A DNA stretch of 64,000 nucleotides from Bdellovibrionota bacterium (GTDB taxonomy: Bacteria > Bdellovibrionota > UBA2428). The position numbers and the translations under genes are program-made. Positions 1 through 64,000 of this stretch are shown here, piece after piece; positions within the stretch are counted from its first letter, which is position 1; each line of letters starts with the position of its first letter. The stretch covers positions 11,383 through 75,382 of the forward strand of contig DATLIP010000068.1 of NCBI GenBank assembly GCA_035539375.1, in the 5' to 3' direction. The notes under the pieces are model-generated. The model was given only the letters and a program-made list of their open reading frames with translations, had not been told where the DNA came from and did not search any database.

Positions 1-209
1 ACAAGCTTTTCGGGGCGCATGGGTAGGGCCCGCAGCGCCGCCTTGGCATCAAAGGCCAGGGCGTAGATCACCAGGGCGCAGCCGCACACGAGGCCGCCTA
101 CAAATCCGCCGCCGCTATGGTGATGTCCGCGCAACGTTAAAAAGAGGGAGTAGAGAACCATCACCGGCACCAAGAGGCGCGCGACCACTTTAAAGATGAG
201 CGAATTCAT
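1..209 (-). CDS. mnhB: Na+/H+ antiporter subunit B (MnhB/MrpB), N-terminal part; gene runs off the window edge
   Basis: My translation of the reverse complement of 1-209 gives [69 protein letters not shown]. The LRGH..GGGF.GGL motif is typical of MnhB. Its ATG overlaps the mrpA stop (ATGA at 206-209). Confidence 0.75.
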
Positions 210-2521
210 TTCTTAGCTCCCCAAAGTTTGGGCCGCACCAGCGTGTAAACTCCGATCCCTGCTAAGGCAAGTACCACGATCTCGCCCAGGGTATCGAAGC
301 CGCGGTAGTCCACGAGGATCGCGTTCACCACGTTGCGACCATGGGCTTCGCTGAGTGCGGTGGTGGCATAGAATTTCGAGACGCTCTCGGGCACTTCTCC
401 CGAGCCTGCGACATAAGTGATGAAGGCGAAGACGGTGCCGAAGCTCAGGGCGAGCGCGAGATTGAGCGCCTGACCCAGGCGAGGTACGAAGTTTGCCGAG
501 GCGGGCATGGCGCGCAAGATGAGCACCAGCAGCACCAGTGTCAGCGTTTCGATAAGGAACTGTGTGAGGGCCAGGTCCGGGGCTCCGTGCATCACGTATA
601 CGAGGGCGATGCCGAAGCCCACGAGCCCGAGTGCGAGAACCGATGTGAAGATCCGGCGCGCTAGCACACAGAGCACGGCGCCGAGGGCGATGAGGGTTTG
701 CACGATGGTGATCGCGACGGTGGTTTTTTGCGCCCACTTTGTAGGGGGAATGGCGCCGGGGTGAGTGGCAAAGTAACCAATCGCTGCGGCGACAAAAACC
801 CACAAAATCGCGTGAAGATAAAAGCGCAGATAGCCGTTTTGGAAGAGCCTAAAGAAAGGGCCAGCATAGAGGTTCAGGGCGCGGCAGAAAAAATCGTAGA
901 TCTGCACGGTGCCGAATTTGATCTCAGCATCGGCCTTCACAAGGTCGCTTAGGCTTGCGCGTCCGTAGATGAAGGCGAGGTATCCCAGCCCCAGCGAGAG
1001 CACCGTGACGAGCAGAGGCCAAGAAAAGCCGTGCCAAAAGCTGAGATGGTATTCGAAGCCGGGTTTCAAGAAGGTGTCGTAGGCAGGGTTGACGATTGAG
1101 GCGTCAAACCATCCCGAAAAAAACGGCAGGCAGAGTCCGAAAAATCCTAGAACAAGAGGGCCTATCCACATCGTCCATGGCGCTTCGCGCAGTTCCGTTG
1201 ACGTGTGAGGGGCCTCTTTGTTCATGAAAAAGATGTAGACCAGGTGCATGCCCACAAAGACGAAGGCCATGATGCCGAGTCCGACGACGCTCGCCCAAAG
1301 GGCGCCCCACTTGTGGCTGAGCACGCCGGCGAGAAGGGTTTCTTTGCCGATATAGCTCAGCGCTGGCGGTAGCCCCACGATCGCGATTGCCGCGAGAATC
1401 AGCGCCACACTGGTAAACGGCAAGAGGGGGCCGAGGCCTCCGAGTTTTCTCACGTCGCGTGTGCCGGTTTGATGATCCACGATGCCGACCACCAAAAAGA
1501 GCGCTGCTTTGTAAAACCCATGCGCCACCATAAAGACCAAGGCGCTTTTGATGGCGAGTGGAGTGCCGATGCCAAGCCCCAGGGCGAGAATGCCGAGCGC
1601 GGCGAGGGTGGAGTAGGCGAGCAGTAGTTTGAGGTCGACTTGAAAGAAGGCGCGCACGGCCGCGACAATCACAGTGAGAGAGCCTACGGCAAGCAGCACG
1701 TGGCTCCAGATGGGTACCGAATCAAAGGCGGGCGCCACGCGAGCCAGCAAAAAGATGCCGGCTTTTACCATGGTGGCCGAGTGCAGGTAGGCGCTCGCGG
1801 GGGTGGGCGCGCTCATCGCGTTCGGCAACCAAAAATGAAAAGGAAAGAGCGCCGACTTGGTGAATGCGGCGACAAAAACGAGACCAAGAATCCACGGAAA
1901 GAGCGCATGGCTCTGCAAGTCGGCCGCGTGCTGCGCAAGATTCGAAAAGGTGGCTGCGCCCAGGGCGTGGTGCATGAGCACGCACGCGGCGAGCAGGCAG
2001 AGGCCGCCGAGGCTCGTGACGAGCAGCGCCTGCGTGGCGTTGCGCCGGGCGCGTTTGTCGCTGAAGTCAAAACCTATCAAAAAGAAGGAGGCGATGCCCA
2101 CAAGTTCCCAGAATGTGAAGAAGAGGTAGAAATTATCGCTGAAGGCGATGCCGAGCATCGCAGCCATAAAGATAAAGAGGTAAACGTAAAATCGGGCGTC
2201 ATGAGCATGCTTTTTGAGGTAGGCGCCGGCGTAGATCGAAATGAAGGTGCCGATTCCGGTCACCAGGCCGGCCAGCAAAAAGGAAAGGCCATCGCCGCGA
2301 AAATCCAAGTTGGCTTTCCACTTGGGAAACCAGGAGTAGGTTTCGGTCAAGGCAAAGGACGAACCTTGGGTTTGCGCCAGCCAGGTGGATTGCTCGAGCA
2401 CCAGCAAAAAAAGCGCGAAGGGGATCAGGCTGAGCGCGAGGTAGTAATATTGGCCAACAAATTTTTTAATCAGTGGCGCCAGCATGGCTCCCAAGCAGCA
2501 TGCCAGAATTGCGCTAAGCAT
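206..2521 (-). CDS. mrpA: Multisubunit Na+/H+ antiporter subunit A (MrpA/MnhA; NuoL/ND5-like proton-pumping subunit)
   Basis: 771-aa polytopic ORF with NuoL/MrpA-like motifs ([52 protein letters not shown]). GGAGGA Shine-Dalgarno 4 nt upstream of the ATG. Followed by mnhB. Confidence 0.9.
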
Positions 2522-2622
2522 TAATCCTCCGCGGTAGCTCGTCTCTCAGTGTTGTCCTGCGTAGCTGATATAGTTATAAGGCGATTTCCCTAGCTTGGCT
2601 ACCTAGGGAACGTGGATTCCGT

Positions 2623-3354
2623 ATGAAAAACTTCCCTTCTTTCAAAAAGAAAAGTCTCGAATTTAGCCGCGCTCTCGGCGATTTGAAATTCTCCGCTCCG
2701 GTGACTCACGTTTACAATCCTCTCGATTATGCTTCAGAGGTTTATTTCGAGTACTGGCGTCGCTACGCGAGCGCTCCCAAGTCCATTGTGTTTCTCGGCA
2801 TGAACCCCGGTCCTTTTGGTATGGCCCAAACCGGCATTCCTTTTGGTGAGGTTTCCATGGTGCGCGATTGGATGGGGCTCGAAGGCATGGTGAAAAAGCC
2901 CGAGCGCGAACATCCCAAGCGCCCTGTGCTCGGCTTTGCGTGTCCGCGCTCCGAAGTCAGTGGGCGTCGCCTTTGGGGACTTTTCGCCGAGACCTATCCG
3001 CGCGCCGAAGATTTTTTTGCGAAACATTTTGTGCTCAATTATTGCCCTCTGGTTTTCATGGCCGCGAGTGGCGCCAATCTCACGCCTGACAAGATCAAAG
3101 TGGCCACCAGGCATCGGCTCGAGACGCTTTGCGATGAGTATCTGCAAAGCTGTTTGGAATTTTTGCAGCCTCAGCAAACGGTGGGGGTGGGCGCCTTTGC
3201 CCATGACAAACTCTTGCGCATGCAGGGGCGCTCTGACTCAATGGAATTTGGTGTGACAAAGATCATTCACCCTTCGCCCGCCTCACCCGCAGCAAATCAC
3301 GGTTGGGCTCAGAAGGTACGCCAAAGTCTGCGTCGCGATGGACTGAAATTGTAA
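2623..3354 (+). CDS. SMUG1-type (family 3) uracil-DNA glycosylase
   Basis: 243 aa. [52 protein letters not shown] and [13 protein letters not shown] are near-identical to the conserved SMUG1 motifs as I recall them ([40 protein letters not shown]). Confidence 0.85.
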   Translation: [243 protein letters not shown]

Positions 3355-3463
3355 AAATTTTGACGTTTGGTGCTGGGGCCTTTCGTACCGCAACGCATCC
3401 GCTCCGACTTTCGTACGCGTCACCCCTGGCAGCTTTCGCAACATTGGTTATGCTATAAACATC

Positions 3464-4510
3464 ATGATTAAAAACTTCAAAGCGTCCTTTCTTCCGATCA
3501 CCGTCGTTTGCGCCGCCGCATGGCTAGGCAACTCCGCTCAAGCCGGAGTCTTTAAGATCACCCCAGGCACCGCGGCCGGTGCGTTTGCGGGGCAGCAAGA
3601 ACTTTTCGAAGCGTTTTTGCAGCGTCTCGAAGACGAAGTGAACGCGGAACTTCCGAGTGTGGAAACGGGCGAATACACCAAGGGCATGGCCAACGCGACC
3701 GCCATGGCGATGACCGGCAGCGCGACCGCTTATGGTCCTGTCTTTAGTCTCGGTCTCATCGGCGTCAACGCCGGTGTGGGTGTGGATCTTGGCAAGGGCA
3801 ATTCGATCTCGGACTTCGACGCCAAGAAGGCCGCTGGTTTCGGCACTCAGGTCGCTGTTACGGCGGGTCTCAACCCATCGGCTCTCTATTCCACGCCTTT
3901 CACCGAGCGTCTGCAGCTCTTCCTCGGCTTCATGGCCGCCAGCCGCAAGCTTGACGACGTCGAAGCGGATTTCACTTCGTTCGGTGCCACCGCCAAGTAC
4001 AAGCTCTACGCTCCTAAAAATCTCGCTTCGAGCCTCGTCAAATGGCAGGGACTTGATATCTCCGCCGGCGTTCGCTTTGCCAAACTGAAGGGCACCTTCA
4101 CACAAATCCTCGATGAGCAATTTACCGACTCGGTTTCGGGTCAAACCGCAACGGTCACGGGGCCTGCCACCATCGGTGGCGACGTGAAGGTCTTCTCGAT
4201 TCCCATCGAAGCGAGCTCGACCCTGCGTCTGGCGTATTTCTTGAACCTCATCGGTGGTGCGGCTGTCGACTTTAACTTCGGTTCTTCGACCGCGATCGCC
4301 AGCTACGTCTCTGACATCGACCTCGGCGGTAACGGCACAGCAACCGGTGATCTCGACCTTGGCTCCAAGACCTCGCCGACCATGCTCAACGCCCGCGCTT
4401 TCTTGGGCACCGGCGTCGAGTTCGCAGTGGGCTCGCTCAACCTCATCTTCGGCAAATCGCTCACGGCTCGAGCTTGGAGCGTGAACACTATGCTCAACTT
4501 CTTCTGGTAA
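3464..4510 (+). CDS. Secreted protein, putative outer-membrane beta-barrel
   Basis: 348 aa. N-terminal signal peptide (VVCAAAWLGNSAQA), Gly/Ala/Ser/Thr-rich alternating pattern, C-terminal aromatic residues (NFFW) as in OM beta-barrels. Confidence 0.45.
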   Translation: MIKNFKASFLPITVVCAAAWLGNSAQAGVFKITPGTAAGAFAGQQELFEAFLQRLEDEVNAELPSVETGEYTKGMANATAMAMTGSATAYGPVFSLGLIGVNAGVGVDLGKGNSISDFDAKKAAGFGTQVAVTAGLNPSALYSTPFTERLQLFLGFMAASRKLDDVEADFTSFGATAKYKLYAPKNLASSLVKWQGLDISAGVRFAKLKGTFTQILDEQFTDSVSGQTATVTGPATIGGDVKVFSIPIEASSTLRLAYFLNLIGGAAVDFNFGSSTAIASYVSDIDLGGNGTATGDLDLGSKTSPTMLNARAFLGTGVEFAVGSLNLIFGKSLTARAWSVNTMLNFFW

Positions 4511-4523
4511 AAAAGTAGACGGG

Positions 4524-4558
4524 CGCCAGGTATAGGTTCCAGGAACCTATACCTGGCG
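4524..4558. terminator. Perfect 17-bp-arm palindrome between convergent genes (likely bidirectional terminator hairpin)
   Basis: cgccaggtataggttcc-a-ggaacctatacctggcg lies just after the stop of 3464-4510 and overlaps the stop codon of the HTTM gene. No clean U-tract on the + strand. A T-run follows at some distance on the - strand. Confidence 0.5.
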
Positions 4559-5464
4559 ACGGCGCAGGCGAGCCGTGAGACGCTTCAGGTCTTCCCAGTC
4601 CTTGCGCTCTAAAAAGACGGCGTAAGAGGCGAGCGAGGCCACCTGGAATATCGGAATGCTGATGTGCCACTCGAGGATGAGGTGGAAGACGATGCCAAAG
4701 ACAAGAAGGTAGCGGCGTGTTTCGCGGAACCAGATCAGCAGCGGAAACAAAAATTCAAAGAGAAAGGCTCCCCAGGTCATCAGCTTCACAAACGTCCAAT
4801 TGGCGTATGCGAGGGGCAGGGGATAGCGGTTGAAATCGATCAGCTGCGAGACGATGTAAACTGCCGAGCCGTCCCACCAGGTAGGCCCTTCGCTCTTGTG
4901 CAAAAAGGTACCCAGGTACATCAACGCGAGCTGAATCTGCAGCGCGCGCAGCGGCCAGGCCGATTGCTGGGTGGGTAGGGTACGCGCTTTGGCCTGCGCG
5001 ATGGCGCGGTCGACGGAGTGGTAGCCGTTTGAGCGAGCGAAGATCATCCAAAAAAGCATCACGCGGATCAGCGCGTCTCCGCCCTGCAGCACGTAGGTGT
5101 TGCGGTGGTCAAAAGAGACGATCAGCACGTAGAGGACGAATGCTGATACGCGGGTGCCCAGCCCCAGTGTGAAGGTGGTGGCGCTCACCAGCGAGAGTGT
5201 CCATAATGTGTAGGCCACGGTCACCGAGTCGAAATCGCGCAGGGTGTAGAACAAATTGAGGCCGCCGCTCAGCTGCGAAGTGAAAGAAGTCGTCAGACTC
5301 ACGATGCCTTCGTTGCTGTACCAGTAAACGAGCTCGGGATAGAGAAAGAGGATCTTGTTAATGGCCACAAGGCCCAGGGTGATGCGAAAGATCGCAAGAC
5401 CCCAGGTGTCGACACTCTCAAAGAACCAACGGTTGATGGCGCGGAATAGGTTTAGGATGCTCAT
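4547..5464 (-). CDS. HTTM domain (vitamin K-dependent gamma-carboxylase-like / SdpB-like) membrane protein
   Basis: 305-aa polytopic ORF. The N-terminus (VDTWGLAIFRITLGLVAI..., later DHRNTYVLQGGDALIRVMLFW) matches the HTTM pattern. Its start ATG overlaps the stop of the upstream gene (ATGA). Confidence 0.7.
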   Translation of the reverse strand: MSILNLFRAINRWFFESVDTWGLAIFRITLGLVAINKILFLYPELVYWYSNEGIVSLTTSFTSQLSGGLNLFYTLRDFDSVTVAYTLWTLSLVSATTFTLGLGTRVSAFVLYVLIVSFDHRNTYVLQGGDALIRVMLFWMIFARSNGYHSVDRAIAQAKARTLPTQQSAWPLRALQIQLALMYLGTFLHKSEGPTWWDGSAVYIVSQLIDFNRYPLPLAYANWTFVKLMTWGAFLFEFLFPLLIWFRETRRYLLVFGIVFHLILEWHISIPIFQVASLASYAVFLERKDWEDLKRLTARLRRRQV

Positions 5465-6021
5465 GGTTCGGGGTACTTCGCAGTGTAAAAGATGTAGGAG
5501 TGTTCAAAGTTGACGCTTGTTGGAAAGCTTGGTGGCGGCTGGCTCTCGTCGGGCGGAGGCACCAGGGTCCACCAGCGCACGAGGTCGATTTGTTTTACGG
5601 GGCCGTGCGAGGCGAAGTACATTTGCTGGTAATAGTCGGCGATGTGGGGCCAGAGGCGGCGACCGGAGTCGCGGTTGATGTTCTCGGCAAATTTGCGGTG
5701 GCGATCGTGTCGGTAGGCCTGCCATTTGCTCATGGTGTGGAGCTGCGGCAGCTTGGGGAACTCAAAGGTGCCGTCGTAAAACTCAATGGCGATCTGGATG
5801 CTGAAGTTCACGTTCGAGGCGTCGGGCGAGAACATTGTCCAGCCCTGCCAAAGGCCGCTCCAGTACATGGGCCGCTTGGTGGCCTCGCGGATGACGACCC
5901 CCAGGGACGTGCGGTTCTTGCCCTTGGGCTGGAAGAGAGGGATGGCCCATACGGTGATCGTCGCCAGGAGCGCAAAATAGAGCGTTTTTAGGCCGCCGAT
6001 CGCAAGTCTTTTGGCAAACAT
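5461..6021 (-). CDS. Membrane-anchored hypothetical protein translationally coupled to the HTTM gene
   Basis: The ORF is open to 6120, but Met34 (MFAKRLAIGGLKTLYFALLATITVWAI) begins the single TM segment. The 33 codons upstream are Pro/Gly/Arg-rich and overlap the inverted-repeat element, so I call the start at 6021. Confidence 0.55.
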   Translation of the reverse strand: MFAKRLAIGGLKTLYFALLATITVWAIPLFQPKGKNRTSLGVVIREATKRPMYWSGLWQGWTMFSPDASNVNFSIQIAIEFYDGTFEFPKLPQLHTMSKWQAYRHDRHRKFAENINRDSGRRLWPHIADYYQQMYFASHGPVKQIDLVRWWTLVPPPDESQPPPSFPTSVNFEHSYIFYTAKYPEP

Positions 6022-6107
6022 TTTTGACCCCTTAGCTTTGAGTCTAAGGGGGGCGCCTCGATTGCGCAACTCGCCCCAAAATGGTTGCGAGCTCGGGCCA
6101 GGGGTTT

Positions 6108-6374
6108 GAGCTCCTTTCAAAACCTATCAATAAGTTCTGCCGGAACGCCCATTTAGCTTATCCGCGAAGTGACGATAGAGCGTGCTCACTGCACGTGACG
6201 GAGGAACGACAAAGGAGAAGCTAAGTGGCCGTCCGGCCCGTAGGGCAAAATCAAAGGGGTGCGACTGCGTTGTTGACGGCTTCTCGCGTGGAACCACCAC
6301 GTATCGTCGCCGTCGCCTAGCATTCACACCCCTTTGATTTTGCAGAAATTATTGATAGGTTTTGAAATGAGCTC
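6108..6374. repeat. Nested inverted-repeat element (31-nt outer arms with 2 mismatches; 17-nt perfect inner arms). Candidate structured RNA, leader or MITE-like element.
   Basis: Outer arms: gagctcctttcaaaacctatcaataagttct (6108-6138) and agaaattattgataggttttgaaatgagctc (6344-6374). Inner arms: gcaaaatcaaaggggtg (6245-6261) and cacccctttgattttgc (6327-6343). The inner right arm abuts the outer right arm. Additional small hairpins lie inside. Confidence 0.7.
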
Positions 6375-6389
6375 TAGGATGCCCCCCTT

Positions 6390-9300
6390 ATGTCAGGCGT
6401 ATTCAAAGCGGTTCCCTCGAAGATGGACTTTTCTCAGGCCGAGGCTCAAGTGCTGGGCTTCTGGAAATCGGCCAAGATTTACCAAAAATCTCTCGAGCGT
6501 CGCCGCGGCGCCAAGCCCTTTGTCTTTTTCGAAGGTCCGCCCACCGCCAACGGCATGCCTCACCCCGGCCACTGTCTTACCCGTACCGTGAAGGATGTTT
6601 TTCCGCGCTTCAAAACCATGGACGGTTACTACTGCGAGCGCAAAGCGGGCTGGGACACGCACGGTCTGCCGGTAGAAGTGGAAGTCTGCAAAGAGCTGGG
6701 CATCCTCGAGGGCGGCAAAGAGGCCATCGAAAAGTTCGGACTCGAGAAGTTCAACCAAACGTGTTTGCAATCGGTGTTTCGTTACACCAAAGAGTGGGAG
6801 CAGCTCACGGAGCGCCTTGGTTTTTGGGTAAACCTCGAAGAGGCCTATGTCACCTACCATCAATCCTACGTGGAATCGGTGTGGTGGGTTCTCAAAAAGT
6901 TCTTCGACGAAGGCCTGCTCTACCAGGGCCATAAAGTGGTGTGGTGGTGGGCTCAGGGCGGAACGGCTCTCTCTGCGGGGGAGGTGGGCGAAGGCTACCG
7001 CGAGACCACCGACCCGGCGATCACGGTGAGATTTTCGCTCACGGCCGATGCCGTCGCAAAGCTCGGCATGCCTCCGGGGCGCGACGTTTCGTTTTTGGCT
7101 TGGACGACCACTCCGTGGACCCTCTCTTCGAACTGCGCGCTCGCCATTGGCCGCGATTTTGAATACGTCGTTTGCGAGATCGAAGTCGACGGCGAGACTC
7201 ACCTTTGCGTGCTCTCCAAAGCGCACCAAGAAGCAAATTATCCCACCGCTCGTGTGTTCAAAAGCGTGAAGGGCTCGGAACTTGTGGGTCTCGACTACGC
7301 GCCGATCTTTCGTTACGCCGAACCCGAACTCATCGCCGGCCAAGCACAGGCCGAGGCTCACGCCTGGCGCGTGATCGAAGGTGATTTTGTGACCCTCGAC
7401 CGTGGAACGGGCATCGTGCATCTTGCGCCCGCCTTTGGTGAGGACGACTATCGCACCTGCAAAGAGGCCGGCATCGGCTTTTTGTGTTTCGTCAAACCCG
7501 ATGGCAAATTCGACGATCGCGTGAGCGATGTGGACCCCTACGATGGCGCTAAGATCGCCGGATTGTTTGTTAAGGACGCCGACAAAGGCATCATCCGCAT
7601 TCTCAAGGCGCAAAAGCGTGTGATCAAGCACGACCAATACATCCACTCCTATCCCTTTTGTCCGCGGGCCGATCAAGATCCGCTGATTCAGTTCGCGCGC
7701 AAGTCGTGGTTCATCTCCACGCGCCAATTCCGCGAGCAGTTTGTAAAAAACAACTCAAAGATTCACTGGAACCCCGAGCACATCAAAGAAGGCCGATTCG
7801 GAAACTTCCTCGAGAACAACGTCGACTGGGCGCTCTCGCGCGAACGTTTCTGGGGCACGCCTCTGCCGATCTGGATTTGCGAGAAGACCGGGCACATGGA
7901 AGCTCTCTCGTCTTACGATGAGTTGCTTAAGAAACCGGGCGTGAAGGGCACTGAAGTTTGGGCGGCTGCCAAAGCTGCCGATTCCTCGCTGGCCGAAGAT
8001 CTCAAGATCCATCGTCCCTACATCGACGAAGTCACTTATCAGAGTCCTAAAGACGCCGCCGCGCGCATGCGCCGGGTAAAGGACGTCATCGACGTTTGGT
8101 TCGATGCGGGCTCCATGCCTTTTGCGCAGTGGGGTTACCCTCACCAACCGGGTTCGGTGGAACGCGTGAAGAATTTCTTTCCGGCGGATTTCATCTCTGA
8201 GGCCATCGATCAAACGCGCGGCTGGTTCAACGCCCTGCTCGTGATCTCCACTCTCGTGTGGGGAGAAAAAGAAGCTTATCCGCACCCTTTCAAGAACGTC
8301 ATCTGTCTCGGTCACCTGCTGGGCGAAGACGGACAAAAGCTCTCCAAGCGCAAACGCAATTACAAAGACGTGAATTACCTCTTCGAGAACTACGGTGCCG
8401 ACGCGCTTCGCTGGTCGCTGCTTGCGCAGCAGAGCCCCACGGCTTCGGTGCGCTTTACCGAGAAGGGCGTTGAAGAATCGCTGCGCGAGTACCTCATCCG
8501 CTGGTACAACGTGTATTCCTTCTTTGTGATCTATTCGAACCTCGACGGCTTCAACCCCGCCAAGGGTGCTCCGGCCAATTTCGACGGCTCGGATTTTCGA
8601 GGTGTCGGTCCTGCGCTCGCTGAGCGTAGCGAGATGGACAGATGGATCCTCTCCGAGCTTCAGAACACCGTGCGCGAAACACGCGCTGGGCTCGAAGTTT
8701 ATGATCCCTACCGCGCGGCTCAGCATCTGAACGCGTTTATGGATTCGCTCTCGAACTGGTACGTGCGCCGTTCGCGCGCGCGTTTCTGGGGTTCGGGCTG
8801 GAGCGCCGACAAAGAGTCTGCCTACTGGACGCTCTTTGAGTGTCTGGTCTCAATGTCGCAGCTCAGTGCTCCGTTCACGCCGTACTTCAGCGATTGGACT
8901 TGGGAGAACCTCATTCGCTCGCCCTTTGCGAGCGCGCCCGAGTCGGTGCACCTTTCGAGCTACCCCAAGGTCAATGCCGAGAAGTTTGACGAGAACCTTG
9001 CCACCGAGATGCGCCTAGTGCGCGATGTGGTGAGCACAGGGCTCGCCGCTCGTGGTGCCGCCAAGATCAAAGTGCGTCAGCCGCTGGCCGCGATCGAAGT
9101 CGTGGTGAGCTCTTCGGGCGAACGCGAGGTGATAGGCAAGCATAGCGAGCTCATCTGCGACGAACTCAACGTCAAAGGCATTGAGTTCACTGAGAAGCCC
9201 GAAACCTACGTGAGCTACAAAGTCGTGCCGAACTTTAAAATTCTCGGCAAACGCCTGGGTAAAGAGATGGGCCTTTTGCAAGCCGCTCTCAAAACTGCGA

Positions 9301-9743
9301 GTGGTGCCGAGCTGTACCGCGAGCTGCGCGCCACGGGTGCGGTGAGCATCGTGCTCCCCTCGGGCAAGCAGTCTTTTGATGCGGCCGAACTGGAAGTGCG
9401 TTTGGAGGCCAAAGACGGTTTTGCGGCCGAGCAGGGCAAAGCGTCGGTGGTGATTCTCTCGACTCAAATCAGCCCCGAATTGAAGCGCGAAGGCCTCGCC
9501 AAAGATCTCGTACGTGCCATTCAGAGCATGCGCAAAGAGATGCGCCTGGATTACAACGCCCGCATCCGCGTGGGCCTGGCGCATAGCTCGAGCGAGGTGG
9601 CCGAAGCCATTCGCGAGTTTTCGAAGATGATTTCGGGCGAAGTTCTTGCCGAATCGCTAGCCGAAGGTCTCAGTGAAGGCATGCAGTGCGAAAAGATCAA
9701 CATCGAGGGCGACGATATCGAAATCGGCGTGGCGACGGTTTAA
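6390..9743 (+). CDS. ileS: Isoleucyl-tRNA synthetase, type 2 (eukaryote-like)
   Basis: 1117 aa. HIGH region PPTANGMPHPGH. KMSKS region KLSKRKRNYKDVNYLFENYGADALRW, the eukaryote-type KMSKRLKNYPDP...YGADALR pattern. DWALSRERFWGTPLPIW editing/connecting motif. Confidence 0.92.
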   Translation: MSGVFKAVPSKMDFSQAEAQVLGFWKSAKIYQKSLERRRGAKPFVFFEGPPTANGMPHPGHCLTRTVKDVFPRFKTMDGYYCERKAGWDTHGLPVEVEVCKELGILEGGKEAIEKFGLEKFNQTCLQSVFRYTKEWEQLTERLGFWVNLEEAYVTYHQSYVESVWWVLKKFFDEGLLYQGHKVVWWWAQGGTALSAGEVGEGYRETTDPAITVRFSLTADAVAKLGMPPGRDVSFLAWTTTPWTLSSNCALAIGRDFEYVVCEIEVDGETHLCVLSKAHQEANYPTARVFKSVKGSELVGLDYAPIFRYAEPELIAGQAQAEAHAWRVIEGDFVTLDRGTGIVHLAPAFGEDDYRTCKEAGIGFLCFVKPDGKFDDRVSDVDPYDGAKIAGLFVKDADKGIIRILKAQKRVIKHDQYIHSYPFCPRADQDPLIQFARKSWFISTRQFREQFVKNNSKIHWNPEHIKEGRFGNFLENNVDWALSRERFWGTPLPIWICEKTGHMEALSSYDELLKKPGVKGTEVWAAAKAADSSLAEDLKIHRPYIDEVTYQSPKDAAARMRRVKDVIDVWFDAGSMPFAQWGYPHQPGSVERVKNFFPADFISEAIDQTRGWFNALLVISTLVWGEKEAYPHPFKNVICLGHLLGEDGQKLSKRKRNYKDVNYLFENYGADALRWSLLAQQSPTASVRFTEKGVEESLREYLIRWYNVYSFFVIYSNLDGFNPAKGAPANFDGSDFRGVGPALAERSEMDRWILSELQNTVRETRAGLEVYDPYRAAQHLNAFMDSLSNWYVRRSRARFWGSGWSADKESAYWTLFECLVSMSQLSAPFTPYFSDWTWENLIRSPFASAPESVHLSSYPKVNAEKFDENLATEMRLVRDVVSTGLAARGAAKIKVRQPLAAIEVVVSSSGEREVIGKHSELICDELNVKGIEFTEKPETYVSYKVVPNFKILGKRLGKEMGLLQAALKTASGAELYRELRATGAVSIVLPSGKQSFDAAELEVRLEAKDGFAAEQGKASVVILSTQISPELKREGLAKDLVRAIQSMRKEMRLDYNARIRVGLAHSSSEVAEAIREFSKMISGEVLAESLAEGLSEGMQCEKINIEGDDIEIGVATV

Positions 9744-9747
9744 AAAT

Positions 9748-10632
9748 TTAGAACATGAAATTCACGGCCGTGTACCAGCGGGCCGGGTCGAAGTTCAACA
9801 CGCCGAGGTCAATCGTATGGCCGGCGCTCGAGATTTTAAACGAGGCGCCCGAAACAAAGCCGATGGTGAGGGGCTTGGTGATCTCGCCGTCGGTGGTTTT
9901 TCCAAAGACTCCGTATTGAATGCTGAGCGCCGTCAGAGGGCCCACGCCAAAACCGCTGCCAAGTTGGTAATAGAGGTAGGGGCGCAAGTGGAAGGCCGCG
10001 ACCATGCCCTTGCCGGTGAATCTGGTTGTGGGGGTGGCGTCTTTGTTTTTGAGAAAGCTAAACGCCCCGGTGATTTGGGTTTGCATGCCATAGTTCCAGC
10101 TCGGAGTGCGCCCGAACTGCATCGAATAACCCACGTTCACGCCGTAGTTCTGAATGGTGATGATCTCGTCGGCAAAAGCATCGTTGGTGGCGCCCAGGAT
10201 GAGCTCGTTTTTCCAGGCCACAAGGCCAAAGAAGATACCGCTGTCGTCGATTGACGACACTTGCGCGTCCTTCACGGATTTCACCGGAGTCACCGTGGTG
10301 GGCGCGGCCGCAAGTTGGCCTTTGAGGCAGGCCAGTGAACCACGGAAGAAGAGGTTTTTGGGATTCGCGGCGCGGAAGGTGTAAGTGTCACCATCGCCGA
10401 CAAAACCCTGTACCTGAGTACCGACTTTGAGCTTTGCAGGATAGGGCTGCCACTGGGCTTGGGCATCGCCCATCGCTTTGAATTCGAGGGAGCAGTCTAC
10501 CGAGCTGAGGTTAAACTTGAGGACCTGACGGCCTTTGGCGAGGGCCGGAGCGGGAGTCTGAGCGAAGCCGGCCATCGGAGTGGCGAGGAGTGCGACGAAG
10601 AGGAGTCGTTGCTGTGTGCGAAGCACGATCAT
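9748..10632 (-). CDS. Secreted protein, putative outer-membrane beta-barrel
   Basis: 294 aa. Signal peptide (LLFVALLATPMAGFAQT), C-terminal ...YTAVNFMF. Start overlaps the msrA stop by 1 nt (TAATG). Confidence 0.45.
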   Translation of the reverse strand: MIVLRTQQRLLFVALLATPMAGFAQTPAPALAKGRQVLKFNLSSVDCSLEFKAMGDAQAQWQPYPAKLKVGTQVQGFVGDGDTYTFRAANPKNLFFRGSLACLKGQLAAAPTTVTPVKSVKDAQVSSIDDSGIFFGLVAWKNELILGATNDAFADEIITIQNYGVNVGYSMQFGRTPSWNYGMQTQITGAFSFLKNKDATPTTRFTGKGMVAAFHLRPYLYYQLGSGFGVGPLTALSIQYGVFGKTTDGEITKPLTIGFVSGASFKISSAGHTIDLGVLNFDPARWYTAVNFMF

Positions 10633-11141
10633 TAAAAAATGATATCTCGAATAAAGTGACAGGTATAGCCCTGCGGGAAGCGTTGCAGATAATCTTGATG
10701 TTCATTTTCTGCTGCAAAGAAGGTTTCGGCCGGCACGATCTCCGTGACGATCGGCTTTTTCCAGACGCCCGACTCGCTCACCCGCCGTTTCACGTTTTCG
10801 GCAACGCGTTTTTGCTCATCGCCCGAGTAAAAGATCGTGGAGCGGTACTGTGAGCCGATGTCGTTGCCCTGGCGGTTGAGCGTTGTGGGGTCGTGCACCT
10901 TAAAGAAAAAGAGCACCAGGGACTCGTAACTTGCGATCTTTGGGTCGAAGCGGATCTCCAGAGATTCGGCGTGGCCGGTTTTTCCGGTTTTTACTTGGTC
11001 GTAGGTCGGCGCATCGACAAAGCCGCCCGTGTAACCCACGCGGGTTTCCACTACGCCGGGCAACTTGCGAAAGAGCTCTTCCATTCCCCAAAAACAGCCG
11101 CCCGCGAAAGTTGCGATTTCGTATTTATTTTTCGAGTCCAT
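10632..11141 (-). CDS. msrA: Peptide-methionine (S)-S-oxide reductase MsrA
   Basis: [10 protein letters not shown] active-site motif, VGYTGG and [10 protein letters not shown] motifs. I call the start at Met72 of the listed ORF ([19 protein letters not shown]), because the longer 240-aa reading overlaps the conserved C-terminus of the MscS gene by about 230 nt. Confidence 0.85.
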
Positions 11142-12192
11142 GGTTGTGGTGCCTTTCTCCAATGGTGCGCTGGGTGGGGTAGGCAAAGTCGATGCCCTCG
11201 GTGTGGAAGCGCTCAAAGATGGCGAGGTTGATGCTTTGTCGGAGGTCGGCGTGGACGTGGAAGTCGGGGCTAAGAACCCAGTACGCGACTTCCAGGTCCA
11301 GAGAAGAAGCGTTGAAATTAAGAAAATGAGCCCGATCAAAACGCGCCGTTTCATGGGATGAAATCACCTCTTCAATGATCATACACGCTTTGGCGATTTT
11401 TTTGTGGGGGGTTTCGTAAGTGATGCCCAGCGTGAAGACCACGCGCCTCTCGCGCATGCGGCCGAAGTTGCTCAGGCGGCTCTGCAGCAAATCGCTGTTG
11501 GAAAAGACCAGCAGCTCCCCATTTTCGCTGCGCACGCGGGTGGTCTTGATGCCGACGCTCTCCACAGTGCCTTTAAATTCGCCGAGCTTGATGACGTCGC
11601 CGCGGGCGAAGGGTTTGTCGAGCGCGATGGTCAGTGAGGAGAAGATGTCCTCTAAAATGCTTTTGACCGCGAGGGCGATGGCGATGCCGCCGACGCCCAG
11701 CCCCGCCACGAGGGCGGTGATCTTGATTCCGAAATTATCCAAAATGATGAGCGAGAGAACGATCCACAGCGCGAGACGCGAGAGGAAGAGCCCGATCCCG
11801 CTGATGGCCGAGTCGCGGATCTTCTCGTTTTCGCGGAAGGCGGGTTTGAGCACGCCGTCCACCACGAAGCCGATTTGGAAGGTGAGCAGTACGAAGACCA
11901 CCCATTGCATGTACCTCGGAATCTCGGCGCCGAGCAGCGACCAGCGACTGAGCGTGCTGAGAAAAACTACGCCGAGGATCAGGCCCGGTTTGAGGCGTCC
12001 GAGGGCCGAAAGCACGAGCGCTGAGCCGCGGTGCAGCTGAGCGCGGGGGATTTTTCGCAGCTTTTTTTGGATGCGACAGGTGGCGAGCCAGGCCGCCGCG
12101 GCAATCAAAATAGACAGTGCGGTGGAAACGATGAGTGCGGCCCATACGGCATCAATTCCGATACTTTGCAAGAAATTCCTGACCGATTCCAT
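11125..12192 (-). CDS. Small-conductance mechanosensitive channel (MscS family)
   Basis: 355 aa. TM3/beta-domain signature [78 protein letters not shown]. Confidence 0.88.
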
Positions 12193-12235
12193 GATTCATT
12201 CGTACCTTGAAGTCGGGGCCTATTCAAGGTACGAA

Positions 12236-12958
12236 ATGGGGATGACTTCCGCGTACCAAGCAAAACCCAAACTCTACCAATATGCGGTTTGTCCCTTTTG
12301 TTGGAAGGTCCGTGCGATGCTGGCCTACAAGGGTGTGGATTACGAAACCATCGAAGTGCATCCGCTCAACAAAAAAGAGATCGCCTTCTCGAATTCCTAC
12401 CGCAAGGTGCCCATCTACATCGACGGCAAGAACCGTCAGGTCAACGACTCGACCCCGATCATGCGTCACATCGACAACGAGTTTCCCGCCAAGCCCGTCT
12501 TCCAAAGGGACGTCGCCATCAAGGAGCAAGAAGACAAGTGGCTCAAGTGGTCTGAGTCTTATGTGAAGTCCGTACCTCCACTGATTTACGACACCCTGGG
12601 CAATGCGCTCAAGGCTTTTGATTACATCACTCACGAAACCAAGTTCTCTTGGTACCAACGAGCGGTCATCAAGTACTCCGGTGCCCTCGTGATGAAAATG
12701 GTCGCCAAAAAATCCCAAGAAAAGCAGCAGATCGAAAATCCGCGCGCACATTTCGAAGGACTCCTGGGCGCCTGGAGCGAAGGCCTGGGCGGCAAAAAGT
12801 TCATGGGCGGCGAGACCCCCAACGGCGCCGACATTTCGGTCTTTGGCATCACGATGTCGCTGCGCGGTTTGCCGGCGGCGCAGCTTCTCGACACGAACCC
12901 TGGCTTCCGCCAGTGGCTCGGCCATATGGAAAGCGCCACCGGACTTAGTTTCGCTTAA
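12236..12958 (+). CDS. Glutaredoxin-fold GST, prostaglandin-E-synthase-2-like (CPFC motif)
   Basis: KLYQYAVCPFCWKVRAMLAYKGVDYETIEVHPLNKKEIAFSNSYRKVPIYIDG...VNDSTPIM closely mirrors the PTGES2 N-terminal region as I recall it. Start chosen at the first Met downstream of the MscS gene (12236; 12242 is also possible). Confidence 0.7.
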   Translation: MGMTSAYQAKPKLYQYAVCPFCWKVRAMLAYKGVDYETIEVHPLNKKEIAFSNSYRKVPIYIDGKNRQVNDSTPIMRHIDNEFPAKPVFQRDVAIKEQEDKWLKWSESYVKSVPPLIYDTLGNALKAFDYITHETKFSWYQRAVIKYSGALVMKMVAKKSQEKQQIENPRAHFEGLLGAWSEGLGGKKFMGGETPNGADISVFGITMSLRGLPAAQLLDTNPGFRQWLGHMESATGLSFA

Positions 12959-13368
12959 TCTGTTTTTTCATTGACGGACATCGTGCAGCGAGAAATGCAG
13001 CTGAGTTTGTTCTCGTCGTTATAAATTTTGATTTCCCAGATTTGCGTACGGCGACCGATGTGAAGAGGTTTGCCGATGGCGCGCACATGACCGCTAGAAA
13101 CGGCCCGCAAGTGGTTGGCGTTGATCTCAAGGCCCACGGCGAAGTGCGTGTTGAGGTCGATGTGTAGTGTGGCGCCGACCGAAGCCACTGTTTCAGCGAG
13201 CGCCACGTTGGCACCGCCATGCAGAATGCCGAAGCGTTGTACGGTGCGCTCGTCCACCGGCATGGTGAAGATCACTTCTTGCGGATCGAGTTTTTCAGCT
13301 TGCATGCCGAGGTGTCCGATCAAAGTGCCTTCATACTTGTGAATTCTCTTTGGATCAAAGTCAGCCAT
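12955..13368 (-). CDS. PaaI/YigI-family hotdog-fold acyl-CoA thioesterase
   Basis: FGILHGGANVALAETVASVGA and GRRTQIWEIKIY motifs. Start placed at MADFDPKRIH (13368). Confidence 0.7.
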   Translation of the reverse strand: MADFDPKRIHKYEGTLIGHLGMQAEKLDPQEVIFTMPVDERTVQRFGILHGGANVALAETVASVGATLHIDLNTHFAVGLEINANHLRAVSSGHVRAIGKPLHIGRRTQIWEIKIYNDENKLSCISRCTMSVNEKTD

Positions 13369-13387
13369 GGTGTAGAGACTAGCACGA

Positions 13388-13867
13388 ATGACGGAAGAAG
13401 AGAAAATCGATAGAACACCGGTAGCCAAAGACATTTGGTGCTGGTCGACCAAGGAAAAAGCTTTTACCTGGCACGTGGTGGTGAACCACGACGCCCAGGG
13501 TTATGTAGACCGTGTGCAGTGCAAAGTCTCCAAAGTGATTCACAAGTACAAGCGTCTTGCGAAGTCCAAAGCCGCCCCCAAAACCACCGCGACGCGCAGT
13601 CTTGTGCGCAAAGTGGGAGGCTCGGCTTCGAGCAGGGTTTCGTCGGCGACGCCCACCTCGTCGGCGGCCCTCGAGGACGTGTGGTTTCGTAGCCTCAAAA
13701 AATGGGGCGAAAAACCCGTGCCTAAATTTGATCCCAAGGTTTCTTTTGACATTGACGACGTGCTTGAGCACGTGAGCTTTGGCAAGGGCGTGGTTCAAAA
13801 GCGTCGCGACAACAAGATCGAGGTGCTCTTCCGTGCGGGCATCAAGGTTTTGCCCTCAGCGAAATAA
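13388..13867 (+). CDS. Hypothetical protein; the C-terminal segment resembles DUF3553-type small domains
   Basis: 159-aa ORF with a Ser/Thr/Ala-rich linker. C-terminal FDIDDVLEHVSFGKGVVQKRRDNKIEVLFRAGIKVL resembles the G-x-V-x-H-x-x-F-G-x-G-x-V...K-I-x-V-x-F pattern. Weak call. Confidence 0.35.
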   Translation: MTEEEKIDRTPVAKDIWCWSTKEKAFTWHVVVNHDAQGYVDRVQCKVSKVIHKYKRLAKSKAAPKTTATRSLVRKVGGSASSRVSSATPTSSAALEDVWFRSLKKWGEKPVPKFDPKVSFDIDDVLEHVSFGKGVVQKRRDNKIEVLFRAGIKVLPSAK

Positions 13868-14776
13868 TCCTTTGAGCTCTTCGTAAGCGCTCCGCAAATT
13901 GGCGGATTGCGTGTTGGTGTCCTCTCCAAAGAGGGCAACGGCGAGGCTTTGTCCGCGACAGCCGCGGCCGAGGTGCGGAATGCGCATCACGGCAGTGCGG
14001 CCGGCGGCCTCTGTGGCGCCGGGTTTGTAGAGATAGCCCGAGGAGACGTTTTCCACGCCGGCGCTCGAAAGTTTTGATCGGTACGAAGCATCGTTCATCA
14101 TGAATCCCACGAGCAGCGCCATTTCGCGCGCGGTGGAACCCTGGCGCGCATTTGTGCTCGCAAAGCGATACACGTCGGCATCGTCGGTGAGGCCGCTCGG
14201 ATTTTGATAATAAGTGCGACGAGAGTTGCCCAGCATGCGCGCGGCCTCGGCATTCATCTGCGCCACGAAAGATTCCACCGTGCGCGAGGTGCCGCGGCCC
14301 AGAGCGTGCGCGGCGCCGTTGGAGCTTTGAACCATCAGTGTATAGAGGTAGAGCTTGAGTGTGACGTTGTCGCCCACATTGATGTTTTGGCTCGTGCTTC
14401 GGTTGTAGGCGCGCGTGCCCTGTTCGTCGTAAAAGAGATCACTTTGGTCAAAGCGCACACGCGTGCTCTGCGAGCTTGCAAATTTGGCAACGATCCAAGC
14501 GGTCATGATCTTTTGGGTTGAGGCCACGGCCTGAAACACGTGCGCGTTTTTTTCGTAACCCACTTCGAGCAATTCGTTTTTAGATCCCAGGCGAAGCACG
14601 GACGCTGCGGCTCCGCGGCCATTCGCTCCGCGGGGTACGCGTCGTGACACGACCGATGCGATGACATCTTTGTAGGGGGCAAGCGCGCAATTGGCGGGTG
14701 CGGCACTCCCGGCTGAGAACGCTGTTGCGGATGAAAATACCAAAGCGATCAGGGGTAGGGAGGGAGTGGCGTTCAT
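13856..14776 (-). CDS. Secreted serine hydrolase, D-Ala-D-Ala carboxypeptidase (S11) / class-A beta-lactamase-like
   Basis: Signal peptide, SxxK (ASTQKIMTA), SxN-like (QSSNGAAHALG) and a KTG-like element (YKPGAT). Confidence 0.5.
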   Translation of the reverse strand: MNATPSLPLIALVFSSATAFSAGSAAPANCALAPYKDVIASVVSRRVPRGANGRGAAASVLRLGSKNELLEVGYEKNAHVFQAVASTQKIMTAWIVAKFASSQSTRVRFDQSDLFYDEQGTRAYNRSTSQNINVGDNVTLKLYLYTLMVQSSNGAAHALGRGTSRTVESFVAQMNAEAARMLGNSRRTYYQNPSGLTDDADVYRFASTNARQGSTAREMALLVGFMMNDASYRSKLSSAGVENVSSGYLYKPGATEAAGRTAVMRIPHLGRGCRGQSLAVALFGEDTNTQSANLRSAYEELKGLFR

Positions 14777-14867
14777 ATTCCGGTGTCGGAATTCCGTCGA
14801 AAAAGCTTAAAAACGCGGAGCGCCAGAATGGGGACGGGTTAAAGTACCAGGTTAAGGTAACGGATAC

Positions 14868-16265
14868 CTATTCGCGGAGGCTGGCGATAGAGCGTTCGGC
14901 TTTTTGGCGCAAAGCTTGGAAATGTTTTGCGATTTCGTTTTGGGTTTCGTCCGGAAGATAGGTGTGCGCAGCGTAGAGGGCGCCGTAGACGAGGGCGAGC
15001 AGAGCGAGGCGCTTGACCCATTTCATTTGCTCAACGCGGCGCTCGTAGCGACGCAGATCGGCTTTGCGCTCTTCGATGATTTGCGAATCGTTTTTCCAGT
15101 GCACGGTCGACGCGAGCTCCGACAGGGTAGAGCGGTTGGAGATGGTGCTCGCGTTGGTTTGCGTGCGAGGCAGGGGCGGACGGATCGTCGCTTCGACAAT
15201 GGGTTTCACATCTTGAAGTGGCACGAGGCGCGACACTTGCGTGCGTTCGTCGCTCGAGCCCTTCACGTTTTGGGCGCTGGCGCGTTCGGCTTGTTCAGCA
15301 CTTTGCTTGAGGAGGTTTGCAATACGCTCTTGATCCTGATCGTGCTCGCGTTTGAAGGAACCACTCATGGCTTTGGCGAATTCTGTGGCGTTGAATTTGG
15401 GATATTTGCTCGAGAGCTCGCGCTGCAAAAGATCGCAGAGCACCGAGGCCGCCGGACGATGTGTCGGATCGGCGCTCATCATGCGCACCACGAGATTCTC
15501 GAGAAAGGGGTCAAGGCTGGGCACCGTTTTCGAAGGTTTTTCGTAAGCCCCGCGGTCGATGGCTTTCAGGAGTTCGATGGGGTTATCACCTTGAAAAGGT
15601 CGGCGCCCCGTGATGGCCTCAAAGAGCACTACGCCGAGTGAGTAAATGTCGGTGAGCGGAGTGAGGGCTTCGGCGCGTGCTTGCTGTGGCGACATGTAGG
15701 CAAAGTTGCCCTTGATCACGCCATTCTGCGTTTCGTTGGTGAGTGTGGATGACGCTTTGGCGATACCGAAGTCGATGAGCTTGATCTCACCACGGTAAGA
15801 AATCATCACGTTTTGAGGCGAGACGTCGCGGTGTATGAGGCCCAGATGCGCCTGTGTCTGCGGGTCGTGCAATTTGTGGATATAGTCGAGGCCCGAAGCC
15901 ACCTGGTGCGCGATGTGTAGCAGCATCGGCGTGGCGATGCGTTTGCCATCGCTGGTGGTTCTTTTGATGAGGTCTTTGAGTGAAAGACCCGAGATGTATT
16001 CCATAGACATGTAGAGGTGTTTGTCCGAAAAACCGCTCGAATAGACGTTCACAATGTTGGGGTGGTGCATCAGCGAGCAGAGAGCCGCTTCGGCCTGGAA
16101 CATGTCTCGAAATTCTGGGTTGTCTGCAAATTTCGGGAAGACCTTTTTCAGAACGACGACCTTGGAGAATTTTCCGGCGCCCGTTTGGCGCGCAAGGAAA
16201 ATCTCGGCCATACCGCCTTCGGCGATTTTCTCGAGGGGAATAAAAGTGCCAGCAAAGAGCGCCAT
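14868..16265 (-). CDS. Hanks-type Ser/Thr protein kinase, C-terminally membrane-anchored
   Basis: 465 aa. Glycine loop and VVLKK Lys, catalytic loop HRDVSPQNVM, DFGIAK, APE-like YMSPQQ. Single TM near the C-terminus (LALLALVYGALYAAHTYL). Confidence 0.88.
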   Translation of the reverse strand: MALFAGTFIPLEKIAEGGMAEIFLARQTGAGKFSKVVVLKKVFPKFADNPEFRDMFQAEAALCSLMHHPNIVNVYSSGFSDKHLYMSMEYISGLSLKDLIKRTTSDGKRIATPMLLHIAHQVASGLDYIHKLHDPQTQAHLGLIHRDVSPQNVMISYRGEIKLIDFGIAKASSTLTNETQNGVIKGNFAYMSPQQARAEALTPLTDIYSLGVVLFEAITGRRPFQGDNPIELLKAIDRGAYEKPSKTVPSLDPFLENLVVRMMSADPTHRPAASVLCDLLQRELSSKYPKFNATEFAKAMSGSFKREHDQDQERIANLLKQSAEQAERASAQNVKGSSDERTQVSRLVPLQDVKPIVEATIRPPLPRTQTNASTISNRSTLSELASTVHWKNDSQIIEERKADLRRYERRVEQMKWVKRLALLALVYGALYAAHTYLPDETQNEIAKHFQALRQKAERSIASLRE

Positions 16266-16479
16266 GACGAGTCTCTATATCGGATCCCCTGCGGTCATTT
16301 TTATTAAGACTTTGTAAATTTCGGCGAATTTTTGCTCTTCACACAATCTTGACTGTGTTGCGTTTCCGTTTTTCGAGCCTTCTTTGTCAAAACTTAACCT
16401 GTCTGATCTGGCGATCTTCTAAACTAGAGAGAATAAAGGTCCGAAGAGGAGAAGACGCCTCTAGGAGGGGAATGTACGT

Positions 16480-19400
16480 ATGATGCCTTTTAAAAGCTAC
16501 CGTTTATTCCTTGCGAAGCCGGCCATGCTGCTTGCTTTTGCATCGGTCTTTTCACTAACCGCTTGTTTGAACTCGAAAGTTGGCGGCGGCGGCAATCGCC
16601 ACGAACAATCCACCAACGCCCGCGGCATCTCTCCCATCAAAGTCGAACTCAACTGGAACGAAGATTTTTCAGAAAAAACCTACGAAGTCTACGAAGCTAG
16701 CTCACAAGACCAAGTGCTCGCCACAACCCGTTTCGGTCAAGTCACGATCCCCGTTGTTCAAGACCAACTCTACGATTTCCGCGTCTTCCGTATCCTCAGC
16801 AACAGCGCCGAAAAATCCAAAGCTTTCGAATTCGACGGCGTGAAGTCTTGGGCTGGATTTGAAGACGTAGAACTCTCTTCGCACATCGAAGAATTCTTTC
16901 CCACTACGGTGACTTGGAACTACGAACCTTGGACCACAGGTCTCAAGGCGTCTTCGGCCATCAAACACACGACCATCGCTGAGTGCGCCTTTCTCAAGAA
17001 CGGCCTAAACTCGGACGACCCTTTCACGAATCCCCTCTCCAAAGTGCTCAAACGCAGCGCCTTTGATGAGAAGGTGATCGACAGCGGTTGCAAACTCGAA
17101 CCCAATGCCGATTACTTGGTGGCTTGCCGTATCAAGTACGCAGATGGCCACGTTTCGACCTCAACCCTCAAGGCCAATCTCGTGAGCCCCTCGGAATGTA
17201 TCAAGAGCGAAGAAGCCTTGCCGTATTTCTCGGTCGATGCCATTCAGCCTTCGCCCTATCTCGGATTTTCCATTATCAACGCCACCGGTGGGCTCTTTTC
17301 GTGGGCCCTGTTGGGTTACGATTACGACGCTCCCACGGGTCGCCTCACCGAAAAAACCATCGACTCCAACGCGCAGAACTACATCTCGGAGCTGATCAAC
17401 GTGGTCTACTCGACTCCGCTCAACCACTTTGGTCTGGGCCGCGTGCGCGCCACCTTCAAACCTTCGACTTCTTCGGTCACCCAGCAGGTGATCCCCAAAG
17501 ACTTCTATATAAAGACACTCGACGAAGCCACCTCGGTCATTTTCCCTCCGATCATCGACGCCGGTTCGCCGATGAGCATGGGTAATGCCACCTCTGTGGG
17601 CGACTACGATTGCGACGGCATCGATGACCTTGCGATCGGTATGAAAGATCTCCAATGGCGTGACGACTCCTCAGGCGCACCCGTTTACAAGCGCACGGGC
17701 GCTGTGGTGGTGTTCTACGGCGAAGCCAACCGCGGTCTTAAATATAAGAGCGCTGTGCCGAGCACGAACCCCGCCGAACCCGGCGTGGGCGCGCCTCGTC
17801 CTCCGCTCCTTATCTTGCCCCCCGACTTTGCCGCTTACGGTGGCGCGGGCATTCAGTTCGGTTACTCGCTCACTACGGGTAACTTCAACCGCGACGTGCA
17901 GTACGGCAATGGTTATTGGGCGAAGTGCGATGACCTTGTGATCGGTGCGCCCTACGTTTCGATCGAAACTCCGGGGTGGGCTGGCGGATCGGCCGGTGGT
18001 GCCGTGTTCATCACTTACGGAGGCCCTTCGGGTCTCAAGTCCAACTGGGCCGTCTCGCACCCCAACACTCCTTTTAACGGCTCTTGTGCGGGTGTGAACC
18101 CCGTCGTGCCCGACGGTCAGTCGGCACCGCCTTCTATGAACCTGGATGCCGGTGAACCCGCGTTTCCGCGTCCTATTCGCGGCGGCTCGGGCGTTTGTAC
18201 GGGCACTGTTCTCTATCCGCTCGGCATGCCGGTACTCATTGGCGCCTCGAATGCGGCGTCTCCTTTTTACTTTGGTGCAACCGAATCTACTGCCGGCTAC
18301 AAGGCTGAGCGCAACAACGTCTTCCTGATCTCTGGTCAGGGTACCATGCAACACGAGAGCCGCTCTTCGGGCTTTGGTATGGCGCTCGGTGCGGGCGACT
18401 TTGACGGCGACGGATACGACGATCTTATCGTCGGAGCGCCGCAAACGCAGCGTTTGACTCCCACCACTGGCACCGACAACAAGCCGAGCACTTCGGTCAA
18501 CGTTGGTGCCGCGCTTCTCTACTTCGGTGGCGCGAGCGGTGTTCGTCAGTACGTGGATACCTCTTGGAATGGTCCTACCGCCGTTGCCGGCGTGGGATCG
18601 CAAAACTCCATCTACCGCGCTACGGCGCTTTTCCCCAACTCGTCGACGACCACTCACATCTCGCCCATCAAGTTCGCTCCGGGCCGTAGCATGATCACAT
18701 CCTCGACCAAAGTGTCGATGAACTTCGGCACCTCCGTAGCGATCGGTCGCCTCAAGGGCACTCCTACGGGCAACACCGCGAACCAAGAAGTGTACACACG
18801 TCACCGTGGCGCGACGAACCTCAACTTCGGCGCTTCGGTATTCATCGGTGCTCCGGGCTACTCGTACACGGGTGCCTACGATGCCGGTGCCGTGGCGCAC
18901 GCATCGTGGACAGAGCACTTCTGGAGCACGACCTCAGCCTTTGAAACTTACACGCAGCCTTCGATGTATTTCGAAACGGCTGATGACTCTGGTCTCTTGC
19001 GCTTTGACATCGAAGCCGACGTGCTCGGCATCAAAGGTCTTGCGGGTTCGCTGCTCATCAACCCCGAAGTCGTCAACGCTAGCAACGTGGCTCAAACCGT
19101 CGCAAGCGGTGCTCGTTTCGGCGCCTCGCTTGCCGTAGGTTCGTTTAGACCTATTGCACGCACGGCGAGCCCCAACGCCACCATCGACTTTGGTCTGGAT
19201 CCCTATGGATCTTCGCCCATCAACCAAGTGCTCGCGATCGGAGCTCCGGGTTACAACTCGAGCACAGGTGTCGTATACCTCGTGAACGATGCAGGTCTTG
19301 ATTACGGCTCCAGCACGGGCTCCAAACAGAGCTCCGTGGGCGGATTTGACTTGAAGAGCGGGCCTCTGAACTCCGAAGTCACCACGGGTTATACCGGTAC

Positions 19401-22341
19401 GGTGGTGGGCAAAAACTTTGCTGCTCCCGATGGCTACACGGCGGGTCTCTGCGCGGATCCGTCGGATTGTGCGCCCATCAAGCGTGTGGATCCCTTCGGC
19501 TTCGCAGCCGGAGCAAGCTTCGGTTCTTCCCTCGGCATGGTTCGCAAACCGCTGAACTTCTCCACTTGCGGCAACACGCCGGGACAATGTACTGCAGATA
19601 ACCAAGGTAAGATGTTCTTCCGCAAAGGTGTGGAAGATCTCGACGTGCTCCTCGTGGGCGCTCCGGGCGCCCAAAAGGTGGCGCTCTATACTACAACTCA
19701 AGATACAGGGATGACGCTTGCCTCGTCGAACCTCGACAAAACCTCGGTCTACACTGGCAATATGACCTTCGGTGCCAACGTCACTGGGGGTTATTTCAAG
19801 AGCCGCGCCGATTTCTACTCGGTAGTGGCCTCTGCACCTACGCGCGCGCTCCCCGTTGCGGGTAGCGGTGACGTCTTTATCTACGAACCCACTGGTTCGT
19901 CGCTCCCTGCGACGCCCACTTCACTGGTACAAAACGTCAAGGGCACGGGGACGGTCTTTAACATCGGCTCCGAAGTGCAGCTCGGATTCAACGGATCGAC
20001 GCCCGTGGGCGACGTCAACTGCGACGGCTATTCGGACGTCATCCTCAAAATGGGCTATGGCGGATCGCCCTTTAATGCTCTCGGCTATCGCCTGGTGGTG
20101 CTCTATGGTTCGAGCGCTGGTCTTGTGACGACGGGTCTCAACGCCAACTACAACGCCAACCGTGATCCGATGAACCCCAAATCTCCGCAGTGGCTCGTGC
20201 CCGCGAAGATTGGTCTTGCGACGGAAGAGCCCGCTTCGACTTTCGTTTCGGGTGTGGCACGCAACGTCTACGGCGTGGGTGATATCAACGGCGACGGCTG
20301 TGATGATCTCGTTTACGGCAATAACAACGTCTACACCTTCTTTGGCTCGCCCTCGGGACTCGTGGCCGACCGCTCGCCTTCGCGCACGCTCAACTACGAT
20401 GTGACCCCGCCTTCGGGATCCTTCGACCGCACTCCGCAGTACACAGAAATGCCCAACGACGGCTTTACGGCCACCAACATGTTCGCGAATGGTTATTTCC
20501 AAGCGGTAGATGAAGCTGCCATCAACGGCGCCAATAGCACGAACTTGCGCTATTCGAACAACGCCCTTATCTTGACGACCTTACCGACAGCTAAGAATAG
20601 CATCACGAGCGGCGAAGGTGATGGTAGCTATTGGAACGGTGTCAGCGCGGCCTTGCCACACGTCTGCCACGGCGATTTCAACGGAGACGGCTTTATGGAC
20701 ATGGTCACCTCGACCACACAGGCCGCAAACTTCGGCGCCATTGGCTATGTGACTTCGAACGGAACCCAGTCGTCGATCATCAAATCGACCGACGCTACCT
20801 ATCGTATGAACGGTTATTACACCGTGTACTACGGTTCGGAATACGGATTGCAGTATCGCAAGCCTGCCGATGCGAACCAGCTGATGGGTTCTTGTAAGGA
20901 CGTGGGCACCTCGTCGGCTTCCAAGCTGCAGTGTAAGATCTCGCGTCTCTTCCACCCCTCGCAGTTTGTCAAAGAGGATTACGAAGCTACCGATGCGGAC
21001 AGCCGCTATTTCTTCCCCATTTTCCAGTGGCAAGAATCTTTCTTGCGCATCTCGGCCACCCAGACGGCTTCGGATAACGTTCCTTACGCTGGGGTCATTC
21101 TCGACAACTTCGGTACGGGCTGTCTCTCGACGGGCGACCTTGACGGCGACGGCGCGGACGATCTTGCGGTACCTCTGCCACAAAAGAAATCCCTTGCGGC
21201 CGGTTCGAGCTTTCTCATCTTCTGGGGCAAGCGCAGTTCGGGTCCGGGCGCGGATGAATCGCTGGGCCTCAACCAAAAACGTTCGAACTTCGTGCGTCTT
21301 GTGAAGGGCACCGTCGAGTCCGACGGCGTCTTCCAATACACCGCCGACTCGGTGAGCACGCTCAACGCTTCGGCCTTCACCGCGAGTTCGTCGCTGGGTC
21401 GTTCAGGCGCGGGCGTGGGTGACGTCAACGGCGATGGTCTCAACGACATCGTCCTCGGTGCCCCTGGAGACAACGCTTATGCGGTGATCTTCGGTGGTCG
21501 TCATCTCAAGCACCGCGACTTCACCGGTTCGCCGCAGACCTCGATCACAGATGAAGCTGCGACGAAGTTCTACCACGGCGGATCGGACAAAATGTTCTCC
21601 GGTGCGGGTGGTTACTGCGCGGGCACGACCGAAGCCTCCGAGTGTTACGAGCGTTGGGTGAAGGTGCTCACCGTGGATCACTATGGCACGTCGCAGGCTT
21701 GCGAAGTGAACCCAGATCCTTCGGACACCGACATGCCCTCTTGCGTGGCCTTGCACCACGGACAAAACGACTTTGAACAGCGCGCGGCTCTGCGCGTGGT
21801 TTATACGGGCTCGTCGAGCGACGGCTTTGGCAACTCGGTGCAGGCACTAGGTGACATGAACTCCGATGGGCACGCGGACTTTGCCCTCAACACCGCTGGA
21901 TACGATCACGTGAGCCAAAACGACATTGGCGGCGCGGTGATCTACTTCGGTGGTCAGATCGGGGTGCACACCAAGTCTTCGCCTTCGCAAGTGGCGCGCT
22001 GTATGGGCGATGACCGCGACACCTTTGCGGGCGTTCGCGATTGTATCCCTTACCGAGTGCTGCCAAAATTCGCTTCGGAGTCTTTTGACGGCATTCAGAA
22101 CGACATCTACTACAGCGGCCAAGCTTGGCAGCTGCGTTCGTCGATTCAGTTCCGAACCAAGAAGAACCGTCTCGAGGATCCGAACTTTGAGCAGTATCGC
22201 GGTACCAACTTGGGCTCTCGCGTACCTGGCTCGCTCGTCGATACCAAGAGTACGGACTTCCTGATGTGTGTGTCGGATAACTTTAAATCCAACCGGGATC
22301 CGGATCGTATCCGTACCGGTGCGTGTGGAGTGTACTACTAA
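16480..22341 (+). CDS. Giant lipoprotein (1953 aa) with multiple FG-GAP/integrin-alpha-like beta-propeller repeats
   Basis: Lipobox LTAC (Cys29). At least 8 Ca-binding DxDxDG-type FG-GAP motifs, including GDYDCDGIDDLAIG, GAGDFDGDGYDDLIVGAP, GDVNCDGYSDVIL, GDINGDGCDDLVYG, GDFNGDGFMDMV, GDLDGDGADDLAVP, GDVNGDGLNDIVLGAPG and GDMNSDGHADFAL. AGGAGG Shine-Dalgarno upstream. Confidence 0.85.
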   Translation: MMPFKSYRLFLAKPAMLLAFASVFSLTACLNSKVGGGGNRHEQSTNARGISPIKVELNWNEDFSEKTYEVYEASSQDQVLATTRFGQVTIPVVQDQLYDFRVFRILSNSAEKSKAFEFDGVKSWAGFEDVELSSHIEEFFPTTVTWNYEPWTTGLKASSAIKHTTIAECAFLKNGLNSDDPFTNPLSKVLKRSAFDEKVIDSGCKLEPNADYLVACRIKYADGHVSTSTLKANLVSPSECIKSEEALPYFSVDAIQPSPYLGFSIINATGGLFSWALLGYDYDAPTGRLTEKTIDSNAQNYISELINVVYSTPLNHFGLGRVRATFKPSTSSVTQQVIPKDFYIKTLDEATSVIFPPIIDAGSPMSMGNATSVGDYDCDGIDDLAIGMKDLQWRDDSSGAPVYKRTGAVVVFYGEANRGLKYKSAVPSTNPAEPGVGAPRPPLLILPPDFAAYGGAGIQFGYSLTTGNFNRDVQYGNGYWAKCDDLVIGAPYVSIETPGWAGGSAGGAVFITYGGPSGLKSNWAVSHPNTPFNGSCAGVNPVVPDGQSAPPSMNLDAGEPAFPRPIRGGSGVCTGTVLYPLGMPVLIGASNAASPFYFGATESTAGYKAERNNVFLISGQGTMQHESRSSGFGMALGAGDFDGDGYDDLIVGAPQTQRLTPTTGTDNKPSTSVNVGAALLYFGGASGVRQYVDTSWNGPTAVAGVGSQNSIYRATALFPNSSTTTHISPIKFAPGRSMITSSTKVSMNFGTSVAIGRLKGTPTGNTANQEVYTRHRGATNLNFGASVFIGAPGYSYTGAYDAGAVAHASWTEHFWSTTSAFETYTQPSMYFETADDSGLLRFDIEADVLGIKGLAGSLLINPEVVNASNVAQTVASGARFGASLAVGSFRPIARTASPNATIDFGLDPYGSSPINQVLAIGAPGYNSSTGVVYLVNDAGLDYGSSTGSKQSSVGGFDLKSGPLNSEVTTGYTGTVVGKNFAAPDGYTAGLCADPSDCAPIKRVDPFGFAAGASFGSSLGMVRKPLNFSTCGNTPGQCTADNQGKMFFRKGVEDLDVLLVGAPGAQKVALYTTTQDTGMTLASSNLDKTSVYTGNMTFGANVTGGYFKSRADFYSVVASAPTRALPVAGSGDVFIYEPTGSSLPATPTSLVQNVKGTGTVFNIGSEVQLGFNGSTPVGDVNCDGYSDVILKMGYGGSPFNALGYRLVVLYGSSAGLVTTGLNANYNANRDPMNPKSPQWLVPAKIGLATEEPASTFVSGVARNVYGVGDINGDGCDDLVYGNNNVYTFFGSPSGLVADRSPSRTLNYDVTPPSGSFDRTPQYTEMPNDGFTATNMFANGYFQAVDEAAINGANSTNLRYSNNALILTTLPTAKNSITSGEGDGSYWNGVSAALPHVCHGDFNGDGFMDMVTSTTQAANFGAIGYVTSNGTQSSIIKSTDATYRMNGYYTVYYGSEYGLQYRKPADANQLMGSCKDVGTSSASKLQCKISRLFHPSQFVKEDYEATDADSRYFFPIFQWQESFLRISATQTASDNVPYAGVILDNFGTGCLSTGDLDGDGADDLAVPLPQKKSLAAGSSFLIFWGKRSSGPGADESLGLNQKRSNFVRLVKGTVESDGVFQYTADSVSTLNASAFTASSSLGRSGAGVGDVNGDGLNDIVLGAPGDNAYAVIFGGRHLKHRDFTGSPQTSITDEAATKFYHGGSDKMFSGAGGYCAGTTEASECYERWVKVLTVDHYGTSQACEVNPDPSDTDMPSCVALHHGQNDFEQRAALRVVYTGSSSDGFGNSVQALGDMNSDGHADFALNTAGYDHVSQNDIGGAVIYFGGQIGVHTKSSPSQVARCMGDDRDTFAGVRDCIPYRVLPKFASESFDGIQNDIYYSGQAWQLRSSIQFRTKKNRLEDPNFEQYRGTNLGSRVPGSLVDTKSTDFLMCVSDNFKSNRDPDRIRTGACGVYY
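17598..21888 (+). repeat. Protein-level repeat region: dispersed FG-GAP calcium-binding motifs
   Basis: Motifs encoded around 17598, 18388, 20003, 20272, 20669, 21131, 21412 and 21847. The repeats are degenerate at the DNA level, so this is not a nucleotide tandem repeat. Confidence 0.7.
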
Positions 22342-22374
22342 GACCTAGCTTAAGACCGAAGATTAACGAGGGAC

Positions 22375-25300
22375 GTGATGCGGACAATCATAGGACACCA
22401 GAAAGGGATCCAGCTGCTCGGCTCGAGCCGCGGGGCCCTTCTTGGCCTAGTGTTGTCCTTGGGCGCTTGCAAAGGCGTAGACGTCTCCACCGTGCCTTCA
22501 CTGCTCGTCGATGCGGGCGATCGTGTGAACTTTCAGATGACTCCCGACCTGGCCAAACACGGTCTACGGGTGAACTCGGCCGAAGTTTATGTTTACGAAA
22601 ACGGCGACTACGTGGTCGATCCTTTGGCCCAAGTAGAGATTTCGGGCACGGGAGTGCAATACAAGTACAGCAAAGGCCGCGTTCCGAGCGGCTTGGACTA
22701 TGTCGTGGTGAAATACGCTGTGCCCAATGGTCGCGACGTCACCATGCGCGCTTTCATCCCCACTGATGCCACGAGTGTCAAACTCGGCGTGGCCAATACG
22801 AAAACCGTAGACTGGTTTTTGAGCCTCACCGACACGCAGCCCACGGTGGACGAGTGGACCCGAGTCAAAAATTATTTCGACGTGGCGCTATCGCGCGCTT
22901 GTTATGATCCTTCGCTACCATACTCGACCATCTACAAGCGCATGCGAGCGGTGGAGAACGGGATTTTCGATTCTGCCGAGCTCACGAGCCTCGTGCAGGA
23001 ATTTGCCGTAAGCTCTGCCAACCTTCGCATGAAGTTTGGTGAAAACCGAAAGCCCTATCTTTCGCGAGCCATTCCTATCCCCTCGGAAACACAGCTAAAC
23101 CTGGTGAACGTGCGCGAATCGAATTCGCGTTACCTTTACTCTGAGACCATCGATCTCGACGGCGACGAAGTGCTCGTGCGCTGGAAAATGACCGGCGGTG
23201 AGACGCTGCCAACGAGCTGGATCAAATACAAAGAATCGGCCTTCTTGCCTAAGGCGTTCTGGCCTATCGAATATCTCAAAGTCGATTCGACCTTCGACGA
23301 CTCTACGGAAACCGATTTCCGCGCTTTCGGCCTAAATCTCAGCGTTTGCGACGGCGGCCGATTGCAGTCCTACGATTACCACGTCACGATCGACGACGTG
23401 AACCGTGCCCCTTACCTGACCTCCACACGTCCTTCAAACGTGAGCATTTCGGAGTTTGTGGTAACAGATCCGGTGAACACAACCAAAGTGTACACGGTCA
23501 AGGCCAAAGACGCCGATGGCGATGCCATTTCGATGTCCCTCGACGTGTCTTCGTCGCCGAACGTCTTTCTCTCTGCCACTCCGACGCTCACCGTGCAGGG
23601 CATGCTGATCGGCCGTTGGGTAGGGGGAGACGTCTCCACGGATGTGGTCACGGCCCAAGAGAAAAAATGGCCGCTCACCGCGTCTACCATTCGCATGCCC
23701 GAAGAGGTCACCTTCAAGTCTAACGGCAAGGTGATGCTCAAGGATTATCCCGCTCCCGGTCAGGACACCGAGCTCGAATACGAAGGCTTCACGCCCAAAC
23801 AAGGCGATTTGCTTGGGGTCAAACTCAAGTCCTTGCCCATCGCCTCGCCTGTCAACATCGGCTCCATCGATCTGCTTTGCACGATCAAACTCGGTGGCGG
23901 CGCCCGCTCTTTTGACTTTGTCTGCTCGCACACCCACGAGAGCCTGAGCACTGCCGACTTCGAGTGGCGCCGTTCGTACCGTTGTCCTACCTTTACGGCC
24001 ACCTCGGCCACCGAAAACGAAAACTGCTTTTACCGCCGTGCCAACGCGCCCGATGGAGTGAACCCCGATAAAGACCAGCTTCTGTACCTGATTTACCGTC
24101 CGCAGAACAACGATTCCAAACGCGGTGATATCACGGCCTATGTGAACATCTCGGACTATCCTCGTGCCGGTGCCACTTCGACAAGCATCGAATACAAAGT
24201 CACCGACGTGAACAGCACACCGCTAGTGACGGGAGTGCGAGACATCTCTCAGCATTATCCCGCCGATCCGGTAGAAATCCTGAACTACAGCGAGACGAAC
24301 GCGAATAGCAACTACAAGTTTGACCAACCTTGGGTTCGTCTCAACCAGCGCATTTTTACCGAATGGGACGTGGGTAGCCAAAAGTATACCGATGTGCCCT
24401 CGAACAAACGCACATGGGTGGAGAAAATGCTTTGGCGTAAAGTGAGTGCCGGTCCTCAGTCCGACCTCTTCGCTCAAGCGGATTATTTCTATTTCGTTAG
24501 CGAAAAGACGGATGCCCATTTTTCGAAGATCATTTTTGGTAATAACCAAGCCTTCCCCGACAATCATAAGATGCCCACCACGCCCAAATTTGACGGCGAT
24601 ACCGAACACCGCAAAGCCCGTCTCTTGCGTTACGACGGCACGAACACTTACGTGTACATCCCGCACTTTTATGGTCCTGCTCACGCCAGCATACAGCCCA
24701 GCGATACGGCTGATGTGAAAGACCTCAAGCAGGACGCCGTTTGCCGCATCTCAAACTGGTTCTACCGCAACCCCGCGAGTTACCAGGGCCTTGTGGACAA
24801 GGCGATCGACATCAACGACGCCGGCAAGTTCAAAGCCGATCCCATCCACAGCGACGTCAAAGTGGTTTGTGCGCAATCCTACGGCAGCACTTGCTCGCGT
24901 ACTGGTGCTTGCGCTCAGACGGATCTCGACGCCATTGCGGGCCTGAGTCAGGCGGGTCTTGATACCAATGGAACGCAGTTCGACATGGCCATCGAGCGTT
25001 TGCTCTTTGGTCGTGTGCCCTCGGGTGAAAGTGGCGACACCGGTGGCGCCATCGACGGCACGCCGAACTTTTATTCGGGCCGCACCAAGGTTCTTGCCAC
25101 CGCGGCCGACGCATCGACCAACTTTCTCAGTCTCAACAGTGAGACTTATAACTCTGTGATCTACGGACTGATGTACGGTTACTTCACCTTGCCTTCGAAG
25201 TGGGATACCGGTCAGAAACCCGACCACATCGATGGATCGGCCAAGCGTCTTCTCGTGCAGAAGATTCGTGAAAACTGGGGTCCCTCGTCGACCGGTATCT

Positions 25301-28300
25301 TCCCGGCAGCGAGCAACACGGGGTTTGGCGAAGTTCTCATCGACCAGCGGGCTCGCACCATCACCTTCGGGGCGACCGCCGAGGAATTTCGTATTGGCAA
25401 GAACCGCATTGGCGGGGGTGCCAACACTTACCTGCAGGCGGGACAATTTGTTTACAAGCAGTACCAATACATCCATCCGAACCTCGCTTGCCGCTACCTT
25501 GTACGCGACCGAGGCAACCGGGTGATTCTCACCTGTACCACGAAAACGGGATCCGACACCGCACCTAAGGATTACCTCACCGAACTCAGTGGCGCGGCTG
25601 TGATCGACGTCCCCATCACTTATCCGCAGAGCACTAAGGGCATTGCCTTTGATTCGCTCCCGGCCGGCGTGAGCTTTGTGCAAGAATCTCCGGGGCGCTT
25701 CAAGTTGAACGGCTCGGATCAGCACTTGATGGGCGTGGCCCGTATGCCGCTCGTCTTGCGCGGCAATTTTTACGACCCCGATGTCAATGGACGTTCGGGC
25801 GCTAGCCAAGATACGATCACCATGAACGCTACGGCTCTGAATGGTGCGCTGATCGATGCGGCCGTTGTATACCGCAAAAAAGACGGCGATCCCATCACGG
25901 TCACCTATAACAACGCGTGTCTCAACAACGGAAAACGCGGGGATAACAGCGTCTCTTTCACTCCTAAGGACGTTTATAATTTGAGTTTTATGGAAATCGG
26001 GGCTTCGGACATGGCCACTGGCGATTTCATCGTGGTGGTCTATCCAGATTCCCGCTGTAGCACGCGCGACATGATGCCCACTGGCATCGACAACACCCCA
26101 CCTTGGATCGAGCTCAAGATCACCGATGGCACTCCCAATGTGGACACGCGTCTCAAGTTCTCTTTTGATTTCTTCGACAAACCCTATCCTCCGTACATTT
26201 ACGGTCACTGGGAAAACCCGGCGAACTGCGCAGGCTCGGCCTATTCGTTTTCGGAATACAAATACCTCGGCCAAGTGGTGGCCCGCTATGAATACGGCAC
26301 TTGGGATGAGTCTCTTGTGGCGCCCGAGGGCTGTGAATCGTATTCCTATGATTATTCAGGCACCACGAACATGTACGTGAACGGCGTGGTGCGATCGGTC
26401 AGCTACGTGTCCAAGAGTCGAGGCATTTATTGCTACGACTATACCGGTAGCAGTGGCAGCTGGATGTTGCCTGTTTATCGTGATAGCAGCGGCCGCGCTG
26501 TCGACGTGCGTCACCTAGGCAACCCGGCGAATCCGGCGGTGAACTACATTTGGAACGAGTCACCCGCGTTTTTGGGCCAGTTCTCGCGACCTCGTGCCGA
26601 CGAAACCACGAACCCCAACTACGAAGTTGGACTCAATCCCAAAGCTTGCCGCTTCATCGTGATCGATGACAACTACGATGACGTGAAACTCGGTTTTCTT
26701 AAGAAAACTTCGAAAAACGACTTCCTGATCCCCGTGGATCAGTCGGACGACAATGGCGAGTTCAACCCGGCGGCGACGGATTACACGGAGGTCCGTCGCA
26801 AGCACGGGATCAACGTGCGCGCCGACTATGGCCTGGGGCCTTCGGACGGTTCTACAGCTACGGATCTCGACTTCTCGCCGATCCTTGGAGTCGATGGAAA
26901 CTTTGTGCCTGCCAACGCTCCCAAGCCGCTCAAGATCGCAAACCTCTTTTCGAAGTGGTACAAGCTCGCCGGTCTTAATGCGGCGGGTTCGAGCCTCGCT
27001 ACTGGACTCAGCACTTTTGCATCCAGTGGGCTGACGCTGCGGGCGGATCTGGGCGATTTCAAAGTCATCAACTTCCGTCAGCCTCGCTTCCAGGGCATCG
27101 ACACCCGCGCTTATTTGATGTTCTCCAAAGAAAATCTCAAAGACCACGAGTACGTCTGTGAGCAAGACCTGATGACACCTGCCCAAGACGCCGCAGAGCC
27201 CATGGGTGGGGTGATCTACCAAGCGCTGCGCGCGGGCTCGTTGCACACTCTCAAGCTCAAAACCAATTTTGTCGCTGACAATTTTTACAATGCCGACTGC
27301 GTGAACGACAGCGGCGAGGTGCAGCTCACACGCCCGGGCTGCGTCTACCAATTCACCGCGGCTTGCGCAGTGGACCCCACGCTCGACCAAGAGCAGGCTC
27401 GCGATCCGTCGTGCTACGCACCCATCGCAAGCGCCACCAAGACCATCGCCAATGCCAAGTGCTTTAGCGTGGATCCTAAGGTCGAAGCCAAGTGGTCGCA
27501 AGACGGTGTTCTTTCGGGCGACGCCTTTACGGAATTTGCCGAGTCGCCTTATGACCTTTACTTTGAAGTGAAGGGCGTGGGTGATTTTGTGGAGGGCACC
27601 AGTGGTGACGCGCGCGATTGGCGCTGTGCCGCACGCTCTTGGTATAAAGACGGTTATCTGGATTTCCGCTGCTCGGTGAAGGGCGATGACCAGAACAAGT
27701 ACTTCGCGGTGTCGGAGCTTAAGTCTCAAGAAAAAGACACCTTCAACACGTGGCTCAGCTCGAGCGGTCTCAATGTGAAAAACACCCCTACGGGCTACAC
27801 TTACGAATCGCCATGGGAGAAACACTACGAAATCACCTGGGCGCCTTCGCTGGCGAACCCCGGCGGTGCAGATCCCGTGGCAGCCCCAGCCATTTGGTCG
27901 GGCATGCTTGTTGCCGAAGACGCGCCCGTGCCGATCTTTGGCAACAAACGCGCGCGTGTGACCACGGCCCTGCATATGAAAGCCATCGACGTGCTCAGCA
28001 CGGACACCACGATGGCCATGCAAACCACGTGGCTCAACGTCAACGTGGGCGAGGGCGACTCGGGCAAAGCGCTGATCCCTTACTGGGTACAGAGCAACGA
28101 CGCGAAGGTGGCTCCTTTTGTGACCTCGGCTCCCGATAGCGAAAGCTCGCCGCCTACGACGACCTTTATCAAAAACCTTTCTGCGTGGTTCCAGCGTCCT
28201 CACGCGAATACCGACAAGGCCGGTTTCCAGAACTGGATGCTGAACGCCGCAGAGTCCTCCAAAGTCGATGTCACACCCAATCCCGAGAACTCCTTTGTGG

Positions 28301-31300
28301 GGATCAGCGGTTTTGAGGGCTATGGCTCACGCGTGACGCCGCCGCTGGGAGGCATGGACGGTTTCATCAAGGTCGCCAAATACCGCTCGCAGCTCGAAGG
28401 CTTGCGCTTCAAGCGTGAGTACAAGTCCGATCACCTGCCGTACACCCAACGCTTCAACCTCAAAGCGGGAGCGCAGTGGCCGATGGAATTCTATACCGAC
28501 AACGCTTCTGAGTACTATCCGGATTACACCGGCAACGGCAATACTTACACGCGCTCTACGCTCGGTCGTGGAGGTAAGGGCGCTGCCACTTTGACCTATT
28601 CCGAGGCTTATCCTATCGCAGCAGGCCAACCGAAGATCACCGTTTACGAACGCAACGACACGCCTTGCTTAACGCTAGAAGGTGGCGTGGCGGCTACAGT
28701 GCGCGGCACGACCTGCGATCCCGACGTCAACAATCGCTTTGCTGCGGCGACCCCGAATAACATGTCTGCAGGTTCGACGGTGCTCTCGGCCGCCAACGAT
28801 GCGAGCGGTGTGATGACCTACGAAATTGAAGTCAAAGGCTTCGACGACTCTGGCTCCACTCCCGGCACCGGGACCACCGGTTCAAATGGCAAAGGCATCG
28901 CCGAGGGCGTGCCCTATGGTCTGCGCCTGGCGGCTCGCGATCCGAACTTCACGGGTGGCTCGGTGCTCAACGCACGACTCTTGTCGTCTCCAGCTGTCGA
29001 CCGTCGCTTCCCTTTCGATGGCGGTACCTCAATCACCAAAGTGCTCGAGGGTGGGGCGAGCGCCGTGCAAAACCTTCCGCACTACTGGGCAATATGGTCC
29101 ATTACGGGTGTGCTCCAAGACCCGCACGTGCGCAAGACGACAGTGCTGGACGCGGGGCTAGAGCTACCCAAGATTCAGGTAGAAGTTTACGACAACGGTC
29201 AGTATCCCGGTGCGGCGCGCGAGCGCATGAACTTCTCGGTGCACGGCTGGGACTACAACAGCAAGCCCAATTACCTCGGCCCGGTGGCATTCTGGATCAC
29301 CGGCCAGGACATGGACATGTTCATCAACGGCTTCGTGCCCAAGTTTAAATACGATCTTGAAAACCAGGGCATCGAGAACAATATCGTGATGGCCGCCTAC
29401 GACATGGACCGCGGTGACACGCTCCAATTCACCGTTACAGGACAGAACGCTTACGGTTTTGCTCCGGGAGACTTTTCGGCTACCACGATTTCTCCGAGCC
29501 ATCCCAATTATGATCTGTGGTGTAAGAACCCGGCGAAGATCTCTAAGAATATCGAAACCGCAGGCGGCCAAGAGCTCGCTTGTGTGAAGATCTCCTTCAA
29601 AATGAAATTCAACACCGTGGCCGATGTGAACTTCGGTGTGACGGTAGAAGACGTGCCCTGGTGGGCTCAGCCTGGTGTGACCCAGGTTTATAACCCCAGT
29701 GCCGGTGCTTATGTGACGGCCAACTATGCCGACCTCTACGAAGCGCGCTTTGGCCCCGCGGATCTTGGCATTGCGCCGCAGTCGGTGAGCGGCAGCGTTT
29801 CGATCTCGGGCAACATGGCTCCCAAAGTGCTCACCTACCAAGGCGTGGAATCTTATCCCTTTGGTATCGCGTATAACGACGAGGGTTATCGTCAGGATTT
29901 TGTGATCACGGGATCGGACCTTTCGGGCGTGAGTTGTCAGCTCACCAAGTCGCCCAAACTGAGTCCTTATGCTCTCGAAGAGCTCGCCTCGCTCGGATAT
30001 AGCCTGCAGCCCGAAGAGACGATGACAATCTCCACCATCAACGTCGCAAACGACACCAAGATTTGTCGGCTCAGCTGGCGTGCGATCGCCCGTCCTGCGG
30101 GTTACAACCCTTGGGTACGCTCGAACGCCGCCGAAATGAACGTCGAAGTGAAGATCTACAGCGGCGCTACGGTGATCCACACCGCAGCCTATAAAATTTC
30201 TGAAAAAGGTCCCGGAGCAAACACTCAGGACTCCGTGCGTTCGCCTCAGTACTTCTCGTACTCGAGCCGGCCGACAGTTGCGGTGGGTACTCTTGAGATC
30301 GGCGCATCGGTGGATAGCGTGGCGCTCACTAAGAACGCGAGCCTCGAGCTTGTGGGTGACGAGGCCAAAGAGTGGACTTTCAGTGCGCCCTTCCGCTCGC
30401 ACACCTCGAGCTTCACTTATTATCCGATCGACGCCATTTGGTACTTCGATGGCAAACCGGTGGCAATCGGCGGCGAAACCTACAAGCGTTTCTTCAACCC
30501 CAAAGAATCGGGTCAGCACACGATCGCTTTGGCGATTCACGACGGTTCGATGAACCGCTACACCTACCACGAGCAAAAGATTCTCGTGCGCAACAACGTG
30601 CCCTTCCTCGATCCGTCTGAGGGCGTTTCGGTGGTGGATGCGGGCTTCCGTCCGAACATCGACACCTTCTTGTTCTCGTCGCTCTGGTCGATGCCCACTG
30701 AAAAGTCCTTTGTCGTGAACGGTATCAAGAACAACGCGACCAACTTGCTCACTTACCGCAACCAGTCCAGCTCGCTGAAAACGCAATTCACCTACGTGGT
30801 GGCGCTCCAGCACGGCGGTCTCTACTACGACTCGTCGCGTGCCCTGTGGCTCTATTCGAACGTGGCGACGGCGGGTCCGAGCCTTAACGAAAGCGCTTCG
30901 ACGGCGGGCTATCACCCGAACTACGGCGGCGCTAAGAACCACCAGCAGTACTATTTGCTCGAAAATGGCCAGATGACTGCCACCAACCAAACCACTTTCG
31001 GTTCGAGCCTGCGTTCGAGCGTGGTCTTCTCGAACACTCGTGAACGCGCCAAAGGTCTGATGCGCTCTGAGAACATCGACTCGAGCGCCTACATCGTGTG
31101 GACCAACGACTTGCGCAGCGGTCGCAACGCGAACCGCCTGTGGGTGCACGATTCCACAAACCAGCGCACGTTGGGCTACATCAACGTGGGCCCCGATTCG
31201 ATGAGTGGACCTTCCCGCATTCAGGATTTCCGAGTGGCAACCGTGGGCTCGCAGAAGACCATCGCTGTTGCCACGGTCGACGGTATTTATATGGTGCCTT

Positions 31301-31779
31301 ATGGCGGCACGGGTGGGGGCGACGGTGTGTGGTGGAAACGCGACGAGAACTTTGACCTCGCCGCGCTCAGCTCGGACATCCCCTCGGATGTCGACCGCAA
31401 CGTCACGCTGAGTGGCAACGCGCGCATCGTGGCCTTCACCGGCACAAAACTCATCCTTTGGAACGGCACGAGCGTTGAAGAGTACAATGTGAGCTATTCT
31501 TTGGGCTCGTACACCGTGACGCTCGCACGCACGGTTAGCGGCGTCTTGCCACTGCGAAGCTCAAACCCCAACGACGACTACTCGTCTTATAATAGTGTTA
31601 CCAACATGGTGATCCTCATCGAAGGCGGCAGCGGCGGCGTAGAGATGGTCGACATGGCCAAGGTCACGCCGGCCACTCACCGGGCCGATGTGACCTCGGG
31701 CGCCCTGCAATCGGTCGTCTGTGGTCTGGAATGCTACGTTTTTGATGCTCAGCGTAACGCCGTCATTCCCTTGAAATAA
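22375..31779 (+). CDS. Giant lipoprotein (3134 aa) with divergent cadherin/Ig-like modules; otherwise unassignable
   Basis: Lipobox LGAC (Cys31). Starts 33 nt after the previous gene behind a GAGGGA Shine-Dalgarno (GTG 22375 or ATG 22378). Cadherin-like signatures include IDLDGDEVLVRW, TIDDVNRAPYLTS...VKAKDADGDAISMSLDV, VTDVNSTPLV and AYDMDRGDTLQFTVTG. No recognisable catalytic motif. Confidence 0.75.
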   Translation: MMRTIIGHQKGIQLLGSSRGALLGLVLSLGACKGVDVSTVPSLLVDAGDRVNFQMTPDLAKHGLRVNSAEVYVYENGDYVVDPLAQVEISGTGVQYKYSKGRVPSGLDYVVVKYAVPNGRDVTMRAFIPTDATSVKLGVANTKTVDWFLSLTDTQPTVDEWTRVKNYFDVALSRACYDPSLPYSTIYKRMRAVENGIFDSAELTSLVQEFAVSSANLRMKFGENRKPYLSRAIPIPSETQLNLVNVRESNSRYLYSETIDLDGDEVLVRWKMTGGETLPTSWIKYKESAFLPKAFWPIEYLKVDSTFDDSTETDFRAFGLNLSVCDGGRLQSYDYHVTIDDVNRAPYLTSTRPSNVSISEFVVTDPVNTTKVYTVKAKDADGDAISMSLDVSSSPNVFLSATPTLTVQGMLIGRWVGGDVSTDVVTAQEKKWPLTASTIRMPEEVTFKSNGKVMLKDYPAPGQDTELEYEGFTPKQGDLLGVKLKSLPIASPVNIGSIDLLCTIKLGGGARSFDFVCSHTHESLSTADFEWRRSYRCPTFTATSATENENCFYRRANAPDGVNPDKDQLLYLIYRPQNNDSKRGDITAYVNISDYPRAGATSTSIEYKVTDVNSTPLVTGVRDISQHYPADPVEILNYSETNANSNYKFDQPWVRLNQRIFTEWDVGSQKYTDVPSNKRTWVEKMLWRKVSAGPQSDLFAQADYFYFVSEKTDAHFSKIIFGNNQAFPDNHKMPTTPKFDGDTEHRKARLLRYDGTNTYVYIPHFYGPAHASIQPSDTADVKDLKQDAVCRISNWFYRNPASYQGLVDKAIDINDAGKFKADPIHSDVKVVCAQSYGSTCSRTGACAQTDLDAIAGLSQAGLDTNGTQFDMAIERLLFGRVPSGESGDTGGAIDGTPNFYSGRTKVLATAADASTNFLSLNSETYNSVIYGLMYGYFTLPSKWDTGQKPDHIDGSAKRLLVQKIRENWGPSSTGIFPAASNTGFGEVLIDQRARTITFGATAEEFRIGKNRIGGGANTYLQAGQFVYKQYQYIHPNLACRYLVRDRGNRVILTCTTKTGSDTAPKDYLTELSGAAVIDVPITYPQSTKGIAFDSLPAGVSFVQESPGRFKLNGSDQHLMGVARMPLVLRGNFYDPDVNGRSGASQDTITMNATALNGALIDAAVVYRKKDGDPITVTYNNACLNNGKRGDNSVSFTPKDVYNLSFMEIGASDMATGDFIVVVYPDSRCSTRDMMPTGIDNTPPWIELKITDGTPNVDTRLKFSFDFFDKPYPPYIYGHWENPANCAGSAYSFSEYKYLGQVVARYEYGTWDESLVAPEGCESYSYDYSGTTNMYVNGVVRSVSYVSKSRGIYCYDYTGSSGSWMLPVYRDSSGRAVDVRHLGNPANPAVNYIWNESPAFLGQFSRPRADETTNPNYEVGLNPKACRFIVIDDNYDDVKLGFLKKTSKNDFLIPVDQSDDNGEFNPAATDYTEVRRKHGINVRADYGLGPSDGSTATDLDFSPILGVDGNFVPANAPKPLKIANLFSKWYKLAGLNAAGSSLATGLSTFASSGLTLRADLGDFKVINFRQPRFQGIDTRAYLMFSKENLKDHEYVCEQDLMTPAQDAAEPMGGVIYQALRAGSLHTLKLKTNFVADNFYNADCVNDSGEVQLTRPGCVYQFTAACAVDPTLDQEQARDPSCYAPIASATKTIANAKCFSVDPKVEAKWSQDGVLSGDAFTEFAESPYDLYFEVKGVGDFVEGTSGDARDWRCAARSWYKDGYLDFRCSVKGDDQNKYFAVSELKSQEKDTFNTWLSSSGLNVKNTPTGYTYESPWEKHYEITWAPSLANPGGADPVAAPAIWSGMLVAEDAPVPIFGNKRARVTTALHMKAIDVLSTDTTMAMQTTWLNVNVGEGDSGKALIPYWVQSNDAKVAPFVTSAPDSESSPPTTTFIKNLSAWFQRPHANTDKAGFQNWMLNAAESSKVDVTPNPENSFVGISGFEGYGSRVTPPLGGMDGFIKVAKYRSQLEGLRFKREYKSDHLPYTQRFNLKAGAQWPMEFYTDNASEYYPDYTGNGNTYTRSTLGRGGKGAATLTYSEAYPIAAGQPKITVYERNDTPCLTLEGGVAATVRGTTCDPDVNNRFAAATPNNMSAGSTVLSAANDASGVMTYEIEVKGFDDSGSTPGTGTTGSNGKGIAEGVPYGLRLAARDPNFTGGSVLNARLLSSPAVDRRFPFDGGTSITKVLEGGASAVQNLPHYWAIWSITGVLQDPHVRKTTVLDAGLELPKIQVEVYDNGQYPGAARERMNFSVHGWDYNSKPNYLGPVAFWITGQDMDMFINGFVPKFKYDLENQGIENNIVMAAYDMDRGDTLQFTVTGQNAYGFAPGDFSATTISPSHPNYDLWCKNPAKISKNIETAGGQELACVKISFKMKFNTVADVNFGVTVEDVPWWAQPGVTQVYNPSAGAYVTANYADLYEARFGPADLGIAPQSVSGSVSISGNMAPKVLTYQGVESYPFGIAYNDEGYRQDFVITGSDLSGVSCQLTKSPKLSPYALEELASLGYSLQPEETMTISTINVANDTKICRLSWRAIARPAGYNPWVRSNAAEMNVEVKIYSGATVIHTAAYKISEKGPGANTQDSVRSPQYFSYSSRPTVAVGTLEIGASVDSVALTKNASLELVGDEAKEWTFSAPFRSHTSSFTYYPIDAIWYFDGKPVAIGGETYKRFFNPKESGQHTIALAIHDGSMNRYTYHEQKILVRNNVPFLDPSEGVSVVDAGFRPNIDTFLFSSLWSMPTEKSFVVNGIKNNATNLLTYRNQSSSLKTQFTYVVALQHGGLYYDSSRALWLYSNVATAGPSLNESASTAGYHPNYGGAKNHQQYYLLENGQMTATNQTTFGSSLRSSVVFSNTRERAKGLMRSENIDSSAYIVWTNDLRSGRNANRLWVHDSTNQRTLGYINVGPDSMSGPSRIQDFRVATVGSQKTIAVATVDGIYMVPYGGTGGGDGVWWKRDENFDLAALSSDIPSDVDRNVTLSGNARIVAFTGTKLILWNGTSVEEYNVSYSLGSYTVTLARTVSGVLPLRSSNPNDDYSSYNSVTNMVILIEGGSGGVEMVDMAKVTPATHRADVTSGALQSVVCGLECYVFDAQRNAVIPLK

Positions 31780-31855
31780 GGCGCTTTGGCCCTATCTCAG
31801 CGAAATCTAAGGCTCGGCCCTCAAGTCGCACCCCCAGACTTCCGATAAAAGGCTT

Positions 31856-33667
31856 ATGAAAGCGCATTTGCGTACCTTATTCGTCTTTGCCGTGGCCGCG
31901 ACGTGCTCGTCTGCGTTTGCGCAAGCGCTGATGCCCAAGCTCACTCCGCGCTATGCCGAGCGCGTGCTCAGCGAATACCTTGAAGAGATCGCCGTCGAAT
32001 CGCTCGGGAACATTCTCGACAAAGATTCTTTCGAAGTTCTCGTCGACATCAAAGTTGAAGATGCCGAAGAATTAGAGAAGATCAAAGACCTTGCTTCGCA
32101 GGGACCCATGCCTGGCCTCACGGCACCGGCGTCGCCTTTTACCCGCAAAGAACTTCTCGGTTTTCTCGAGTCGCTTCAGCAAAAGAAGAACATCCTTATT
32201 GTGATCGATCCGGATAGCATCCCGGGTGGAGATCGCAAAGCCAAGCTCATCGAGCTCGTGCAAGAAACCCTCACCGGCAAGCTCAAGCTCAATCTCGCTT
32301 CGCAGCGCGATGTTATCGTGATCCGCGAAGCGCAAATCGTGCCCAAGCTTGACGAAAATGGCCGCTCGATCGCTTCTGAAAATGGAGATCGTCGTCACGT
32401 GAGCGTGAACGAGACCAACTCGGGCACGGACTTTTCGTTCTTTTGGAATTTCCTCTTGAGCGCGATGGTGCTCGGCGCGAGCTACTACGGTTACCGCTAC
32501 TGGAAAAACCGTCGCACCGTTTCCTTCATGAGCGACGAAAAGACGTCGGTCGAAGAGTTCAAAGGCGTGGGGCCAGCCCTCAGCCCTTATTACGGTTTGG
32601 GTGAAGAGAACGAAAAAGACGAATCGGCCGAGAAGGGCCGCGAAGAACTCGTGAGTCTCTTCGAGAAACTGGCCGTGGATTACCCTGGCCTCAGCTCGCA
32701 GGCCCTGCAGAAGTACGTACAAATTTACGGAGAAGACCTGCGCAGCGTGGTGCATTTTGTGGAACTCGTGGGCTTTGACCGTGCCCTGAAACTCTTCTCG
32801 GATGTTCCTCAAAAAACTTGGCGCGTGATCGGTCAGTTCATGGCGATCAATCCGCTTGGTCCGGACGATTTGATCAACTACAAAGAAGTGCTCACTCTCT
32901 ACCGTATCCTGATGGCCTTCGTGGTAGAGAACAAAGGCTTTGACTCCGACATGGGCGTTTTTGCCAAGCTCGAAGGTCATTCGCCGGTGGATCTCTACTT
33001 GGCCCTGCAGGAAGAGAGCGATGTCTTTATCGCGAAGTTCCTCTCGGGGGTTTCTGAGTCGACCTCTTCAGACATCGTTAGCCAATTCGATTCCAGCCGT
33101 AAGATCAAGATCCTTGCCACCATGGCCAAGGTTCGCAACGTAACAAACGACGAACTCGTGACGATCGAATCGAAATTGTCCAAAAAGCTTGGAGGCGATT
33201 CGGGAGCGAAGCTTGTCGAAGTCACCAACGACGCACGCATCTTCCGCTCGCTGGCGCAAATGTCGCCAGTGCAAGAAGAGCAGCTTTTTGCGGACATGCT
33301 CAACTCAGACCCTGAGCTCGAAATTCGAGCTCAGCGCCACCGCTTTTATCCTGTGCACCTCGCCACCATTGATGCCAACGTTCTAAAAGAAGAACTTCGC
33401 ACCTTCCCCGTGGACGACATCGCGCGCATGCTGCGCGGCTTGCACCCCACAATCGAACGACGCATCCTCTCGCTCGCCCCCGAGCGCAAGGCGGCCGTGG
33501 TTCAGGACGCGCTAGACGCGCTTCGCACTCAGCCCATCGTGCCCGAATACGCCGAAGTACGCCGGGCCTTTATGGACATGCTTTACGACAAATACGTCGG
33601 CTCAAACCAGGACTTCGCGGGCAATTTGTTCTCGAACGGAATGGCAAGGGGCCCGCGTGCGGCCTAA
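31856..33667 (+). CDS. Bitopic membrane protein: periplasmic ring-building-motif-like N-terminal part, one TM, and a cytoplasmic FliG/MgtE_N-like domain (FliF/FliG-like chimera)
   Basis: Signal peptide (FAVAATCSSAFAQA), TM about aa 193-215 (FSFFWNFLLSAMVLGASYYGYRYW). The cytoplasmic C-terminus LKEELRTFPVDDIARMLRGLHPTIERRILSLAPERKAAVVQDALDALRTQPIVPEYAEVRRAF lines up with the FliG_C pattern L+EV....LA.AL+G......+IL.NMS.RAA..L.EDLE..GPV.L.EVE.AQ. An upstream FliG_M/MgtE_N-like helical repeat is also present (SPVDLYLALQEESDVFIAKFLSGVS...SSDIVSQFDSSRKIKILATMAKVRNVTNDELVTIESKL). The assignment is by eye only. Confidence 0.6.
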   Translation: MKAHLRTLFVFAVAATCSSAFAQALMPKLTPRYAERVLSEYLEEIAVESLGNILDKDSFEVLVDIKVEDAEELEKIKDLASQGPMPGLTAPASPFTRKELLGFLESLQQKKNILIVIDPDSIPGGDRKAKLIELVQETLTGKLKLNLASQRDVIVIREAQIVPKLDENGRSIASENGDRRHVSVNETNSGTDFSFFWNFLLSAMVLGASYYGYRYWKNRRTVSFMSDEKTSVEEFKGVGPALSPYYGLGEENEKDESAEKGREELVSLFEKLAVDYPGLSSQALQKYVQIYGEDLRSVVHFVELVGFDRALKLFSDVPQKTWRVIGQFMAINPLGPDDLINYKEVLTLYRILMAFVVENKGFDSDMGVFAKLEGHSPVDLYLALQEESDVFIAKFLSGVSESTSSDIVSQFDSSRKIKILATMAKVRNVTNDELVTIESKLSKKLGGDSGAKLVEVTNDARIFRSLAQMSPVQEEQLFADMLNSDPELEIRAQRHRFYPVHLATIDANVLKEELRTFPVDDIARMLRGLHPTIERRILSLAPERKAAVVQDALDALRTQPIVPEYAEVRRAFMDMLYDKYVGSNQDFAGNLFSNGMARGPRAA

Positions 33668-33685
33668 TGATGGAGGATATGGCTT

Positions 33686-34486
33686 ATGAACATCGCTAGT
33701 ATTATCGGTTTTATAATGGCCGGTAGCGTGGTTTGGTTCGGGGTTATCGGCCCTGCCGCCAACCGCAACATGTTTATGGACTCGCACGCGCTGATCCTTG
33801 TGATCGGTGGCACCATGGCAGCCGCGTTCATCGCGTTTCCTCTGAAAAAGATCATGGGCATGTTCAAAGTGCTCGTGAAAGAGGTGATGTTCAAACGCAG
33901 CAGCCCCAACGTGGCGCTCGTAAAAGAGATCATCGACGCCTCGAACGTTGCCAAGCTCGACCCTGCGGCTCTGGGTGGCCGTACGGCTACACACCCTTTC
34001 CTTAAGGAAGGCTACCAGATGATCGCCGACGGCGTGCTCTCGGACAGCGAACTCCATGAAGTGCTCAAAAAGCGCTCGATGTTCTTTAAAAAAGACTACG
34101 GCGGCGACGCCAAAATGTTCACCGCACTCGCTAAGTTTCCTCCGGCCTTTGGTCTTCTCGGCGCTTCGTCGGGGATGATCGCCATGATGGGCAGCCTGGG
34201 CAACGGCGCCGGTCAGCAGTATATCGGCCAAGCCATGGCGATCGCGCTCGTCGCGACCTTCTGGGGTATCGGCATCGCGAACTTGGTGCTCCTGCCTCTG
34301 GCGGACTACTACCACAAGCTCGCAGACGACGATTTTTACACGCGCCTGCTCGTGATGGAAGGTATCATGATGCTCAAGCGTCGCGAATCTCCCATCGTGG
34401 TGGTCGAAAAGATGAACTCCTTCTTGCACGTGTCGGAACGGGTCAACGCCCCGGCCGCTGCGAGCTCCGGTAGAAGGGCGGCCTAA
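33686..34486 (+). CDS. motA: Flagellar-type stator protein MotA/PomA (proton or sodium channel)
   Basis: 266 aa, 4 TM with a long TM2-TM3 cytoplasmic loop. FPPAFGLLGASSGMIAMM (equivalent to MotA PAFGMIGT, Pro173) and ALVATFWGIGIANLVLLPLADYY (Pro222 equivalent). GGAGGA Shine-Dalgarno 6 nt upstream. Confidence 0.85.
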   Translation: MNIASIIGFIMAGSVVWFGVIGPAANRNMFMDSHALILVIGGTMAAAFIAFPLKKIMGMFKVLVKEVMFKRSSPNVALVKEIIDASNVAKLDPAALGGRTATHPFLKEGYQMIADGVLSDSELHEVLKKRSMFFKKDYGGDAKMFTALAKFPPAFGLLGASSGMIAMMGSLGNGAGQQYIGQAMAIALVATFWGIGIANLVLLPLADYYHKLADDDFYTRLLVMEGIMMLKRRESPIVVVEKMNSFLHVSERVNAPAAASSGRRAA

Positions 34487-35253
34487 TGTTTTCGCCGTCG
34501 CGTCGACCTCCGCCGCCCCCTTCATCGGGATACTCGCGCGGCATCGCCACTCGCAAACTGCTCGAAGCTGCTTCGCTGCAGGACGACATGATGGAGATGG
34601 AAGAGACGACGCCGCACGTGGACGAAGGTTGGCTGGTGTCCTACGCGGACATGATGACGCTGCTTTTTGGTCTTTTCGTTTTGCTCTACTCGATGTCCAC
34701 CATGGATAGCGAAAAGTTCGAGACCCTCAAAAAGGTCTCGGCCGAGTCTTTTGGTGGCCAGTATCAAAACCCCGTAGAAGATCTCAATAAGAACATCGCC
34801 AAGCAATTCAAAGAACTCTCCAAGAGCGGTGCGATCACGCTCAAAGAAACTCCCACGGGGATTGAAATCAACATTGGCGGCGAGCTGCTCTTTGCCTCGG
34901 CCCAAGCAGATTTCACCGAAGGTGGCCTCACGATCATCAACCAATTTGCCGACGCTGTGAAAAAGGCCCCTGGCAAATTCGTGATTCGCGTGGAAGGTCA
35001 TACCGACGACGCGCCCATCGCCACCGAAAAGTACCCCTCTAACTGGGAACTCTCCTCGGCTCGCGCCACCCACGTGGTGCGTCAGCTGATCTCGCGTGGT
35101 TTTGACCCCACCAAAATGGAAGCGATCGGCTACGCTGAGACGCGTCCCATGGCTCCGAACCGCTCTCCTGCGGGCGAGCCCATCGCGGTGAACCAGGCCA
35201 AAAACCGTCGTGTTTTCTTGAAGGTCGTCACCGACCCGAACCTTGTAAAATAA
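34486..35253 (+). CDS. motB: Flagellar-type stator protein MotB (OmpA-like peptidoglycan-binding C-terminal domain) with a Pro-rich N-terminal extension
   Basis: EGWLVSYADMMTLLFGLFVLLYSMS carries the essential channel Asp in the YAD context. The OmpA-like region is VEGHTDDAPI...SNWELSSARATHVVRQL...GYAETRP...NRRVFLKV. The start overlaps the motA stop (TAATG). Confidence 0.85.
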   Translation: MFSPSRRPPPPPSSGYSRGIATRKLLEAASLQDDMMEMEETTPHVDEGWLVSYADMMTLLFGLFVLLYSMSTMDSEKFETLKKVSAESFGGQYQNPVEDLNKNIAKQFKELSKSGAITLKETPTGIEINIGGELLFASAQADFTEGGLTIINQFADAVKKAPGKFVIRVEGHTDDAPIATEKYPSNWELSSARATHVVRQLISRGFDPTKMEAIGYAETRPMAPNRSPAGEPIAVNQAKNRRVFLKVVTDPNLVK

Positions 35254-35270
35254 GGATGACGGGGAGCCTT

Positions 35271-36689
35271 TTACGGCGCCTCTTTTGTCTGCACATCTTT
35301 TTCGAGCAGCTTTTCGGTCTTTACCGACATCAAATCCGTCACTTCGCGCTTTGAGGGCGCCAGAGCTTCAAAGCTCAATAGCTTTCCGCGCTGAATGTTC
35401 AGCTCGTCGATCTTCTTCTCCCCAATCACAATGGTGTAGCGCCCCTGGGGCAGCACGTAGCGGTTGTTGGTGAGAAAAAACCCTTGGGCATTCTTAAACT
35501 TCGATACGCTCTGGATCTTGGTTTGAATCTTGGTTTTGGTGCTCGGCACTCCGGGGCCCGCATTGTCGACGGCGAAAACGTCGTAAGGCTCTTTTTGCTT
35601 GGACCTCACCGTGATCATGCCCCAGTCGGGGGCTTCGAGCTTTTTCACGGTGCCTGGTGTGACCGAGATGTTGTCCCACTGGTGCGCCAGGCCCGTGGTG
35701 GTGGTGGCAAAGACGTTGTAACGGCTAACGGGGAGCTTGGTCTCTTCGCCCGCGTAAAAGACGTATTCCTTGGCGCTCAAAATGTCCTGTGCGATGAGCT
35801 GAATGGGAAAGCTCGGCATGGCGAGGGTCATGGCGCCGCGCCCGTCGGCGATGAGCACTTTGCGCTCGTTTTCCGCTAGAGTGACGGCTTTGAACTTGAA
35901 GGGTGGCTGGTATTGCACTTCGACGTCGTAGGTGTCGGGCGGCAAATTGGTGCCGAGGCTCGAGACAAATCGAAAGGTCTTGCCCGGTTGGGTGGTGGAT
36001 TTCGCCACGGCCCAGGCGTCGGGCTCGGGGCCCTTGACGATGATCGTCTGTTTGGTGCTGAGCGCGTCGAACTTGAACTCCGAGAGCGCGTCGGCAAAGC
36101 CTTCGGGGGAATTGGCGTTCTTCACGGGCCCGAGGCACGAGAGCTCTTTGAACTGTTTGACGTTCTGGGCGCCGTAGGTGAGCACGTAGATCTTCACGTC
36201 GAGTTGCTCTTTGATCTTTTTTGCTTCAGCGCAAGGGTCGCCCTTGCAGGTTTCCTCGCCGTCAGTGATCAGGATGATGCGTTTCTCGCCAGGCATTTCT
36301 TTGAGGGCGGCGAAGCTTTGCTTGAGGGCTTCGGCGATGGGGGTCATGCCGCGCTCCACGGGTGTGATCTCTTTGATCATCTCGCGCACGCGAGCTTGGT
36401 TCTTGGGGTAAAAGCCCAGGCGCTGCTCGATGAGCTTGGCGTCGCAGCTGCGGGGTTTCAGGTGACCTAAGACTCGCAGCGATGAGGTGGCATTTTCTTT
36501 TTCGATGCTCTCAATGGCGACGGCCATCATCTTCTTCGCGGTGGTGATTTTTTTCTCACCCTTTTCGTCTAGGAGCATCGAGCCCGAGGCGTCGAGGATG
36601 AATTCGATGGCTATCGGGGAGGGCGTGCTCTGCGCGTGGGCGAGGGGGGTGAGAGTGAGTAGCGTCGAGAGGGCGAGGAGTTTTTTCAT
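35271..36689 (-). CDS. Secreted von Willebrand factor A (VWA) domain protein
   Basis: 472 aa. Signal peptide (LSTLLTLTPLAHAQS). MIDAS-type DxSxS (FILDASGSM) and later ILITDGEETC. The C-terminal ~250 aa are unassigned. Confidence 0.8.
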   Translation of the reverse strand: MKKLLALSTLLTLTPLAHAQSTPSPIAIEFILDASGSMLLDEKGEKKITTAKKMMAVAIESIEKENATSSLRVLGHLKPRSCDAKLIEQRLGFYPKNQARVREMIKEITPVERGMTPIAEALKQSFAALKEMPGEKRIILITDGEETCKGDPCAEAKKIKEQLDVKIYVLTYGAQNVKQFKELSCLGPVKNANSPEGFADALSEFKFDALSTKQTIIVKGPEPDAWAVAKSTTQPGKTFRFVSSLGTNLPPDTYDVEVQYQPPFKFKAVTLAENERKVLIADGRGAMTLAMPSFPIQLIAQDILSAKEYVFYAGEETKLPVSRYNVFATTTTGLAHQWDNISVTPGTVKKLEAPDWGMITVRSKQKEPYDVFAVDNAGPGVPSTKTKIQTKIQSVSKFKNAQGFFLTNNRYVLPQGRYTIVIGEKKIDELNIQRGKLLSFEALAPSKREVTDLMSVKTEKLLEKDVQTKEAP

Positions 36690-37939
36690 AAATCGAGGCT
36701 CCGGCTAAGTTGTATTGAAAAGCCGCTCTGGCGAGCGGTCGAGCGCGAGTTGGAGTTGAAGACCGAGGGATCGGGATAGCCGCTCGGATAACTCACCTCA
36801 CCTGAGAACTTGGTCCACGAGCGCTCATAGGTGTAGGCAAAAGTGAAGTTGAATTTGTTGAGCCACCAGCGGTTGGAAATTGTTTCTAGCCCCAAGGCGA
36901 GCGTGCCGCTCATTGCGCCGAAGGTGGCGGAGTCGCCGCGCTGAAACTCGCCCGAGTCCGTGGCGTTGCCCACGGGGTGGTATTCGGCGCGCAGTTGGGG
37001 TGGGGTGACGCGCAAGCCAATGATTGGCGCAAAGATGAGGCTGTGGTCGATGAAGTCGAGGCCCACACCCGCGCGCAGTCCCCAGCTATGGTACGCCGTG
37101 CTGAGAATGGAGTAATCGTCGGTGAGATTTGTCTTGAAGTCACGCCGCTGATGCACGGCCATCAGCGAGAGGTCGAGATTCCAGATTTTCTGATGCACGC
37201 CGAGAGCTAACTGCAACTCGCTCACGTGCGTCTCCACGGGAGGATCGGTATCGCTCGAAAAATACCCACGCGTGGAGAGATCGTTGCTATAGGATTTGAA
37301 ATCCGCCACGAGGAATTTGGATTTGATCTCAAGTCCAAATTCGCTTCCCCAAGTCACATGGCGCGAGTACTTGGAGTCGTTGAAGGCGAAGTGGTCCGTG
37401 GGGTCGCCTGTATCAAAGAAATCCTTGGGACTCTCTTTGAGGTAGAGCGAACGGCGGCCAAAGAAGGGCGTCAGACGCAAGCCAAAGCTGCCTTTGCCGC
37501 GAGCTTCCCCTTGGGAATTGCGTCCGTCTTCGAGAATCTTGCGGATGAGGTCGGGATCGTTGATCTCAATCAGAAAAAAATCAGCCGTGCGCGGGGAAAC
37601 GGGCAGGTAGCGACGCGTCTGGCCGTTCTCGATCACTCGAAACGAGCAGTTTTCGCTGTCGCAGCCGCGCAGTTGCCCTGAGGAGAGTGGAATGTCTCCG
37701 AAAACCGGATGGCGATACACCAGCCCTAGGTAAACCGGGTACTGGAGACGCTTGGGTTGCGCTGTGGGACGCACGATGATGTCGATGTCCTGGGACTCTT
37801 CGAGGGGTGCGGAGCGCTCGAGGCGACGGATTTCGAAGTTTTTGGACTGGGCCCGTGCTTCGGGGCTTTGAAAAAGCGGCGAGGCCGAGAGGGAGAGCGA
37901 CAAAATTTTGACGAAAGTCTTCCGCTTTGACGCTCTCAT
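36686..37939 (-). CDS. Secreted protein, putative outer-membrane beta-barrel; translationally coupled to the VWA gene
   Basis: 417 aa. Signal peptide (LSLSLSASPLFQSPEARAQ), alternating hydrophobic/aromatic strand-like C-terminal half. Its stop overlaps the VWA start (ATGA). Confidence 0.45.
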   Translation of the reverse strand: MRASKRKTFVKILSLSLSASPLFQSPEARAQSKNFEIRRLERSAPLEESQDIDIIVRPTAQPKRLQYPVYLGLVYRHPVFGDIPLSSGQLRGCDSENCSFRVIENGQTRRYLPVSPRTADFFLIEINDPDLIRKILEDGRNSQGEARGKGSFGLRLTPFFGRRSLYLKESPKDFFDTGDPTDHFAFNDSKYSRHVTWGSEFGLEIKSKFLVADFKSYSNDLSTRGYFSSDTDPPVETHVSELQLALGVHQKIWNLDLSLMAVHQRRDFKTNLTDDYSILSTAYHSWGLRAGVGLDFIDHSLIFAPIIGLRVTPPQLRAEYHPVGNATDSGEFQRGDSATFGAMSGTLALGLETISNRWWLNKFNFTFAYTYERSWTKFSGEVSYPSGYPDPSVFNSNSRSTARQSGFSIQLSRSLDL

Positions 37940-38002
37940 CTCCCCATTGTATTTTTTTTCGTAAAAAACAAAATGTTTTTCTGAGAAGATCCGATAAAGA
38001 CG

Positions 38003-38845
38003 GTGATGAAAACGCTACGCACGATTTTTATGGCCGTGATTTTGGTCGGCGCGCTGGGCGCTTGCGGCACGATGTACCGTGTTCGTTCGTTCCCCGAAGG
38101 CGCCAAAGTGGTCGTACAAAACGTCGTGTCCAAAGAAGAGTTCGAGATCGGTGAGACACCGGCGAACTTTGAGCACCTGCCCAAGTACGGCGATGGTTTC
38201 ATGATCAAAGTCTCTAAAGAGCAGTTCCTGCCCGAAGAGATTTTCCTCAGCCGCGCCCCTGGCTCTGACACCACAGTGCAAGTCAACCTCAAACCAGGCC
38301 AAGACCCCAACGGTTTGGCCGGTAATGACGATAACAAAGACAAGAAGCCCGAAGACAAGAAGAACGAAGAAGACGAGCTCAAGAACCGCATCGCGGTGCT
38401 CGAGCGTACCTTTGAGATCTTCAAGGGCGCCATCTTCTCGCCCCGCCTCGGCTCGAGCCCTCCCTCGGTGGATCGTCGCAATACCGACATGAAGGTCGGC
38501 CTCGTGAACAAGGCCCAGGCCTTTATCGAGCGCCGTCAGTTCGACAAGGCCGAAGAGGCCATCGACCGCCTGATGGAACAAGACGAATACCTTACGCAGG
38601 GTCACGTGCTGAAGGGCACCATGGCCTTCATGCAGGGCGATTACCAGGGCGCAGCGCGCTCTTGGGAGCGTTCGCTGGAGATCGACCCCTATCAAAAACT
38701 TACTCGCCAATACCTGGTGGAAGCCTACAAGCGCATGGGCCGCGACGTGCCGGGTGATCCCGAAGAATTTGAACTCGTCGATCGCACGCCCGCTTCCTCG
38801 CCTCTGCAGACCGACACCCTTAAGTTGAGGCTGCGCAACCGATGA
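38003..38845 (+). CDS. PEGA-domain lipoprotein with a C-terminal TPR-like region
   Basis: Lipobox LGAC. Literal PEGA motif (VRSFPEGAKVVVQN...GETPANFEHLP). Lys/Asp/Glu-rich linker. TPR-like helices (AEEAIDRLMEQDEYLTQGHVLKGTMAFMQGDYQGAARSWERSLEIDPY). Confidence 0.7.
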   Translation: MMKTLRTIFMAVILVGALGACGTMYRVRSFPEGAKVVVQNVVSKEEFEIGETPANFEHLPKYGDGFMIKVSKEQFLPEEIFLSRAPGSDTTVQVNLKPGQDPNGLAGNDDNKDKKPEDKKNEEDELKNRIAVLERTFEIFKGAIFSPRLGSSPPSVDRRNTDMKVGLVNKAQAFIERRQFDKAEEAIDRLMEQDEYLTQGHVLKGTMAFMQGDYQGAARSWERSLEIDPYQKLTRQYLVEAYKRMGRDVPGDPEEFELVDRTPASSPLQTDTLKLRLRNR

Positions 38846-39456
38846 AATCTTTGAGCTCGCTTCTTCTTGCGGCCTCGGTCTTTGCCGTTCCTGCCATGGC
38901 GGAAACGGTGCAGGCTTCCTTTTTGACGGGATTCCCGCTCGCACTCGTCGACCTCGACGGCGGCATTCGCGGCAACCTCAACGCCAAGGCCCTCATCGGC
39001 GGCGAGGTGACGCTGCACCTCAAGGACTATCCCTTCGCGGTGGGCGTCTATTACGAAGGCTACTTTGGTGGCGACTACGGCATGCTTCCGCTCAACAACA
39101 GCGGCATCATGTTGCACTACTACCCCTTCGGATCGCTCAACAACAACACGAACATCGGCAACAAAGTTTCCGTGCGTCAAACAGGTCTCACCATGTACGG
39201 CACCTTTGCCGCCGGCTTGACCTTTATGAACATCCGCTCGCAGAAGGCCACCGACACCCAACATTTTTTTGGCGCTTCGGCATTCAACATGAAGCTCGCT
39301 GCGAACCTAGATTATCCGGTGGACGACCGCTTCGTGATGGGTGGAAGTCTTTATTATCTCACCACTTTTGGTGGCAAGGCGGGGCCTGACAACGAAGACG
39401 TGGGTATCCCGCTCTCGTTTGCCTTCGTGATGCGCAGTTCTTGGCTCTTTTTCTAA
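38842..39456 (+). CDS. Small secreted protein, putative 8-10-strand outer-membrane beta-barrel
   Basis: 204 aa. Signal peptide (LLLAASVFAVPAMAET), C-terminal ...SSWLFF. Start overlaps the previous stop (ATGA). Confidence 0.45.
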   Translation: MKSLSSLLLAASVFAVPAMAETVQASFLTGFPLALVDLDGGIRGNLNAKALIGGEVTLHLKDYPFAVGVYYEGYFGGDYGMLPLNNSGIMLHYYPFGSLNNNTNIGNKVSVRQTGLTMYGTFAAGLTFMNIRSQKATDTQHFFGASAFNMKLAANLDYPVDDRFVMGGSLYYLTTFGGKAGPDNEDVGIPLSFAFVMRSSWLFF

Positions 39457-39558
39457 GAGCCCATTATTAAGTTTTCGTAAAAGATCGCCGATTTAACAGT
39501 ATCGCCGAAATTTGTGCGCGCCCGGATGGCGTGTTCGTTTCGGAGATATGGAGACTTG

Positions 39559-41109
39559 ATGATGAAGGAATATCTCAAAAATTACGCGTCGATCTTGTCG
39601 CTCTTTGCGGTGGTGCTTACCCTTGTGACGGCGTTCGCCTTTAACATCTACCTCAATTCGCGCGATGCTTTTGTGAGCGCCGAAGAAATGAAATTCCGTT
39701 CGGCAGTGACCAATCTCGAGCGCGATATCGACGATCTCAAAGTACAACTCGACGACTCCGTGCTTGGCCTTGATCGCACTGGCGTGCACGGCAATTTTGA
39801 ATTTTATCGCAAGGGCACCGACTTGATGGCCAAACACACCCAGATGGCCGAGCGCGAGATCGCCATTCAGAGCGACGGCGGCGAACCTTTCGCGGCCAGC
39901 ATCCAGAATTTTCTCAGCGGAGACTACGTGCTCACCAACTCGCGCGGCGAAAGCCTTTCGTCGCACACCAAACAATTCAAATTTCTCACGAGCCAAGCGC
40001 GCGTGAATCTTATCCAAAAGAAAACCCTCGGAACGCAGGGTTTTTTGGTGCTCGACGCCTCGGGCGCTTACCTGGCCTCGAGTTTTGACTACCGAAACTT
40101 TTTGAAATCCACCGTGCTCGTTTGGAACCGCAAGATTCAGGGCTCGGACCTGGCCATGGTTCACGCCGCTGCGTATCCAGGTTTTTTGCCGATTTTCTTT
40201 AGCGTGCTCGGCTTTGCCGCGCTGATCTGTGTGCCCTTTGCGCTTGCGCTCTTCGTGATTCGTCGTCGTGTGGCCCGCGCTTATGGCGAAATCGCCGCAT
40301 GGGTCGGTGTCACCGCCGAATCGATGCGCTACGGCCGTCCGGTGGAGCTGCCCACCACGCGTTCGGTGACCCGTCAGGCGTTGCCGCTGCTCACGTCGAT
40401 TCAGGATGCCTTCTCCAAGACCTCGCCCTTGCTCAGCTACGGCGGCGGAGATTTTCTCTCGCAAGAATTCAATCTCGTGAGCTGGAATCATTTTAAGAAA
40501 ACCATTTCCCTCTGGCTCTGTGGACAGTCCGGCAACTTTGACGTCGAAAACGGCAAAGACTGGGTGGTTTGCTCGATCGGTGCCGTACGCGACTCCGTGC
40601 TCGACACCTTCGTGCGCGAAGCCAACGGCGCGATGCTCTCTAAGAAAATGTTCTTTTACCAGTACTCCGATCGCACGGTGCTCCTGGCACTGAAAGTGGT
40701 GGACTTTGAAGAGTCGCTAGAGCGTATCAAGGCGCTCATCAAAAACGCTGCGGCTCGCGAGGGCTTTGCCGCGCATGACATCGTGGTGGATGCCGTTTAC
40801 GGCTCGCAGCACACGTCGACCTTTGGAGATTGGTTTAGCTACTTTGAGTCGATCGTTCGCGCTCCCACTGCGGCGAAGCGCGATGAAGCGCTGATCAGCA
40901 CTGAGGTGGTGAGATTTTACATGTACGCTTCGCGCGAAAAGGTGCTCGCTCTGAACTGGATTCAGCTCATGGCTGGCGTGCGCAACTGGCTGCAGCTCAA
41001 GGCTCCGGAAGCTGAGAGCTATCAAAAGGCCCCGGGAGCAGCTCCGCGACCGAGAAAATTCGCTCGACCCCGTTTAGCGAAGCCTGGCACAGCAGCGTCC
41101 GAGGGTTAG
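39559..41109 (+). CDS. Two-TM membrane protein with a periplasmic loop and a cytoplasmic domain (possibly a degenerate GGDEF-like fold)
   Basis: Start placed at ATGATG 39559 behind a GGAGA Shine-Dalgarno. TM1 ILSLFAVVLTLVTAFAFNIYL, TM2 FLPIFFSVLGFAALICVPFALALFVI. The cytoplasmic segment ...MFFYQYSDRTVLLALKVVDFEESLERIKALIKN loosely resembles the ...R.GGDEF.+LL.....EA...AE+I+ pattern. The 3' 113 nt overlap the convergent cdd gene. Confidence 0.5.
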   Translation: MMKEYLKNYASILSLFAVVLTLVTAFAFNIYLNSRDAFVSAEEMKFRSAVTNLERDIDDLKVQLDDSVLGLDRTGVHGNFEFYRKGTDLMAKHTQMAEREIAIQSDGGEPFAASIQNFLSGDYVLTNSRGESLSSHTKQFKFLTSQARVNLIQKKTLGTQGFLVLDASGAYLASSFDYRNFLKSTVLVWNRKIQGSDLAMVHAAAYPGFLPIFFSVLGFAALICVPFALALFVIRRRVARAYGEIAAWVGVTAESMRYGRPVELPTTRSVTRQALPLLTSIQDAFSKTSPLLSYGGGDFLSQEFNLVSWNHFKKTISLWLCGQSGNFDVENGKDWVVCSIGAVRDSVLDTFVREANGAMLSKKMFFYQYSDRTVLLALKVVDFEESLERIKALIKNAAAREGFAAHDIVVDAVYGSQHTSTFGDWFSYFESIVRAPTAAKRDEALISTEVVRFYMYASREKVLALNWIQLMAGVRNWLQLKAPEAESYQKAPGAAPRPRKFARPRLAKPGTAASEG

Positions 41110-41470
41110 AAAACTCCTGCAGCACTTGGCGACAGATCCCGCACGGCGACGCCGCGGGTTTGGTGTCGGTCACAACCACAATCACATCCACCTTGGCGCC
41201 CGGATTTTCCGAAAGCGCTTTCCAAATGGCCACGCGCTCGGCGCAAACCGTGGCGCCGTAGCTCGAGTTTTCGATGTTGCATCCCAAATAAGATTTAGGG
41301 CTTCGTGCCTTTTGCAAATTGAGCGCGGCACCTACGGCAAATTTCGAGTAGGGGCTGTACGAGGTGCGGCGCGCGCGCAACGAGTCTTTGTAGAGGCGCT
41401 TGATGGTTTTTAGCGTGGCTGCTTTGACGCCCAGGCGTTCGAGGTCGGGTTTGGCGGAAGCTTTGATCAT
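40997..41470 (-). CDS. cdd: Cytidine deaminase
   Basis: 157 aa. Zinc-binding CAERVAI and PCGICRQVL motifs. Typical LLPGPF C-terminus. Confidence 0.88.
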   Translation of the reverse strand: MIKASAKPDLERLGVKAATLKTIKRLYKDSLRARRTSYSPYSKFAVGAALNLQKARSPKSYLGCNIENSSYGATVCAERVAIWKALSENPGAKVDVIVVVTDTKPAASPCGICRQVLQEFSNPRTLLCQASLNGVERIFSVAELLPGPFDSSQLPEP

Positions 41471-41489
41471 GTGTTTTTTTATCCTATCA

Positions 41490-42941
41490 CTATTCTAGGG
41501 ATTGGCGCGCCGGCGTCCATGTCCAGCCGTCGGGGGAATCCATCACCTGGATGCCCATGCCTTCCACTTGCTTGCGTACTTCGTCGGCCTCGGCGTAGGC
41601 CTTGGCCTCTTTGAGCTCCCAGCGCTTTGTGAGCAGGGATTCGATGTTTTGGAATTCGTTTTCCGAGAGGCCCGAACGCTTGAGGCGGCGGGCTCGGATA
41701 TTGTCGATGGCCGAGACGGGATCTTCTTTGAGCACGCCGATGATCTTGCGCAGGGTGGGCATGTAAAAGCCGTTCCACAAGGCGGCAGCTTCGGCGTTGT
41801 CTCCATTTTTTTGGAGCGCTTTGAGGCGTTTGAAAACAAGGCCCAGCGCTTTGGCAGCGTTGAGGTCGTCGCGCAGCGCTTCGAAAAACTCGGCGCTCGC
41901 TTCGGCTTCGGTGGCAGCCTCGTGGTGGCTGCCTCGCCATTCGAGTGTGTTGCGGTAGAGTTTTTCGAGCAGGATCTCCGAGCGGATGATCGAGTCACCG
42001 CCGAAGTCCAGTAGCGAACGGTAATGCGTTTGGCTGACAAGCAGGCGCAGCACTTCGGGGCCGAAGCCGTCCAGAAAATCGCGCAGGGTCATAAAGTTGC
42101 CCAGCGACTTGGACATCTTCACGCGCTGGATTTGCAGCATGCCGTTGTGCACCCAATAGCGCGCGAGCGGTCGGTGGTTATCGCAGGCTTCGCTCTGGGC
42201 GATTTCGTTTTCGTGGTGAGGGAACACGAGGTCCGATCCGCCGAGGTGGATGTCGAGGCGCTCGGGAAAGATCGCATCGATCATGGCCGAGCATTCGATG
42301 TGCCAGCCGGGGCGGCCTTCGCCCCAGGGCGAGGCCCACGAGGGCTCGCCAGGTTTGGCAGCTTTCCACAGGGCAAAGTCCACGGCGGATTCTTTTTGCT
42401 CGCCGGGCGCGATGCGCGATTGATTCAGAAGTTCGTCGATAGGGCGTTTGCTGAGCTTGCCGTATTCGGCAAAAGAGGAAACTCGAAAGTAGACATCGCT
42501 GCCAAAGGGCGTCTCCGCCGGATATGCGTGCCCGCCCTGAACGAGTTTTTCGATCATCGCGATGATCTCACCGATGTGTTCGGTGGCTTTGGGCTTGTGG
42601 TTCGGAGGGCGTACATCGAGCGCGCGCATGTCAGCGTCGAACTCTTCGGAGAAGCGCTGGGCGATTTCCATCGCGTCGACGCCTTCTTCGGCCGCCTTGT
42701 TGATGATCTTGTCATCGACGTCCGTGTAGTTGCGCGCAAAGTTCACGCGGTAGCCGCTCGCCTCTAAAGTGCGCACGAGCAGATCTTGCACCAAGAAGGC
42801 GCGGGCATTGCCCACGTGAATGAGCCCATAAACGGTAGGACCGCAGCCGTACATGGAAACCTCGCCCGGGCGGATGGGCTCGAAGCTTTCTTTCTTTTGC
42901 GACTGGGTATTGTAGAGAGAGATTTGCGACGGGTTCGCCAT
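41490..42941 (-). CDS. cysS: Cysteinyl-tRNA synthetase
   Basis: 483 aa. MYGCGPTVYGLIHVGNAR (HIGH), KMSKSLGNF (KMSKS), WHIECSAM zinc/cysteine-binding motif. Confidence 0.93.
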   Translation of the reverse strand: MANPSQISLYNTQSQKKESFEPIRPGEVSMYGCGPTVYGLIHVGNARAFLVQDLLVRTLEASGYRVNFARNYTDVDDKIINKAAEEGVDAMEIAQRFSEEFDADMRALDVRPPNHKPKATEHIGEIIAMIEKLVQGGHAYPAETPFGSDVYFRVSSFAEYGKLSKRPIDELLNQSRIAPGEQKESAVDFALWKAAKPGEPSWASPWGEGRPGWHIECSAMIDAIFPERLDIHLGGSDLVFPHHENEIAQSEACDNHRPLARYWVHNGMLQIQRVKMSKSLGNFMTLRDFLDGFGPEVLRLLVSQTHYRSLLDFGGDSIIRSEILLEKLYRNTLEWRGSHHEAATEAEASAEFFEALRDDLNAAKALGLVFKRLKALQKNGDNAEAAALWNGFYMPTLRKIIGVLKEDPVSAIDNIRARRLKRSGLSENEFQNIESLLTKRWELKEAKAYAEADEVRKQVEGMGIQVMDSPDGWTWTPARQSLE

Positions 42942-42960
42942 GGAAGGCTTTGATTTAGCA

Positions 42961-43020
42961 CAAAAGAAACCCCTTCACGACGGCAGAATTGCGGGGTTTC
43001 TGCGTCATGAAGGGGGTTTC
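42961..43020 (-). terminator. Rho-independent terminator downstream of 43049-43516 (upstream of cysS)
   Basis: On the - strand, GAAACCCCCTTCATGACG...CGTCGTGAAGGGGTTTC forms a long, near-perfect stem (42966-43020) followed directly by TTTTG (42961-42965). Confidence 0.65.
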
Positions 43021-43048
43021 GCTAACCCTATTTGTGTTTCACTGCGGA

Positions 43049-43516
43049 CTAGCGACGGCCCATGAGGCCCGAGTTCCACAGATCGCGCTTGGCGCTGTCG
43101 ATCACACGGATGGCGTTGTTGCGCTCGAATTCCTGCATGCGACGATCGCCATCGCGGAGCGCTCCGGCGAGGCGCTGGATGCTGAGTTGCAGACGATTCC
43201 GCGCCTCGGCCACTTCGCGATTGCGCACTCCGCGCAGCGTTTGCAGGGCGTCCTGCATGCCACGCATGCCTCGCATGAGGTTGCCTCGATAGAGGTCTCC
43301 CGACGCGTAGCCCAGTTGGTCGAAGGCGCTACGTACGGCGAAGCGGTCTTCGCGATCGTCGAAGTCAGGACGACCAGGGCCGGGACGACCGGGACCTACA
43401 GGCCCGTGGCCGGGGCCATGTCCGAAGCCGGGTCCACCGGGACGAGCCTGGCTCAGTTGGGCCGAGCCGGCGATGAAGGTAGCCATTACAGCGGTTAACA
43501 ATTTTTTTGAGTTCAT
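43049..43516 (-). CDS. Small secreted protein with a Gly/Pro-rich low-complexity segment
   Basis: Start placed at MNSKKLL behind an AGGAGAG Shine-Dalgarno. Signal peptide ...FIAGSAQLSQA, then RPGGPGFGHGPGHGPVGPGRPGPGRPDFDD, then a helical Arg-rich C-terminus. Confidence 0.5.
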   Translation of the reverse strand: MNSKKLLTAVMATFIAGSAQLSQARPGGPGFGHGPGHGPVGPGRPGPGRPDFDDREDRFAVRSAFDQLGYASGDLYRGNLMRGMRGMQDALQTLRGVRNREVAEARNRLQLSIQRLAGALRDGDRRMQEFERNNAIRVIDSAKRDLWNSGLMGRR

Positions 43517-43738
43517 ATTGGTCACTCTCCTCTGCACTTAGAAATAGGAAGCCTTTGAGGAATAAGCAACGCGAATTGTATTAAATAATCTTACATTGAT
43601 GAAATCAATTTCGCCGTCAAAATTCGTGCTCTGCTATTGAGGTTAACGCTCGGACGGAAGAATGCAAGCTCCCGCAAAAACTAAGGGTTTGCCTCGCTTG
43701 ACCACGCATGAACTTCGACCCTAAGCTCATGGGCCTCT

Positions 43739-45052
43739 ATGACATCCGCAAAGCCAGATTTTAAAGTTAAAGACCTCTCGCTCGCCGAATGGGGGCGCAA
43801 AGAAATTGAAATTGCCGAATCCGAAATGCCGGGGCTGATGGCTCTTCGCGCAGAGTACAAAAGCAAATTTCCGCTGAAGGGCGCGAAGATCGCGGGCTGC
43901 TTGCACATGACGATCCAAACCGCCGTGCTCATCGAAACTCTCGTGGAGCTCGGTGCGGAAGTGCGCTGGTCCTCGTGCAACATTTTCTCTACGCAAGATC
44001 ACGCTGCAGCGGCGATCGCCGCTAAAGGCATCGCGGTCTTCGCTTGGAAGGGCATGAACGAAAAAGAATTCGATTGGTGCATCGAGCAGACGCTGCGTTG
44101 GCCCGATGGCTCGCAGCTCAACATGATTCTCGACGACGGCGGCGATCTCACCAACATGGTGCACGATCGTTTTCCTGAACTCATCAAAGGCGTTTTCGGT
44201 CTTTCCGAAGAAACCACCACGGGCGTGCATCGTCTCGCGCAGCGCGAACAGCGCGGCACCCTCAAGATGCCTGCGATCAACGTGAACGATTCGTGCACGA
44301 AGTCCAAATTCGACAACCTCTACGGTTGCCGTGAATCTTTTGTCGACGCCATCAAGCGCGCCACGGACGTCATGTTCGCCGGCAAAGTGGTTGTGGTGGC
44401 CGGTTACGGCGACGTGGGCAAGGGTTGCGTGCAAGCGGCCAAGGGGCTCGGCGCGCGCGTTGAGGTCACGGAGATCGATCCCATCAACGCCCTGCAGGCC
44501 GCGATGGAAGGCTTCCGTGTGGTGAGCATGGATGAAGCCGCGACCTATGGCGACATCTTTGTCACCACGACAGGCAACATCGACGTCGTCACCAAAAAGC
44601 ACATGGACTCCATGAAGCATCAGGCGATCGTTTGCAACATCGGCCACTTTGATTCGGAAGTGGACGTGGCGGGACTCAACGGCGACAAGTCGCTCAAGAA
44701 AGTCACCGTCAAACCGCAAGTGGATCAGTACATCTGGCCCAACGGCAAAGCGGTAACTCTGCTCGCCGAAGGTCGCCTCGTGAATTTGGGCTGCGCTACG
44801 GGGCACCCCTCCTTTGTGATGAGCGCCTCCTTCACCAACCAAGTGATCGCGCAGCTGGAGCTGTGGACATCGCGAGGCAAGGGCAAGTACGAGAACAAGG
44901 TCTACGTGCTTCCCAAGCATCTCGACGAAAAGGTGGCTCGTCTGCACCTCGACAAACTGGGCGTGAGGCTCACCAAGCTCACCTCGGCTCAAGCCGAGTA
45001 TTTGGGAGTTCCGGCCGAGGGTCCCTTCAAGCCTGATCACTATCGTTACTAA
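43739..45052 (+). CDS. ahcY: Adenosylhomocysteinase (SAH hydrolase)
   Basis: 437 aa. [26 protein letters not shown]-binding [25 protein letters not shown], and C-terminal PDHYRY. Confidence 0.95.
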
Positions 45053-45080
45053 GTCTTAACTTACTGATTTAACAAGGCTT

Positions 45081-45122
45081 CGCCGCTGTTAGCCCTTTTA
45101 AGGGGTCAGCGGCGGCATTTTC
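45081..45122 (+). terminator. Rho-independent terminator after ahcY
   Basis: cgccgctg (45081-45088) pairs with cagcggcg (45107-45114), with an inner ccctt/aaggg stem. A TTTT run follows within 3 nt. Confidence 0.65.
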
Positions 45123-45201
45123 CGCTTTACTCAGAATATGGGGCTATGGCACAGTGCGTCATAATTCGAATCCAGGTCGGACTCGAATCTAGCCGCGCCC
45201 C

Positions 45202-45549
45202 GTGCATGGAGGATGGAAAGTGACCAAAGCGCAAATCAAAAAAGCAATCGTAGCGATAGGGGTGATCTTCTCGGCTATCAATTTGGGTTCGGCCGCGTTT
45301 GCGGCGGGAGACGACTTCGTTAGTCGCTACGACTCAAGTCCTACCATCACGTGCATGTCTTTCGGTGTGAAACTGGTGGAAGCCAAAGAAGTCGAAGAAC
45401 AGACTGTTGTTACCAACGCGCTTAGCGAAGAGTCCTGCTCCGGCGAAGCCATTACCGGCCCCGAGCACCAAGGCTCGCGCATCGCGATCTCTGCAAAAGA
45501 ATCTTGCTCGAACAAATGCGAGCGCTGCAAAGATCCGATGTGTAACTAG
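45202..45549 (+). CDS. Small secreted Cys-rich hypothetical protein
   Basis: 115-aa ORF (an internal GTG start is possible). Hydrophobic signal-like segment AIVAIGVIFSAINLGSAAFAAG. C-terminal cluster SCSNKCERCKDPMCN. Confidence 0.4.
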   Translation: MHGGWKVTKAQIKKAIVAIGVIFSAINLGSAAFAAGDDFVSRYDSSPTITCMSFGVKLVEAKEVEEQTVVTNALSEESCSGEAITGPEHQGSRIAISAKESCSNKCERCKDPMCN

Positions 45550-45567
45550 TCTCCTAGCAAACGCGGT

Positions 45568-46770
45568 CTAGAGACACGCGTTTGTGTTGGGAGCGCTCAG
45601 CGCAAATCCCACCGCAATCTTAGCGAACAAAGCCGCATGATCAAAATTCGAACGAGCGTCCACCACGTCGCGTGACGTGTGGATGTTCTTGTTCATGGCG
45701 TCGAAGCTCGATTCAAAGGGCATCAGCGTGGCGTAGCCCTGACGGTGCCATGAGGCGTGATCGCTGCAGCCGTAGCCGCACTCATCTTCGATGAGCTTTG
45801 CGCCCAGCACGTTGGCGTTGAAATCTTTGAGCCACTGGCGCAGACGCGGATCAGTGAAGTCGGTCATCGAGGAGATCACCGCCGGACCATCGCCCGGGAA
45901 CATGGTCATGTCCAGTTGCAGCACGCCGCGGACTTGGACCTTTTGGCGTTTGCTGTCTTGTGCGATTTCTCCCGAGCCTAGAAGGCCCGCTTCTTCACCC
46001 GCGTACAAATAAACCACCACGTCGTGTGTGAGCTGCGCGCTGGCGCCTGCGAGGATGCGCACGGCTTCTAGCAGTGCGCCCACGCCCGAAGCGTTGTCAT
46101 CGGCACCGGGCGCTTGCGGATCGCCCCATCCCCAACCGTTGATCGAATCCAGATGCCCGCCGAGCACCACGATGGGGGCCGAGGGCGCACCCGAGCGGAT
46201 GTGTACGCGCAGAGACTTTTGCGGCGTGCTGCTGTGGCTGACGGTTTCGACACTCACATTGCTGTGAGCGGCAACAAGCGCGCGCAATCGCGATTGCAGG
46301 GCGAGCACGGGCTCATTGGCGCTGCGCGACTCATGGTAGCGCGTGCGAAAGCTCGAGTACCAACGCACGTGCTCTTCGAGGTTTGCGGCTTTCACTTGAT
46401 CGGCGAGCGGGCGTACGGTGTCCCATACGGCTGGCGCGGTAGGGGCGCAGGCGCCCTGCGGTCGTAGGCGAAGTCGTTTGAGTTCTGCGATGGCCGTGAG
46501 CGGCGTGGTGTCTTTTGCAGAAACCTTTTCGTAGCCGCCGCAGCGACCTGCGAGGTGGGCATTTTTGGAGATCACGCTTTCGTTGTCGCGTGAGGCTTTG
46601 AGCATGGCAATCTTGTGATCTTCGTCGAGAAAAATGATTTCAGATTTCGCAATGCCGCGCAAAAAGGGAGTGCCGGTGATGAGAAAAGGTGACGCGGCGT
46701 CAGGCTTGGACTGTGCTATTGTGGCACCAAAAAAGGTAGTTGCGAGGCCTACGATGCGAAGAGTCTTCAT
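45568..46770 (-). CDS. Secreted M28-family aminopeptidase
   Basis: 400 aa. Signal peptide. Zinc ligand motifs GGHLDS, GADDNASGVGALLE, YAGEEAGLLGS, CSDHASW. Confidence 0.85.
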   Translation of the reverse strand: MKTLRIVGLATTFFGATIAQSKPDAASPFLITGTPFLRGIAKSEIIFLDEDHKIAMLKASRDNESVISKNAHLAGRCGGYEKVSAKDTTPLTAIAELKRLRLRPQGACAPTAPAVWDTVRPLADQVKAANLEEHVRWYSSFRTRYHESRSANEPVLALQSRLRALVAAHSNVSVETVSHSSTPQKSLRVHIRSGAPSAPIVVLGGHLDSINGWGWGDPQAPGADDNASGVGALLEAVRILAGASAQLTHDVVVYLYAGEEAGLLGSGEIAQDSKRQKVQVRGVLQLDMTMFPGDGPAVISSMTDFTDPRLRQWLKDFNANVLGAKLIEDECGYGCSDHASWHRQGYATLMPFESSFDAMNKNIHTSRDVVDARSNFDHAALFAKIAVGFALSAPNTNACL

Positions 46771-46936
46771 ATAAATTCAGGTTAACGCTAAAAAATAAAA
46801 AAGATATCGGCCCTTTTGCGTGAATGAAAAATTTCTCTCTAGAACTCACGTGATGAATTTGTGTTAACGATGCGAATTGTAAAGTTTTTATCTATGTAGA
46901 TTTTGATTCATGGCCGATCCATGTTAATTTTTATCC

Positions 46937-49171
46937 ATGAGCCATTTGCCGTATCTCATTCAAGATTTGTGTTTCATTCTCATGACGGCGGCGGTCGTTT
47001 CGCTCATCTTCAAAAAGCTCAAACAACCCGTGGTGCTCGGTTATTTGATCGCGGGATTTCTCGTCTCCTCGCACTTTCAGTTCTTGCCCTCGATCAAAGA
47101 CACCGCCAACATCACCATCTGGGCGGAGATCGGGGTGATCTTTTTGCTCTTCGGGTTGGGCCTGGAGTTCTCCTTTAAAAAACTCGCCAAAGTGGGCAAG
47201 AGCGCCTCGATCACGGCCACCTTCGAAATCTTCTTCATGCTCGGCACAGGCTATCTCATCGGCCGCGCCCTAGGCTGGTCGAATATGGACTCGCTCTTTT
47301 TGGGCGGCATCCTTTCGATCTCCTCCACCACGATCATTGTGAGGGCCTTCGAAGAGCTCGGCATGAAGGGCAAAAACTTTGTGACCCTCGTGTTCGGCGC
47401 CCTGATCGTGGAAGACCTCATTGCGATTCTCTTGATGGTGCTCCTCACCTCTGTGGCCGTATCGCAAACACTCTCGGGTTCGGCACTCTTTCAGTCTTCG
47501 CTTCGCCTGGGATTCTTTTTGGTGCTGTGGTTTTTGCTGGGCATCTACATCTTGCCCATCGTGCTGCGCCGGCTGCGCGATTACTTGTCTGACGAAACCA
47601 TCCTTATCGTCTCCATCGGGCTCTGCCTCACGATGGTGGTCGTGGCCAACAGCGTGGGCTTTTCTCCGGCGCTCGGGGCCTTTGTGATGGGCTCGATTCT
47701 TGCCGAAACGCGCGAAGGCCACCGCATCGAGCATCTCATGCTCCCTGTGAAGGACCTCTTCTCTGCCGTCTTCTTTGTCTCGGTAGGCATGCTCATCGAT
47801 CCGACGGTGCTCAATGAGTACTTTTGGGTGATTCTCTTGATCACTGTGGTGACCATCGTGGGCAAATTTCTCAGCACCGCTGTGGGGGCGCTGATCTCGG
47901 GCCGCAGCCTACGCACTTCGGTGCAGGCCGGAATGAGCCTTGCGCAGATTGGCGAATTTTCTTTTATCATCGCCACACTCGGTTTGACCCTTAAAGTGAC
48001 GAGCCCCTTTCTCTATCCCATCGCGGTGGCCGTTTCGGCCGTGACAACCTTCACCACGCCTTATCTCATCAAATATTCGGGCCCTTTCCACACATGGATC
48101 GAGCGGCGTTTGCCTGACAACCTCAAAGCTTCGCTCGCGCGTTACGAATCGGCGATGTCGACAACTTCGGAGAAGGGCGCCTTTTCACTGCTCTGGGACG
48201 AGTACGGCATGAAGATCGTTTTTAACTCGGTGATCACCATCGGCATCACGCTCGCGATGAGCCGCTTGGTGGAGCCACAGGTCGCCGCCATGGGGCTGAT
48301 CACGAACCCCGCGGTGCTCGACCTTGTGATGTGTTCGGTGGCGCTCACACTCGCCAGTCCCTTTCTTTGGGCGGTCTTTGTGGGCGGGCCCGCGCACGCG
48401 AACCTTTACCGGGGTGAGATCATCAACCAGCTGCGCCGTTTGCAACTGGGTCTCTACTTTGTGCGCTTTATGATTGGCTGTGCGCTTGCCGCTTTCTTGG
48501 TGTCGAATTTCACATCGATCCTCGCCTTTTCGGGTTTGCTCTTTGTGGTGCTCGCTGCGGTGGGAGCTTTTTTCTTTAGTCGTTATTCGGAGCCCATCTA
48601 CAATTCGATCGAGACCAAGTTTATCGAGAACCTCACCGAGAACGAGCGCGCCGAACTTGAAAAGCGCACCAAGATTCCCGAGCTCGCGCCCTGGAACGCC
48701 ACTCTTGTGGATTTTGAACTTTCGCCAGACTCCACGCTCGTTGCCAAATCGCTGCAAGAGTCTTTGCTCAAGGAGCGCTTTGGTGTGACGATTGCCATGA
48801 TCGAACGCGGCTCGCGCAAGATCCTTGCTCCCGTGCGCACGGATTTGCTCTTGCCCTACGATCGCATCTATCTCATCGGCACCGACGAGCAGCTCACCGC
48901 TGCAAAGGCGGTGATCGAAGTCGACGCCGTACCGGTCGATGGCAATTCTAGCCATTACGGACTCATGGCGCTGACGGTGGCATCGACAGATGTTTTTGTG
49001 AACAAGCCGATCCGCGAATGCGGACTCCGCGAGGCGGTCAACGGGCTGATTGTCGGCCTGGAGCGCAACGGCCAGCGCATGCTGAGCCCCGACTCCGGAA
49101 TGATGCTGCTAGAGAACGATCTGATTTGGCTTGTGGGCGACAAAGCCCTGATCCAAGCCCTGCGTTCCTAG
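46937..49171 (+). CDS. CPA2-family cation:proton antiporter with two C-terminal RCK_C (TrkA-C) domains
   Basis: 744 aa. N-terminal Na+/H+ exchanger pattern (LKQPVVLGYLIAGFLV...). Extra TM block. Two TrkA-C-like segments (LVDFELSPDSTLVAKSL...; LMALTVASTDVFVNKPIRECGLRE...). Confidence 0.8.
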   Translation: MSHLPYLIQDLCFILMTAAVVSLIFKKLKQPVVLGYLIAGFLVSSHFQFLPSIKDTANITIWAEIGVIFLLFGLGLEFSFKKLAKVGKSASITATFEIFFMLGTGYLIGRALGWSNMDSLFLGGILSISSTTIIVRAFEELGMKGKNFVTLVFGALIVEDLIAILLMVLLTSVAVSQTLSGSALFQSSLRLGFFLVLWFLLGIYILPIVLRRLRDYLSDETILIVSIGLCLTMVVVANSVGFSPALGAFVMGSILAETREGHRIEHLMLPVKDLFSAVFFVSVGMLIDPTVLNEYFWVILLITVVTIVGKFLSTAVGALISGRSLRTSVQAGMSLAQIGEFSFIIATLGLTLKVTSPFLYPIAVAVSAVTTFTTPYLIKYSGPFHTWIERRLPDNLKASLARYESAMSTTSEKGAFSLLWDEYGMKIVFNSVITIGITLAMSRLVEPQVAAMGLITNPAVLDLVMCSVALTLASPFLWAVFVGGPAHANLYRGEIINQLRRLQLGLYFVRFMIGCALAAFLVSNFTSILAFSGLLFVVLAAVGAFFFSRYSEPIYNSIETKFIENLTENERAELEKRTKIPELAPWNATLVDFELSPDSTLVAKSLQESLLKERFGVTIAMIERGSRKILAPVRTDLLLPYDRIYLIGTDEQLTAAKAVIEVDAVPVDGNSSHYGLMALTVASTDVFVNKPIRECGLREAVNGLIVGLERNGQRMLSPDSGMMLLENDLIWLVGDKALIQALRS

Positions 49172-49176
49172 TTTTT

Positions 49177-49434
49177 TTAAACTTCGATGTTCTTGTCGCC
49201 CCGGCCCTTGGCTTTGTAGGCGATGAGGGCACCGAGCACGAGGCCGAAGCCGGCTCCCCAGAGCTGGCAGAGCAGGAAATTTCTGATGGACCAGTTGAGC
49301 ACCGGGGTGCAGTCGATCACCGTGACGGGCGATTGGAAGTACCAGGCCATGAATTTCGGGGCGATGAGACTGGCGATCAGCAGGCCCACGAAGGCCGTCG
49401 AAAGTAGCAAGAGCAGCGACTTAGGGATTTTCAT
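49177..49434 (-). CDS. Small two-TM membrane protein, hypothetical
   Basis: 85-aa ORF with two hydrophobic segments. No recognisable motif. Confidence 0.35.
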   Translation of the reverse strand: MKIPKSLLLLLSTAFVGLLIASLIAPKFMAWYFQSPVTVIDCTPVLNWSIRNFLLCQLWGAGFGLVLGALIAYKAKGRGDKNIEV

Positions 49435-49478
49435 AGTTTCCCAAATCTAAGGCTTTCGCGCAGAGCTGACAAGACCCC

Positions 49479-50015
49479 CTAAAGGTCGAAGAAATGCTCA
49501 AGGGCCACGTACTCGGTAGAGGGCATGGGCCCGGATTCGCGGGTGGAGTCGCCCAGGCTACAAATCAAAAATTGCTTTTGGACTTTTAAAAGCGCCTTTT
49601 GCCACTCGCTGCGCAAAAAGTCACGGCCATCGAGCCGCGCTTGGCGTTTCATCATGCGCAGGGTCTGGGGGGAGTTTTGCTCGAGCAGCTCTAGGATATA
49701 ACGCTCGACCTCGCCGAGCGGGCTGCGCTGGATCTGAGCGCGCAATTCTTTGGCCTTGGCAAAGGAGACAAAGACCGGCTGGTTTGTGAAGAAACGCCCA
49801 TAGAGTACCTTTTTAGAGGCGGCGATTTCGTTTTTCAGCCACCAGAGTTTCACAACCTTGTCGTCGCCGTTCTCATCCCAAACCCAGGAAAACGTCGAGC
49901 GAGGGTGCAAAAAGCGAAAGAGCGAAGGCAGGGCGCGCTTGCCCTTGGCAGGGAAAACGCTCACAACGCCTTCGCGCTGGATGAATTCAAGACAGGACTT
50001 GAGGCGCTGGCTCAT
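49479..50015 (-). CDS. Hypothetical protein (possibly winged-helix / YcaQ-AlkZ-like fragment)
   Basis: 178-aa ORF with a normal composition and no TM. The family resemblance is only an impression. Confidence 0.3.
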   Translation of the reverse strand: MSQRLKSCLEFIQREGVVSVFPAKGKRALPSLFRFLHPRSTFSWVWDENGDDKVVKLWWLKNEIAASKKVLYGRFFTNQPVFVSFAKAKELRAQIQRSPLGEVERYILELLEQNSPQTLRMMKRQARLDGRDFLRSEWQKALLKVQKQFLICSLGDSTRESGPMPSTEYVALEHFFDL

Positions 50016-50024
50016 GACTGCGCA

Positions 50025-52388
50025 TCAGGGTCTGGGGTTGTCGATTGCGTTGCTCAACTGCAGCGAGAGGCCAACAAGCTCACGCTCGTCGAAATGACGT
50101 TCGTAGAGCTTTTTGCCGCGCTCGAGCAGTTTTGCGAGAGCTGCATCGCGGGCGGCGCCTGCGGGCGCGTTTTTCCACGCATCCTCTAATTTTTTAAGTT
50201 CGAGCAGGCGCTTTTCCATTTCCACAAAGAAAGCGCTCACATCGTAGCGCGATCCCGGGGTGTTGATGAGTGTGAGGAGCGTCTTTGGAAAGGAGATGAA
50301 TTTTTCGCCTATGGGGTCGCCCTGCTGATTGTACTGCTCCTCATAATAACCCTTTGGACGTTTCTGGGCGGGCTTGATGGCCTGGGCGCGAGCGATGGCA
50401 ATGTTCAGCGGTGAGGCACCTTCTTTGAGCTCTTTGAAAGAGCGGAAGAAGCCGGCCACGAAGGTCGTTTGATCTGCGACGCTACGCGAGAGTTCCCACT
50501 CAGAAACGATCTGTGCTTGTGGGTTGGGAGCTGCGGCAATGCGATCGAGGGCGGCATTGAGAGTGGCATCTAGTTGTAGGGCGCGCTCACCAGTGAAGAT
50601 GCCTACCACTATCGGATCGATCAGTTTGGGCTCGGATTTGAGCATGTCTTCGCGTCCATACCAGATGGAGCCAATCACGACTCTGGGAACGATGCTGCGC
50701 ATGGGGTTCTCGGTGACCGAATCCCGCCCCCAGTGCAAGTAGTCTTCGAAGGTGTTTGCGTAAACACCGACGATGCCGAATTTCGAGTGCGTAGTGTTGG
50801 GCTGGTAGTTATCATAGAGGTGATCGTTGGCAAGTTTTGAGAGCGCGAGGTACCATTTGGTGTCTTCGAGTCCGGCCGTAGCCTTTTTTTCGTAAGACTT
50901 GAGCATCATGGCAACCGTGCGCTGAAAGGGCTGGCTAGCTCCCACCACGCCGCCGCGGCTCGTCCACACTTCATTCACGGTTTCAGCATTCACAAAGAAG
51001 CGTCCGTCCTGGCGCAAGCGGTTCGAGTTTTTGTAATCGTTGGGATTGAAGGCCGAGAGGTTCAGAGACCACTGGTCTTCGTCGGTTTTTTTGATTTCCA
51101 CGTACTCGCGAACCGCATTGCTGCGCATGACTTCGTGGTAGGGAAGTTTGTCGAAATCGCTGCCGCTGTTGCCGCGGCTGTCGAGCTTCATCAGGACAAA
51201 GTTTTGTTCGGGCAGATTGGGGTCGAGGTCCACCGCGGTGCCGATGTCGAAAAGTTCGTACTGGTCGGAGAAGATGTCAGGAGGAAGTTTGTCACCCTCA
51301 AAACCGGCCTTTTCGAAGTCGTTGTTGGCCGAAATGTGACCGATGGTGGATTTCTCTTTGAGGTGGCTCAAGTTGAGCTTTTCGATGGCGCGTCCGCTGT
51401 AAGGAATCGTAAGAAAGTTTTTGAATTCATCGAAGCTCACGATGCCGTAAGATCCTGTGTCGTCTTCACAGGACTCGAGGACGGGAGAATTTTTGGCGTA
51501 GGTCACCGGCCCGCCAAAGACGAATTTTGTTTGGACTTCGCCCTCTGGGGTCTCGATCTCGAGCAAAAATACTTGATGAAGCGAGGTGACGTAATTGGGT
51601 TCTCCGCGAGGGGTCTGAGAGACGCGAACCTTGGAGTCGATGCGGTCGCCGAGGCGAGATTCGAGGATATCTTTCCATTCCTGAGTGATGGCAAAGGTCT
51701 GGTTTGCGGCTTCCCCGCTGCCCCGTACGTTGTAATAGTGGTAGGGAACAAAGTCGTCGTTGCCACGCGAGAAGACCGCGCTATAGAGCACGCGGCGCAA
51801 TTTATAGCGGGCTTCGTCGTAGCGGTATTCTTCTTCGTTGTAGGTGCGGTTTCTGAAGCTGAGGTCAAAGTGTTTTGCCGTGGCGTCGTAATGGCAGACA
51901 AAAGACCAAACTCCGCTGCAAAGGCCCACGATGTGAGTTTTCTGCTCCTTACCGTCTTTGCTGAGGTCAAAGCTGAGCCAGCCGATGGGAAACTTGGTGC
52001 CCCCGAGTTCCGCCAGAATAAAGCGACCGAGGCTGTCTTGCGTCGCGAGTGTTTCGAGCTCGGCGACTTCGGCTGCGCTCACCTTTTGGCTTTTGAGGAG
52101 ACTTTCTTTGAGGCCGGCGAGGTCTTGGCTGAGGCGGGTCTTGGGCCGTGCGCTGAGCTCAAAGGTTTGCTGAGCTTTTTTGCCAGCCAGGTCTTCGCAG
52201 GCGGCTAAGTAGAATTCGAGGCGGTCGCCGTTTTCCACAAAACAAACCGGCGTTTCGGACTGCACGAGCTTAAAGAATTCCCGGGTGTTGGAATAAAGGC
52301 GCGAATGGTCGATGACGCCGGCGCGGGCGAGGCTTGCGCAAAACAAAAGAAGGGTCACGGTGAATAGTGAACGGTAGGCTTTTGTCAT
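50025..52388 (-). CDS. Large secreted hypothetical protein
   Basis: 787 aa. Signal peptide (FTVTLLLFCASLARAGV). No motif I can assign. Confidence 0.55.
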   Translation of the reverse strand: MTKAYRSLFTVTLLLFCASLARAGVIDHSRLYSNTREFFKLVQSETPVCFVENGDRLEFYLAACEDLAGKKAQQTFELSARPKTRLSQDLAGLKESLLKSQKVSAAEVAELETLATQDSLGRFILAELGGTKFPIGWLSFDLSKDGKEQKTHIVGLCSGVWSFVCHYDATAKHFDLSFRNRTYNEEEYRYDEARYKLRRVLYSAVFSRGNDDFVPYHYYNVRGSGEAANQTFAITQEWKDILESRLGDRIDSKVRVSQTPRGEPNYVTSLHQVFLLEIETPEGEVQTKFVFGGPVTYAKNSPVLESCEDDTGSYGIVSFDEFKNFLTIPYSGRAIEKLNLSHLKEKSTIGHISANNDFEKAGFEGDKLPPDIFSDQYELFDIGTAVDLDPNLPEQNFVLMKLDSRGNSGSDFDKLPYHEVMRSNAVREYVEIKKTDEDQWSLNLSAFNPNDYKNSNRLRQDGRFFVNAETVNEVWTSRGGVVGASQPFQRTVAMMLKSYEKKATAGLEDTKWYLALSKLANDHLYDNYQPNTTHSKFGIVGVYANTFEDYLHWGRDSVTENPMRSIVPRVVIGSIWYGREDMLKSEPKLIDPIVVGIFTGERALQLDATLNAALDRIAAAPNPQAQIVSEWELSRSVADQTTFVAGFFRSFKELKEGASPLNIAIARAQAIKPAQKRPKGYYEEQYNQQGDPIGEKFISFPKTLLTLINTPGSRYDVSAFFVEMEKRLLELKKLEDAWKNAPAGAARDAALAKLLERGKKLYERHFDERELVGLSLQLSNAIDNPRP

Positions 52389-52523
52389 GGCCGAAGTCTT
52401 ATGGGGCCGTGGACGGACCTGTCAAACCAAGCCTTCTTTACATCGGCGGGGCCGGAGAGATTCTCCGCGCCATGGATCTTGTGCGAGACCTTGTAGAGGC
52501 CCTAAGATATCAATTTTCCAGCT

Positions 52524-53474
52524 ATGTCGACATCTGCAGAGTTTTTGGGACCCCTCGCTTCGTTTCTCGCTTCGCTCACTTGGGCGGTGGGGGTGCTGGG
52601 CTACGCCAAACTCTCGGAGACCTATCCCGCCTACATCATCAACCTCCACCGCATCTTGGTGGGCTTGCCCGCGGCGTGCTTGATACTGTCGATTATGGGC
52701 GGCTGGGGCGAGTCGCTCGCGCTCGTGAACAGCTCCAAGGTGAGCTGGGCTGTGGTGGTGGTGCTCTCGAGCTACGCTTTTGGCGATGCGCTCTTTTTTA
52801 TGGCCACCAAGCGTCTCGGCGGCCCGGGTGCCCTGGCCATCGCGTCGGTATACCCTTTGTGGTCGGCGCTCTATGGCGCCACCTTCGAAGGCCAGATGCT
52901 GAGTGGCACACAGATCGCCGCCATTGTCGTGGTTGTGGCGGGCGTGGTGGCGGTGATCCTCTCTGGAGCTAAGAACGAAGACCTTGCCCCGGGGATTCCA
53001 CGTGTGCAGGAGATCCAAACCCCGCCGCGAAGGTTTTTACTCATGCCGCAGCCTTGGGGTTTTGTTCTCGCGATTCTCGCCTCGCTCTGTTGGTCGATGA
53101 ACACGATCGCGGTCTCGAAGCTCGGCGAAGGCATGAACGCGGTCTTTGTAAACGTGCTGCGCCTGAGCATCGCGCTTGTGCTGTGCCCGCTGATCGGTGT
53201 TGCGATGAACGACCGCGCTTCGCTAAAACTTTTCACATGGAAAAGTTTTAAACCCTTTGTGCTGGTCTTCGCCGTAGAGTCGATCATGGGACCGATTTTT
53301 TACGTCTACGGCCTCAGTCACTCGCAGCTGGCCATCGGCGCTGCCTTGACATCTCTTGCTCCGGCCATTTCTGTTCCGGTGGCGATCGCCCTGGGGCGAG
53401 AAAAATTCTCCTGGCTCAAAAGCGCCGGCATTGTTGCCGTCGTGGCAGGTATCTGGCTCATGCTAAAAGCATAG
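52524..53474 (+). CDS. EamA/DMT-superfamily transporter
   Basis: 316 aa, about 10 TM arranged as two 5-TM halves, with typical EamA-like composition. Confidence 0.65.
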   Translation: MSTSAEFLGPLASFLASLTWAVGVLGYAKLSETYPAYIINLHRILVGLPAACLILSIMGGWGESLALVNSSKVSWAVVVVLSSYAFGDALFFMATKRLGGPGALAIASVYPLWSALYGATFEGQMLSGTQIAAIVVVVAGVVAVILSGAKNEDLAPGIPRVQEIQTPPRRFLLMPQPWGFVLAILASLCWSMNTIAVSKLGEGMNAVFVNVLRLSIALVLCPLIGVAMNDRASLKLFTWKSFKPFVLVFAVESIMGPIFYVYGLSHSQLAIGAALTSLAPAISVPVAIALGREKFSWLKSAGIVAVVAGIWLMLKA

Positions 53475-53545
53475 TTTGAGCAAAGTGATTTTCATGTCGA
53501 CCCCGAATAAAAATCACCCTTCGCTCCCTTCCCCCGCCGTCGTGT

Positions 53546-54448
53546 TTAATAGGCACCCGTTTTCAGGCGCTCAATGCGCACCGCAAGAGGGGGGTGTGTC
53601 GAGAGCAAGCTAAGAAAGCTAGAGGACTTGCCGGAGATTTTGAAAGCCGCGAGTGCAGGCTGCGCATTTTCTTCGTCCTGGTGGCTTGGGCGTGCGACAA
53701 AGCGTTGTAGCGATTCGAGAGCGGCGACCATCTTGTCGCGACCCGAGAGGTTTGCGGCACCGGCATCGGCGCGGAACTCGCGGTGGCGCGAGACATAAGC
53801 GACAACGAACATGGCAAGAAACGAGAAGGCGATTTCGAGCACGATCGTGGTGAGCATATTCACGAGAGGGCGCGACTCTTCTTTAACGTTTTGGCTGATG
53901 GCAAAGGCGATGATGCGCGCAAAGAACATCACAAAGGCGTTCACCACGCCCTGCACGAGCGTCATGGTGACCATGTCGCCGTTGGCGATGTGCGCCACTT
54001 CGTGAGCGAGCACGCCTTCTACAGAGTTCTTGTCGAGTTGTTCCATTAGGCCCGTAGAGACGGCCACGAGTGAGCGGTTCTTGGTGGGGCCGGTGGCAAA
54101 GGCGTTGGGGTCGGGGCTGCGGTAGACACCGACTTCGGGCATCACGTCGAGGTTCGCGCGTCGCGCGATTTCGTGCACTTTGCCCACGAGCCAAGCTTCG
54201 TCAGGATTTGCGGGGCTTTTGATGACTTGCACGCCCATGGTCCATTTGGCGAGCACGCGCGAGAGAGCCAGAGAGATGAAGGCGCCGCCCATGCCCCATA
54301 CGAGGCAGAAGATGGCGAGGCTATTGTAATCGATGCCGTTGGCGGTGAGATAGGGGCGCACGCCAAGCACGTTCAACACGATCGAAATCGTGGCCACCAC
54401 GAGCAAGTTGACGAGCACAAAGGTCAAAATTCTTTTGGCAAAATTCAT
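53546..54448 (-). CDS. htpX: Zinc metalloprotease HtpX (M48)
   Basis: HEVAHIANGDMVTMTLVQGVVNAF and NAFATGP..SLVAVSTGL are nearly identical to E. coli HtpX motifs. Start placed at MNFAKRILTF (54448). Confidence 0.9.
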   Translation of the reverse strand: MNFAKRILTFVLVNLLVVATISIVLNVLGVRPYLTANGIDYNSLAIFCLVWGMGGAFISLALSRVLAKWTMGVQVIKSPANPDEAWLVGKVHEIARRANLDVMPEVGVYRSPDPNAFATGPTKNRSLVAVSTGLMEQLDKNSVEGVLAHEVAHIANGDMVTMTLVQGVVNAFVMFFARIIAFAISQNVKEESRPLVNMLTTIVLEIAFSFLAMFVVAYVSRHREFRADAGAANLSGRDKMVAALESLQRFVARPSHQDEENAQPALAAFKISGKSSSFLSLLSTHPPLAVRIERLKTGAY

Positions 54449-54573
54449 ATGCGAGGTCGATTTTATCGGAAGCGGGCTTTGGGTCAACTGATGCCAAATT
54501 GGCTCCATATTGGCGTTTGGCAAAGCTTTTCTCGTCGACAAAAGCTGGGGGGGGCGGGTACAAAACCCTAAAT

Positions 54574-55161
54574 ATGAAGCTTTTTGCTAAAGCGCTGTCT
54601 GGAATCCGTAGGCTTCGTCGTTACGTAGATCGTCCCTGGTACCCCTTCGCTTTGGCGGGGCTCACCTTCATCGATTTCTTTGTTGTTTTTGTGCCCAGCG
54701 ACGGCATCATCGTGGCCTCGTCCATGGCGCGTCCCAAAAAATGGTTTTCACTCGGCGCCGCGATGGCGCTCGGCTCTCTTTTGGGTGGCATCCTGCTTGC
54801 CGAACTCAGCCGTCACTACGGCGAACCTTTCATCAACTGGATGTCCCCGGGACTTTTGAATAGCGAATCTTGGCAGCTCGCCGAATCGTGGATCGAGCGC
54901 CACGGCGTGTGGGCGCTTTTCTTGGTGGCGGCCTCACCCTTTGCGCAGCAGCCCAGCATTTTGCTCGGCGGTCTGACCGACATGCCTCTCTACGAAATCG
55001 CCTTCGCGCTCGGTACCGGCCGTCTGATCAAATTTCTTACTTACGCGTGGATCGCAAGTCACACGCCCAAGCTCGTCAAGAAGATCCCCGCGCTCAGTGG
55101 TGAGCTTGAGGAACTTGAGGCGGGCGGCCCTGAAAAAGACGTGCCCGAACAAAGTCGCTGA
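54574..55161 (+). CDS. YqaA/DedA-like (VTT domain) membrane protein
   Basis: Start placed at MKLFAKALSG. 4-5 TM. Loose similarity to the YqaA pattern (FIDFFVVFVPSDGIIVA...LGSLLGG...). Confidence 0.5.
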   Translation: MKLFAKALSGIRRLRRYVDRPWYPFALAGLTFIDFFVVFVPSDGIIVASSMARPKKWFSLGAAMALGSLLGGILLAELSRHYGEPFINWMSPGLLNSESWQLAESWIERHGVWALFLVAASPFAQQPSILLGGLTDMPLYEIAFALGTGRLIKFLTYAWIASHTPKLVKKIPALSGELEELEAGGPEKDVPEQSR

Positions 55162-57478
55162 GTACGGGCCACGCAAACATACAAATAAAATACATCGAAG
55201 CCTGACCTAGGCAGGAGATCCACGCGATGCCCTTGAGCATGGCGGCTTGAGCTAGGAACAGCGAGCCAAAGCCCACCATCGTTGTGAGCACCCCGAGATT
55301 TACCGCCTGGGCGATGAAGCGCGCCGACTTGATGGCCGTGTCGCCACTCTCCAGTTGGCGGTGTCGTACGTGCACACCCATGTCGATGCCACCTGCGAGC
55401 ACGGCCGGGATCATGGCGATGTTGAGAATCGTGAACGGCACGTTGAAGAGGCCCATGAGTGCCACGAGCAGTGCGATGCCCAGGATCAGCTGAACTTCCA
55501 GATTGAGCGCCTCCTTGAAGGAGCCGAAGTCGAGAAAGAGTACGAGGAAGGCGCCCACGAGGAAGAGCACCATCACGATCTTGCCGTCGTGATTGATGTG
55601 GTCGAGGATCTCCACAAAAACGCTCGAGTCGCTGCCCGATTTGACGCCGGGGAATTCGCTCTTGGCGGTTTTCACAAAGTGGTCCATGTCGCGCACGCCG
55701 CGCTCCTGCGAAAGATTGAGCGTCGTGTAGGCGAGCACCACGGATTGGTTTTTGCCAAAGGCGTCGCGCAGCTGCACGGGCAAGTCCTGTGCGGTGTAAG
55801 GGCGCTCGCGCACCCAGGCTTTGATCAGCTCGGGATCGAGGCCGGTTTTGTCGCGAATCGTTTTGTCAGAAATCTTAGAGATGTTGCTGCGGTACTTGGA
55901 AAGGATCGTGTCGCGTTCTTGCATGTCCAGAGGCAAGAGGTTTTCGACCGAAACCACCGAATGCAAGTGCGCCACTTCGGGATGCGTTTCGATCCAGCGG
56001 TGCAGCGCCCTGGCCTGAGTGGAGTCGGTGGCCATGAGGGCGGCTGGGGTGGTGGTGCGGTTGCGATTGATCTTGTGCACCAGCTCTTTGTCTTCGAGGG
56101 CTTTGGGCGAGAGTTGGCGCATCTTTTCGAAGTCGTATTCAAAGTAAGCACGCGAGAGGCCGAATCCGAAAACCACGAGCAGGGGGAGCAGCGTCCAGGT
56201 CCAGCGCGAGGAAAAGGGATAAAAGCCCAGGAGCTTTTTGGCCATGTGGAAATTGCGCGGTTGTTTGCGCAAGAGGCGCACGATCACCGGGAAGCAGAGC
56301 ACGTAAACGATGTAGATGCTGAGCACGCCGAAGCCTGCGATCTTACCCATTTCGGAAAAGCCGCGGAAGTCACTGAACGAGAGCACGAGAAAAGCGCCAG
56401 CCGAAGTGAGCGCCGCCGAGAGCAGCACGCGGGTCATCGAAAGGTAGGTGTTTAGTGCGGCCGTCTCGCGGGCCTCCCCCGCGTCCATGTTTTGATAAAA
56501 GCGCCGAATCAAGTGGATGCCATATTCCACGCCGAGACCGCCGAGGATGGCGATGAGAAAGGAGGTAACGATGTTCACCTGGCCGATGAGCAAGCCGGTA
56601 AAGCCCAGGGTCCAGCCCATCGAAAGGTTCACCGTGAGCACCGTGATGATCGCGGCGCGGATGCCGCCAAGGCCTGTCACCAGCAGCAACGCGATGATCC
56701 CAAAAGCCACCCACGAGGTCATGGCCACGTCTTTTTGGATTTGGTTCGTGTCGTTGACGTGGTTCACGGAGCGTCCCCACAGCGTGAAAGGAGTATTGCC
56801 CATAACGCTCGCGGCCTTTTGCTGAACGCCGTCCACCAGGGAGCGCGAGAGTTTGATGTTCTCAGAATCGAAGGCGGGCTTGAGCCACAGCAGCGCATAG
56901 CGGCCGTCGTCAGAGACGTAGTACTGCGAGGACTTGGGGTTTGCGCCCGTGTCGCCGAGGTATTTCTTTTTGATGCCCGCGATGAAGTCCTGCGCTTTTT
57001 TGACCTCTTCTTGGTTCTCGTCCTCGGTGCTAAAGCCCAGGTCGAGCGCACCGCCAGCCTTGCCGTCGCTGAGGAGCGTTTCGGTGCTCGATAGCAAGTC
57101 GTCGAATTCTTTTCGCTCTAGCAAGTAAAGACCCTTGTTGCGCAGCGAGTGCGTTTCGCGCTCGTAGTACGCATAGCGAACCGTATCGAGAGTTTGCATG
57201 GCCGCGGCAAGTTCGGGGAGTTTGGCATCCGGGTTTTGAGTAGGGCCGATGACGACGGCCATGGAGCCCACGCCGCCGACTTCTTTGGAGACGGCCTTGA
57301 GGTCCATCACCGATTCGCGCGTGTCAGGGAGCAAATCTGCAAGTGAAAGTTTGATAGCAATATTGCGGCCAAGAAAAATCCCCGCCACCGCTACGATCAC
57401 CGCGATGCTGAGTCCGATCCAAGGTTTGTGGTAGAGAAAGGTCAACGAGCGATCGAAGAGATTCTTGGAGCTTTTCAT
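55094..57478 (-). CDS. RND-superfamily / MMPL (HpnN-like) transporter
   Basis: 794 aa with two 6-TM bundles, each preceded by a large periplasmic loop. The 3' end overlaps the convergent 54574-55161 gene by 68 nt. Confidence 0.65.
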   Translation of the reverse strand: MKSSKNLFDRSLTFLYHKPWIGLSIAVIVAVAGIFLGRNIAIKLSLADLLPDTRESVMDLKAVSKEVGGVGSMAVVIGPTQNPDAKLPELAAAMQTLDTVRYAYYERETHSLRNKGLYLLERKEFDDLLSSTETLLSDGKAGGALDLGFSTEDENQEEVKKAQDFIAGIKKKYLGDTGANPKSSQYYVSDDGRYALLWLKPAFDSENIKLSRSLVDGVQQKAASVMGNTPFTLWGRSVNHVNDTNQIQKDVAMTSWVAFGIIALLLVTGLGGIRAAIITVLTVNLSMGWTLGFTGLLIGQVNIVTSFLIAILGGLGVEYGIHLIRRFYQNMDAGEARETAALNTYLSMTRVLLSAALTSAGAFLVLSFSDFRGFSEMGKIAGFGVLSIYIVYVLCFPVIVRLLRKQPRNFHMAKKLLGFYPFSSRWTWTLLPLLVVFGFGLSRAYFEYDFEKMRQLSPKALEDKELVHKINRNRTTTPAALMATDSTQARALHRWIETHPEVAHLHSVVSVENLLPLDMQERDTILSKYRSNISKISDKTIRDKTGLDPELIKAWVRERPYTAQDLPVQLRDAFGKNQSVVLAYTTLNLSQERGVRDMDHFVKTAKSEFPGVKSGSDSSVFVEILDHINHDGKIVMVLFLVGAFLVLFLDFGSFKEALNLEVQLILGIALLVALMGLFNVPFTILNIAMIPAVLAGGIDMGVHVRHRQLESGDTAIKSARFIAQAVNLGVLTTMVGFGSLFLAQAAMLKGIAWISCLGQASMYFICMFAWPVLSDFVRARLFQGRPPQVPQAHH

Positions 57479-57752
57479 GATGTTATCCCATCATTCTAGG
57501 ACTCACCCCCCGGTATGGCAAGGGGCGTGCCACCGGCTTTCACTTTAAGTCTATGCGGTAGGGCCCGAAAATTGCAGCTCTTTTGGTTGGTTAAATTTCC
57601 ATGAAGGGCGCAAATTCCGTTGAGATCGCCAAAATGAAAACGCTACACTTCAATCATCATCTTCTGGCGTTCATGTAAGTGCCCTCCAGTCAGAGAGAGT
57701 ATTGCGCAAACTCTCTCACCTGCGGAAGATCCATAGGAAAAGGGTCGTTCTC

Positions 57753-58511
57753 ATGAAAATTCGTATGTTCTTAAACAAAGCCATAGCGCCCGTGATGCTC
57801 AGTGGCCTGCTCGCCTTGCAGGCCTGCGGTGGTGCCCAGTCCCTCATGCAAAACATCAAAGTGAGTTCTTCGGACGCTACCGGTGACTTGATGCTCACCA
57901 TGAAGTCACAGCTCAACATCGGCCAGTTGATATTCCCGAGTCTCACGATTCCGGTAGCAGATCCCAAGCATCCGGATCGTCAGTACGGCACGATATCACT
58001 GCTGCGCGATATCAACGGCGTGAACACGCTGCAGCTTGATGTCAACTTGACACTCGCCGCACAGCTTGAGGCCGTCAGCGACGGACGCTTGCCCAATGGC
58101 AATCCGATTCCGATCTCGAACATCGACGAACTCATTGCGATCAAAGCGGGTTCCAAGTCTCAGGTCTATGTGGGGTTCTCGGATGACAAGATCGTGGGCG
58201 GCGTGGCCGTCGCGGTCAAGGAGTTCGACAACATCTCTCGTTATGTGCCGGGCATCAACTTGTTCTACGACATCGGCGGCAATCAGAACGTGAAGGGCGT
58301 CTTTGGGGTATTTACCGGTATGGAGCCGGGTACCAGCGGTCTCGCGATTTTCTTTGACGCCACCAAAGCAGCGTTAGGCACACCTTCTCCGACCATCAAC
58401 ACGGTATTTGCATCCAAGGCTAAGGTGACCTCATCGCAAAAGGCCCGCGAGCAGTTAGAGTCCAGGTTGCAACAGCTCGCTTCGCAGAAAAAAGTGCTAA
58501 AGGTTCAGTAG
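57753..58511 (+). CDS. Lipoprotein, hypothetical
   Basis: Start placed at MKIRMFLNKAIAPVMLSGLLALQAC (lipobox LQAC). No assignable domain. Confidence 0.5.
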   Translation: MKIRMFLNKAIAPVMLSGLLALQACGGAQSLMQNIKVSSSDATGDLMLTMKSQLNIGQLIFPSLTIPVADPKHPDRQYGTISLLRDINGVNTLQLDVNLTLAAQLEAVSDGRLPNGNPIPISNIDELIAIKAGSKSQVYVGFSDDKIVGGVAVAVKEFDNISRYVPGINLFYDIGGNQNVKGVFGVFTGMEPGTSGLAIFFDATKAALGTPSPTINTVFASKAKVTSSQKAREQLESRLQQLASQKKVLKVQ

Positions 58512-58553
58512 TTGTTCTAGTGGGGAGCGCGGCGCCAGGGTCGGCGTCGCGCT

Positions 58554-59663
58554 TCATTTTGCTCTTGGATAAAATTTGTCTAAGTAGGGACGGGCGAGTT
58601 GCACGATCTCTTCGTGATGGCTCTCGTGATAGAGCACTTCGAGAGGAACGATCGATGTTATGAGTTCTGGCTGTGCGGCGAGGTAGGCCACGAGCACGCT
58701 AAAAATGGCGTGGCGAGGATCGTCGACGGCCGCACGTTTTTTGATGTTCGAGCGAAAAAGATAAACGATGTTTAGCGGCGATGCTTCGCCGCGTTCCAGG
58801 CTCGCGACGTCGACGTGCTCGGAGATCATTTTAGCCAGAAACTCAGCGTAATTGCGAAAGATCTCCGTGACGATGACGTTCACCGACTCTTGGTTTTTGG
58901 AGTCGGATTTGCCCTGGTAGGCGTAGTATTTTTCGGTGAGCAAGGTTTTTACCAGCGTGTCGCGCGAGGCGGAAGTATGGGCAAAGCTTTCGAGGGCTAG
59001 CAAGAGGGCGCGGTCGTCCCAACGATCAAAAATTTCGGAGCGCGGTTCACGCTTCGCGATCAGATTCAGACCGCCAAAGAAAAGATCCCATTTAAAATCA
59101 CCTCCAGGTACGGTTTCCGGAGATCTGACGTATTTGAGGAAGGCGTCGAGCCGCTCCAAAATATAATCTTGGTGCAAGGACATGGGATCGATCTTGGCCC
59201 AGCTAGGGTCGAAGAGCGGAGCGATCTCTTTGAGGTCGGGACAAGCGATGAAGGCTCGCAGGGGATTGTAGCTAATGAGCTGGAGTAGGAGCCAGTGAGA
59301 TGGGGCTTGAGAAACGTAGGCGCGGTGCAAAGGCGTCTCTCCTGAGGAGGCGGTGGCGTAGAGCGTTTCGGGAGCCAGGCGATAGAGCGTTTCGATGACA
59401 CGAGTCGTGCAGGCCGTTTCGTAGGCGCCGCTGGCACAAAGGTGGAGGGGAGAGTTTTTGTTGTTGTCGAGATGGGTGGCGGCCGCAGGATCTTGCTTGA
59501 GAAGGGTGAGCACGGGCTCTTCGAGGTTGCGAATAATGGCCAAATGGATCTCTGCATAGCCATTGTCTGGGGTTGCGCTGTCCTCGGCTTGGGCCGCGGG
59601 AATCACCGTGAAGCTAAGGAGCGCCAGCAGTGAAAAGATTTTCATCGCGAATCGGCGCATCAT
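58554..59663 (-). CDS. Secreted ankyrin-repeat protein, paralog A of a tandem triplet
   Basis: Start placed at MMRRFAMKIFSLLALLSFTVIPAAQA. ANK-like NGYAEIHLAIIRNLEEPVLTLLKQDPAAATHLDNNKNSPLHLCA. Conserved C-terminal domain shared with B and C (DFKWDLFFGGLNLIAKRE..., LFRSNIKKRA..., YLAAQPEL...). Confidence 0.65.
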   Translation of the reverse strand: MMRRFAMKIFSLLALLSFTVIPAAQAEDSATPDNGYAEIHLAIIRNLEEPVLTLLKQDPAAATHLDNNKNSPLHLCASGAYETACTTRVIETLYRLAPETLYATASSGETPLHRAYVSQAPSHWLLLQLISYNPLRAFIACPDLKEIAPLFDPSWAKIDPMSLHQDYILERLDAFLKYVRSPETVPGGDFKWDLFFGGLNLIAKREPRSEIFDRWDDRALLLALESFAHTSASRDTLVKTLLTEKYYAYQGKSDSKNQESVNVIVTEIFRNYAEFLAKMISEHVDVASLERGEASPLNIVYLFRSNIKKRAAVDDPRHAIFSVLVAYLAAQPELITSIVPLEVLYHESHHEEIVQLARPYLDKFYPRAK

Positions 59664-59767
59664 AGGTATTCCCTTTGAAGTCCTTGAAGGCGCGTGCGTC
59701 CAGTTAAATCTACTTAACCGCCTGATATCAGCGGGTTGCTTGTGAGTTTTAGATGCAGAGTGGACGC

Positions 59768-61120
59768 TCATTTGGGAGAGGTATGGATCTTCTCAAGGTA
59801 AGGCCGCACACGTCGTCCGATCTCCTCAAAATTCCCTTCGTGGTAGAGATAGTCAAGCGAGACCACCGCTTCGTTGAGCTCGGGCTGCGCGGCGAGGTAG
59901 CCCACGAGCACATTGAACATGGACAGGCGCGAATCATCGTCAGGAGCACGTTTTTTGATGTTCGAGCGAAATTGGTAAACCAGGTTGAGCGCTGTGGCTT
60001 CGCCACGTTTGAGCGCTTCGGCATCGATGTGCTCGGCAATCATCTTGGCGAGAAATTCAGAGTAGTTGATAAACATGGCATCCACCGCGGCGTTCACGGC
60101 CGCGACGCTTTGCGGGTCGGGCTCTTCTTCGTCGTACTCGTAGTAGAGTTCGGCGAGCATGCTTTTCACAAGAGCTTTGCGGTCGGCCACCGTGTGCGTG
60201 AACAGTTCAATGCCCTGGATGAGGGATCGTTCATCCCACAGGTCAAAGAGCGGTGACTTGGGCTCTCGAGTGGCGATCGTGTTCAGAGCGCCCAAAAAGA
60301 GATCCCATTTGAAATCCCCGCTCGGTGCGGCGCCCGCCGAAGAAACCTGTCTCTCGAAAGCGTCGAGGCGCTGCGAGATGAAATCTCTTCGCAGGGAGCT
60401 CGGGTCGAGCTTGGCGAGAGTGGGTTCCATGAGGGGAGCGATCTCTTGCATCTCGGGATAAGCCATGTAGGTTCCCCGCGCGTCGAGTTTGAGCATTTGC
60501 AAAAGGAAAGGCGTGGAATCGCCATAGGATTCGTAAGCGCGTTGCACAGGTGTGTCTCTGGAGACCGTTCGCGCCTGCAGCGCCTCGGGAGCTCCGCGGT
60601 AGAGCGCTTCGATGACTCTGGGAGTGCAGGAGTTGTCGTAATATCCGGTGGCGCAATTGTGGAGAGGGTAATTGCCGTCGTTGTCGACTCGCGAGGGCGC
60701 CTGAGGATCGAGCTCGAGCACTTTCAAAACGACAGCTTCGTTTTTGTTGAAGATCGCGAGATGGATGGCAGCGTAACCATTGAAGTTGGGGACGCTCACT
60801 TGGTCGGGAAAAGCTTCGAGAAAGAGAAGAGCCTTGGCGGGCGGCGCGCGCCTGAGGACGTTGTGCACGGGGTTTTCTTTTTCGCCTCCGATGGAGCTGA
60901 GAAGGGCGGGCTTGGCCTTGAGGATCTCGATAGCGCGGCCCCAATCGGCGTAGGCCAGGGAGAGCCACAATTCGGCTTTTTCCAGATCTTCCTTCTCTTT
61001 TTGTGGATCGCTCGGTTTGGCTTCTTGTGTGGTCTGCTCTTGCGCCCGAAGATTTGTCGTGGCCGTAAAAGTCAAGATCGCCATGCTGAAGAAGATTCCC
61101 GATGTCAGTCGTCGCCCCAT
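59768..61120 (-). CDS. Secreted ankyrin-repeat protein, paralog B
   Basis: 450 aa. Signal-like N-terminus. NGYAAIHLAIFNKNEAVVLKVLELDPQAPSRVDNDGNYPLHNCA. Collinear with A and C along the whole length. Confidence 0.65.
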   Translation of the reverse strand: MGRRLTSGIFFSMAILTFTATTNLRAQEQTTQEAKPSDPQKEKEDLEKAELWLSLAYADWGRAIEILKAKPALLSSIGGEKENPVHNVLRRAPPAKALLFLEAFPDQVSVPNFNGYAAIHLAIFNKNEAVVLKVLELDPQAPSRVDNDGNYPLHNCATGYYDNSCTPRVIEALYRGAPEALQARTVSRDTPVQRAYESYGDSTPFLLQMLKLDARGTYMAYPEMQEIAPLMEPTLAKLDPSSLRRDFISQRLDAFERQVSSAGAAPSGDFKWDLFLGALNTIATREPKSPLFDLWDERSLIQGIELFTHTVADRKALVKSMLAELYYEYDEEEPDPQSVAAVNAAVDAMFINYSEFLAKMIAEHIDAEALKRGEATALNLVYQFRSNIKKRAPDDDSRLSMFNVLVGYLAAQPELNEAVVSLDYLYHEGNFEEIGRRVRPYLEKIHTSPK

Positions 61121-61191
61121 AAGGAAGATGGTTGAAGCCCGGGAACGAACGTGGGTCCCCTTAATTCAGCTTAATTGGCTGAGGAGCGCTT

Positions 61192-62472
61192 TTATTTGGC
61201 AGAGGGGCCGCGAAAAAGGATTTTCTCGTAGAGGGAAAAGCGCCGGAGGATCTCTTCGCGGTTGCCCTGGTGATAGAGCACGTCGAGTTCCACGATGGCC
61301 GAGGTGAGCTCGGGCTTGGCGGCGAGGTAGGCAATGAAGGTGTCAAAGAGTGCCTGTCGCATGGGGTTCTTGAGCGCATGTTTTTTGATGTTGGAGCGAT
61401 ATAGGTAGATGAGGTTGAGGATGCTGGCATCGCCGCGCTCCAGCGCTTTCGTGTCGATCTGCGTGCTCACCATGTTGGCGAGAAAGCGCGCGTAATTGTC
61501 GAAGATGCCGTTCACGGCGTCGTACGAAGCCTTGAGGTTGTAGGGCAGGGGCGGGCTGCGATAGTCGTCGAGCACGGCGTTGAGGTGAAGATGGACTTGC
61601 GCTTCGTAAGTGGCGGCGGTGTGCGTGAAGATTTCGATCGCTTGCATGAGCGAGCGATCGTTCCATCTGCCGAGCAGCGGCCCGCGGTCTTCGCGCTCGG
61701 AGATCAAGGCCAGCGAGCTAAAGAAAAGCTCCCAATCAAAGTCATCGGCACGTAAATCCACCGAAGACGTTTGGAAATAAAGTTCCAAACGATTCAGCAC
61801 AAAGTCTCGATCGGATTCGTCTCCCATGATCGGGGCGACTTCGGGGAGCGAGGGAAGGGCGTCGAGGCTGTGCTCGAAATCGAGTTCTAAGAATTGCCGC
61901 AGGATCGGAGCTGTGCGCAGGGGAGAGTTGTGAGCTCGCTGTATGGGGTTTTCTTGATTCTCTCCCGGTGTGGTGAGCGCTTCGGGGGCCGCGCGGTAGA
62001 GGGCTTCGAGGACCCGTGGGGTGCAGCTCTTGGGAAAATTTCCGAAGGCGCAGTGATGCAGTGGCCAGTTGCCCGACTTGTCGGCGCGCCTGGCGGCTTG
62101 GGTGTCGATTTCGAGCACCTTGAGGACCACGGCTTCGTTCTGGCGAAAAACGGCTTCGTGAATCGCCGTGTGTCCGAGGCGATTGATGAGGCTCACGGTG
62201 GTGGGGAATTTCTCTAAAAACTCGAGGGCTCGTTCGGGCGGCGCGGCCGTGAGTACGCGGTGCACGGGATTCTCGCCGCTCTGGTCGCGCAGGTTTTGCA
62301 GTTCCGGGTTGGCTTCGAGAATCTCGATGACCTTATCCCATTTGTTAAAGCTCAGGCTGTATTTGAGCTGCGATTCGGGATCCTCAGGGATTTGAGCACG
62401 GGCGGCTTGTCCCACTATCGCCCCAAGTGCGAGAAAGCAGCCTATCCTTAGTTTTGCCGAGACCTTGGACAT
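61192..62472 (-). CDS. Secreted ankyrin-repeat protein, paralog C
   Basis: 426 aa. Signal peptide (FLALGAIVGQAARAQ). LGHTAIHEAVFRQNEAVVLKVLEIDTQAARRADKSGNWPLHHCA. Collinear with A and B. Confidence 0.65.
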   Translation of the reverse strand: MSKVSAKLRIGCFLALGAIVGQAARAQIPEDPESQLKYSLSFNKWDKVIEILEANPELQNLRDQSGENPVHRVLTAAPPERALEFLEKFPTTVSLINRLGHTAIHEAVFRQNEAVVLKVLEIDTQAARRADKSGNWPLHHCAFGNFPKSCTPRVLEALYRAAPEALTTPGENQENPIQRAHNSPLRTAPILRQFLELDFEHSLDALPSLPEVAPIMGDESDRDFVLNRLELYFQTSSVDLRADDFDWELFFSSLALISEREDRGPLLGRWNDRSLMQAIEIFTHTAATYEAQVHLHLNAVLDDYRSPPLPYNLKASYDAVNGIFDNYARFLANMVSTQIDTKALERGDASILNLIYLYRSNIKKHALKNPMRQALFDTFIAYLAAKPELTSAIVELDVLYHQGNREEILRRFSLYEKILFRGPSAK

Positions 62473-62579
62473 GCGCGAGGATCTGACATTAGGCAGGATC
62501 TGAGTCCATAAAAAATCCTTCTCCTCATGAACTCCTCTTAATCTTGCCGGATTGATGAAGCGGTTTTAAGTTAAGGCTT

Positions 62580-63692
62580 ATGCAGCGCTGGCACGAGGAA
62601 TCGCTCTTTACCCATGGTGATGAGTTTTATGTGAGCCTCATCGCCGACATCGCCTCTGCCCGCGAGCAGATCGACATGGAAATGTACATCTATCGACTCG
62701 ATGGGCTCGGTCGGCGCGTGTCGGAGGCCCTTATTGGGGCCGCACGGCGTGGCGTGCGGGTGCGACTTCTCGTGGATGCCATCGGGTCGGCCTTTGAACT
62801 CGAAGGTCTCGAAGCATTCTTTGCCGAGACCGGCGTGCAGCTGCGTTTTTATCGTCGCTTCATCGTGGGCGGCGTGCTCACGCCACTGGCGAATCTCAAC
62901 CGGCGCAATCACCGCAAGACAGCGCTCATCGACCGGCGTTGGGCCTACGTATCTAGCGCCAACGTGAGTTCGGTGCATCTCTCGCGCGCCGCGGGCGGTG
63001 AATCTTGGAAGGACGTCTCCGCTCGGGTCAGCGGCGAGGGCGTGCTTGCGCTCGAAGCGGCTTTTGAGGTGGCGTGGACCAAGCCGAGTTGGCGACCCGG
63101 GCTGGGGCGTCGACACAAGCGGCGCGAGTTTGAAGCTCGCGAAGGTCACGCCGACGATCTGGTGCACCTCAACGACACGCGCTCGAGACGGCGTTCGCTG
63201 CGGCTCGAAAATAAATTGCGCATCCTGCAAGCGCGCGAACGCGTTTGGATCGCCAACCCCTACTTTGCGCCTCATCATTCGGAGCTGCGCGCGCTCAAAA
63301 ACGCCGCCCGGCGCGGACTCGACGTGCGTGTGCTCCTGCCCAAGGTTTCTGACGTCTTTTTTATGCCCTTTGTGACCTTCGCTTACTACAAAACCTTGCT
63401 GCGCGCGGGGGTGAAGGTCTACCGCTACCTTCCCTCGGTCTTGCACGAAAAGCTGCGCATCATCGACGATCACCATATGATAGGCTCTTCGAACTTTGAC
63501 TTTCGTTCGCTCCTCTACAATCTTGAATGTGACGTGATGGTGACGCATCCAGAGAATCAGCAAAAGCTGGAGCGGGACTTCGAATCGAGTTTGCTCCATG
63601 CCGAAGCCCTCACAGTGGGTGAGATCGAGCGGACTTCGATCTTTACCAAAATCTTAGCCACGATCTTTTCGCTCTTTAAATATTGGGTGTGA
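62580..63692 (+). CDS. clsB: Phospholipase D-family cardiolipin synthase, ClsB-like
   Basis: 370 aa with two HKD motifs (NHRKTALIDRRWAYVSSANV and LHEKLRIIDDHHMIGSSNFD). No N-terminal TM pair (ClsB-like). Followed by an EEP gene, as in the E. coli ybhP-clsB neighbourhood. Confidence 0.75.
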   Translation: MQRWHEESLFTHGDEFYVSLIADIASAREQIDMEMYIYRLDGLGRRVSEALIGAARRGVRVRLLVDAIGSAFELEGLEAFFAETGVQLRFYRRFIVGGVLTPLANLNRRNHRKTALIDRRWAYVSSANVSSVHLSRAAGGESWKDVSARVSGEGVLALEAAFEVAWTKPSWRPGLGRRHKRREFEAREGHADDLVHLNDTRSRRRSLRLENKLRILQARERVWIANPYFAPHHSELRALKNAARRGLDVRVLLPKVSDVFFMPFVTFAYYKTLLRAGVKVYRYLPSVLHEKLRIIDDHHMIGSSNFDFRSLLYNLECDVMVTHPENQQKLERDFESSLLHAEALTVGEIERTSIFTKILATIFSLFKYWV

Positions 63693-63694
63693 CG

Positions 63695-64000
63695 ATGAAG
63701 GTGCTCTCTTACAACATTCACAAGGGCTTTACGCTGAACAACCGCCGCTTTGTGCTGGATCAGATTCGTCAAGGCATTCGGCAAACCCACGCGGATGTGG
63801 TGTTTTTGCAGGAGGTTCAAGGAACGCATGTCCGGCACGCGCGCCAAGTGGAAAATTATCCCTCCGTTTCGCAATTTGAATACCTCGCCGAAGAGATGTG
63901 GCCGCACTTTGCCTACGGAAAGAACGCGGTTTACGAAGCAGGGCACCATGGCAACGCAATTTTGAGCAAATACCCCATCGAAGCCTGGCACAACTTGGAC
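63695..64000 (+). CDS. Endonuclease/exonuclease/phosphatase (EEP) family protein, YbhP-like; N-terminal part, truncated by the window end
   Basis: My translation: MKVLSYNIHKGFTLNNRRFVLDQIRQGIRQTHADVVFLQEVQGTHVRHARQVENYPSVSQFEYLAEEMWPHFAYGKNAVYEAGHHGNAILSKYPIEAWHNLD. It closely matches the YbhP N-terminus as I recall it (VLTINIHKGFTAFNRRF...CLQEV...[25 protein letters not shown]). Confidence 0.8.
   Translation, partial: MKVLSYNIHKGFTLNNRRFVLDQIRQGIRQTHADVVFLQEVQGTHVRHARQVENYPSVSQFEYLAEEMWPHFAYGKNAVYEAGHHGNAILSKYPIEAWHNLD

Follow-up and report, generated by a model that had tools for sequence, protein, structure and literature searches.

Do the genes for two giant lipoproteins that lie upstream of a FliG-like/MotAB module belong with that motor, and if so, what might the whole do? 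The question is raised by five open reading frames on the plus strand of a 64,000-nt stretch of Bdellovibrionota DNA (the window), located at 16480-22341, 22375-31779, 31856-33667, 33686-34486 and 34486-35253 and encoding products of 1953, 3134, 603, 266 and 255 aa (G1 to G5, in order). A sequence-only reading had described them as one co-transcribed block, and the ORF positions confirmed its coordinates, common strand and spacing (33, 76 and 18 nt, followed by a 1-nt overlap). Since the G2 frame opens with GTG-ATG and GAGGGA lies 6 nt 5' of the ATG, its start is likely ATG 22378, which on this sequence evidence would make the G1-G2 gap 36 nt. When the block was scanned, terminator-like sites were found at background frequency overall (25 observed compared to 22.1 expected) and in neither the G1-G2 nor the G2-G3 gap, and neither gap RNA was predicted to fold more stably than its shuffled versions (z = +1.8 and -0.2), in keeping with the claim that these gaps hold no strong hairpin or terminator. 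The AT-rich intergenic region at 16266-16479, which has a divergent Ser/Thr kinase gene on one side and G1 on the other, has a GC content of 43% compared to 56% for the whole window and is presumed to be the promoter region for the G1-G2 pair. It gave no match to the sigma-70 consensus, no match in an Rfam search and no plus-strand FliA-type motif with up to two mismatches allowed.

We found that G4 and G5 are a flagellar-type stator with channel Asp, plug and peptidoglycan anchor. G4 (33686-34486, plus strand; 266 aa) is the MotA/PomA-type A subunit, with full-length matches to the PomA and MotA NCBIfam models that score below the equivalog cut-offs and with residues 1-250 matching solved MotA/PomA structures. 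G5 (34486-35253, plus strand; 255 aa) is the MotB B subunit, in which Pfam recognizes the plug (MotB_plug, E = 6.5e-17) and the OmpA-like peptidoglycan-binding domain (OmpA, E = 7.6e-15). The channel Asp of G5, within WLVSYADMMTLL, is kept in 7/7 family members, as is the Lys/Arg equivalent to MotA R90. G3 (31856-33667, plus strand; 603 aa) is a FliG homologue built as a membrane protein, with FliG-like N, M and C domains (Pfam FliG_M and FliG_C) after a TM helix. Its layout consists of a signal peptide, a periplasmic alpha/beta domain (~24-160), the TM helix (~193-219), a linker and a cytoplasmic FliG-like region (~257-581). The family profile matched the MC region of T. maritima FliG at E = 4e-36, and the best Foldseek matches of the whole-protein model were full-length FliG. 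The membrane anchor and periplasmic domain set G3 apart from any flagellar FliG.

Compared to the flagellar rotor-stator (FliF MS-ring, FliG and MotA5B2), homology is thus true for MotA, MotB and the FliG M/C domains. The stator retains its channel Asp, its plug and its peptidoglycan-binding domain, and 'PERKAAVVQDALD' on the torque helix preserves the residues equivalent to R281 and D288. On the other hand, the MotA E98 equivalent (seven family members compared) and the FliM-binding EHPQR-type motif of FliG are not conserved, which makes the rotor-stator interface unlike the flagellar one. The modelled periplasmic domain of G3 (pLDDT 79, pTM 0.68) was nearest to the FliF RBM3/S-ring (E = 2-7e-3, probability 0.99-1.0) and also matched PrgK, while the OsmC/Ohr and MamM folds scored about as well as RBM3, so that its likeness to RBM3, with E ~1e-3, is borderline. 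Because of this possible resemblance, G3 may be laid out like a FliG joined to the C-terminal half of FliF, as in engineered FliF-FliG fusions (PDB 8z4d), although it is a single polypeptide with a signal peptide and one RBM-like domain. The partners also differ from those of a flagellum, with giant lipoproteins alongside proteins of the VWA, TPR and barrel types, and no genes for FliM/FliN, the export apparatus, rod, hook or filament lie nearby.

G1 (16480-22341, plus strand) is a giant lipoprotein of 1953 aa with FG-GAP repeats (Pfam FG-GAP, E = 5.2e-34; FG-GAP_3, E = 3e-17) and 27 Cys, and these repeats and its eight DxD/NxDGxxD Ca-loop motifs bear out its earlier description as integrin-like. 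The corresponding description of G2 (22378-31779, plus strand; 3133 aa from ATG 22378, with the ORF opening at GTG 22375) as cadherin-like found scant support, its basis being two DVNxxP motifs and one profile match: a Pfam scan, also run in 600-aa pieces, recognized no domain, and a PDB sequence search returned nothing beyond protocadherin-8 (E = 0.014, residues 295-364). The lipoboxes, LTAC with Leu at +2 in G1 and LGAC with Lys at +2 in G2, are as previously reported and are kept in 6/6 G1-type and 5/5 G2-type relatives, none of which has Asp at +2. These features support the identification of both giants as lipoproteins. The surface exposure that had been deduced from the Lol rule does not follow from the E. 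coli +2 rule alone. Members of the G2 family share many invariant Cys; full-length homologues occur in the related loci L001, L003 and L007, while in L014 and L015 conservation is restricted to the N-terminal 400-640 aa. Collinear G1 homologues adjoin FliG-like genes in L014, L017 and L018, and the one in L007 adjoins only G2 and a VWA gene.

The five-gene block is present as first described but incomplete, as five further genes (35271-41109) co-occur with the giants and the motor and belong to the conserved set. The gene at 35271-36689 (minus strand) encodes a secreted 472-aa VWA protein (Pfam VWA, E = 1.4e-10) with a signal peptide, the MIDAS motif DASGS (DASGSM) and a C-terminal domain of ~280 aa, and has orthologues in the clusters of L001, L004, L007, L009, L011, L014, L015 and L017. 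Paired with it at 36686-37939 (minus strand) is a gene for a 417-aa secreted protein that has a signal peptide and a family consensus ending in Phe; it had no Pfam or PDB match, is possibly an outer-membrane beta-barrel, and has orthologues adjoining the VWA gene in L001, L004, L011 and L014. The three remaining genes lie on the plus strand. They encode a TPR lipoprotein of 280 aa (38003-38845; Pfam TPR_2, E = 3e-8; conserved lipobox, LGAC; orthologues in L001, L004, L009, L011, L014, L015 and L017); a small outer-membrane beta-barrel-like protein of 204 aa that carries a signal peptide and ends in WLFF (38842-39456; orthologues in the same loci and L010), which matches Pfam OMP_b-brl weakly but at full length (E = 0.0086, profile positions 2-175 of 175); and an inner-membrane protein from a 531-aa ORF (39514-41109; likely start at ATG-ATG ~39559; orthologues in L001, L004, L011, L014 and L015) with two TM helices (23-49 and 219-254), a periplasmic loop and a cytoplasmic C-terminal domain.

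The sensor-like topology of this conserved two-TM protein raises the idea of a mechanosensor, in which the giants would detect prey or a surface on contact. The load, read by the stator and FliG-like unit, would be relayed through the two-TM protein and nearby kinases and phosphatases to switch behaviour. A Ser/Thr kinase gene is indeed divergent from G1, and HAMP-SpoIIE or SpoIIE phosphatase genes lie within the cluster in L010 and L009. However, these signalling genes are not conserved between loci, the two-TM protein has no Pfam, NCBIfam or PDB match and no recognizable signalling domain, and the conserved MotB Asp, plug and peptidoglycan anchor argue for active ion-driven work, so we regard this reading as very unlikely.

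The FliG-like family comprises ~40 full-length representatives, and gene context was examined in 12 independent contigs, in which FliG-like identity ranges from 80% down to ~18%, with blastp and phmmer as the check on orthology. A giant gene adjoins the FliG-like gene in 10/12 contigs, with a G1-type FG-GAP protein in six, so that the co-occurrence check suggested by the sequence-only reading came out in favor of linkage. Gene order and strand are shuffled from contig to contig. The order G1, G2, FliG-like, MotA, MotB is found in the window, L001 and L015, and L003 has the same order from G2 onward. Giants are transcribed divergently from the motor in L014 and are present but rearranged in L009, L010, L011 and L017, with opposite-strand genes between giants and motor in L011. 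In L018, the FliG-like gene is followed by two FG-GAP genes and one for a 2106-aa protein, with MotAB absent within 10 kb, and in L007, G1 and G2 face the VWA gene while the triad does not adjoin G2. The giants of L009, L010 and L011 are other proteins without detectable similarity to G1 or G2, and no giant was seen on the 9.4-kb P0012 contig. Genetic coupling of giants to the FliG-like/MotAB module thus persists through rearrangement, among relatives with FliG-like identities of just 18-35%, and this conservation supports a functional link.

Although the G2-G3 gap is not AT-rich, it carries a FliA (sigma-28)/attack-phase-type promoter motif, TCAAG-N16-CCGATA (31821-31847, plus strand), whose CCGATAA box ends 7 nt 5' of the G3 start codon. 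The consensus in B. bacteriovorus is TTAAG-N16-CCGATA (PMC3627812), and motifs of this type lie 7-11 nt 5' of the FliG-like ATG in seven loci, the window included: with equal spacing and position in L001, L004 (perfect), L011 and L015 and with two mismatches in L003 and L014. A second motif, TTAAG-N16-CCGATT (39467-39493, plus strand), precedes the 531-aa gene; L001 has a perfect copy at the equivalent place, and the copy in L011 differs by one mismatch. Another precedes the L010 giant. By chance, 0.4 such motifs would be expected per 64 kb on both strands. The motor triad, on this motif evidence, has its own conserved promoter. The region upstream of G1, AT-rich as described, is therefore not the only promoter-like one, and its lack of a FliA-type motif implies regulation different from that of the triad. 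A single 19-kb, five-gene operon, producing adhesins and motor from one mRNA driven only from 16266-16479, would fit the common strand, the short gaps devoid of terminator-like sites or stable hairpins and the order preserved in L001 and L015. Obligatory co-transcription is nevertheless not supported, given the G3 promoter and the divergent or separated giants of L014, L011 and L007, which makes this operon distinctly unlikely. Read-through of G1, G2 and the triad as a single transcript is possible in this genome but is not what defines the system.

A FliA-type promoter and a flagellar-type stator would also fit a triad that merely adds a stator/rotor element to an ordinary flagellum, its adjacency to the giants being functionally meaningless, and several B. 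bacteriovorus motAB pairs do serve one flagellum (PMC3526173, PMC12827227). We consider this highly improbable, as the link with giants, VWA, TPR and barrel genes outlasts extensive rearrangement to ~18% identity, no flagellar FliG has the anchor and periplasmic domain of G3, flagellar genes are found neither elsewhere in the window nor in the loci examined, and FliA in B. bacteriovorus drives most attack-phase genes rather than flagellar ones alone (PMC3627812).

Other envelope machines offer parallels in plan. Myxococcus Agl-Glt/CglB likewise combines an ion-driven inner-membrane motor, TPR/periplasmic parts, outer-membrane barrels and a VWA/MIDAS protein, but its AglRQS motor is TolQR-like rather than flagellar-type MotAB with a FliG-like partner, no sequence here matched any Glt or Cgl family, and it has no counterpart of the giant FG-GAP lipoproteins. 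The gliding machinery of Bdellovibrionota is stated to be unidentified (PMC13104615). The anti-phage Zorya system, which also has a MotAB-like stator outside the flagellum, differs: the 266-aa MotA here has no ZorA tail or ZorA match, ZorC and ZorD are absent, and similarity between MotB and ZorB is generic only. In Bacteroidota, the 5:2-type ion-driven motor GldLM, unrelated in sequence to the motor here, is coupled through the periplasm to the very large mobile adhesin SprB and drives secretion by the T9SS as well as the movement of SprB, whereas T9SS cargo carries C-terminal domains instead of lipoboxes and no T9SS genes occur here. In Salmonella SPI-4, the MotAB-like proton channel SiiAB is genetically linked to the giant non-fimbrial adhesin SiiE and needed for its function, but SPI-4 is a T1SS (SiiCDF) without a FliG-like partner, and SiiE has BIg repeats and a C-terminal secretion signal and is not a lipoprotein.

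GldLM and SiiAB also lend weight to an export or assembly engine, in which the stator and FliG-like unit would supply the energy for translocating lipoproteins of 2000-3000 aa across the outer membrane, displaying them on the surface or folding them, with the barrel-like proteins as a conduit, and would not move them after display. Giants with conserved lipoboxes need a path to the surface, and their conserved partners include a TPR lipoprotein and two barrel-like proteins that are secreted. Pfam, NCBIfam and PADLOC, however, found no known secretion component (T1SS, T9SS, Slam-like or usher), and a torque interface of FliG type speaks for an output that is mechanical and continuous; we consider such an engine unlikely, if worth keeping in mind. 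It is compatible with the explanation that we favor, and the two are not mutually exclusive.

That explanation, to which we give an even chance, is that Bdellovibrio-like bacteria possess a conserved, non-flagellar, multi-operon system built on flagellar rotor/stator parts, which would span the envelope and use pmf to move giant lipoproteins predicted to lie on the surface. The assignment to Bdellovibrio-like bacteria draws on one named MAG and on the type of promoter. Besides the motor, the conserved set includes the VWA/MIDAS protein, the TPR lipoprotein, the two-TM protein and secreted barrel-like proteins, of which a locus has one or two. Giant lipoproteins number one to three, and as a rule a G1-type FG-GAP protein is among them, either by itself or accompanied by one of G2 type. 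Conserved lipoboxes, the invariant Cys of G2 and the signal peptides, TM helices and C-terminal Phe of the accessory proteins point to the envelope. The FliG-like protein may assemble through its periplasmic domain, which is FliF-RBM3-like, to form a small rotor resembling an MS-ring, or at the least an element driven by the stator, which MotA5B2 units anchored in peptidoglycan would turn or push by ion-motive force, and periplasmic and outer-membrane proteins would pass this work to giant, fast-evolving, disulfide-rich surface lipoproteins. Our literature search found no description of such a FliG-like/MotAB and giant lipoprotein system, and the cluster looks like an ion-powered surface machine without earlier description. 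A putative powered adhesin is our best hypothesis, whose output would be the movement or tensioning of adhesins in the hunting phase, so as to glide, attach to prey or enter it.

The two giant lipoprotein genes and the FliG-like/MotAB genes lie together on the + strand, and our ORF table agrees with the sequence-only reading on all five genes and on their spacing: G1 (16480-22341), G2 (ORF 22375-31779), the FliG-like gene G3 (31856-33667), the MotA gene G4 (33686-34486) and the MotB gene G5 (34486-35253), with gaps of 33, 76 and 18 nt and then a 1-nt overlap. G2 most likely starts at the ATG at 22378, since a GTG-ATG pair, preceded by GAGGGA, opens its ORF; in a public annotation of this organism the protein is 3095 aa with the signal peptide trimmed, and we favor the longer form because its lipobox is conserved. 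We found no terminator-like sites in the 33-nt and 76-nt gaps, with the whole block at background (25 seen compared to 22.1 expected), and folding of the G1-G2 and G2-G3 gaps gave no RNA structure better than shuffled sequence, in agreement with the earlier observation that no strong hairpin plus U-tract occurs there. The region upstream of G1 (16266-16479) is AT-richer, as had been noted, at 43% GC compared to 56% for the window. A sigma-70 promoter scan of the block stayed at background level and was uninformative, while Rfam had no matches in the G1 upstream region or the whole window and, therefore, no c-di-GMP riboswitch.

In Bdellovibrio bacteriovorus, TTAAG-N16-CCGATA is the consensus in 92 of 140 attack-phase promoters and is ascribed to FliA (sigma-28), the FliA-type promoter being the general attack-phase promoter (PMC3627812). 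We found this motif before the FliG-like ATG in the window (TCAAG-N16-CCGATA, 31821-31847) and in six contigs of relatives, designated by L numbers: TCAAG-N16-CCGATA in L011, TAAAG-N16-CCGATA in L001 and L015, TTAAG-N16-CCGATA in L004, TTCAG-N16-CCGAAA in L014 and TAAAG-N16-CCGAAA in L003. The motif ends 7-11 nt from the ATG in all seven loci, and the surrounding DNA is unalignable between them. With at most one mismatch, the window holds three copies compared to 0.4 expected by chance per 64 kb, all of them just upstream of genes: G3, a gene for a 531-aa protein (39467-39493; also in L001 and L011) and a peptidase S11 gene (14810-14784, - strand). A perfect copy precedes the giant gene of L010. 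Sharing this Bdellovibrio promoter type supports a probable Bdellovibrio-like affiliation of the window, and one relative is a MAG labeled "uncultured Bacteriovorax sp.", a member of the Bdellovibrionota. Allowing two mismatches on the relevant strand, no copy was found upstream of G1, in the G1-G2 gap or in the divergent region between the genes for a 417-aa protein and a TPR lipoprotein, the latter of which has only a good -10 box upstream.

On these findings, the motor triad of FliG-like protein, MotA and MotB very probably has its own promoter and, since the motif lies so close to the ATG, the triad mRNA would be leaderless or near-leaderless. G1 and G2 appear to be driven differently. The sequence-only reading had placed all five genes in one 19-kb operon; although the gaps do lack terminators, the conserved internal FliA-type promoter upstream of G3 and the fact that the giants form their own transcription units in L014 and L011 weaken this claim, and a literal single operon is now improbable. 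Since no terminator is present, read-through from G2 into the triad may occur in the window, but it cannot be the organizing principle of the system.

Other genes in the window carry related motifs. TTAAG-N16-CCGACA at 14784-14810 (-) ends 8 nt before the secreted peptidase S11 gene (13856-14776, - strand), whose product is D-Ala-D-Ala carboxypeptidase-like; since B. bacteriovorus is reported to use specialized DD-peptidases on the prey wall (PMC3276566), the gene may serve in predation. A gene for a Ser/Thr protein kinase (14868-16265, - strand) diverges from G1 across a common AT-rich 214-bp intergenic region; 12 nt from its start lies a -10 box, CCGATA, paired with a weak -35 (ATAAA, two mismatches) at 16278-16304 (-). 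The kinase may be a regulator of the cluster; its gene is not conserved in the other loci. A looser FliA-like motif, TTAAG-N15-CCGAAA (57545-57570, + strand), lies ~130 nt 5' of an ORF without a Pfam domain (57702-58511).

The giants had been proposed to be linked to the FliG-like/MotAB genes, and a comparison of 12 independent genomic contexts, with orthology assigned by blastp and phmmer, bears this out in relatives. The window, L001 and L015, with FliG-like identities of 100%, 80% and 30%, share the order G1, G2, FliG-like, MotA and MotB, then a VWA gene and a ~400-aa gene on the opposite strand, then genes for a TPR protein, a ~205-aa protein and a ~530-600-aa protein. L003 (35%) has G2, a 119-aa ORF and the triad; in L014 (34%), 350 bp separates the triad from G1 and G2, which diverge from it on the other strand; and L011 (33%) has a 3094-aa giant, reversed 204-aa and TPR genes, and a forward series of 406-aa, VWA, FliG-like, MotA, MotB and 520-aa genes. 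At ~18-23% identity, L009, L010 and L017 contain the same gene families in other orders with giants in each (2111 aa in L009; at least 1505 aa, He_PIG/Big_9/Cadherin, in L010; two FG-GAP/fn3 proteins, 1562 aa and at least 1693 aa long, in L017), and in the distant L018 a FliG-like gene is followed on one strand, with tiny gaps, by FG-GAP giants of 1562 and 1765 aa and a 2106-aa gene. G1 aligns collinearly with the FG-GAP proteins of both L017 (E = 1e-19) and L018 (E = 5e-25). In L007, where a FliG-like gene was not seen, G1 and G2 are followed by a VWA gene in convergent orientation without an intervening triad. L004 (34%) has a 154-aa ORF, the triad, reversed VWA and 440-aa genes, and TPR, 213-aa and 561-aa genes; its contig stops ~740 bp 5' of the FliG-like gene, where the 154-aa ORF lies, and is uninformative for giants. 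The 9.4-kb contig of family member P0012 was the only one showing no giant.

The order and strand of giants and motor genes are thus not conserved between loci. Because the giants recur beside the module in loci of differing order, their coupling to FliG-like/MotAB has been kept far beyond the expectation from synteny inertia, and we regard a functional coupling of giants and motor as such as highly probable. The conserved set also reaches past the block first described, taking in five further genes at 35271-41109.

Several features vary between these loci. In the closest relative (L001 and L002), the locus has 43% GC compared to 56-57% here, despite 80% amino acid identity in the FliG-like, MotA and VWA proteins, a large difference in GC for organisms so closely related. 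Members of the Bacteriovorax-like clade carry a small extra ORF between giant and FliG-like gene (119 aa in L003, 9560-9919; 154 aa in L004, 198-662), without a Pfam match in either case and without a counterpart in the window. In L015, an IS200-type (Y1_Tnp) transposase gene (13688-14314, - strand) sits between the MotB and VWA genes, an insertion at the operon boundary that the cluster tolerates. Genes for SpoIIE (PP2C-type) phosphatases, one of them with HAMP, occur within the cluster or next to it in L009 (16287-18059) and L010 (11839-13746), the two most distant loci, which hints at phospho-regulation in those lineages. The 2106-aa gene of L018 (from 21832), 3' of the two FG-GAP giants, has a weak Baseplate_J match.

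We sought lipoboxes at signal-peptide ends with the pattern [LVI][ASTVI][GAS]C and found LTAC in G1, LGAC in G2 and LGAC in the TPR protein. As had been reported for the two giants, neither has Asp at +2; the lipobox is kept in 6/6 G1-type and 5/5 G2-type relatives, none with Asp at this position. The TPR-protein lipobox is present in the window, L011 and L017 and absent from the called L014 start. The description of G1 as integrin-like is confirmed by a Pfam FG-GAP match (E = 5.2e-34) and eight integrin-type Ca-binding loop motifs (DxDxDG-type). G2 had been called cadherin-like, which our searches did not support: neither the whole protein nor 600-aa pieces contained a Pfam domain, single-sequence and profile comparisons with PDB gave marginal matches only (AMA1, E = 0.048; protocadherin-8, E = 0.014, residues 295-364), and two DVNxxP motifs are present, making the label a weak lead at best. 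G2 fits an extracytoplasmic protein because it has many invariant cysteines.

The further genes encode candidate envelope proteins: a VWA protein with a signal peptide and a DASGS MIDAS motif (35271-36689, - strand); a secreted 417-aa protein (36686-37939, - strand), which may be a barrel since its family consensus ends in a C-terminal Phe; the TPR lipoprotein (38003-38845, + strand); a 204-aa protein ending in WLFF, whose full-length match to OMP_b-brl is weak (38842-39456, + strand); and the 531-aa inner-membrane protein with two TM helices (39514-41109, + strand). Against NCBIfam and Pfam, only VWA, TPR and the weak OMP_b-brl matches were found, and the 531-aa and 417-aa family profiles had no matches in PDB. 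We do not count an antisense ORF (37936-38511, - strand) as a gene, as it lies over the TPR gene and the similarity of its apparent homologues reflects antisense conservation.

G3 has Pfam FliG_M and FliG_C matches and armadillo-like M and C domains with the torque helix. A profile of 16 FliG-like sequences matches the Thermotoga maritima FliG MC structure (E = 4e-36), full-length FliG structures rank first in Foldseek with the whole G3 model, and the equivalents of torque-helix R281 and D288 are conserved in the FliG-like proteins. In the 603-aa protein, a signal peptide and a ~140-aa periplasmic domain precede a TM helix, after which a low-complexity linker leads into the FliG-like region. 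The FliM-binding EHPQR site is EESDVF in the window and variable or degenerate across the family, and the NCBIfam fliG equivalog scores 26.7 bits compared to a cut-off of 226.7. An ordinary flagellar FliG, which is soluble, ~330 aa long and docked on the C-terminus of FliF, is ruled out, since G3 is TM-anchored, without EHPQR and far under the equivalog cut-off.

An AF2 model of the periplasmic domain built from 16 sequences (pLDDT 79, pTM 0.68) found FliF RBM3/S-ring as its best Foldseek match (E = 2-7e-3, TM 0.45-0.53, probability 0.99-1.0) and also matched PrgK (E = 0.015), with unrelated alpha/beta folds of OsmC/Ohr and MamM scoring similarly. The model is suggestive, but not proof, of a FliF-type RBM; compared with flagellar FliF and FliG, the G3 layout would correspond to a fusion of FliG with FliF's C-terminal half. 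In a word-indexed protein search, G3 alone returned two relatives, the 16-sequence profile two again, and G2 alone two matches, one of them the window's own protein. An exhaustive profile search of representatives revealed a wider family, with 394 matches at E <= 1e-3, ~40 of which are full-length membrane-anchored FliG-like proteins (570-655 aa), the remainder being mostly shorter and confined to the FliG M/C region.

G4 matches flagellar MotA/PomA end to end (NCBIfam PomA 1-249/254 and MotA 1-253/259, both under equivalog cut-offs), with four TM helices and the full cytoplasmic torque region, and PDB MotA/PomA matches span residues 1-250. G5 has MotB_plug and OmpA Pfam matches, giving it a plug and a peptidoglycan-binding domain. 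In Escherichia coli MotA, R90 and E98 form a charged pair contacting FliG. Across the seven MotAB pairs of this family, the channel Asp (in YADMMTLL) is invariant in 7/7 MotB and the R90 position is Lys or Arg in 7/7 MotA, while Gly, Asn, Thr or Lys occupies the E98 position, which is not conserved. Judging from these residues, selection appears to maintain the module as an ion-driven stator that faces a FliG-type surface, with a rotor-stator interface that is probably not identical to the flagellar one. All seven MotA C-termini end in -AA (RAA, KAA or AAA; 34478-34486 in the window), as do 11/16 FliG-like C-termini (for example PRAA, EAA or QAA; 33659-33667), with four more ending in Ala; the two cytoplasmic ends may carry an ssrA-like ClpXP degron or have a docking motif in common.

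To our knowledge, FliG and flagellar-type MotAB work together only in the flagellum, and three motAB pairs are reported for B. bacteriovorus. The module could be a flagellar accessory, and it is built from homologues of flagellar rotor and stator parts; no flagellar genes occur in the window or in the relatives' loci examined, no FliM or FliN is encoded nearby, and we consider this reading extremely unlikely. A Zorya defense system was also rejected: PADLOC gave a generic ZorB match for MotB and nothing for the other seven proteins, and we found neither a ZorA with a long cytoplasmic tail nor ZorC/ZorD or ZorE, which characterize Zorya.

Our preferred reading is a motor that acts on the giants. 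The RBM-like domain would let the FliG-like protein assemble into a ring or array, MotAB would drive this protein by ion-motive force, and periplasmic and outer-membrane proteins would carry the work outward to the surface giants, with gliding, prey attachment or prey entry as the output. That the cluster has a function of this class, an ion-driven motor acting on the giants through envelope proteins, we regard as an even chance. The same genes could instead serve as a motor for the export or display of the giants, which is unlikely, or as a mechanosensor, which is more doubtful still. The motor reading resembles Agl-Glt/CglB and GldLM/SprB in architecture and recalls SiiAB/SiiE, with no specific component in common with any of them; Myxococcus Agl-Glt/CglB uses the TolQ/TolR-type AglRQS motor, whereas the stator here is of the flagellar type. 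No Glt/Cgl families were among the Pfam/NCBIfam matches of the accessory proteins, in libraries that may hold no Glt/Cgl models. More specifically, and only tentatively, a MotAB-turned FliF/FliG-like ring would move the giants via the VWA/TPR/outer-membrane module as a non-flagellar rotary machine derived from the flagellar rotor, which would supply the missing motor and adhesins with which Bdellovibrio-like predators glide, or attach to and enter prey, and would be expressed within the attack-phase FliA regulon.

The system is larger than first reported and appears undescribed: our literature search returned no account of a membrane-anchored FliG-like protein with MotAB, and a paper on MotAB evolution mentions none. 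Were rotation and the driving of adhesins demonstrated, it might count as a new class. If the conserved non-flagellar pairing with a FliF-like fusion is true, the flagellar torque module would have been redeployed, and the family would give structural biologists a simple FliF-FliG fusion that occurs naturally. Here a motor is linked to a VWA/MIDAS protein and to giants of the integrin-like FG-GAP type, in parallel with the CglB and SprB systems but with other parts. Bdellovibrio's gliding machinery "remains unidentified" according to a 2026 review, which names its motor, adhesins and force transmission as a major open challenge (PMC13104615); the cluster, with its 10 genes and attack-phase promoter, provides a testable candidate set for this machinery.

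Follow-up and report, generated by a model that had tools for sequence, protein, structure and literature searches.

The Agl-Glt focal-adhesion gliding machinery of Myxococcus and Bdellovibrio consists of AglRQS, GltA-K and the VWA adhesin CglB. The locus described here comes from an uncultured bacterium related to the predatory Bdellovibrio. The AglRQS motor belongs to the TolQR type, with a condensed cytoplasmic domain and neither a plug nor an OmpA domain (PMC12505986). Cultured Bdellovibrio-like organisms are flagellated and carry spare MotAB pairs (PMC12827227). According to Morehouse 2011, cited by PMC12827227, the three MotAB pairs of Bdellovibrio all act on a single flagellum. Engineered FliF-FliG fusions of Salmonella and Vibrio (PDB 8z4d/8z4g) assemble into rings (PMC10941966). 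Hence, a covalent FliF-FliG architecture is viable. These fusions are laboratory constructs of full-length FliF and FliG inside the flagellum. In the literature consulted, we found no description of the system encoded at the present locus.

We analyzed a stretch of 64 kb (hereafter, the window). Direct reading of the ORF list shows three close-packed genes on the + strand at 31856-35253. They encode a FliF(RBM3)-FliG fusion protein of 603 aa, the presumed rotor subunit (31856..33667), a MotA-type stator A subunit of 266 aa (33686..34486), and a MotB-type stator B subunit of 255 aa (34486..35253). The motA start is preceded by an 18-nt gap containing GGAGGA, and motA and motB overlap by 1 nt in TAATG, so the three genes are translationally packed. 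An earlier note on this DNA had given the same three same-strand ORFs and junctions, and all of them were exact on re-reading. Because accessory genes recur across related loci, we extended the unit to approximately 16480-41109. The complete unit is thus larger than three genes.

The 603-aa protein is well supported as a signal/TM segment followed by a FliF RBM3-related domain, a single TM helix, and a FliG with all of its domains (N, M, and C). In the AF2 model (pLDDT 84.5), the N-terminus is a hydrophobic helix (signal/TM segment) ending AFA|QA. The periplasmic alpha/beta domain at aa 31-158 (31946..32329, + strand) has a pLDDT >90 across most of its length and lacks the beta-collar insertion. 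The TM helix at aa 193-221 (32432..32518, + strand) is followed by RYWKNRR on the cytoplasmic side, which is positive-inside. The region aa 256-591 (32621..33628, + strand) is helical and cytoplasmic, with N-like (aa 256-360), M (~372-447), and C (~471-591) subregions of FliG. This model agrees with the topology proposed earlier, i.e., a periplasmic part, one TM helix, and a cytoplasmic part. Pfam detects FliG_M with 30.3 bits (cut-off 25) and FliG_C with 34.8 bits (cut-off 23.3), in line with the FliG-like cytoplasmic domain claimed before; FliG_N was found in 17 of 34 family members. With phmmer, the protein matches T. maritima FliG-MC (E 3e-06). For the model, Foldseek ranks full-length FliG first (309-324 aligned columns, E 7e-07), followed by FliF RBM3 rings. 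The FliM-binding EHPQR motif is absent from the FliG part. Both the fusion protein and MotA end in -AA, a possible degron.

The periplasmic domain is assigned to FliF RBM3 with marginal E-values. A profile of this domain alone, run against the PDB, gave FliF/M-ring entries as all of its best six matches, in the RBM3 region and with a best E of 0.002. Foldseek gave many matches to FliF RBM3/S-ring entries with E 0.06-0.5 and a probability of 0.96-1.0. Features of the domain include a conserved LPG loop and, at its C-terminal end, a GD..I.R strand. Pfam YscJ_FliF (RBM1/2) did not match the 603-aa protein. The FliF/YscJ-like stretches of the earlier note are, therefore, FliF-like in the sense of RBM3, and the YscJ or RBM1/2 part of that claim falls away. 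Its central proposal, a natural FliF-like/FliG-like fusion beside its own stator, is backed by Pfam, phmmer, AF2, Foldseek, and the domain profile.

The torque-helix equivalent, assigned by alignment to FliG, spans aa 543-556 (ERKAAVVQDALDAL; 33482..33523, + strand). R544 aligns with R281 and D551 with D288 of T. maritima/E. coli FliG. A K/R occupies position 544 in 51 of 53 family members, and 46 of 53 have an acidic torque-helix residue (D at 551 in 14, D at 552 in 27, and E at 552 in 5). The charges proposed for the last cytoplasmic residues are thus conserved across the family. In MotA, the position equivalent to E. coli R90 is K/R in all eight orthologues. The position equivalent to E98 is G/A and not acidic; hence, only one of the two classical charge pairs remains.

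Judged by their sequences, MotA and MotB are of the flagellar type over their full length. MotA matches Pfam MotA_ExbB (4e-16), and its alignment with solved flagellar MotA/PomA covers the whole length (E 1e-26). It has four TMs, its cytoplasmic domain is long, and the motifs PPAFG and LPLA are conserved. Its identity to characterized flagellar stators is ~30%, and no NCBIfam equivalog cut-off was reached, all being missed widely. Calling this MotA canonical was, therefore, an overstatement, given the G/A at the E98 position and the missed cut-offs, although the flagellar-type prolines and the full-length fit stand. MotB matches Pfam MotB_plug (6.5e-17) and OmpA (7.6e-15), and its closest PDB entries are flagellar MotB/PomB, aligned over the full length (E 1e-28). 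The channel Asp (YAD) in its TM, the plug, and the OmpA-like peptidoglycan-binding domain are present, as expected from the earlier reading of an intact anchor.

Two giant lipoprotein genes lie upstream on the + strand. Giant lipoprotein 1 (1953 aa, lipobox LTAC; 16480..22341) contains FG-GAP (integrin-alpha-type) repeats (Pfam, 5e-34) and is the putative surface adhesin of the cluster. Its homologue adjoins the fusion gene in locus L005, and FG-GAP giants also adjoin family members in L001, L011, and L014. Giant lipoprotein 2 (3134 aa, lipobox LGAC; 22375..31779), for which no Pfam family was found, is encoded directly upstream of the fusion gene with a 76-nt gap; homologous giants (24-63% identity) occupy this position in L001-L004. 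Downstream, on the - strand, lies the gene of a secreted VWA-domain protein (472 aa; 35271..36689; Pfam VWA, 1.4e-10) with an intact MIDAS (DASGS, then T and D) and orthologues in L001, L002, L004-L007, L011, and L014. It is overlapped by 4 nt by the gene of a secreted 417-aa protein, possibly an outer-membrane protein (36686..37939, - strand). This protein has orthologues in L001, L002, and L004-L006; no Pfam family was found, and an equivalent in the distant clade was not detectable.

Three further genes follow on the + strand. The TPR lipoprotein (280 aa, lipobox LGAC, Pfam TPR_2/TPR_1; 38003..38845) is the best-conserved accessory gene. It matches TPR genes of the distant-clade loci L007-L010 with phmmer E 1e-42 to 1e-47, and in L013 and L014, too, MotAB has a TPR gene next to it. 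The small predicted outer-membrane beta-barrel protein (204 aa; 38842..39456) has a signal peptide and a C-terminal ...SWLFF. Its Pfam match to OMP_b-brl is weak (E 0.009), and orthologues occur in all clades (E 1e-9 to 1e-46). A bitopic or polytopic inner-membrane protein with predicted TM segments (531 aa; 39514..41109) has no detected Pfam or PDB relative and is clade-specific, with orthologues only in L001, L002, L004, and L006. We tentatively count it as part of the system.

An exhaustive search returned >50 divergent relatives of the fusion protein with the same architecture. The synteny search called for by the earlier note revealed a conserved neighborhood in 12 related loci; wherever the source is named, it belongs to Bdellovibrionota. 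In these loci, the fusion gene is again accompanied by MotAB, the TPR lipoprotein, and the small outer-membrane protein. MotAB lies ≤6 kb from the fusion gene, and adjacent MotAB is absent only in L009, counting loci with enough flank (L012 is too short to judge). The TPR gene is nearby in loci extending far enough. The synteny of fusion gene, MotAB, and TPR gene persists at identities as low as 20-24%. Most loci also have VWA and FG-GAP giants. The flanks of L013, L010, and L009 contain neither giants nor VWA, so the adhesins may not be obligatory partners. Comparison of the fusion gene with an 80%-identical orthologue gave a pN of 0.138 and a pS of 0.887 (saturated), and pN was 0.09-0.14 against saturated pS across the tested genes. 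Strong purifying selection acts on these genes.

When practically every window ORF of ≥150 aa was scanned against Pfam, no further flagellar genes appeared, and tblastn found no second copy of FliG, MotA, or MotB. In the 12 related loci, no flagellar gene was found within 10 kb, and no fliM/N, export gate, rod, hook, or filament genes were found near the fusion gene. Thus, the triad has no flagellar context here or in the related loci. It is neither an orphan nor minimal, as a conserved envelope cluster of several further genes is built around it.

A rotor-stator pair in an envelope/adhesin cluster suggests that a rotary motor of flagellar origin has been put to a different use. With a probability of roughly 0.55, we read the locus as a flagellum-derived, non-flagellar rotor-stator machine whose ring is turned by dedicated stators and whose output goes to envelope/adhesin partners. 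The fusion protein would oligomerize into an inner-membrane ring displaying the FliG_C torque helices, as expected by analogy with the MS-ring/FliG ring and the engineered FliF-FliG fusions. Dedicated MotA5B2-type units would be anchored to peptidoglycan via the OmpA-like domain of MotB and gated by its plug. Upon ion-motive force, we infer, the stators turn, contact FliG, and push the ring via the conserved K/R(MotA)-D(FliG) and K/R(FliG) charges. Such a machine would operate without a FliM/FliN switch, export gate, rod, or hook. Its output would reach the TPR lipoprotein and the small outer-membrane protein as conserved envelope partners, joined in most lineages by an integrin-like surface set (MIDAS-bearing VWA protein and giant FG-GAP lipoproteins). 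Speculatively, the most likely role is that adhesins are moved or tensioned for surface motility (gliding), adhesion, or prey contact. The short periplasmic part of the fusion protein counts against this rotor-stator reading, as do the loss of the E98 equivalent from MotA and the marginal FliF-RBM3 E-values. Overall, the earlier interpretation holds for the fusion with its own stator outside a flagellar context, and it has to be corrected where it spoke of a minimal module, a canonical MotA, and YscJ-like motifs.

The cell may also have a flagellum to which the locus is linked, since flagellated Bdellovibrio-like organisms have spare MotAB pairs. MotAB would then be one of several stator sets of an ordinary flagellum, and the FliG-like protein would be no motor of its own but a parking site, decoy, or clutch that keeps stators away from the real C-ring or regulates their access. 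The three Bdellovibrio pairs reported to share one flagellum (PMC12827227) speak for this, annotation pipelines label some family members "FliG", and the stator is flagellar-type in every tested feature but E98. The C-terminal -AA shared by MotA and the fusion protein, a possible degron, would be in keeping with a reservoir under regulation. We nevertheless consider this distinctly improbable: a decoy would need neither the conserved RBM3 domain in the periplasm nor all three FliG domains (N, M, and C), and the invariant TPR lipoprotein and outer-membrane protein, like the usual adhesin-like proteins, would be superfluous for a cytoplasmic one. The 12 loci and the window without flagellar genes, the low identity of MotA to flagellar stators, and the failed equivalog cut-offs likewise speak against it. 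Low NCBIfam scores and the lost EHPQR motif could also indicate a decaying flagellar remnant or a chance domain resemblance without own function. As all ORFs are intact and selected, >50 divergent relatives share the architecture, synteny is kept across clades, and key catalytic and contact residues are retained, this reading is effectively refuted.

MotAB may instead give pmf-dependent conformational work, not continuous ring rotation, to the giant lipoproteins via the fusion protein and the TPR/OMP partners, in the manner of SiiAB and its giant adhesin SiiE or of force transduction by Ton/Tol-type systems. The giants are encoded immediately before the fusion gene in the same orientation; the gaps are short and contain no terminator-like signal. 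The MIDAS of the VWA protein is intact, and a MotAB-like pair serving a giant adhesin has precedent (bioRxiv 10.1101/641415). This is possible but unlikely. SiiAB and Ton/Tol belong to the ExbBD/TolQR type and lack a FliG partner, whereas torque-helix charges specific to a rotor-stator pair and a ring-building motif are conserved here. Moreover, L013 has the FliG-like protein, TPR, and MotAB with no giant or VWA gene nearby, and the giants bear ordinary lipoprotein signals, so that no dedicated exporter is evident.

The likeness of the proposed rotor-stator machine to the Bacteroidota gliding/T9SS motor, in which GldLM drives SprB, is an analogy of logic only. Both would combine an ion-driven 5:2 inner-membrane motor with giant surface adhesins and lipoprotein and outer-membrane partners. 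GldL/GldM, however, are not flagellar-type and have no FliG-like rotor, and Pfam found no Gld/Spr/T9SS domains in the window ORFs. Agl-Glt is similar by type, with a pmf motor, TPR lipoproteins, outer-membrane beta-barrels, and a VWA-domain adhesin with MIDAS, but it has no FliG or FliF domains, and no sequence relationship of the accessory genes to its components was detected. Zorya ZorAB and Salmonella SiiAB also use a MotAB-family unit outside the flagellum, in SiiAB for a giant adhesin. Both lack a FliG-like partner, whereas the window stator keeps the flagellar-type plug, peptidoglycan-binding domain, and expanded cytoplasmic domain. Neither a ZorA match nor ZorC/D was found. The flagellar rotor (FliF MS-ring and FliG ring with MotA5B2/PomA5B2) shares FliG N, M, and C with the torque-helix K/R and D, the RBM3-like ring-building domain, a MotA with four TMs, long cytoplasmic domain, and both conserved prolines, and a MotB with channel Asp, plug, and OmpA-like anchor. 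In contrast to the flagellum, the FliF and FliG parts here form one polypeptide without RBM1, RBM2, and beta-collar, EHPQR and the E98 equivalent are lost, and the neighbors are adhesin/envelope genes. The engineered fusions likewise join FliF and FliG covalently in one membrane protein, but the fusion described here is natural, strongly truncated on its FliF side, and encoded outside flagellar gene clusters.

The gene at 31856-33667 (+) encodes a 603-aa membrane protein, and its FliG-like character is borne out by Pfam, as FliG_M (PF14841, 30.3 bits against a cut-off of 25) and FliG_C (PF01706, 34.8 bits against 23.3) both score above threshold. FliG_N is weak, with 14.1 bits, below the Pfam cut-off of 25. 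Among 34 family members, FliG_C is matched in 33, FliG_M in 29, and FliG_N in 17. Equivalog-level similarity to FliG is not reached (TIGR00207, 26.7 bits against a cut-off of 226.7). A phmmer search of PDB sequences matches aa 372-556 to Thermotoga FliG at E 3e-06, over the middle and C-terminal domains of the latter.

The structure was predicted with AF2 from a 53-sequence family alignment (mean pLDDT 84.5, domain blocks >90); a model from a 3-sequence alignment was poor (pLDDT 59) and was discarded. From the N-terminus, the model begins with a hydrophobic helix ending AFA|QA and a periplasmic alpha/beta domain (aa 31-158). Disordered residues lead from there to a TM helix (aa 193-221) with basic residues behind it, and a second disordered segment connects these to about 335 residues of helical repeats. 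With this model as the query, the best Foldseek matches in the PDB are full-length FliG structures (8umx_B, 3hjl, 8wiw, 8vib, and 8wo5; E 7e-07 to 5e-06). In the full-length FliG matches, whose E values range up to 2e-05, 309-324 columns are aligned and the FliG chains are 310-331 residues long. Therefore, the cytoplasmic part corresponds to a complete FliG. The earlier note was right about the FliG likeness, which goes beyond the C-terminal 90 residues and spans the N, M, and C domains.

R544 aligns to the torque-helix arginine of T. maritima FliG (equivalent to R281 in E. coli) and D551 to the aspartate (D288 in E. coli). The R281-equivalent is K/R in 51 of the 53 aligned family members. At the positions equivalent to D288/D289 (551 or 552), Asp is found in 41 of 53 and Glu in 5 more, giving D/E in 46/53. 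The charges noticed in the original reading of this helix are thus FliG-like in alignment and conserved across the family. The FliM-binding motif EHPQR was sought in the FliG_M part: EHPQ is replaced by EESD in the window protein, and only the Glu is kept in the family (46/53 members). This loss fits the absence of fliM and fliN.

The periplasmic region comprises only about 165 aa. A domain-only profile of this part, built from 28 sequences and compared with PDB sequences, gave FliF/M-ring proteins as its six best matches, the best with a marginal E of 0.002. The alignments extend over the two halves of RBM3 and take in its C-terminal 'RGD..I.R' strand. In Foldseek, the tier after FliG consists of FliF RBM3/S-ring structures (7bk0, 6sd1, 8zdt, 8z4d, and others; E 0.06-0.5, probability 0.96-1.0, about 175 columns). 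In place of the beta-collar insertion of FliF, there is a short loop in which LPG is nearly invariant. RBM1/RBM2 were sought with Pfam YscJ_FliF (PF01514), which gave no match at E <= 1. Of the FliF/YscJ-like ring-building motifs proposed earlier, the FliF likeness therefore stands as RBM3 type, at a marginal E value, while the YscJ or RBM1-2 type does not. Profile matches and the predicted fold support the view that the protein is a natural fusion of a truncated FliF, with a marginally matched RBM3 only, and FliG.

MotA (33686-34486, +; 266 aa; Pfam MotA_ExbB) and MotB (34486-35253, +; 255 aa) are encoded directly downstream. As described before, an 18-nt spacer with GGAGGA precedes motA, and motA and motB share one base in TAATG. 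MotA residues 1-248 align end to end with residues 1-246 of solved flagellar MotA/PomA structures (E 1e-26). The flagellar-type features are present: four TMs, the expanded cytoplasmic torque-generating domain, and the prolines equivalent to P173 and P222 in E. coli, with PPAFG and LPLA kept in 8/8 orthologues. At the rotor-contact sites of the same eight orthologues, the R90-equivalent is K/R in all, and the E98-equivalent is G/A and never acidic. As K/R is kept at the R90 site of MotA and K/R and D/E on the torque helix, both partners retain one of the classical charge pairs, of which there are two. MotB carries the YAD aspartate in its TM together with MotB_plug (61.3 bits) and OmpA (55.5 bits) domains in Pfam, and its closest PDB matches are flagellar MotB/PomB (E 1e-28); the channel Asp and the OmpA-like peptidoglycan anchor are as reported. 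Both stator proteins score far below every NCBIfam equivalog cut-off, so they are divergent. Hence, MotA is of flagellar type over its full length, with the prolines and the R90-equivalent charge, but with G/A at the E98 site and the equivalog cut-offs missed, the label 'canonical' is too strong.

Both the fusion protein (…GPRAA, 33659-33664) and MotA (…GRRAA, 34478-34483) have cytoplasmic C-termini ending in Ala-Ala. From composition, this ending would be expected in about 0.7% of cases, but 22 of 50 full-length family members have it, as do 7/8 MotA orthologues. Such ends resemble ssrA/CtrA-type ClpXP degrons, and judging by these termini, the machine could be removed by regulated proteolysis.

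Two giant lipoprotein genes lie upstream on the same strand as the motor genes, one encoding an FG-GAP protein of 1953 aa (16480-22341, +; lipobox LTAC) and the other a protein of 3134 aa (22375-31779, +; lipobox LGAC). Thus, the adjacent products of 16480-31779 both start with lipoprotein signal peptides. The 3134-aa giant has no Pfam domain along its full length. Its evolution is more rapid than that of the motor genes: it is 63% identical to its orthologue in L001, a related locus of the nearer clade, where the motor genes reach about 80%. Downstream of motB follow a VWA protein with an intact MIDAS (DASGS; 35271-36689, -), a secreted 417-aa protein (36686-37939, -), a TPR lipoprotein (38003-38845, +), a small OMP (38842-39456, +), and a clade-specific 531-aa membrane protein (39514-41109, +), which is a tentative member of the unit. 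Lipoboxes and signal peptides of the unit genes were taken directly from the sequence. Relative to an orthologous locus of 80% identity, there are 0.09-0.14 differences per non-synonymous site and 0.77-0.91 per synonymous site, the latter at saturation; therefore, the genes are under strong purifying selection. A scan for promoters and terminators was uninformative, as its counts did not exceed those expected from shuffled sequence.

The 531-aa ORF overlaps the 3' end of a convergent dCMP/cytidine deaminase gene (40997-41470, -) by about 110 nt, and the tail of its product is of low complexity and basic (…PRPRKFARPRLAKPG…). The start codon, taken as GTG at 39514, is uncertain, as the L001 orthologue aligns from residue 17 only. 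A Ser/Thr protein kinase gene (14868-16265, -; Pkinase 3e-41) is divergent from the first giant lipoprotein gene, with 214 nt between them, and may regulate the cluster. At 56% GC, the window has many long antisense shadow ORFs, e.g., 37936-38511 (-) and 29164-31149 (-), which are not genes. The former, of 191 aa, seemed conserved in tblastn because it is the opposite strand of the conserved TPR gene, and it was rejected.

Two further regions of the window may be mentioned. At 4547-6120 (-), there is a gene for an HTTM-domain membrane protein, a relative of vitamin-K-dependent gamma-carboxylase. It shares 4 nt with an upstream 219-aa ORF of no known family and has no connection with the motor. 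At 58554-62472 (-), three successive same-strand genes encode products of 405, 450, and 426 aa, and those of 405 and 426 aa have ankyrin-repeat matches too weak to reach the Pfam cut-off. Such repeats are uncommon among bacterial proteins and might mark effector-like ones in a predator.

When 1.84 billion representatives were searched exhaustively with HMMER, the fusion protein proved to have six close relatives and about 40 distant full-length ones (550-700 aa, 20-25% identity), with ordinary FliG proteins further out. Word-indexed protein searches returned almost only the close relatives, even from family alignments, and the wider family was seen only by the exhaustive search. When genome loci were searched with a 7-sequence alignment, two matched. 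Every family member with a named source comes from an uncultured Bdellovibrionota or Bdellovibrionales genome. The annotations read 'hypothetical', 'FliG C-terminal domain-containing' or, where automatic, 'FliG'.

Gene context was taken from 12 related loci (L001-L011, L013, L014, and one lacking DNA) with flanks of ±10 kb and compared by tblastn and phmmer. A MotA-MotB pair lies less than 6 kb from the fusion gene in every locus with enough flank except L009, and a TPR protein is likewise nearby in loci that reach far enough. The TPR protein is conserved across clades at E ~1e-46, better than the rotor protein. A small OMP-like protein is conserved as well (E 1e-9 to 1e-46). The VWA protein is present in most loci (E ~1e-35 across clades), and most also encode a giant protein or two, as a rule with FG-GAP repeats. 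Some loci, such as L013, have no giants nearby. The gene order is MotA-MotB-(OMP)-TPR-x-x-fusion in L007, L008, L010, and L014, all of the more distant clade, and fusion-x-TPR-MotA-MotB in L013. The association thus outlasts rearrangement between clades, which argues for a functional link. In view of this conserved synteny, the earlier picture of an orphan, minimal three-gene module had to be abandoned, since the unit also spans the giants, the VWA protein, the TPR lipoprotein, and the OMP.

In the distant clade (L007-L011 and L014; e.g., L007 9051-10004), the start of the fusion gene shares 1-4 nt with a gene of about 300-340 aa whose product is N-terminally anchored, which suggests translational coupling; in L009, the two genes are parted by a 2-nt gap. 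By hhalign, the accessory proteins of this clade (about 310-340, 427, 405, and 204 aa) show no significant relation to the 531-aa and 417-aa proteins of the window. PDB sequence searches with the 531-aa, VWA, and TPR proteins gave nothing specific.

The absence of further flagellar genes from the 64 kb had been claimed and was confirmed, as Pfam gave no further flagellar family on nearly every ORF of 150 aa or more. A second copy of FliG, MotA or MotB was not found in the window by tblastn, and no flagellar genes were seen in the window or within the ±10 kb flanks of the 12 related loci. In its core, the idea of a natural FliF/FliG fusion that has a dedicated stator and stands outside a flagellar context is therefore supported by the domains, the window, and the 12 loci. 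Gene content and homology support a flagellar-type rotor-stator that would belong to a non-flagellar, adhesin-associated envelope cluster so far restricted to Bdellovibrionota.

FliF RBM3 builds the 33/34-mer S-ring, and FliG_C bears the surface on which rotation of MotA5B2 acts. Engineered FliF-FliG fusions retain the ability to form rings (PMC10941966; PDB 8z4d). By analogy with both, the fusion protein may form a ring in the inner membrane, which the dedicated peptidoglycan-anchored MotAB stators would turn. Without FliM/N, export gate or axial proteins, such a ring must pass its motion elsewhere. The TPR lipoprotein and the OMP are the conserved candidates to receive it. Beyond them could lie an integrin-like pair of head domains, the VWA-MIDAS and the FG-GAP propeller, on secreted and lipoprotein giants. 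The most likely output, though speculative, is movement or tensioning of adhesins in gliding, adhesion or prey contact. Taken as a whole, this would be a second, flagellum-independent rotary nanomachine in Bdellovibrionota, in which a natural FliF-RBM3/FliG ring is spun by its own MotAB and acts via the TPR lipoprotein and the OMP on integrin-like surface proteins (VWA-MIDAS and giant FG-GAP lipoproteins), as a new type of motor that drives adhesins in gliding, prey attachment or invasion. We give this complete reading a probability of roughly 0.3.

It is possible that the genes form a flagellum-linked stator set instead, in which the fusion protein would be a clutch or a parking site. Such a role is favored by the flagella of cultured relatives and by the several MotAB pairs that these possess (PMC12827227), three in B. 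bacteriovorus, but the periplasmic RBM3 domain and the conserved envelope partners would be left unexplained. The synteny also agrees with a SiiAB-like energizer that serves the deployment of giant adhesins without continuous rotation. Yet this alternative accounts neither for the conserved torque-helix charges nor for the loci without giants. A decaying remnant, in turn, is effectively excluded by the selection on the genes and the breadth of their conservation.

Known machines of other kinds were rejected. For the Zorya anti-phage system, PADLOC reported no ZorA, C, D or E in the cluster, and only a generic MotB/ZorB resemblance was seen. The Agl-Glt and Gld/T9SS gliding machineries do not fit, as the stator is of MotAB type with plug and OmpA domain and not of the TolQR type of AglRQS; Glt, Gld or Spr Pfam families were sought in the cluster proteins, and none was found.

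Ion-driven 5:2 motors (MotAB, ExbBD, TolQR, GldLM, AglRQS, ZorAB, and SiiAB) have been reused many times. To our knowledge, the rotor side of the flagellum has not, and FliG and its torque interface are known only from flagella. For a 2025 survey, plug-bearing, peptidoglycan-anchored stators whose cytoplasmic domain is expanded are a hallmark of flagellar function (PMC12505986). With a conserved non-flagellar FliG and a flagellar-type stator, the cluster would be an exception to this rule and, if the proposed rotary reading is true, the first reuse of the FliG-MotA torque interface outside the flagellum. It would also provide a stripped-down rotor, consisting of one protein without switch complex or export gate, for studies of torque and ring assembly. 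For the evolution of the flagellar motor, it could represent a derived simplification or a relative of an intermediate. Moreover, it would indicate an unrecognized envelope machine in predatory bacteria with possible relevance to surface motility or prey engagement. We found no description of the system in the literature; the coverage was incomplete, and an earlier description is possible.

In its adhesin-driving logic, the proposed machine resembles GldLM/SprB and Agl-Glt with its VWA adhesin CglB, but beyond the generic 5:2 motor family, it has no detectable homologous parts in common with them. From flagellar FliG, which is soluble, the fusion protein differs by its membrane anchor, the lack of EHPQR, a score far below the equivalog level, and the absence of flagellar neighbors. 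From flagellar FliF, it differs by the lack of RBM1/2 and the collar. Nevertheless, the flagellar rotor/stator pair is the known system most like the cluster in its presumed working, and it is homologous to all three window proteins.
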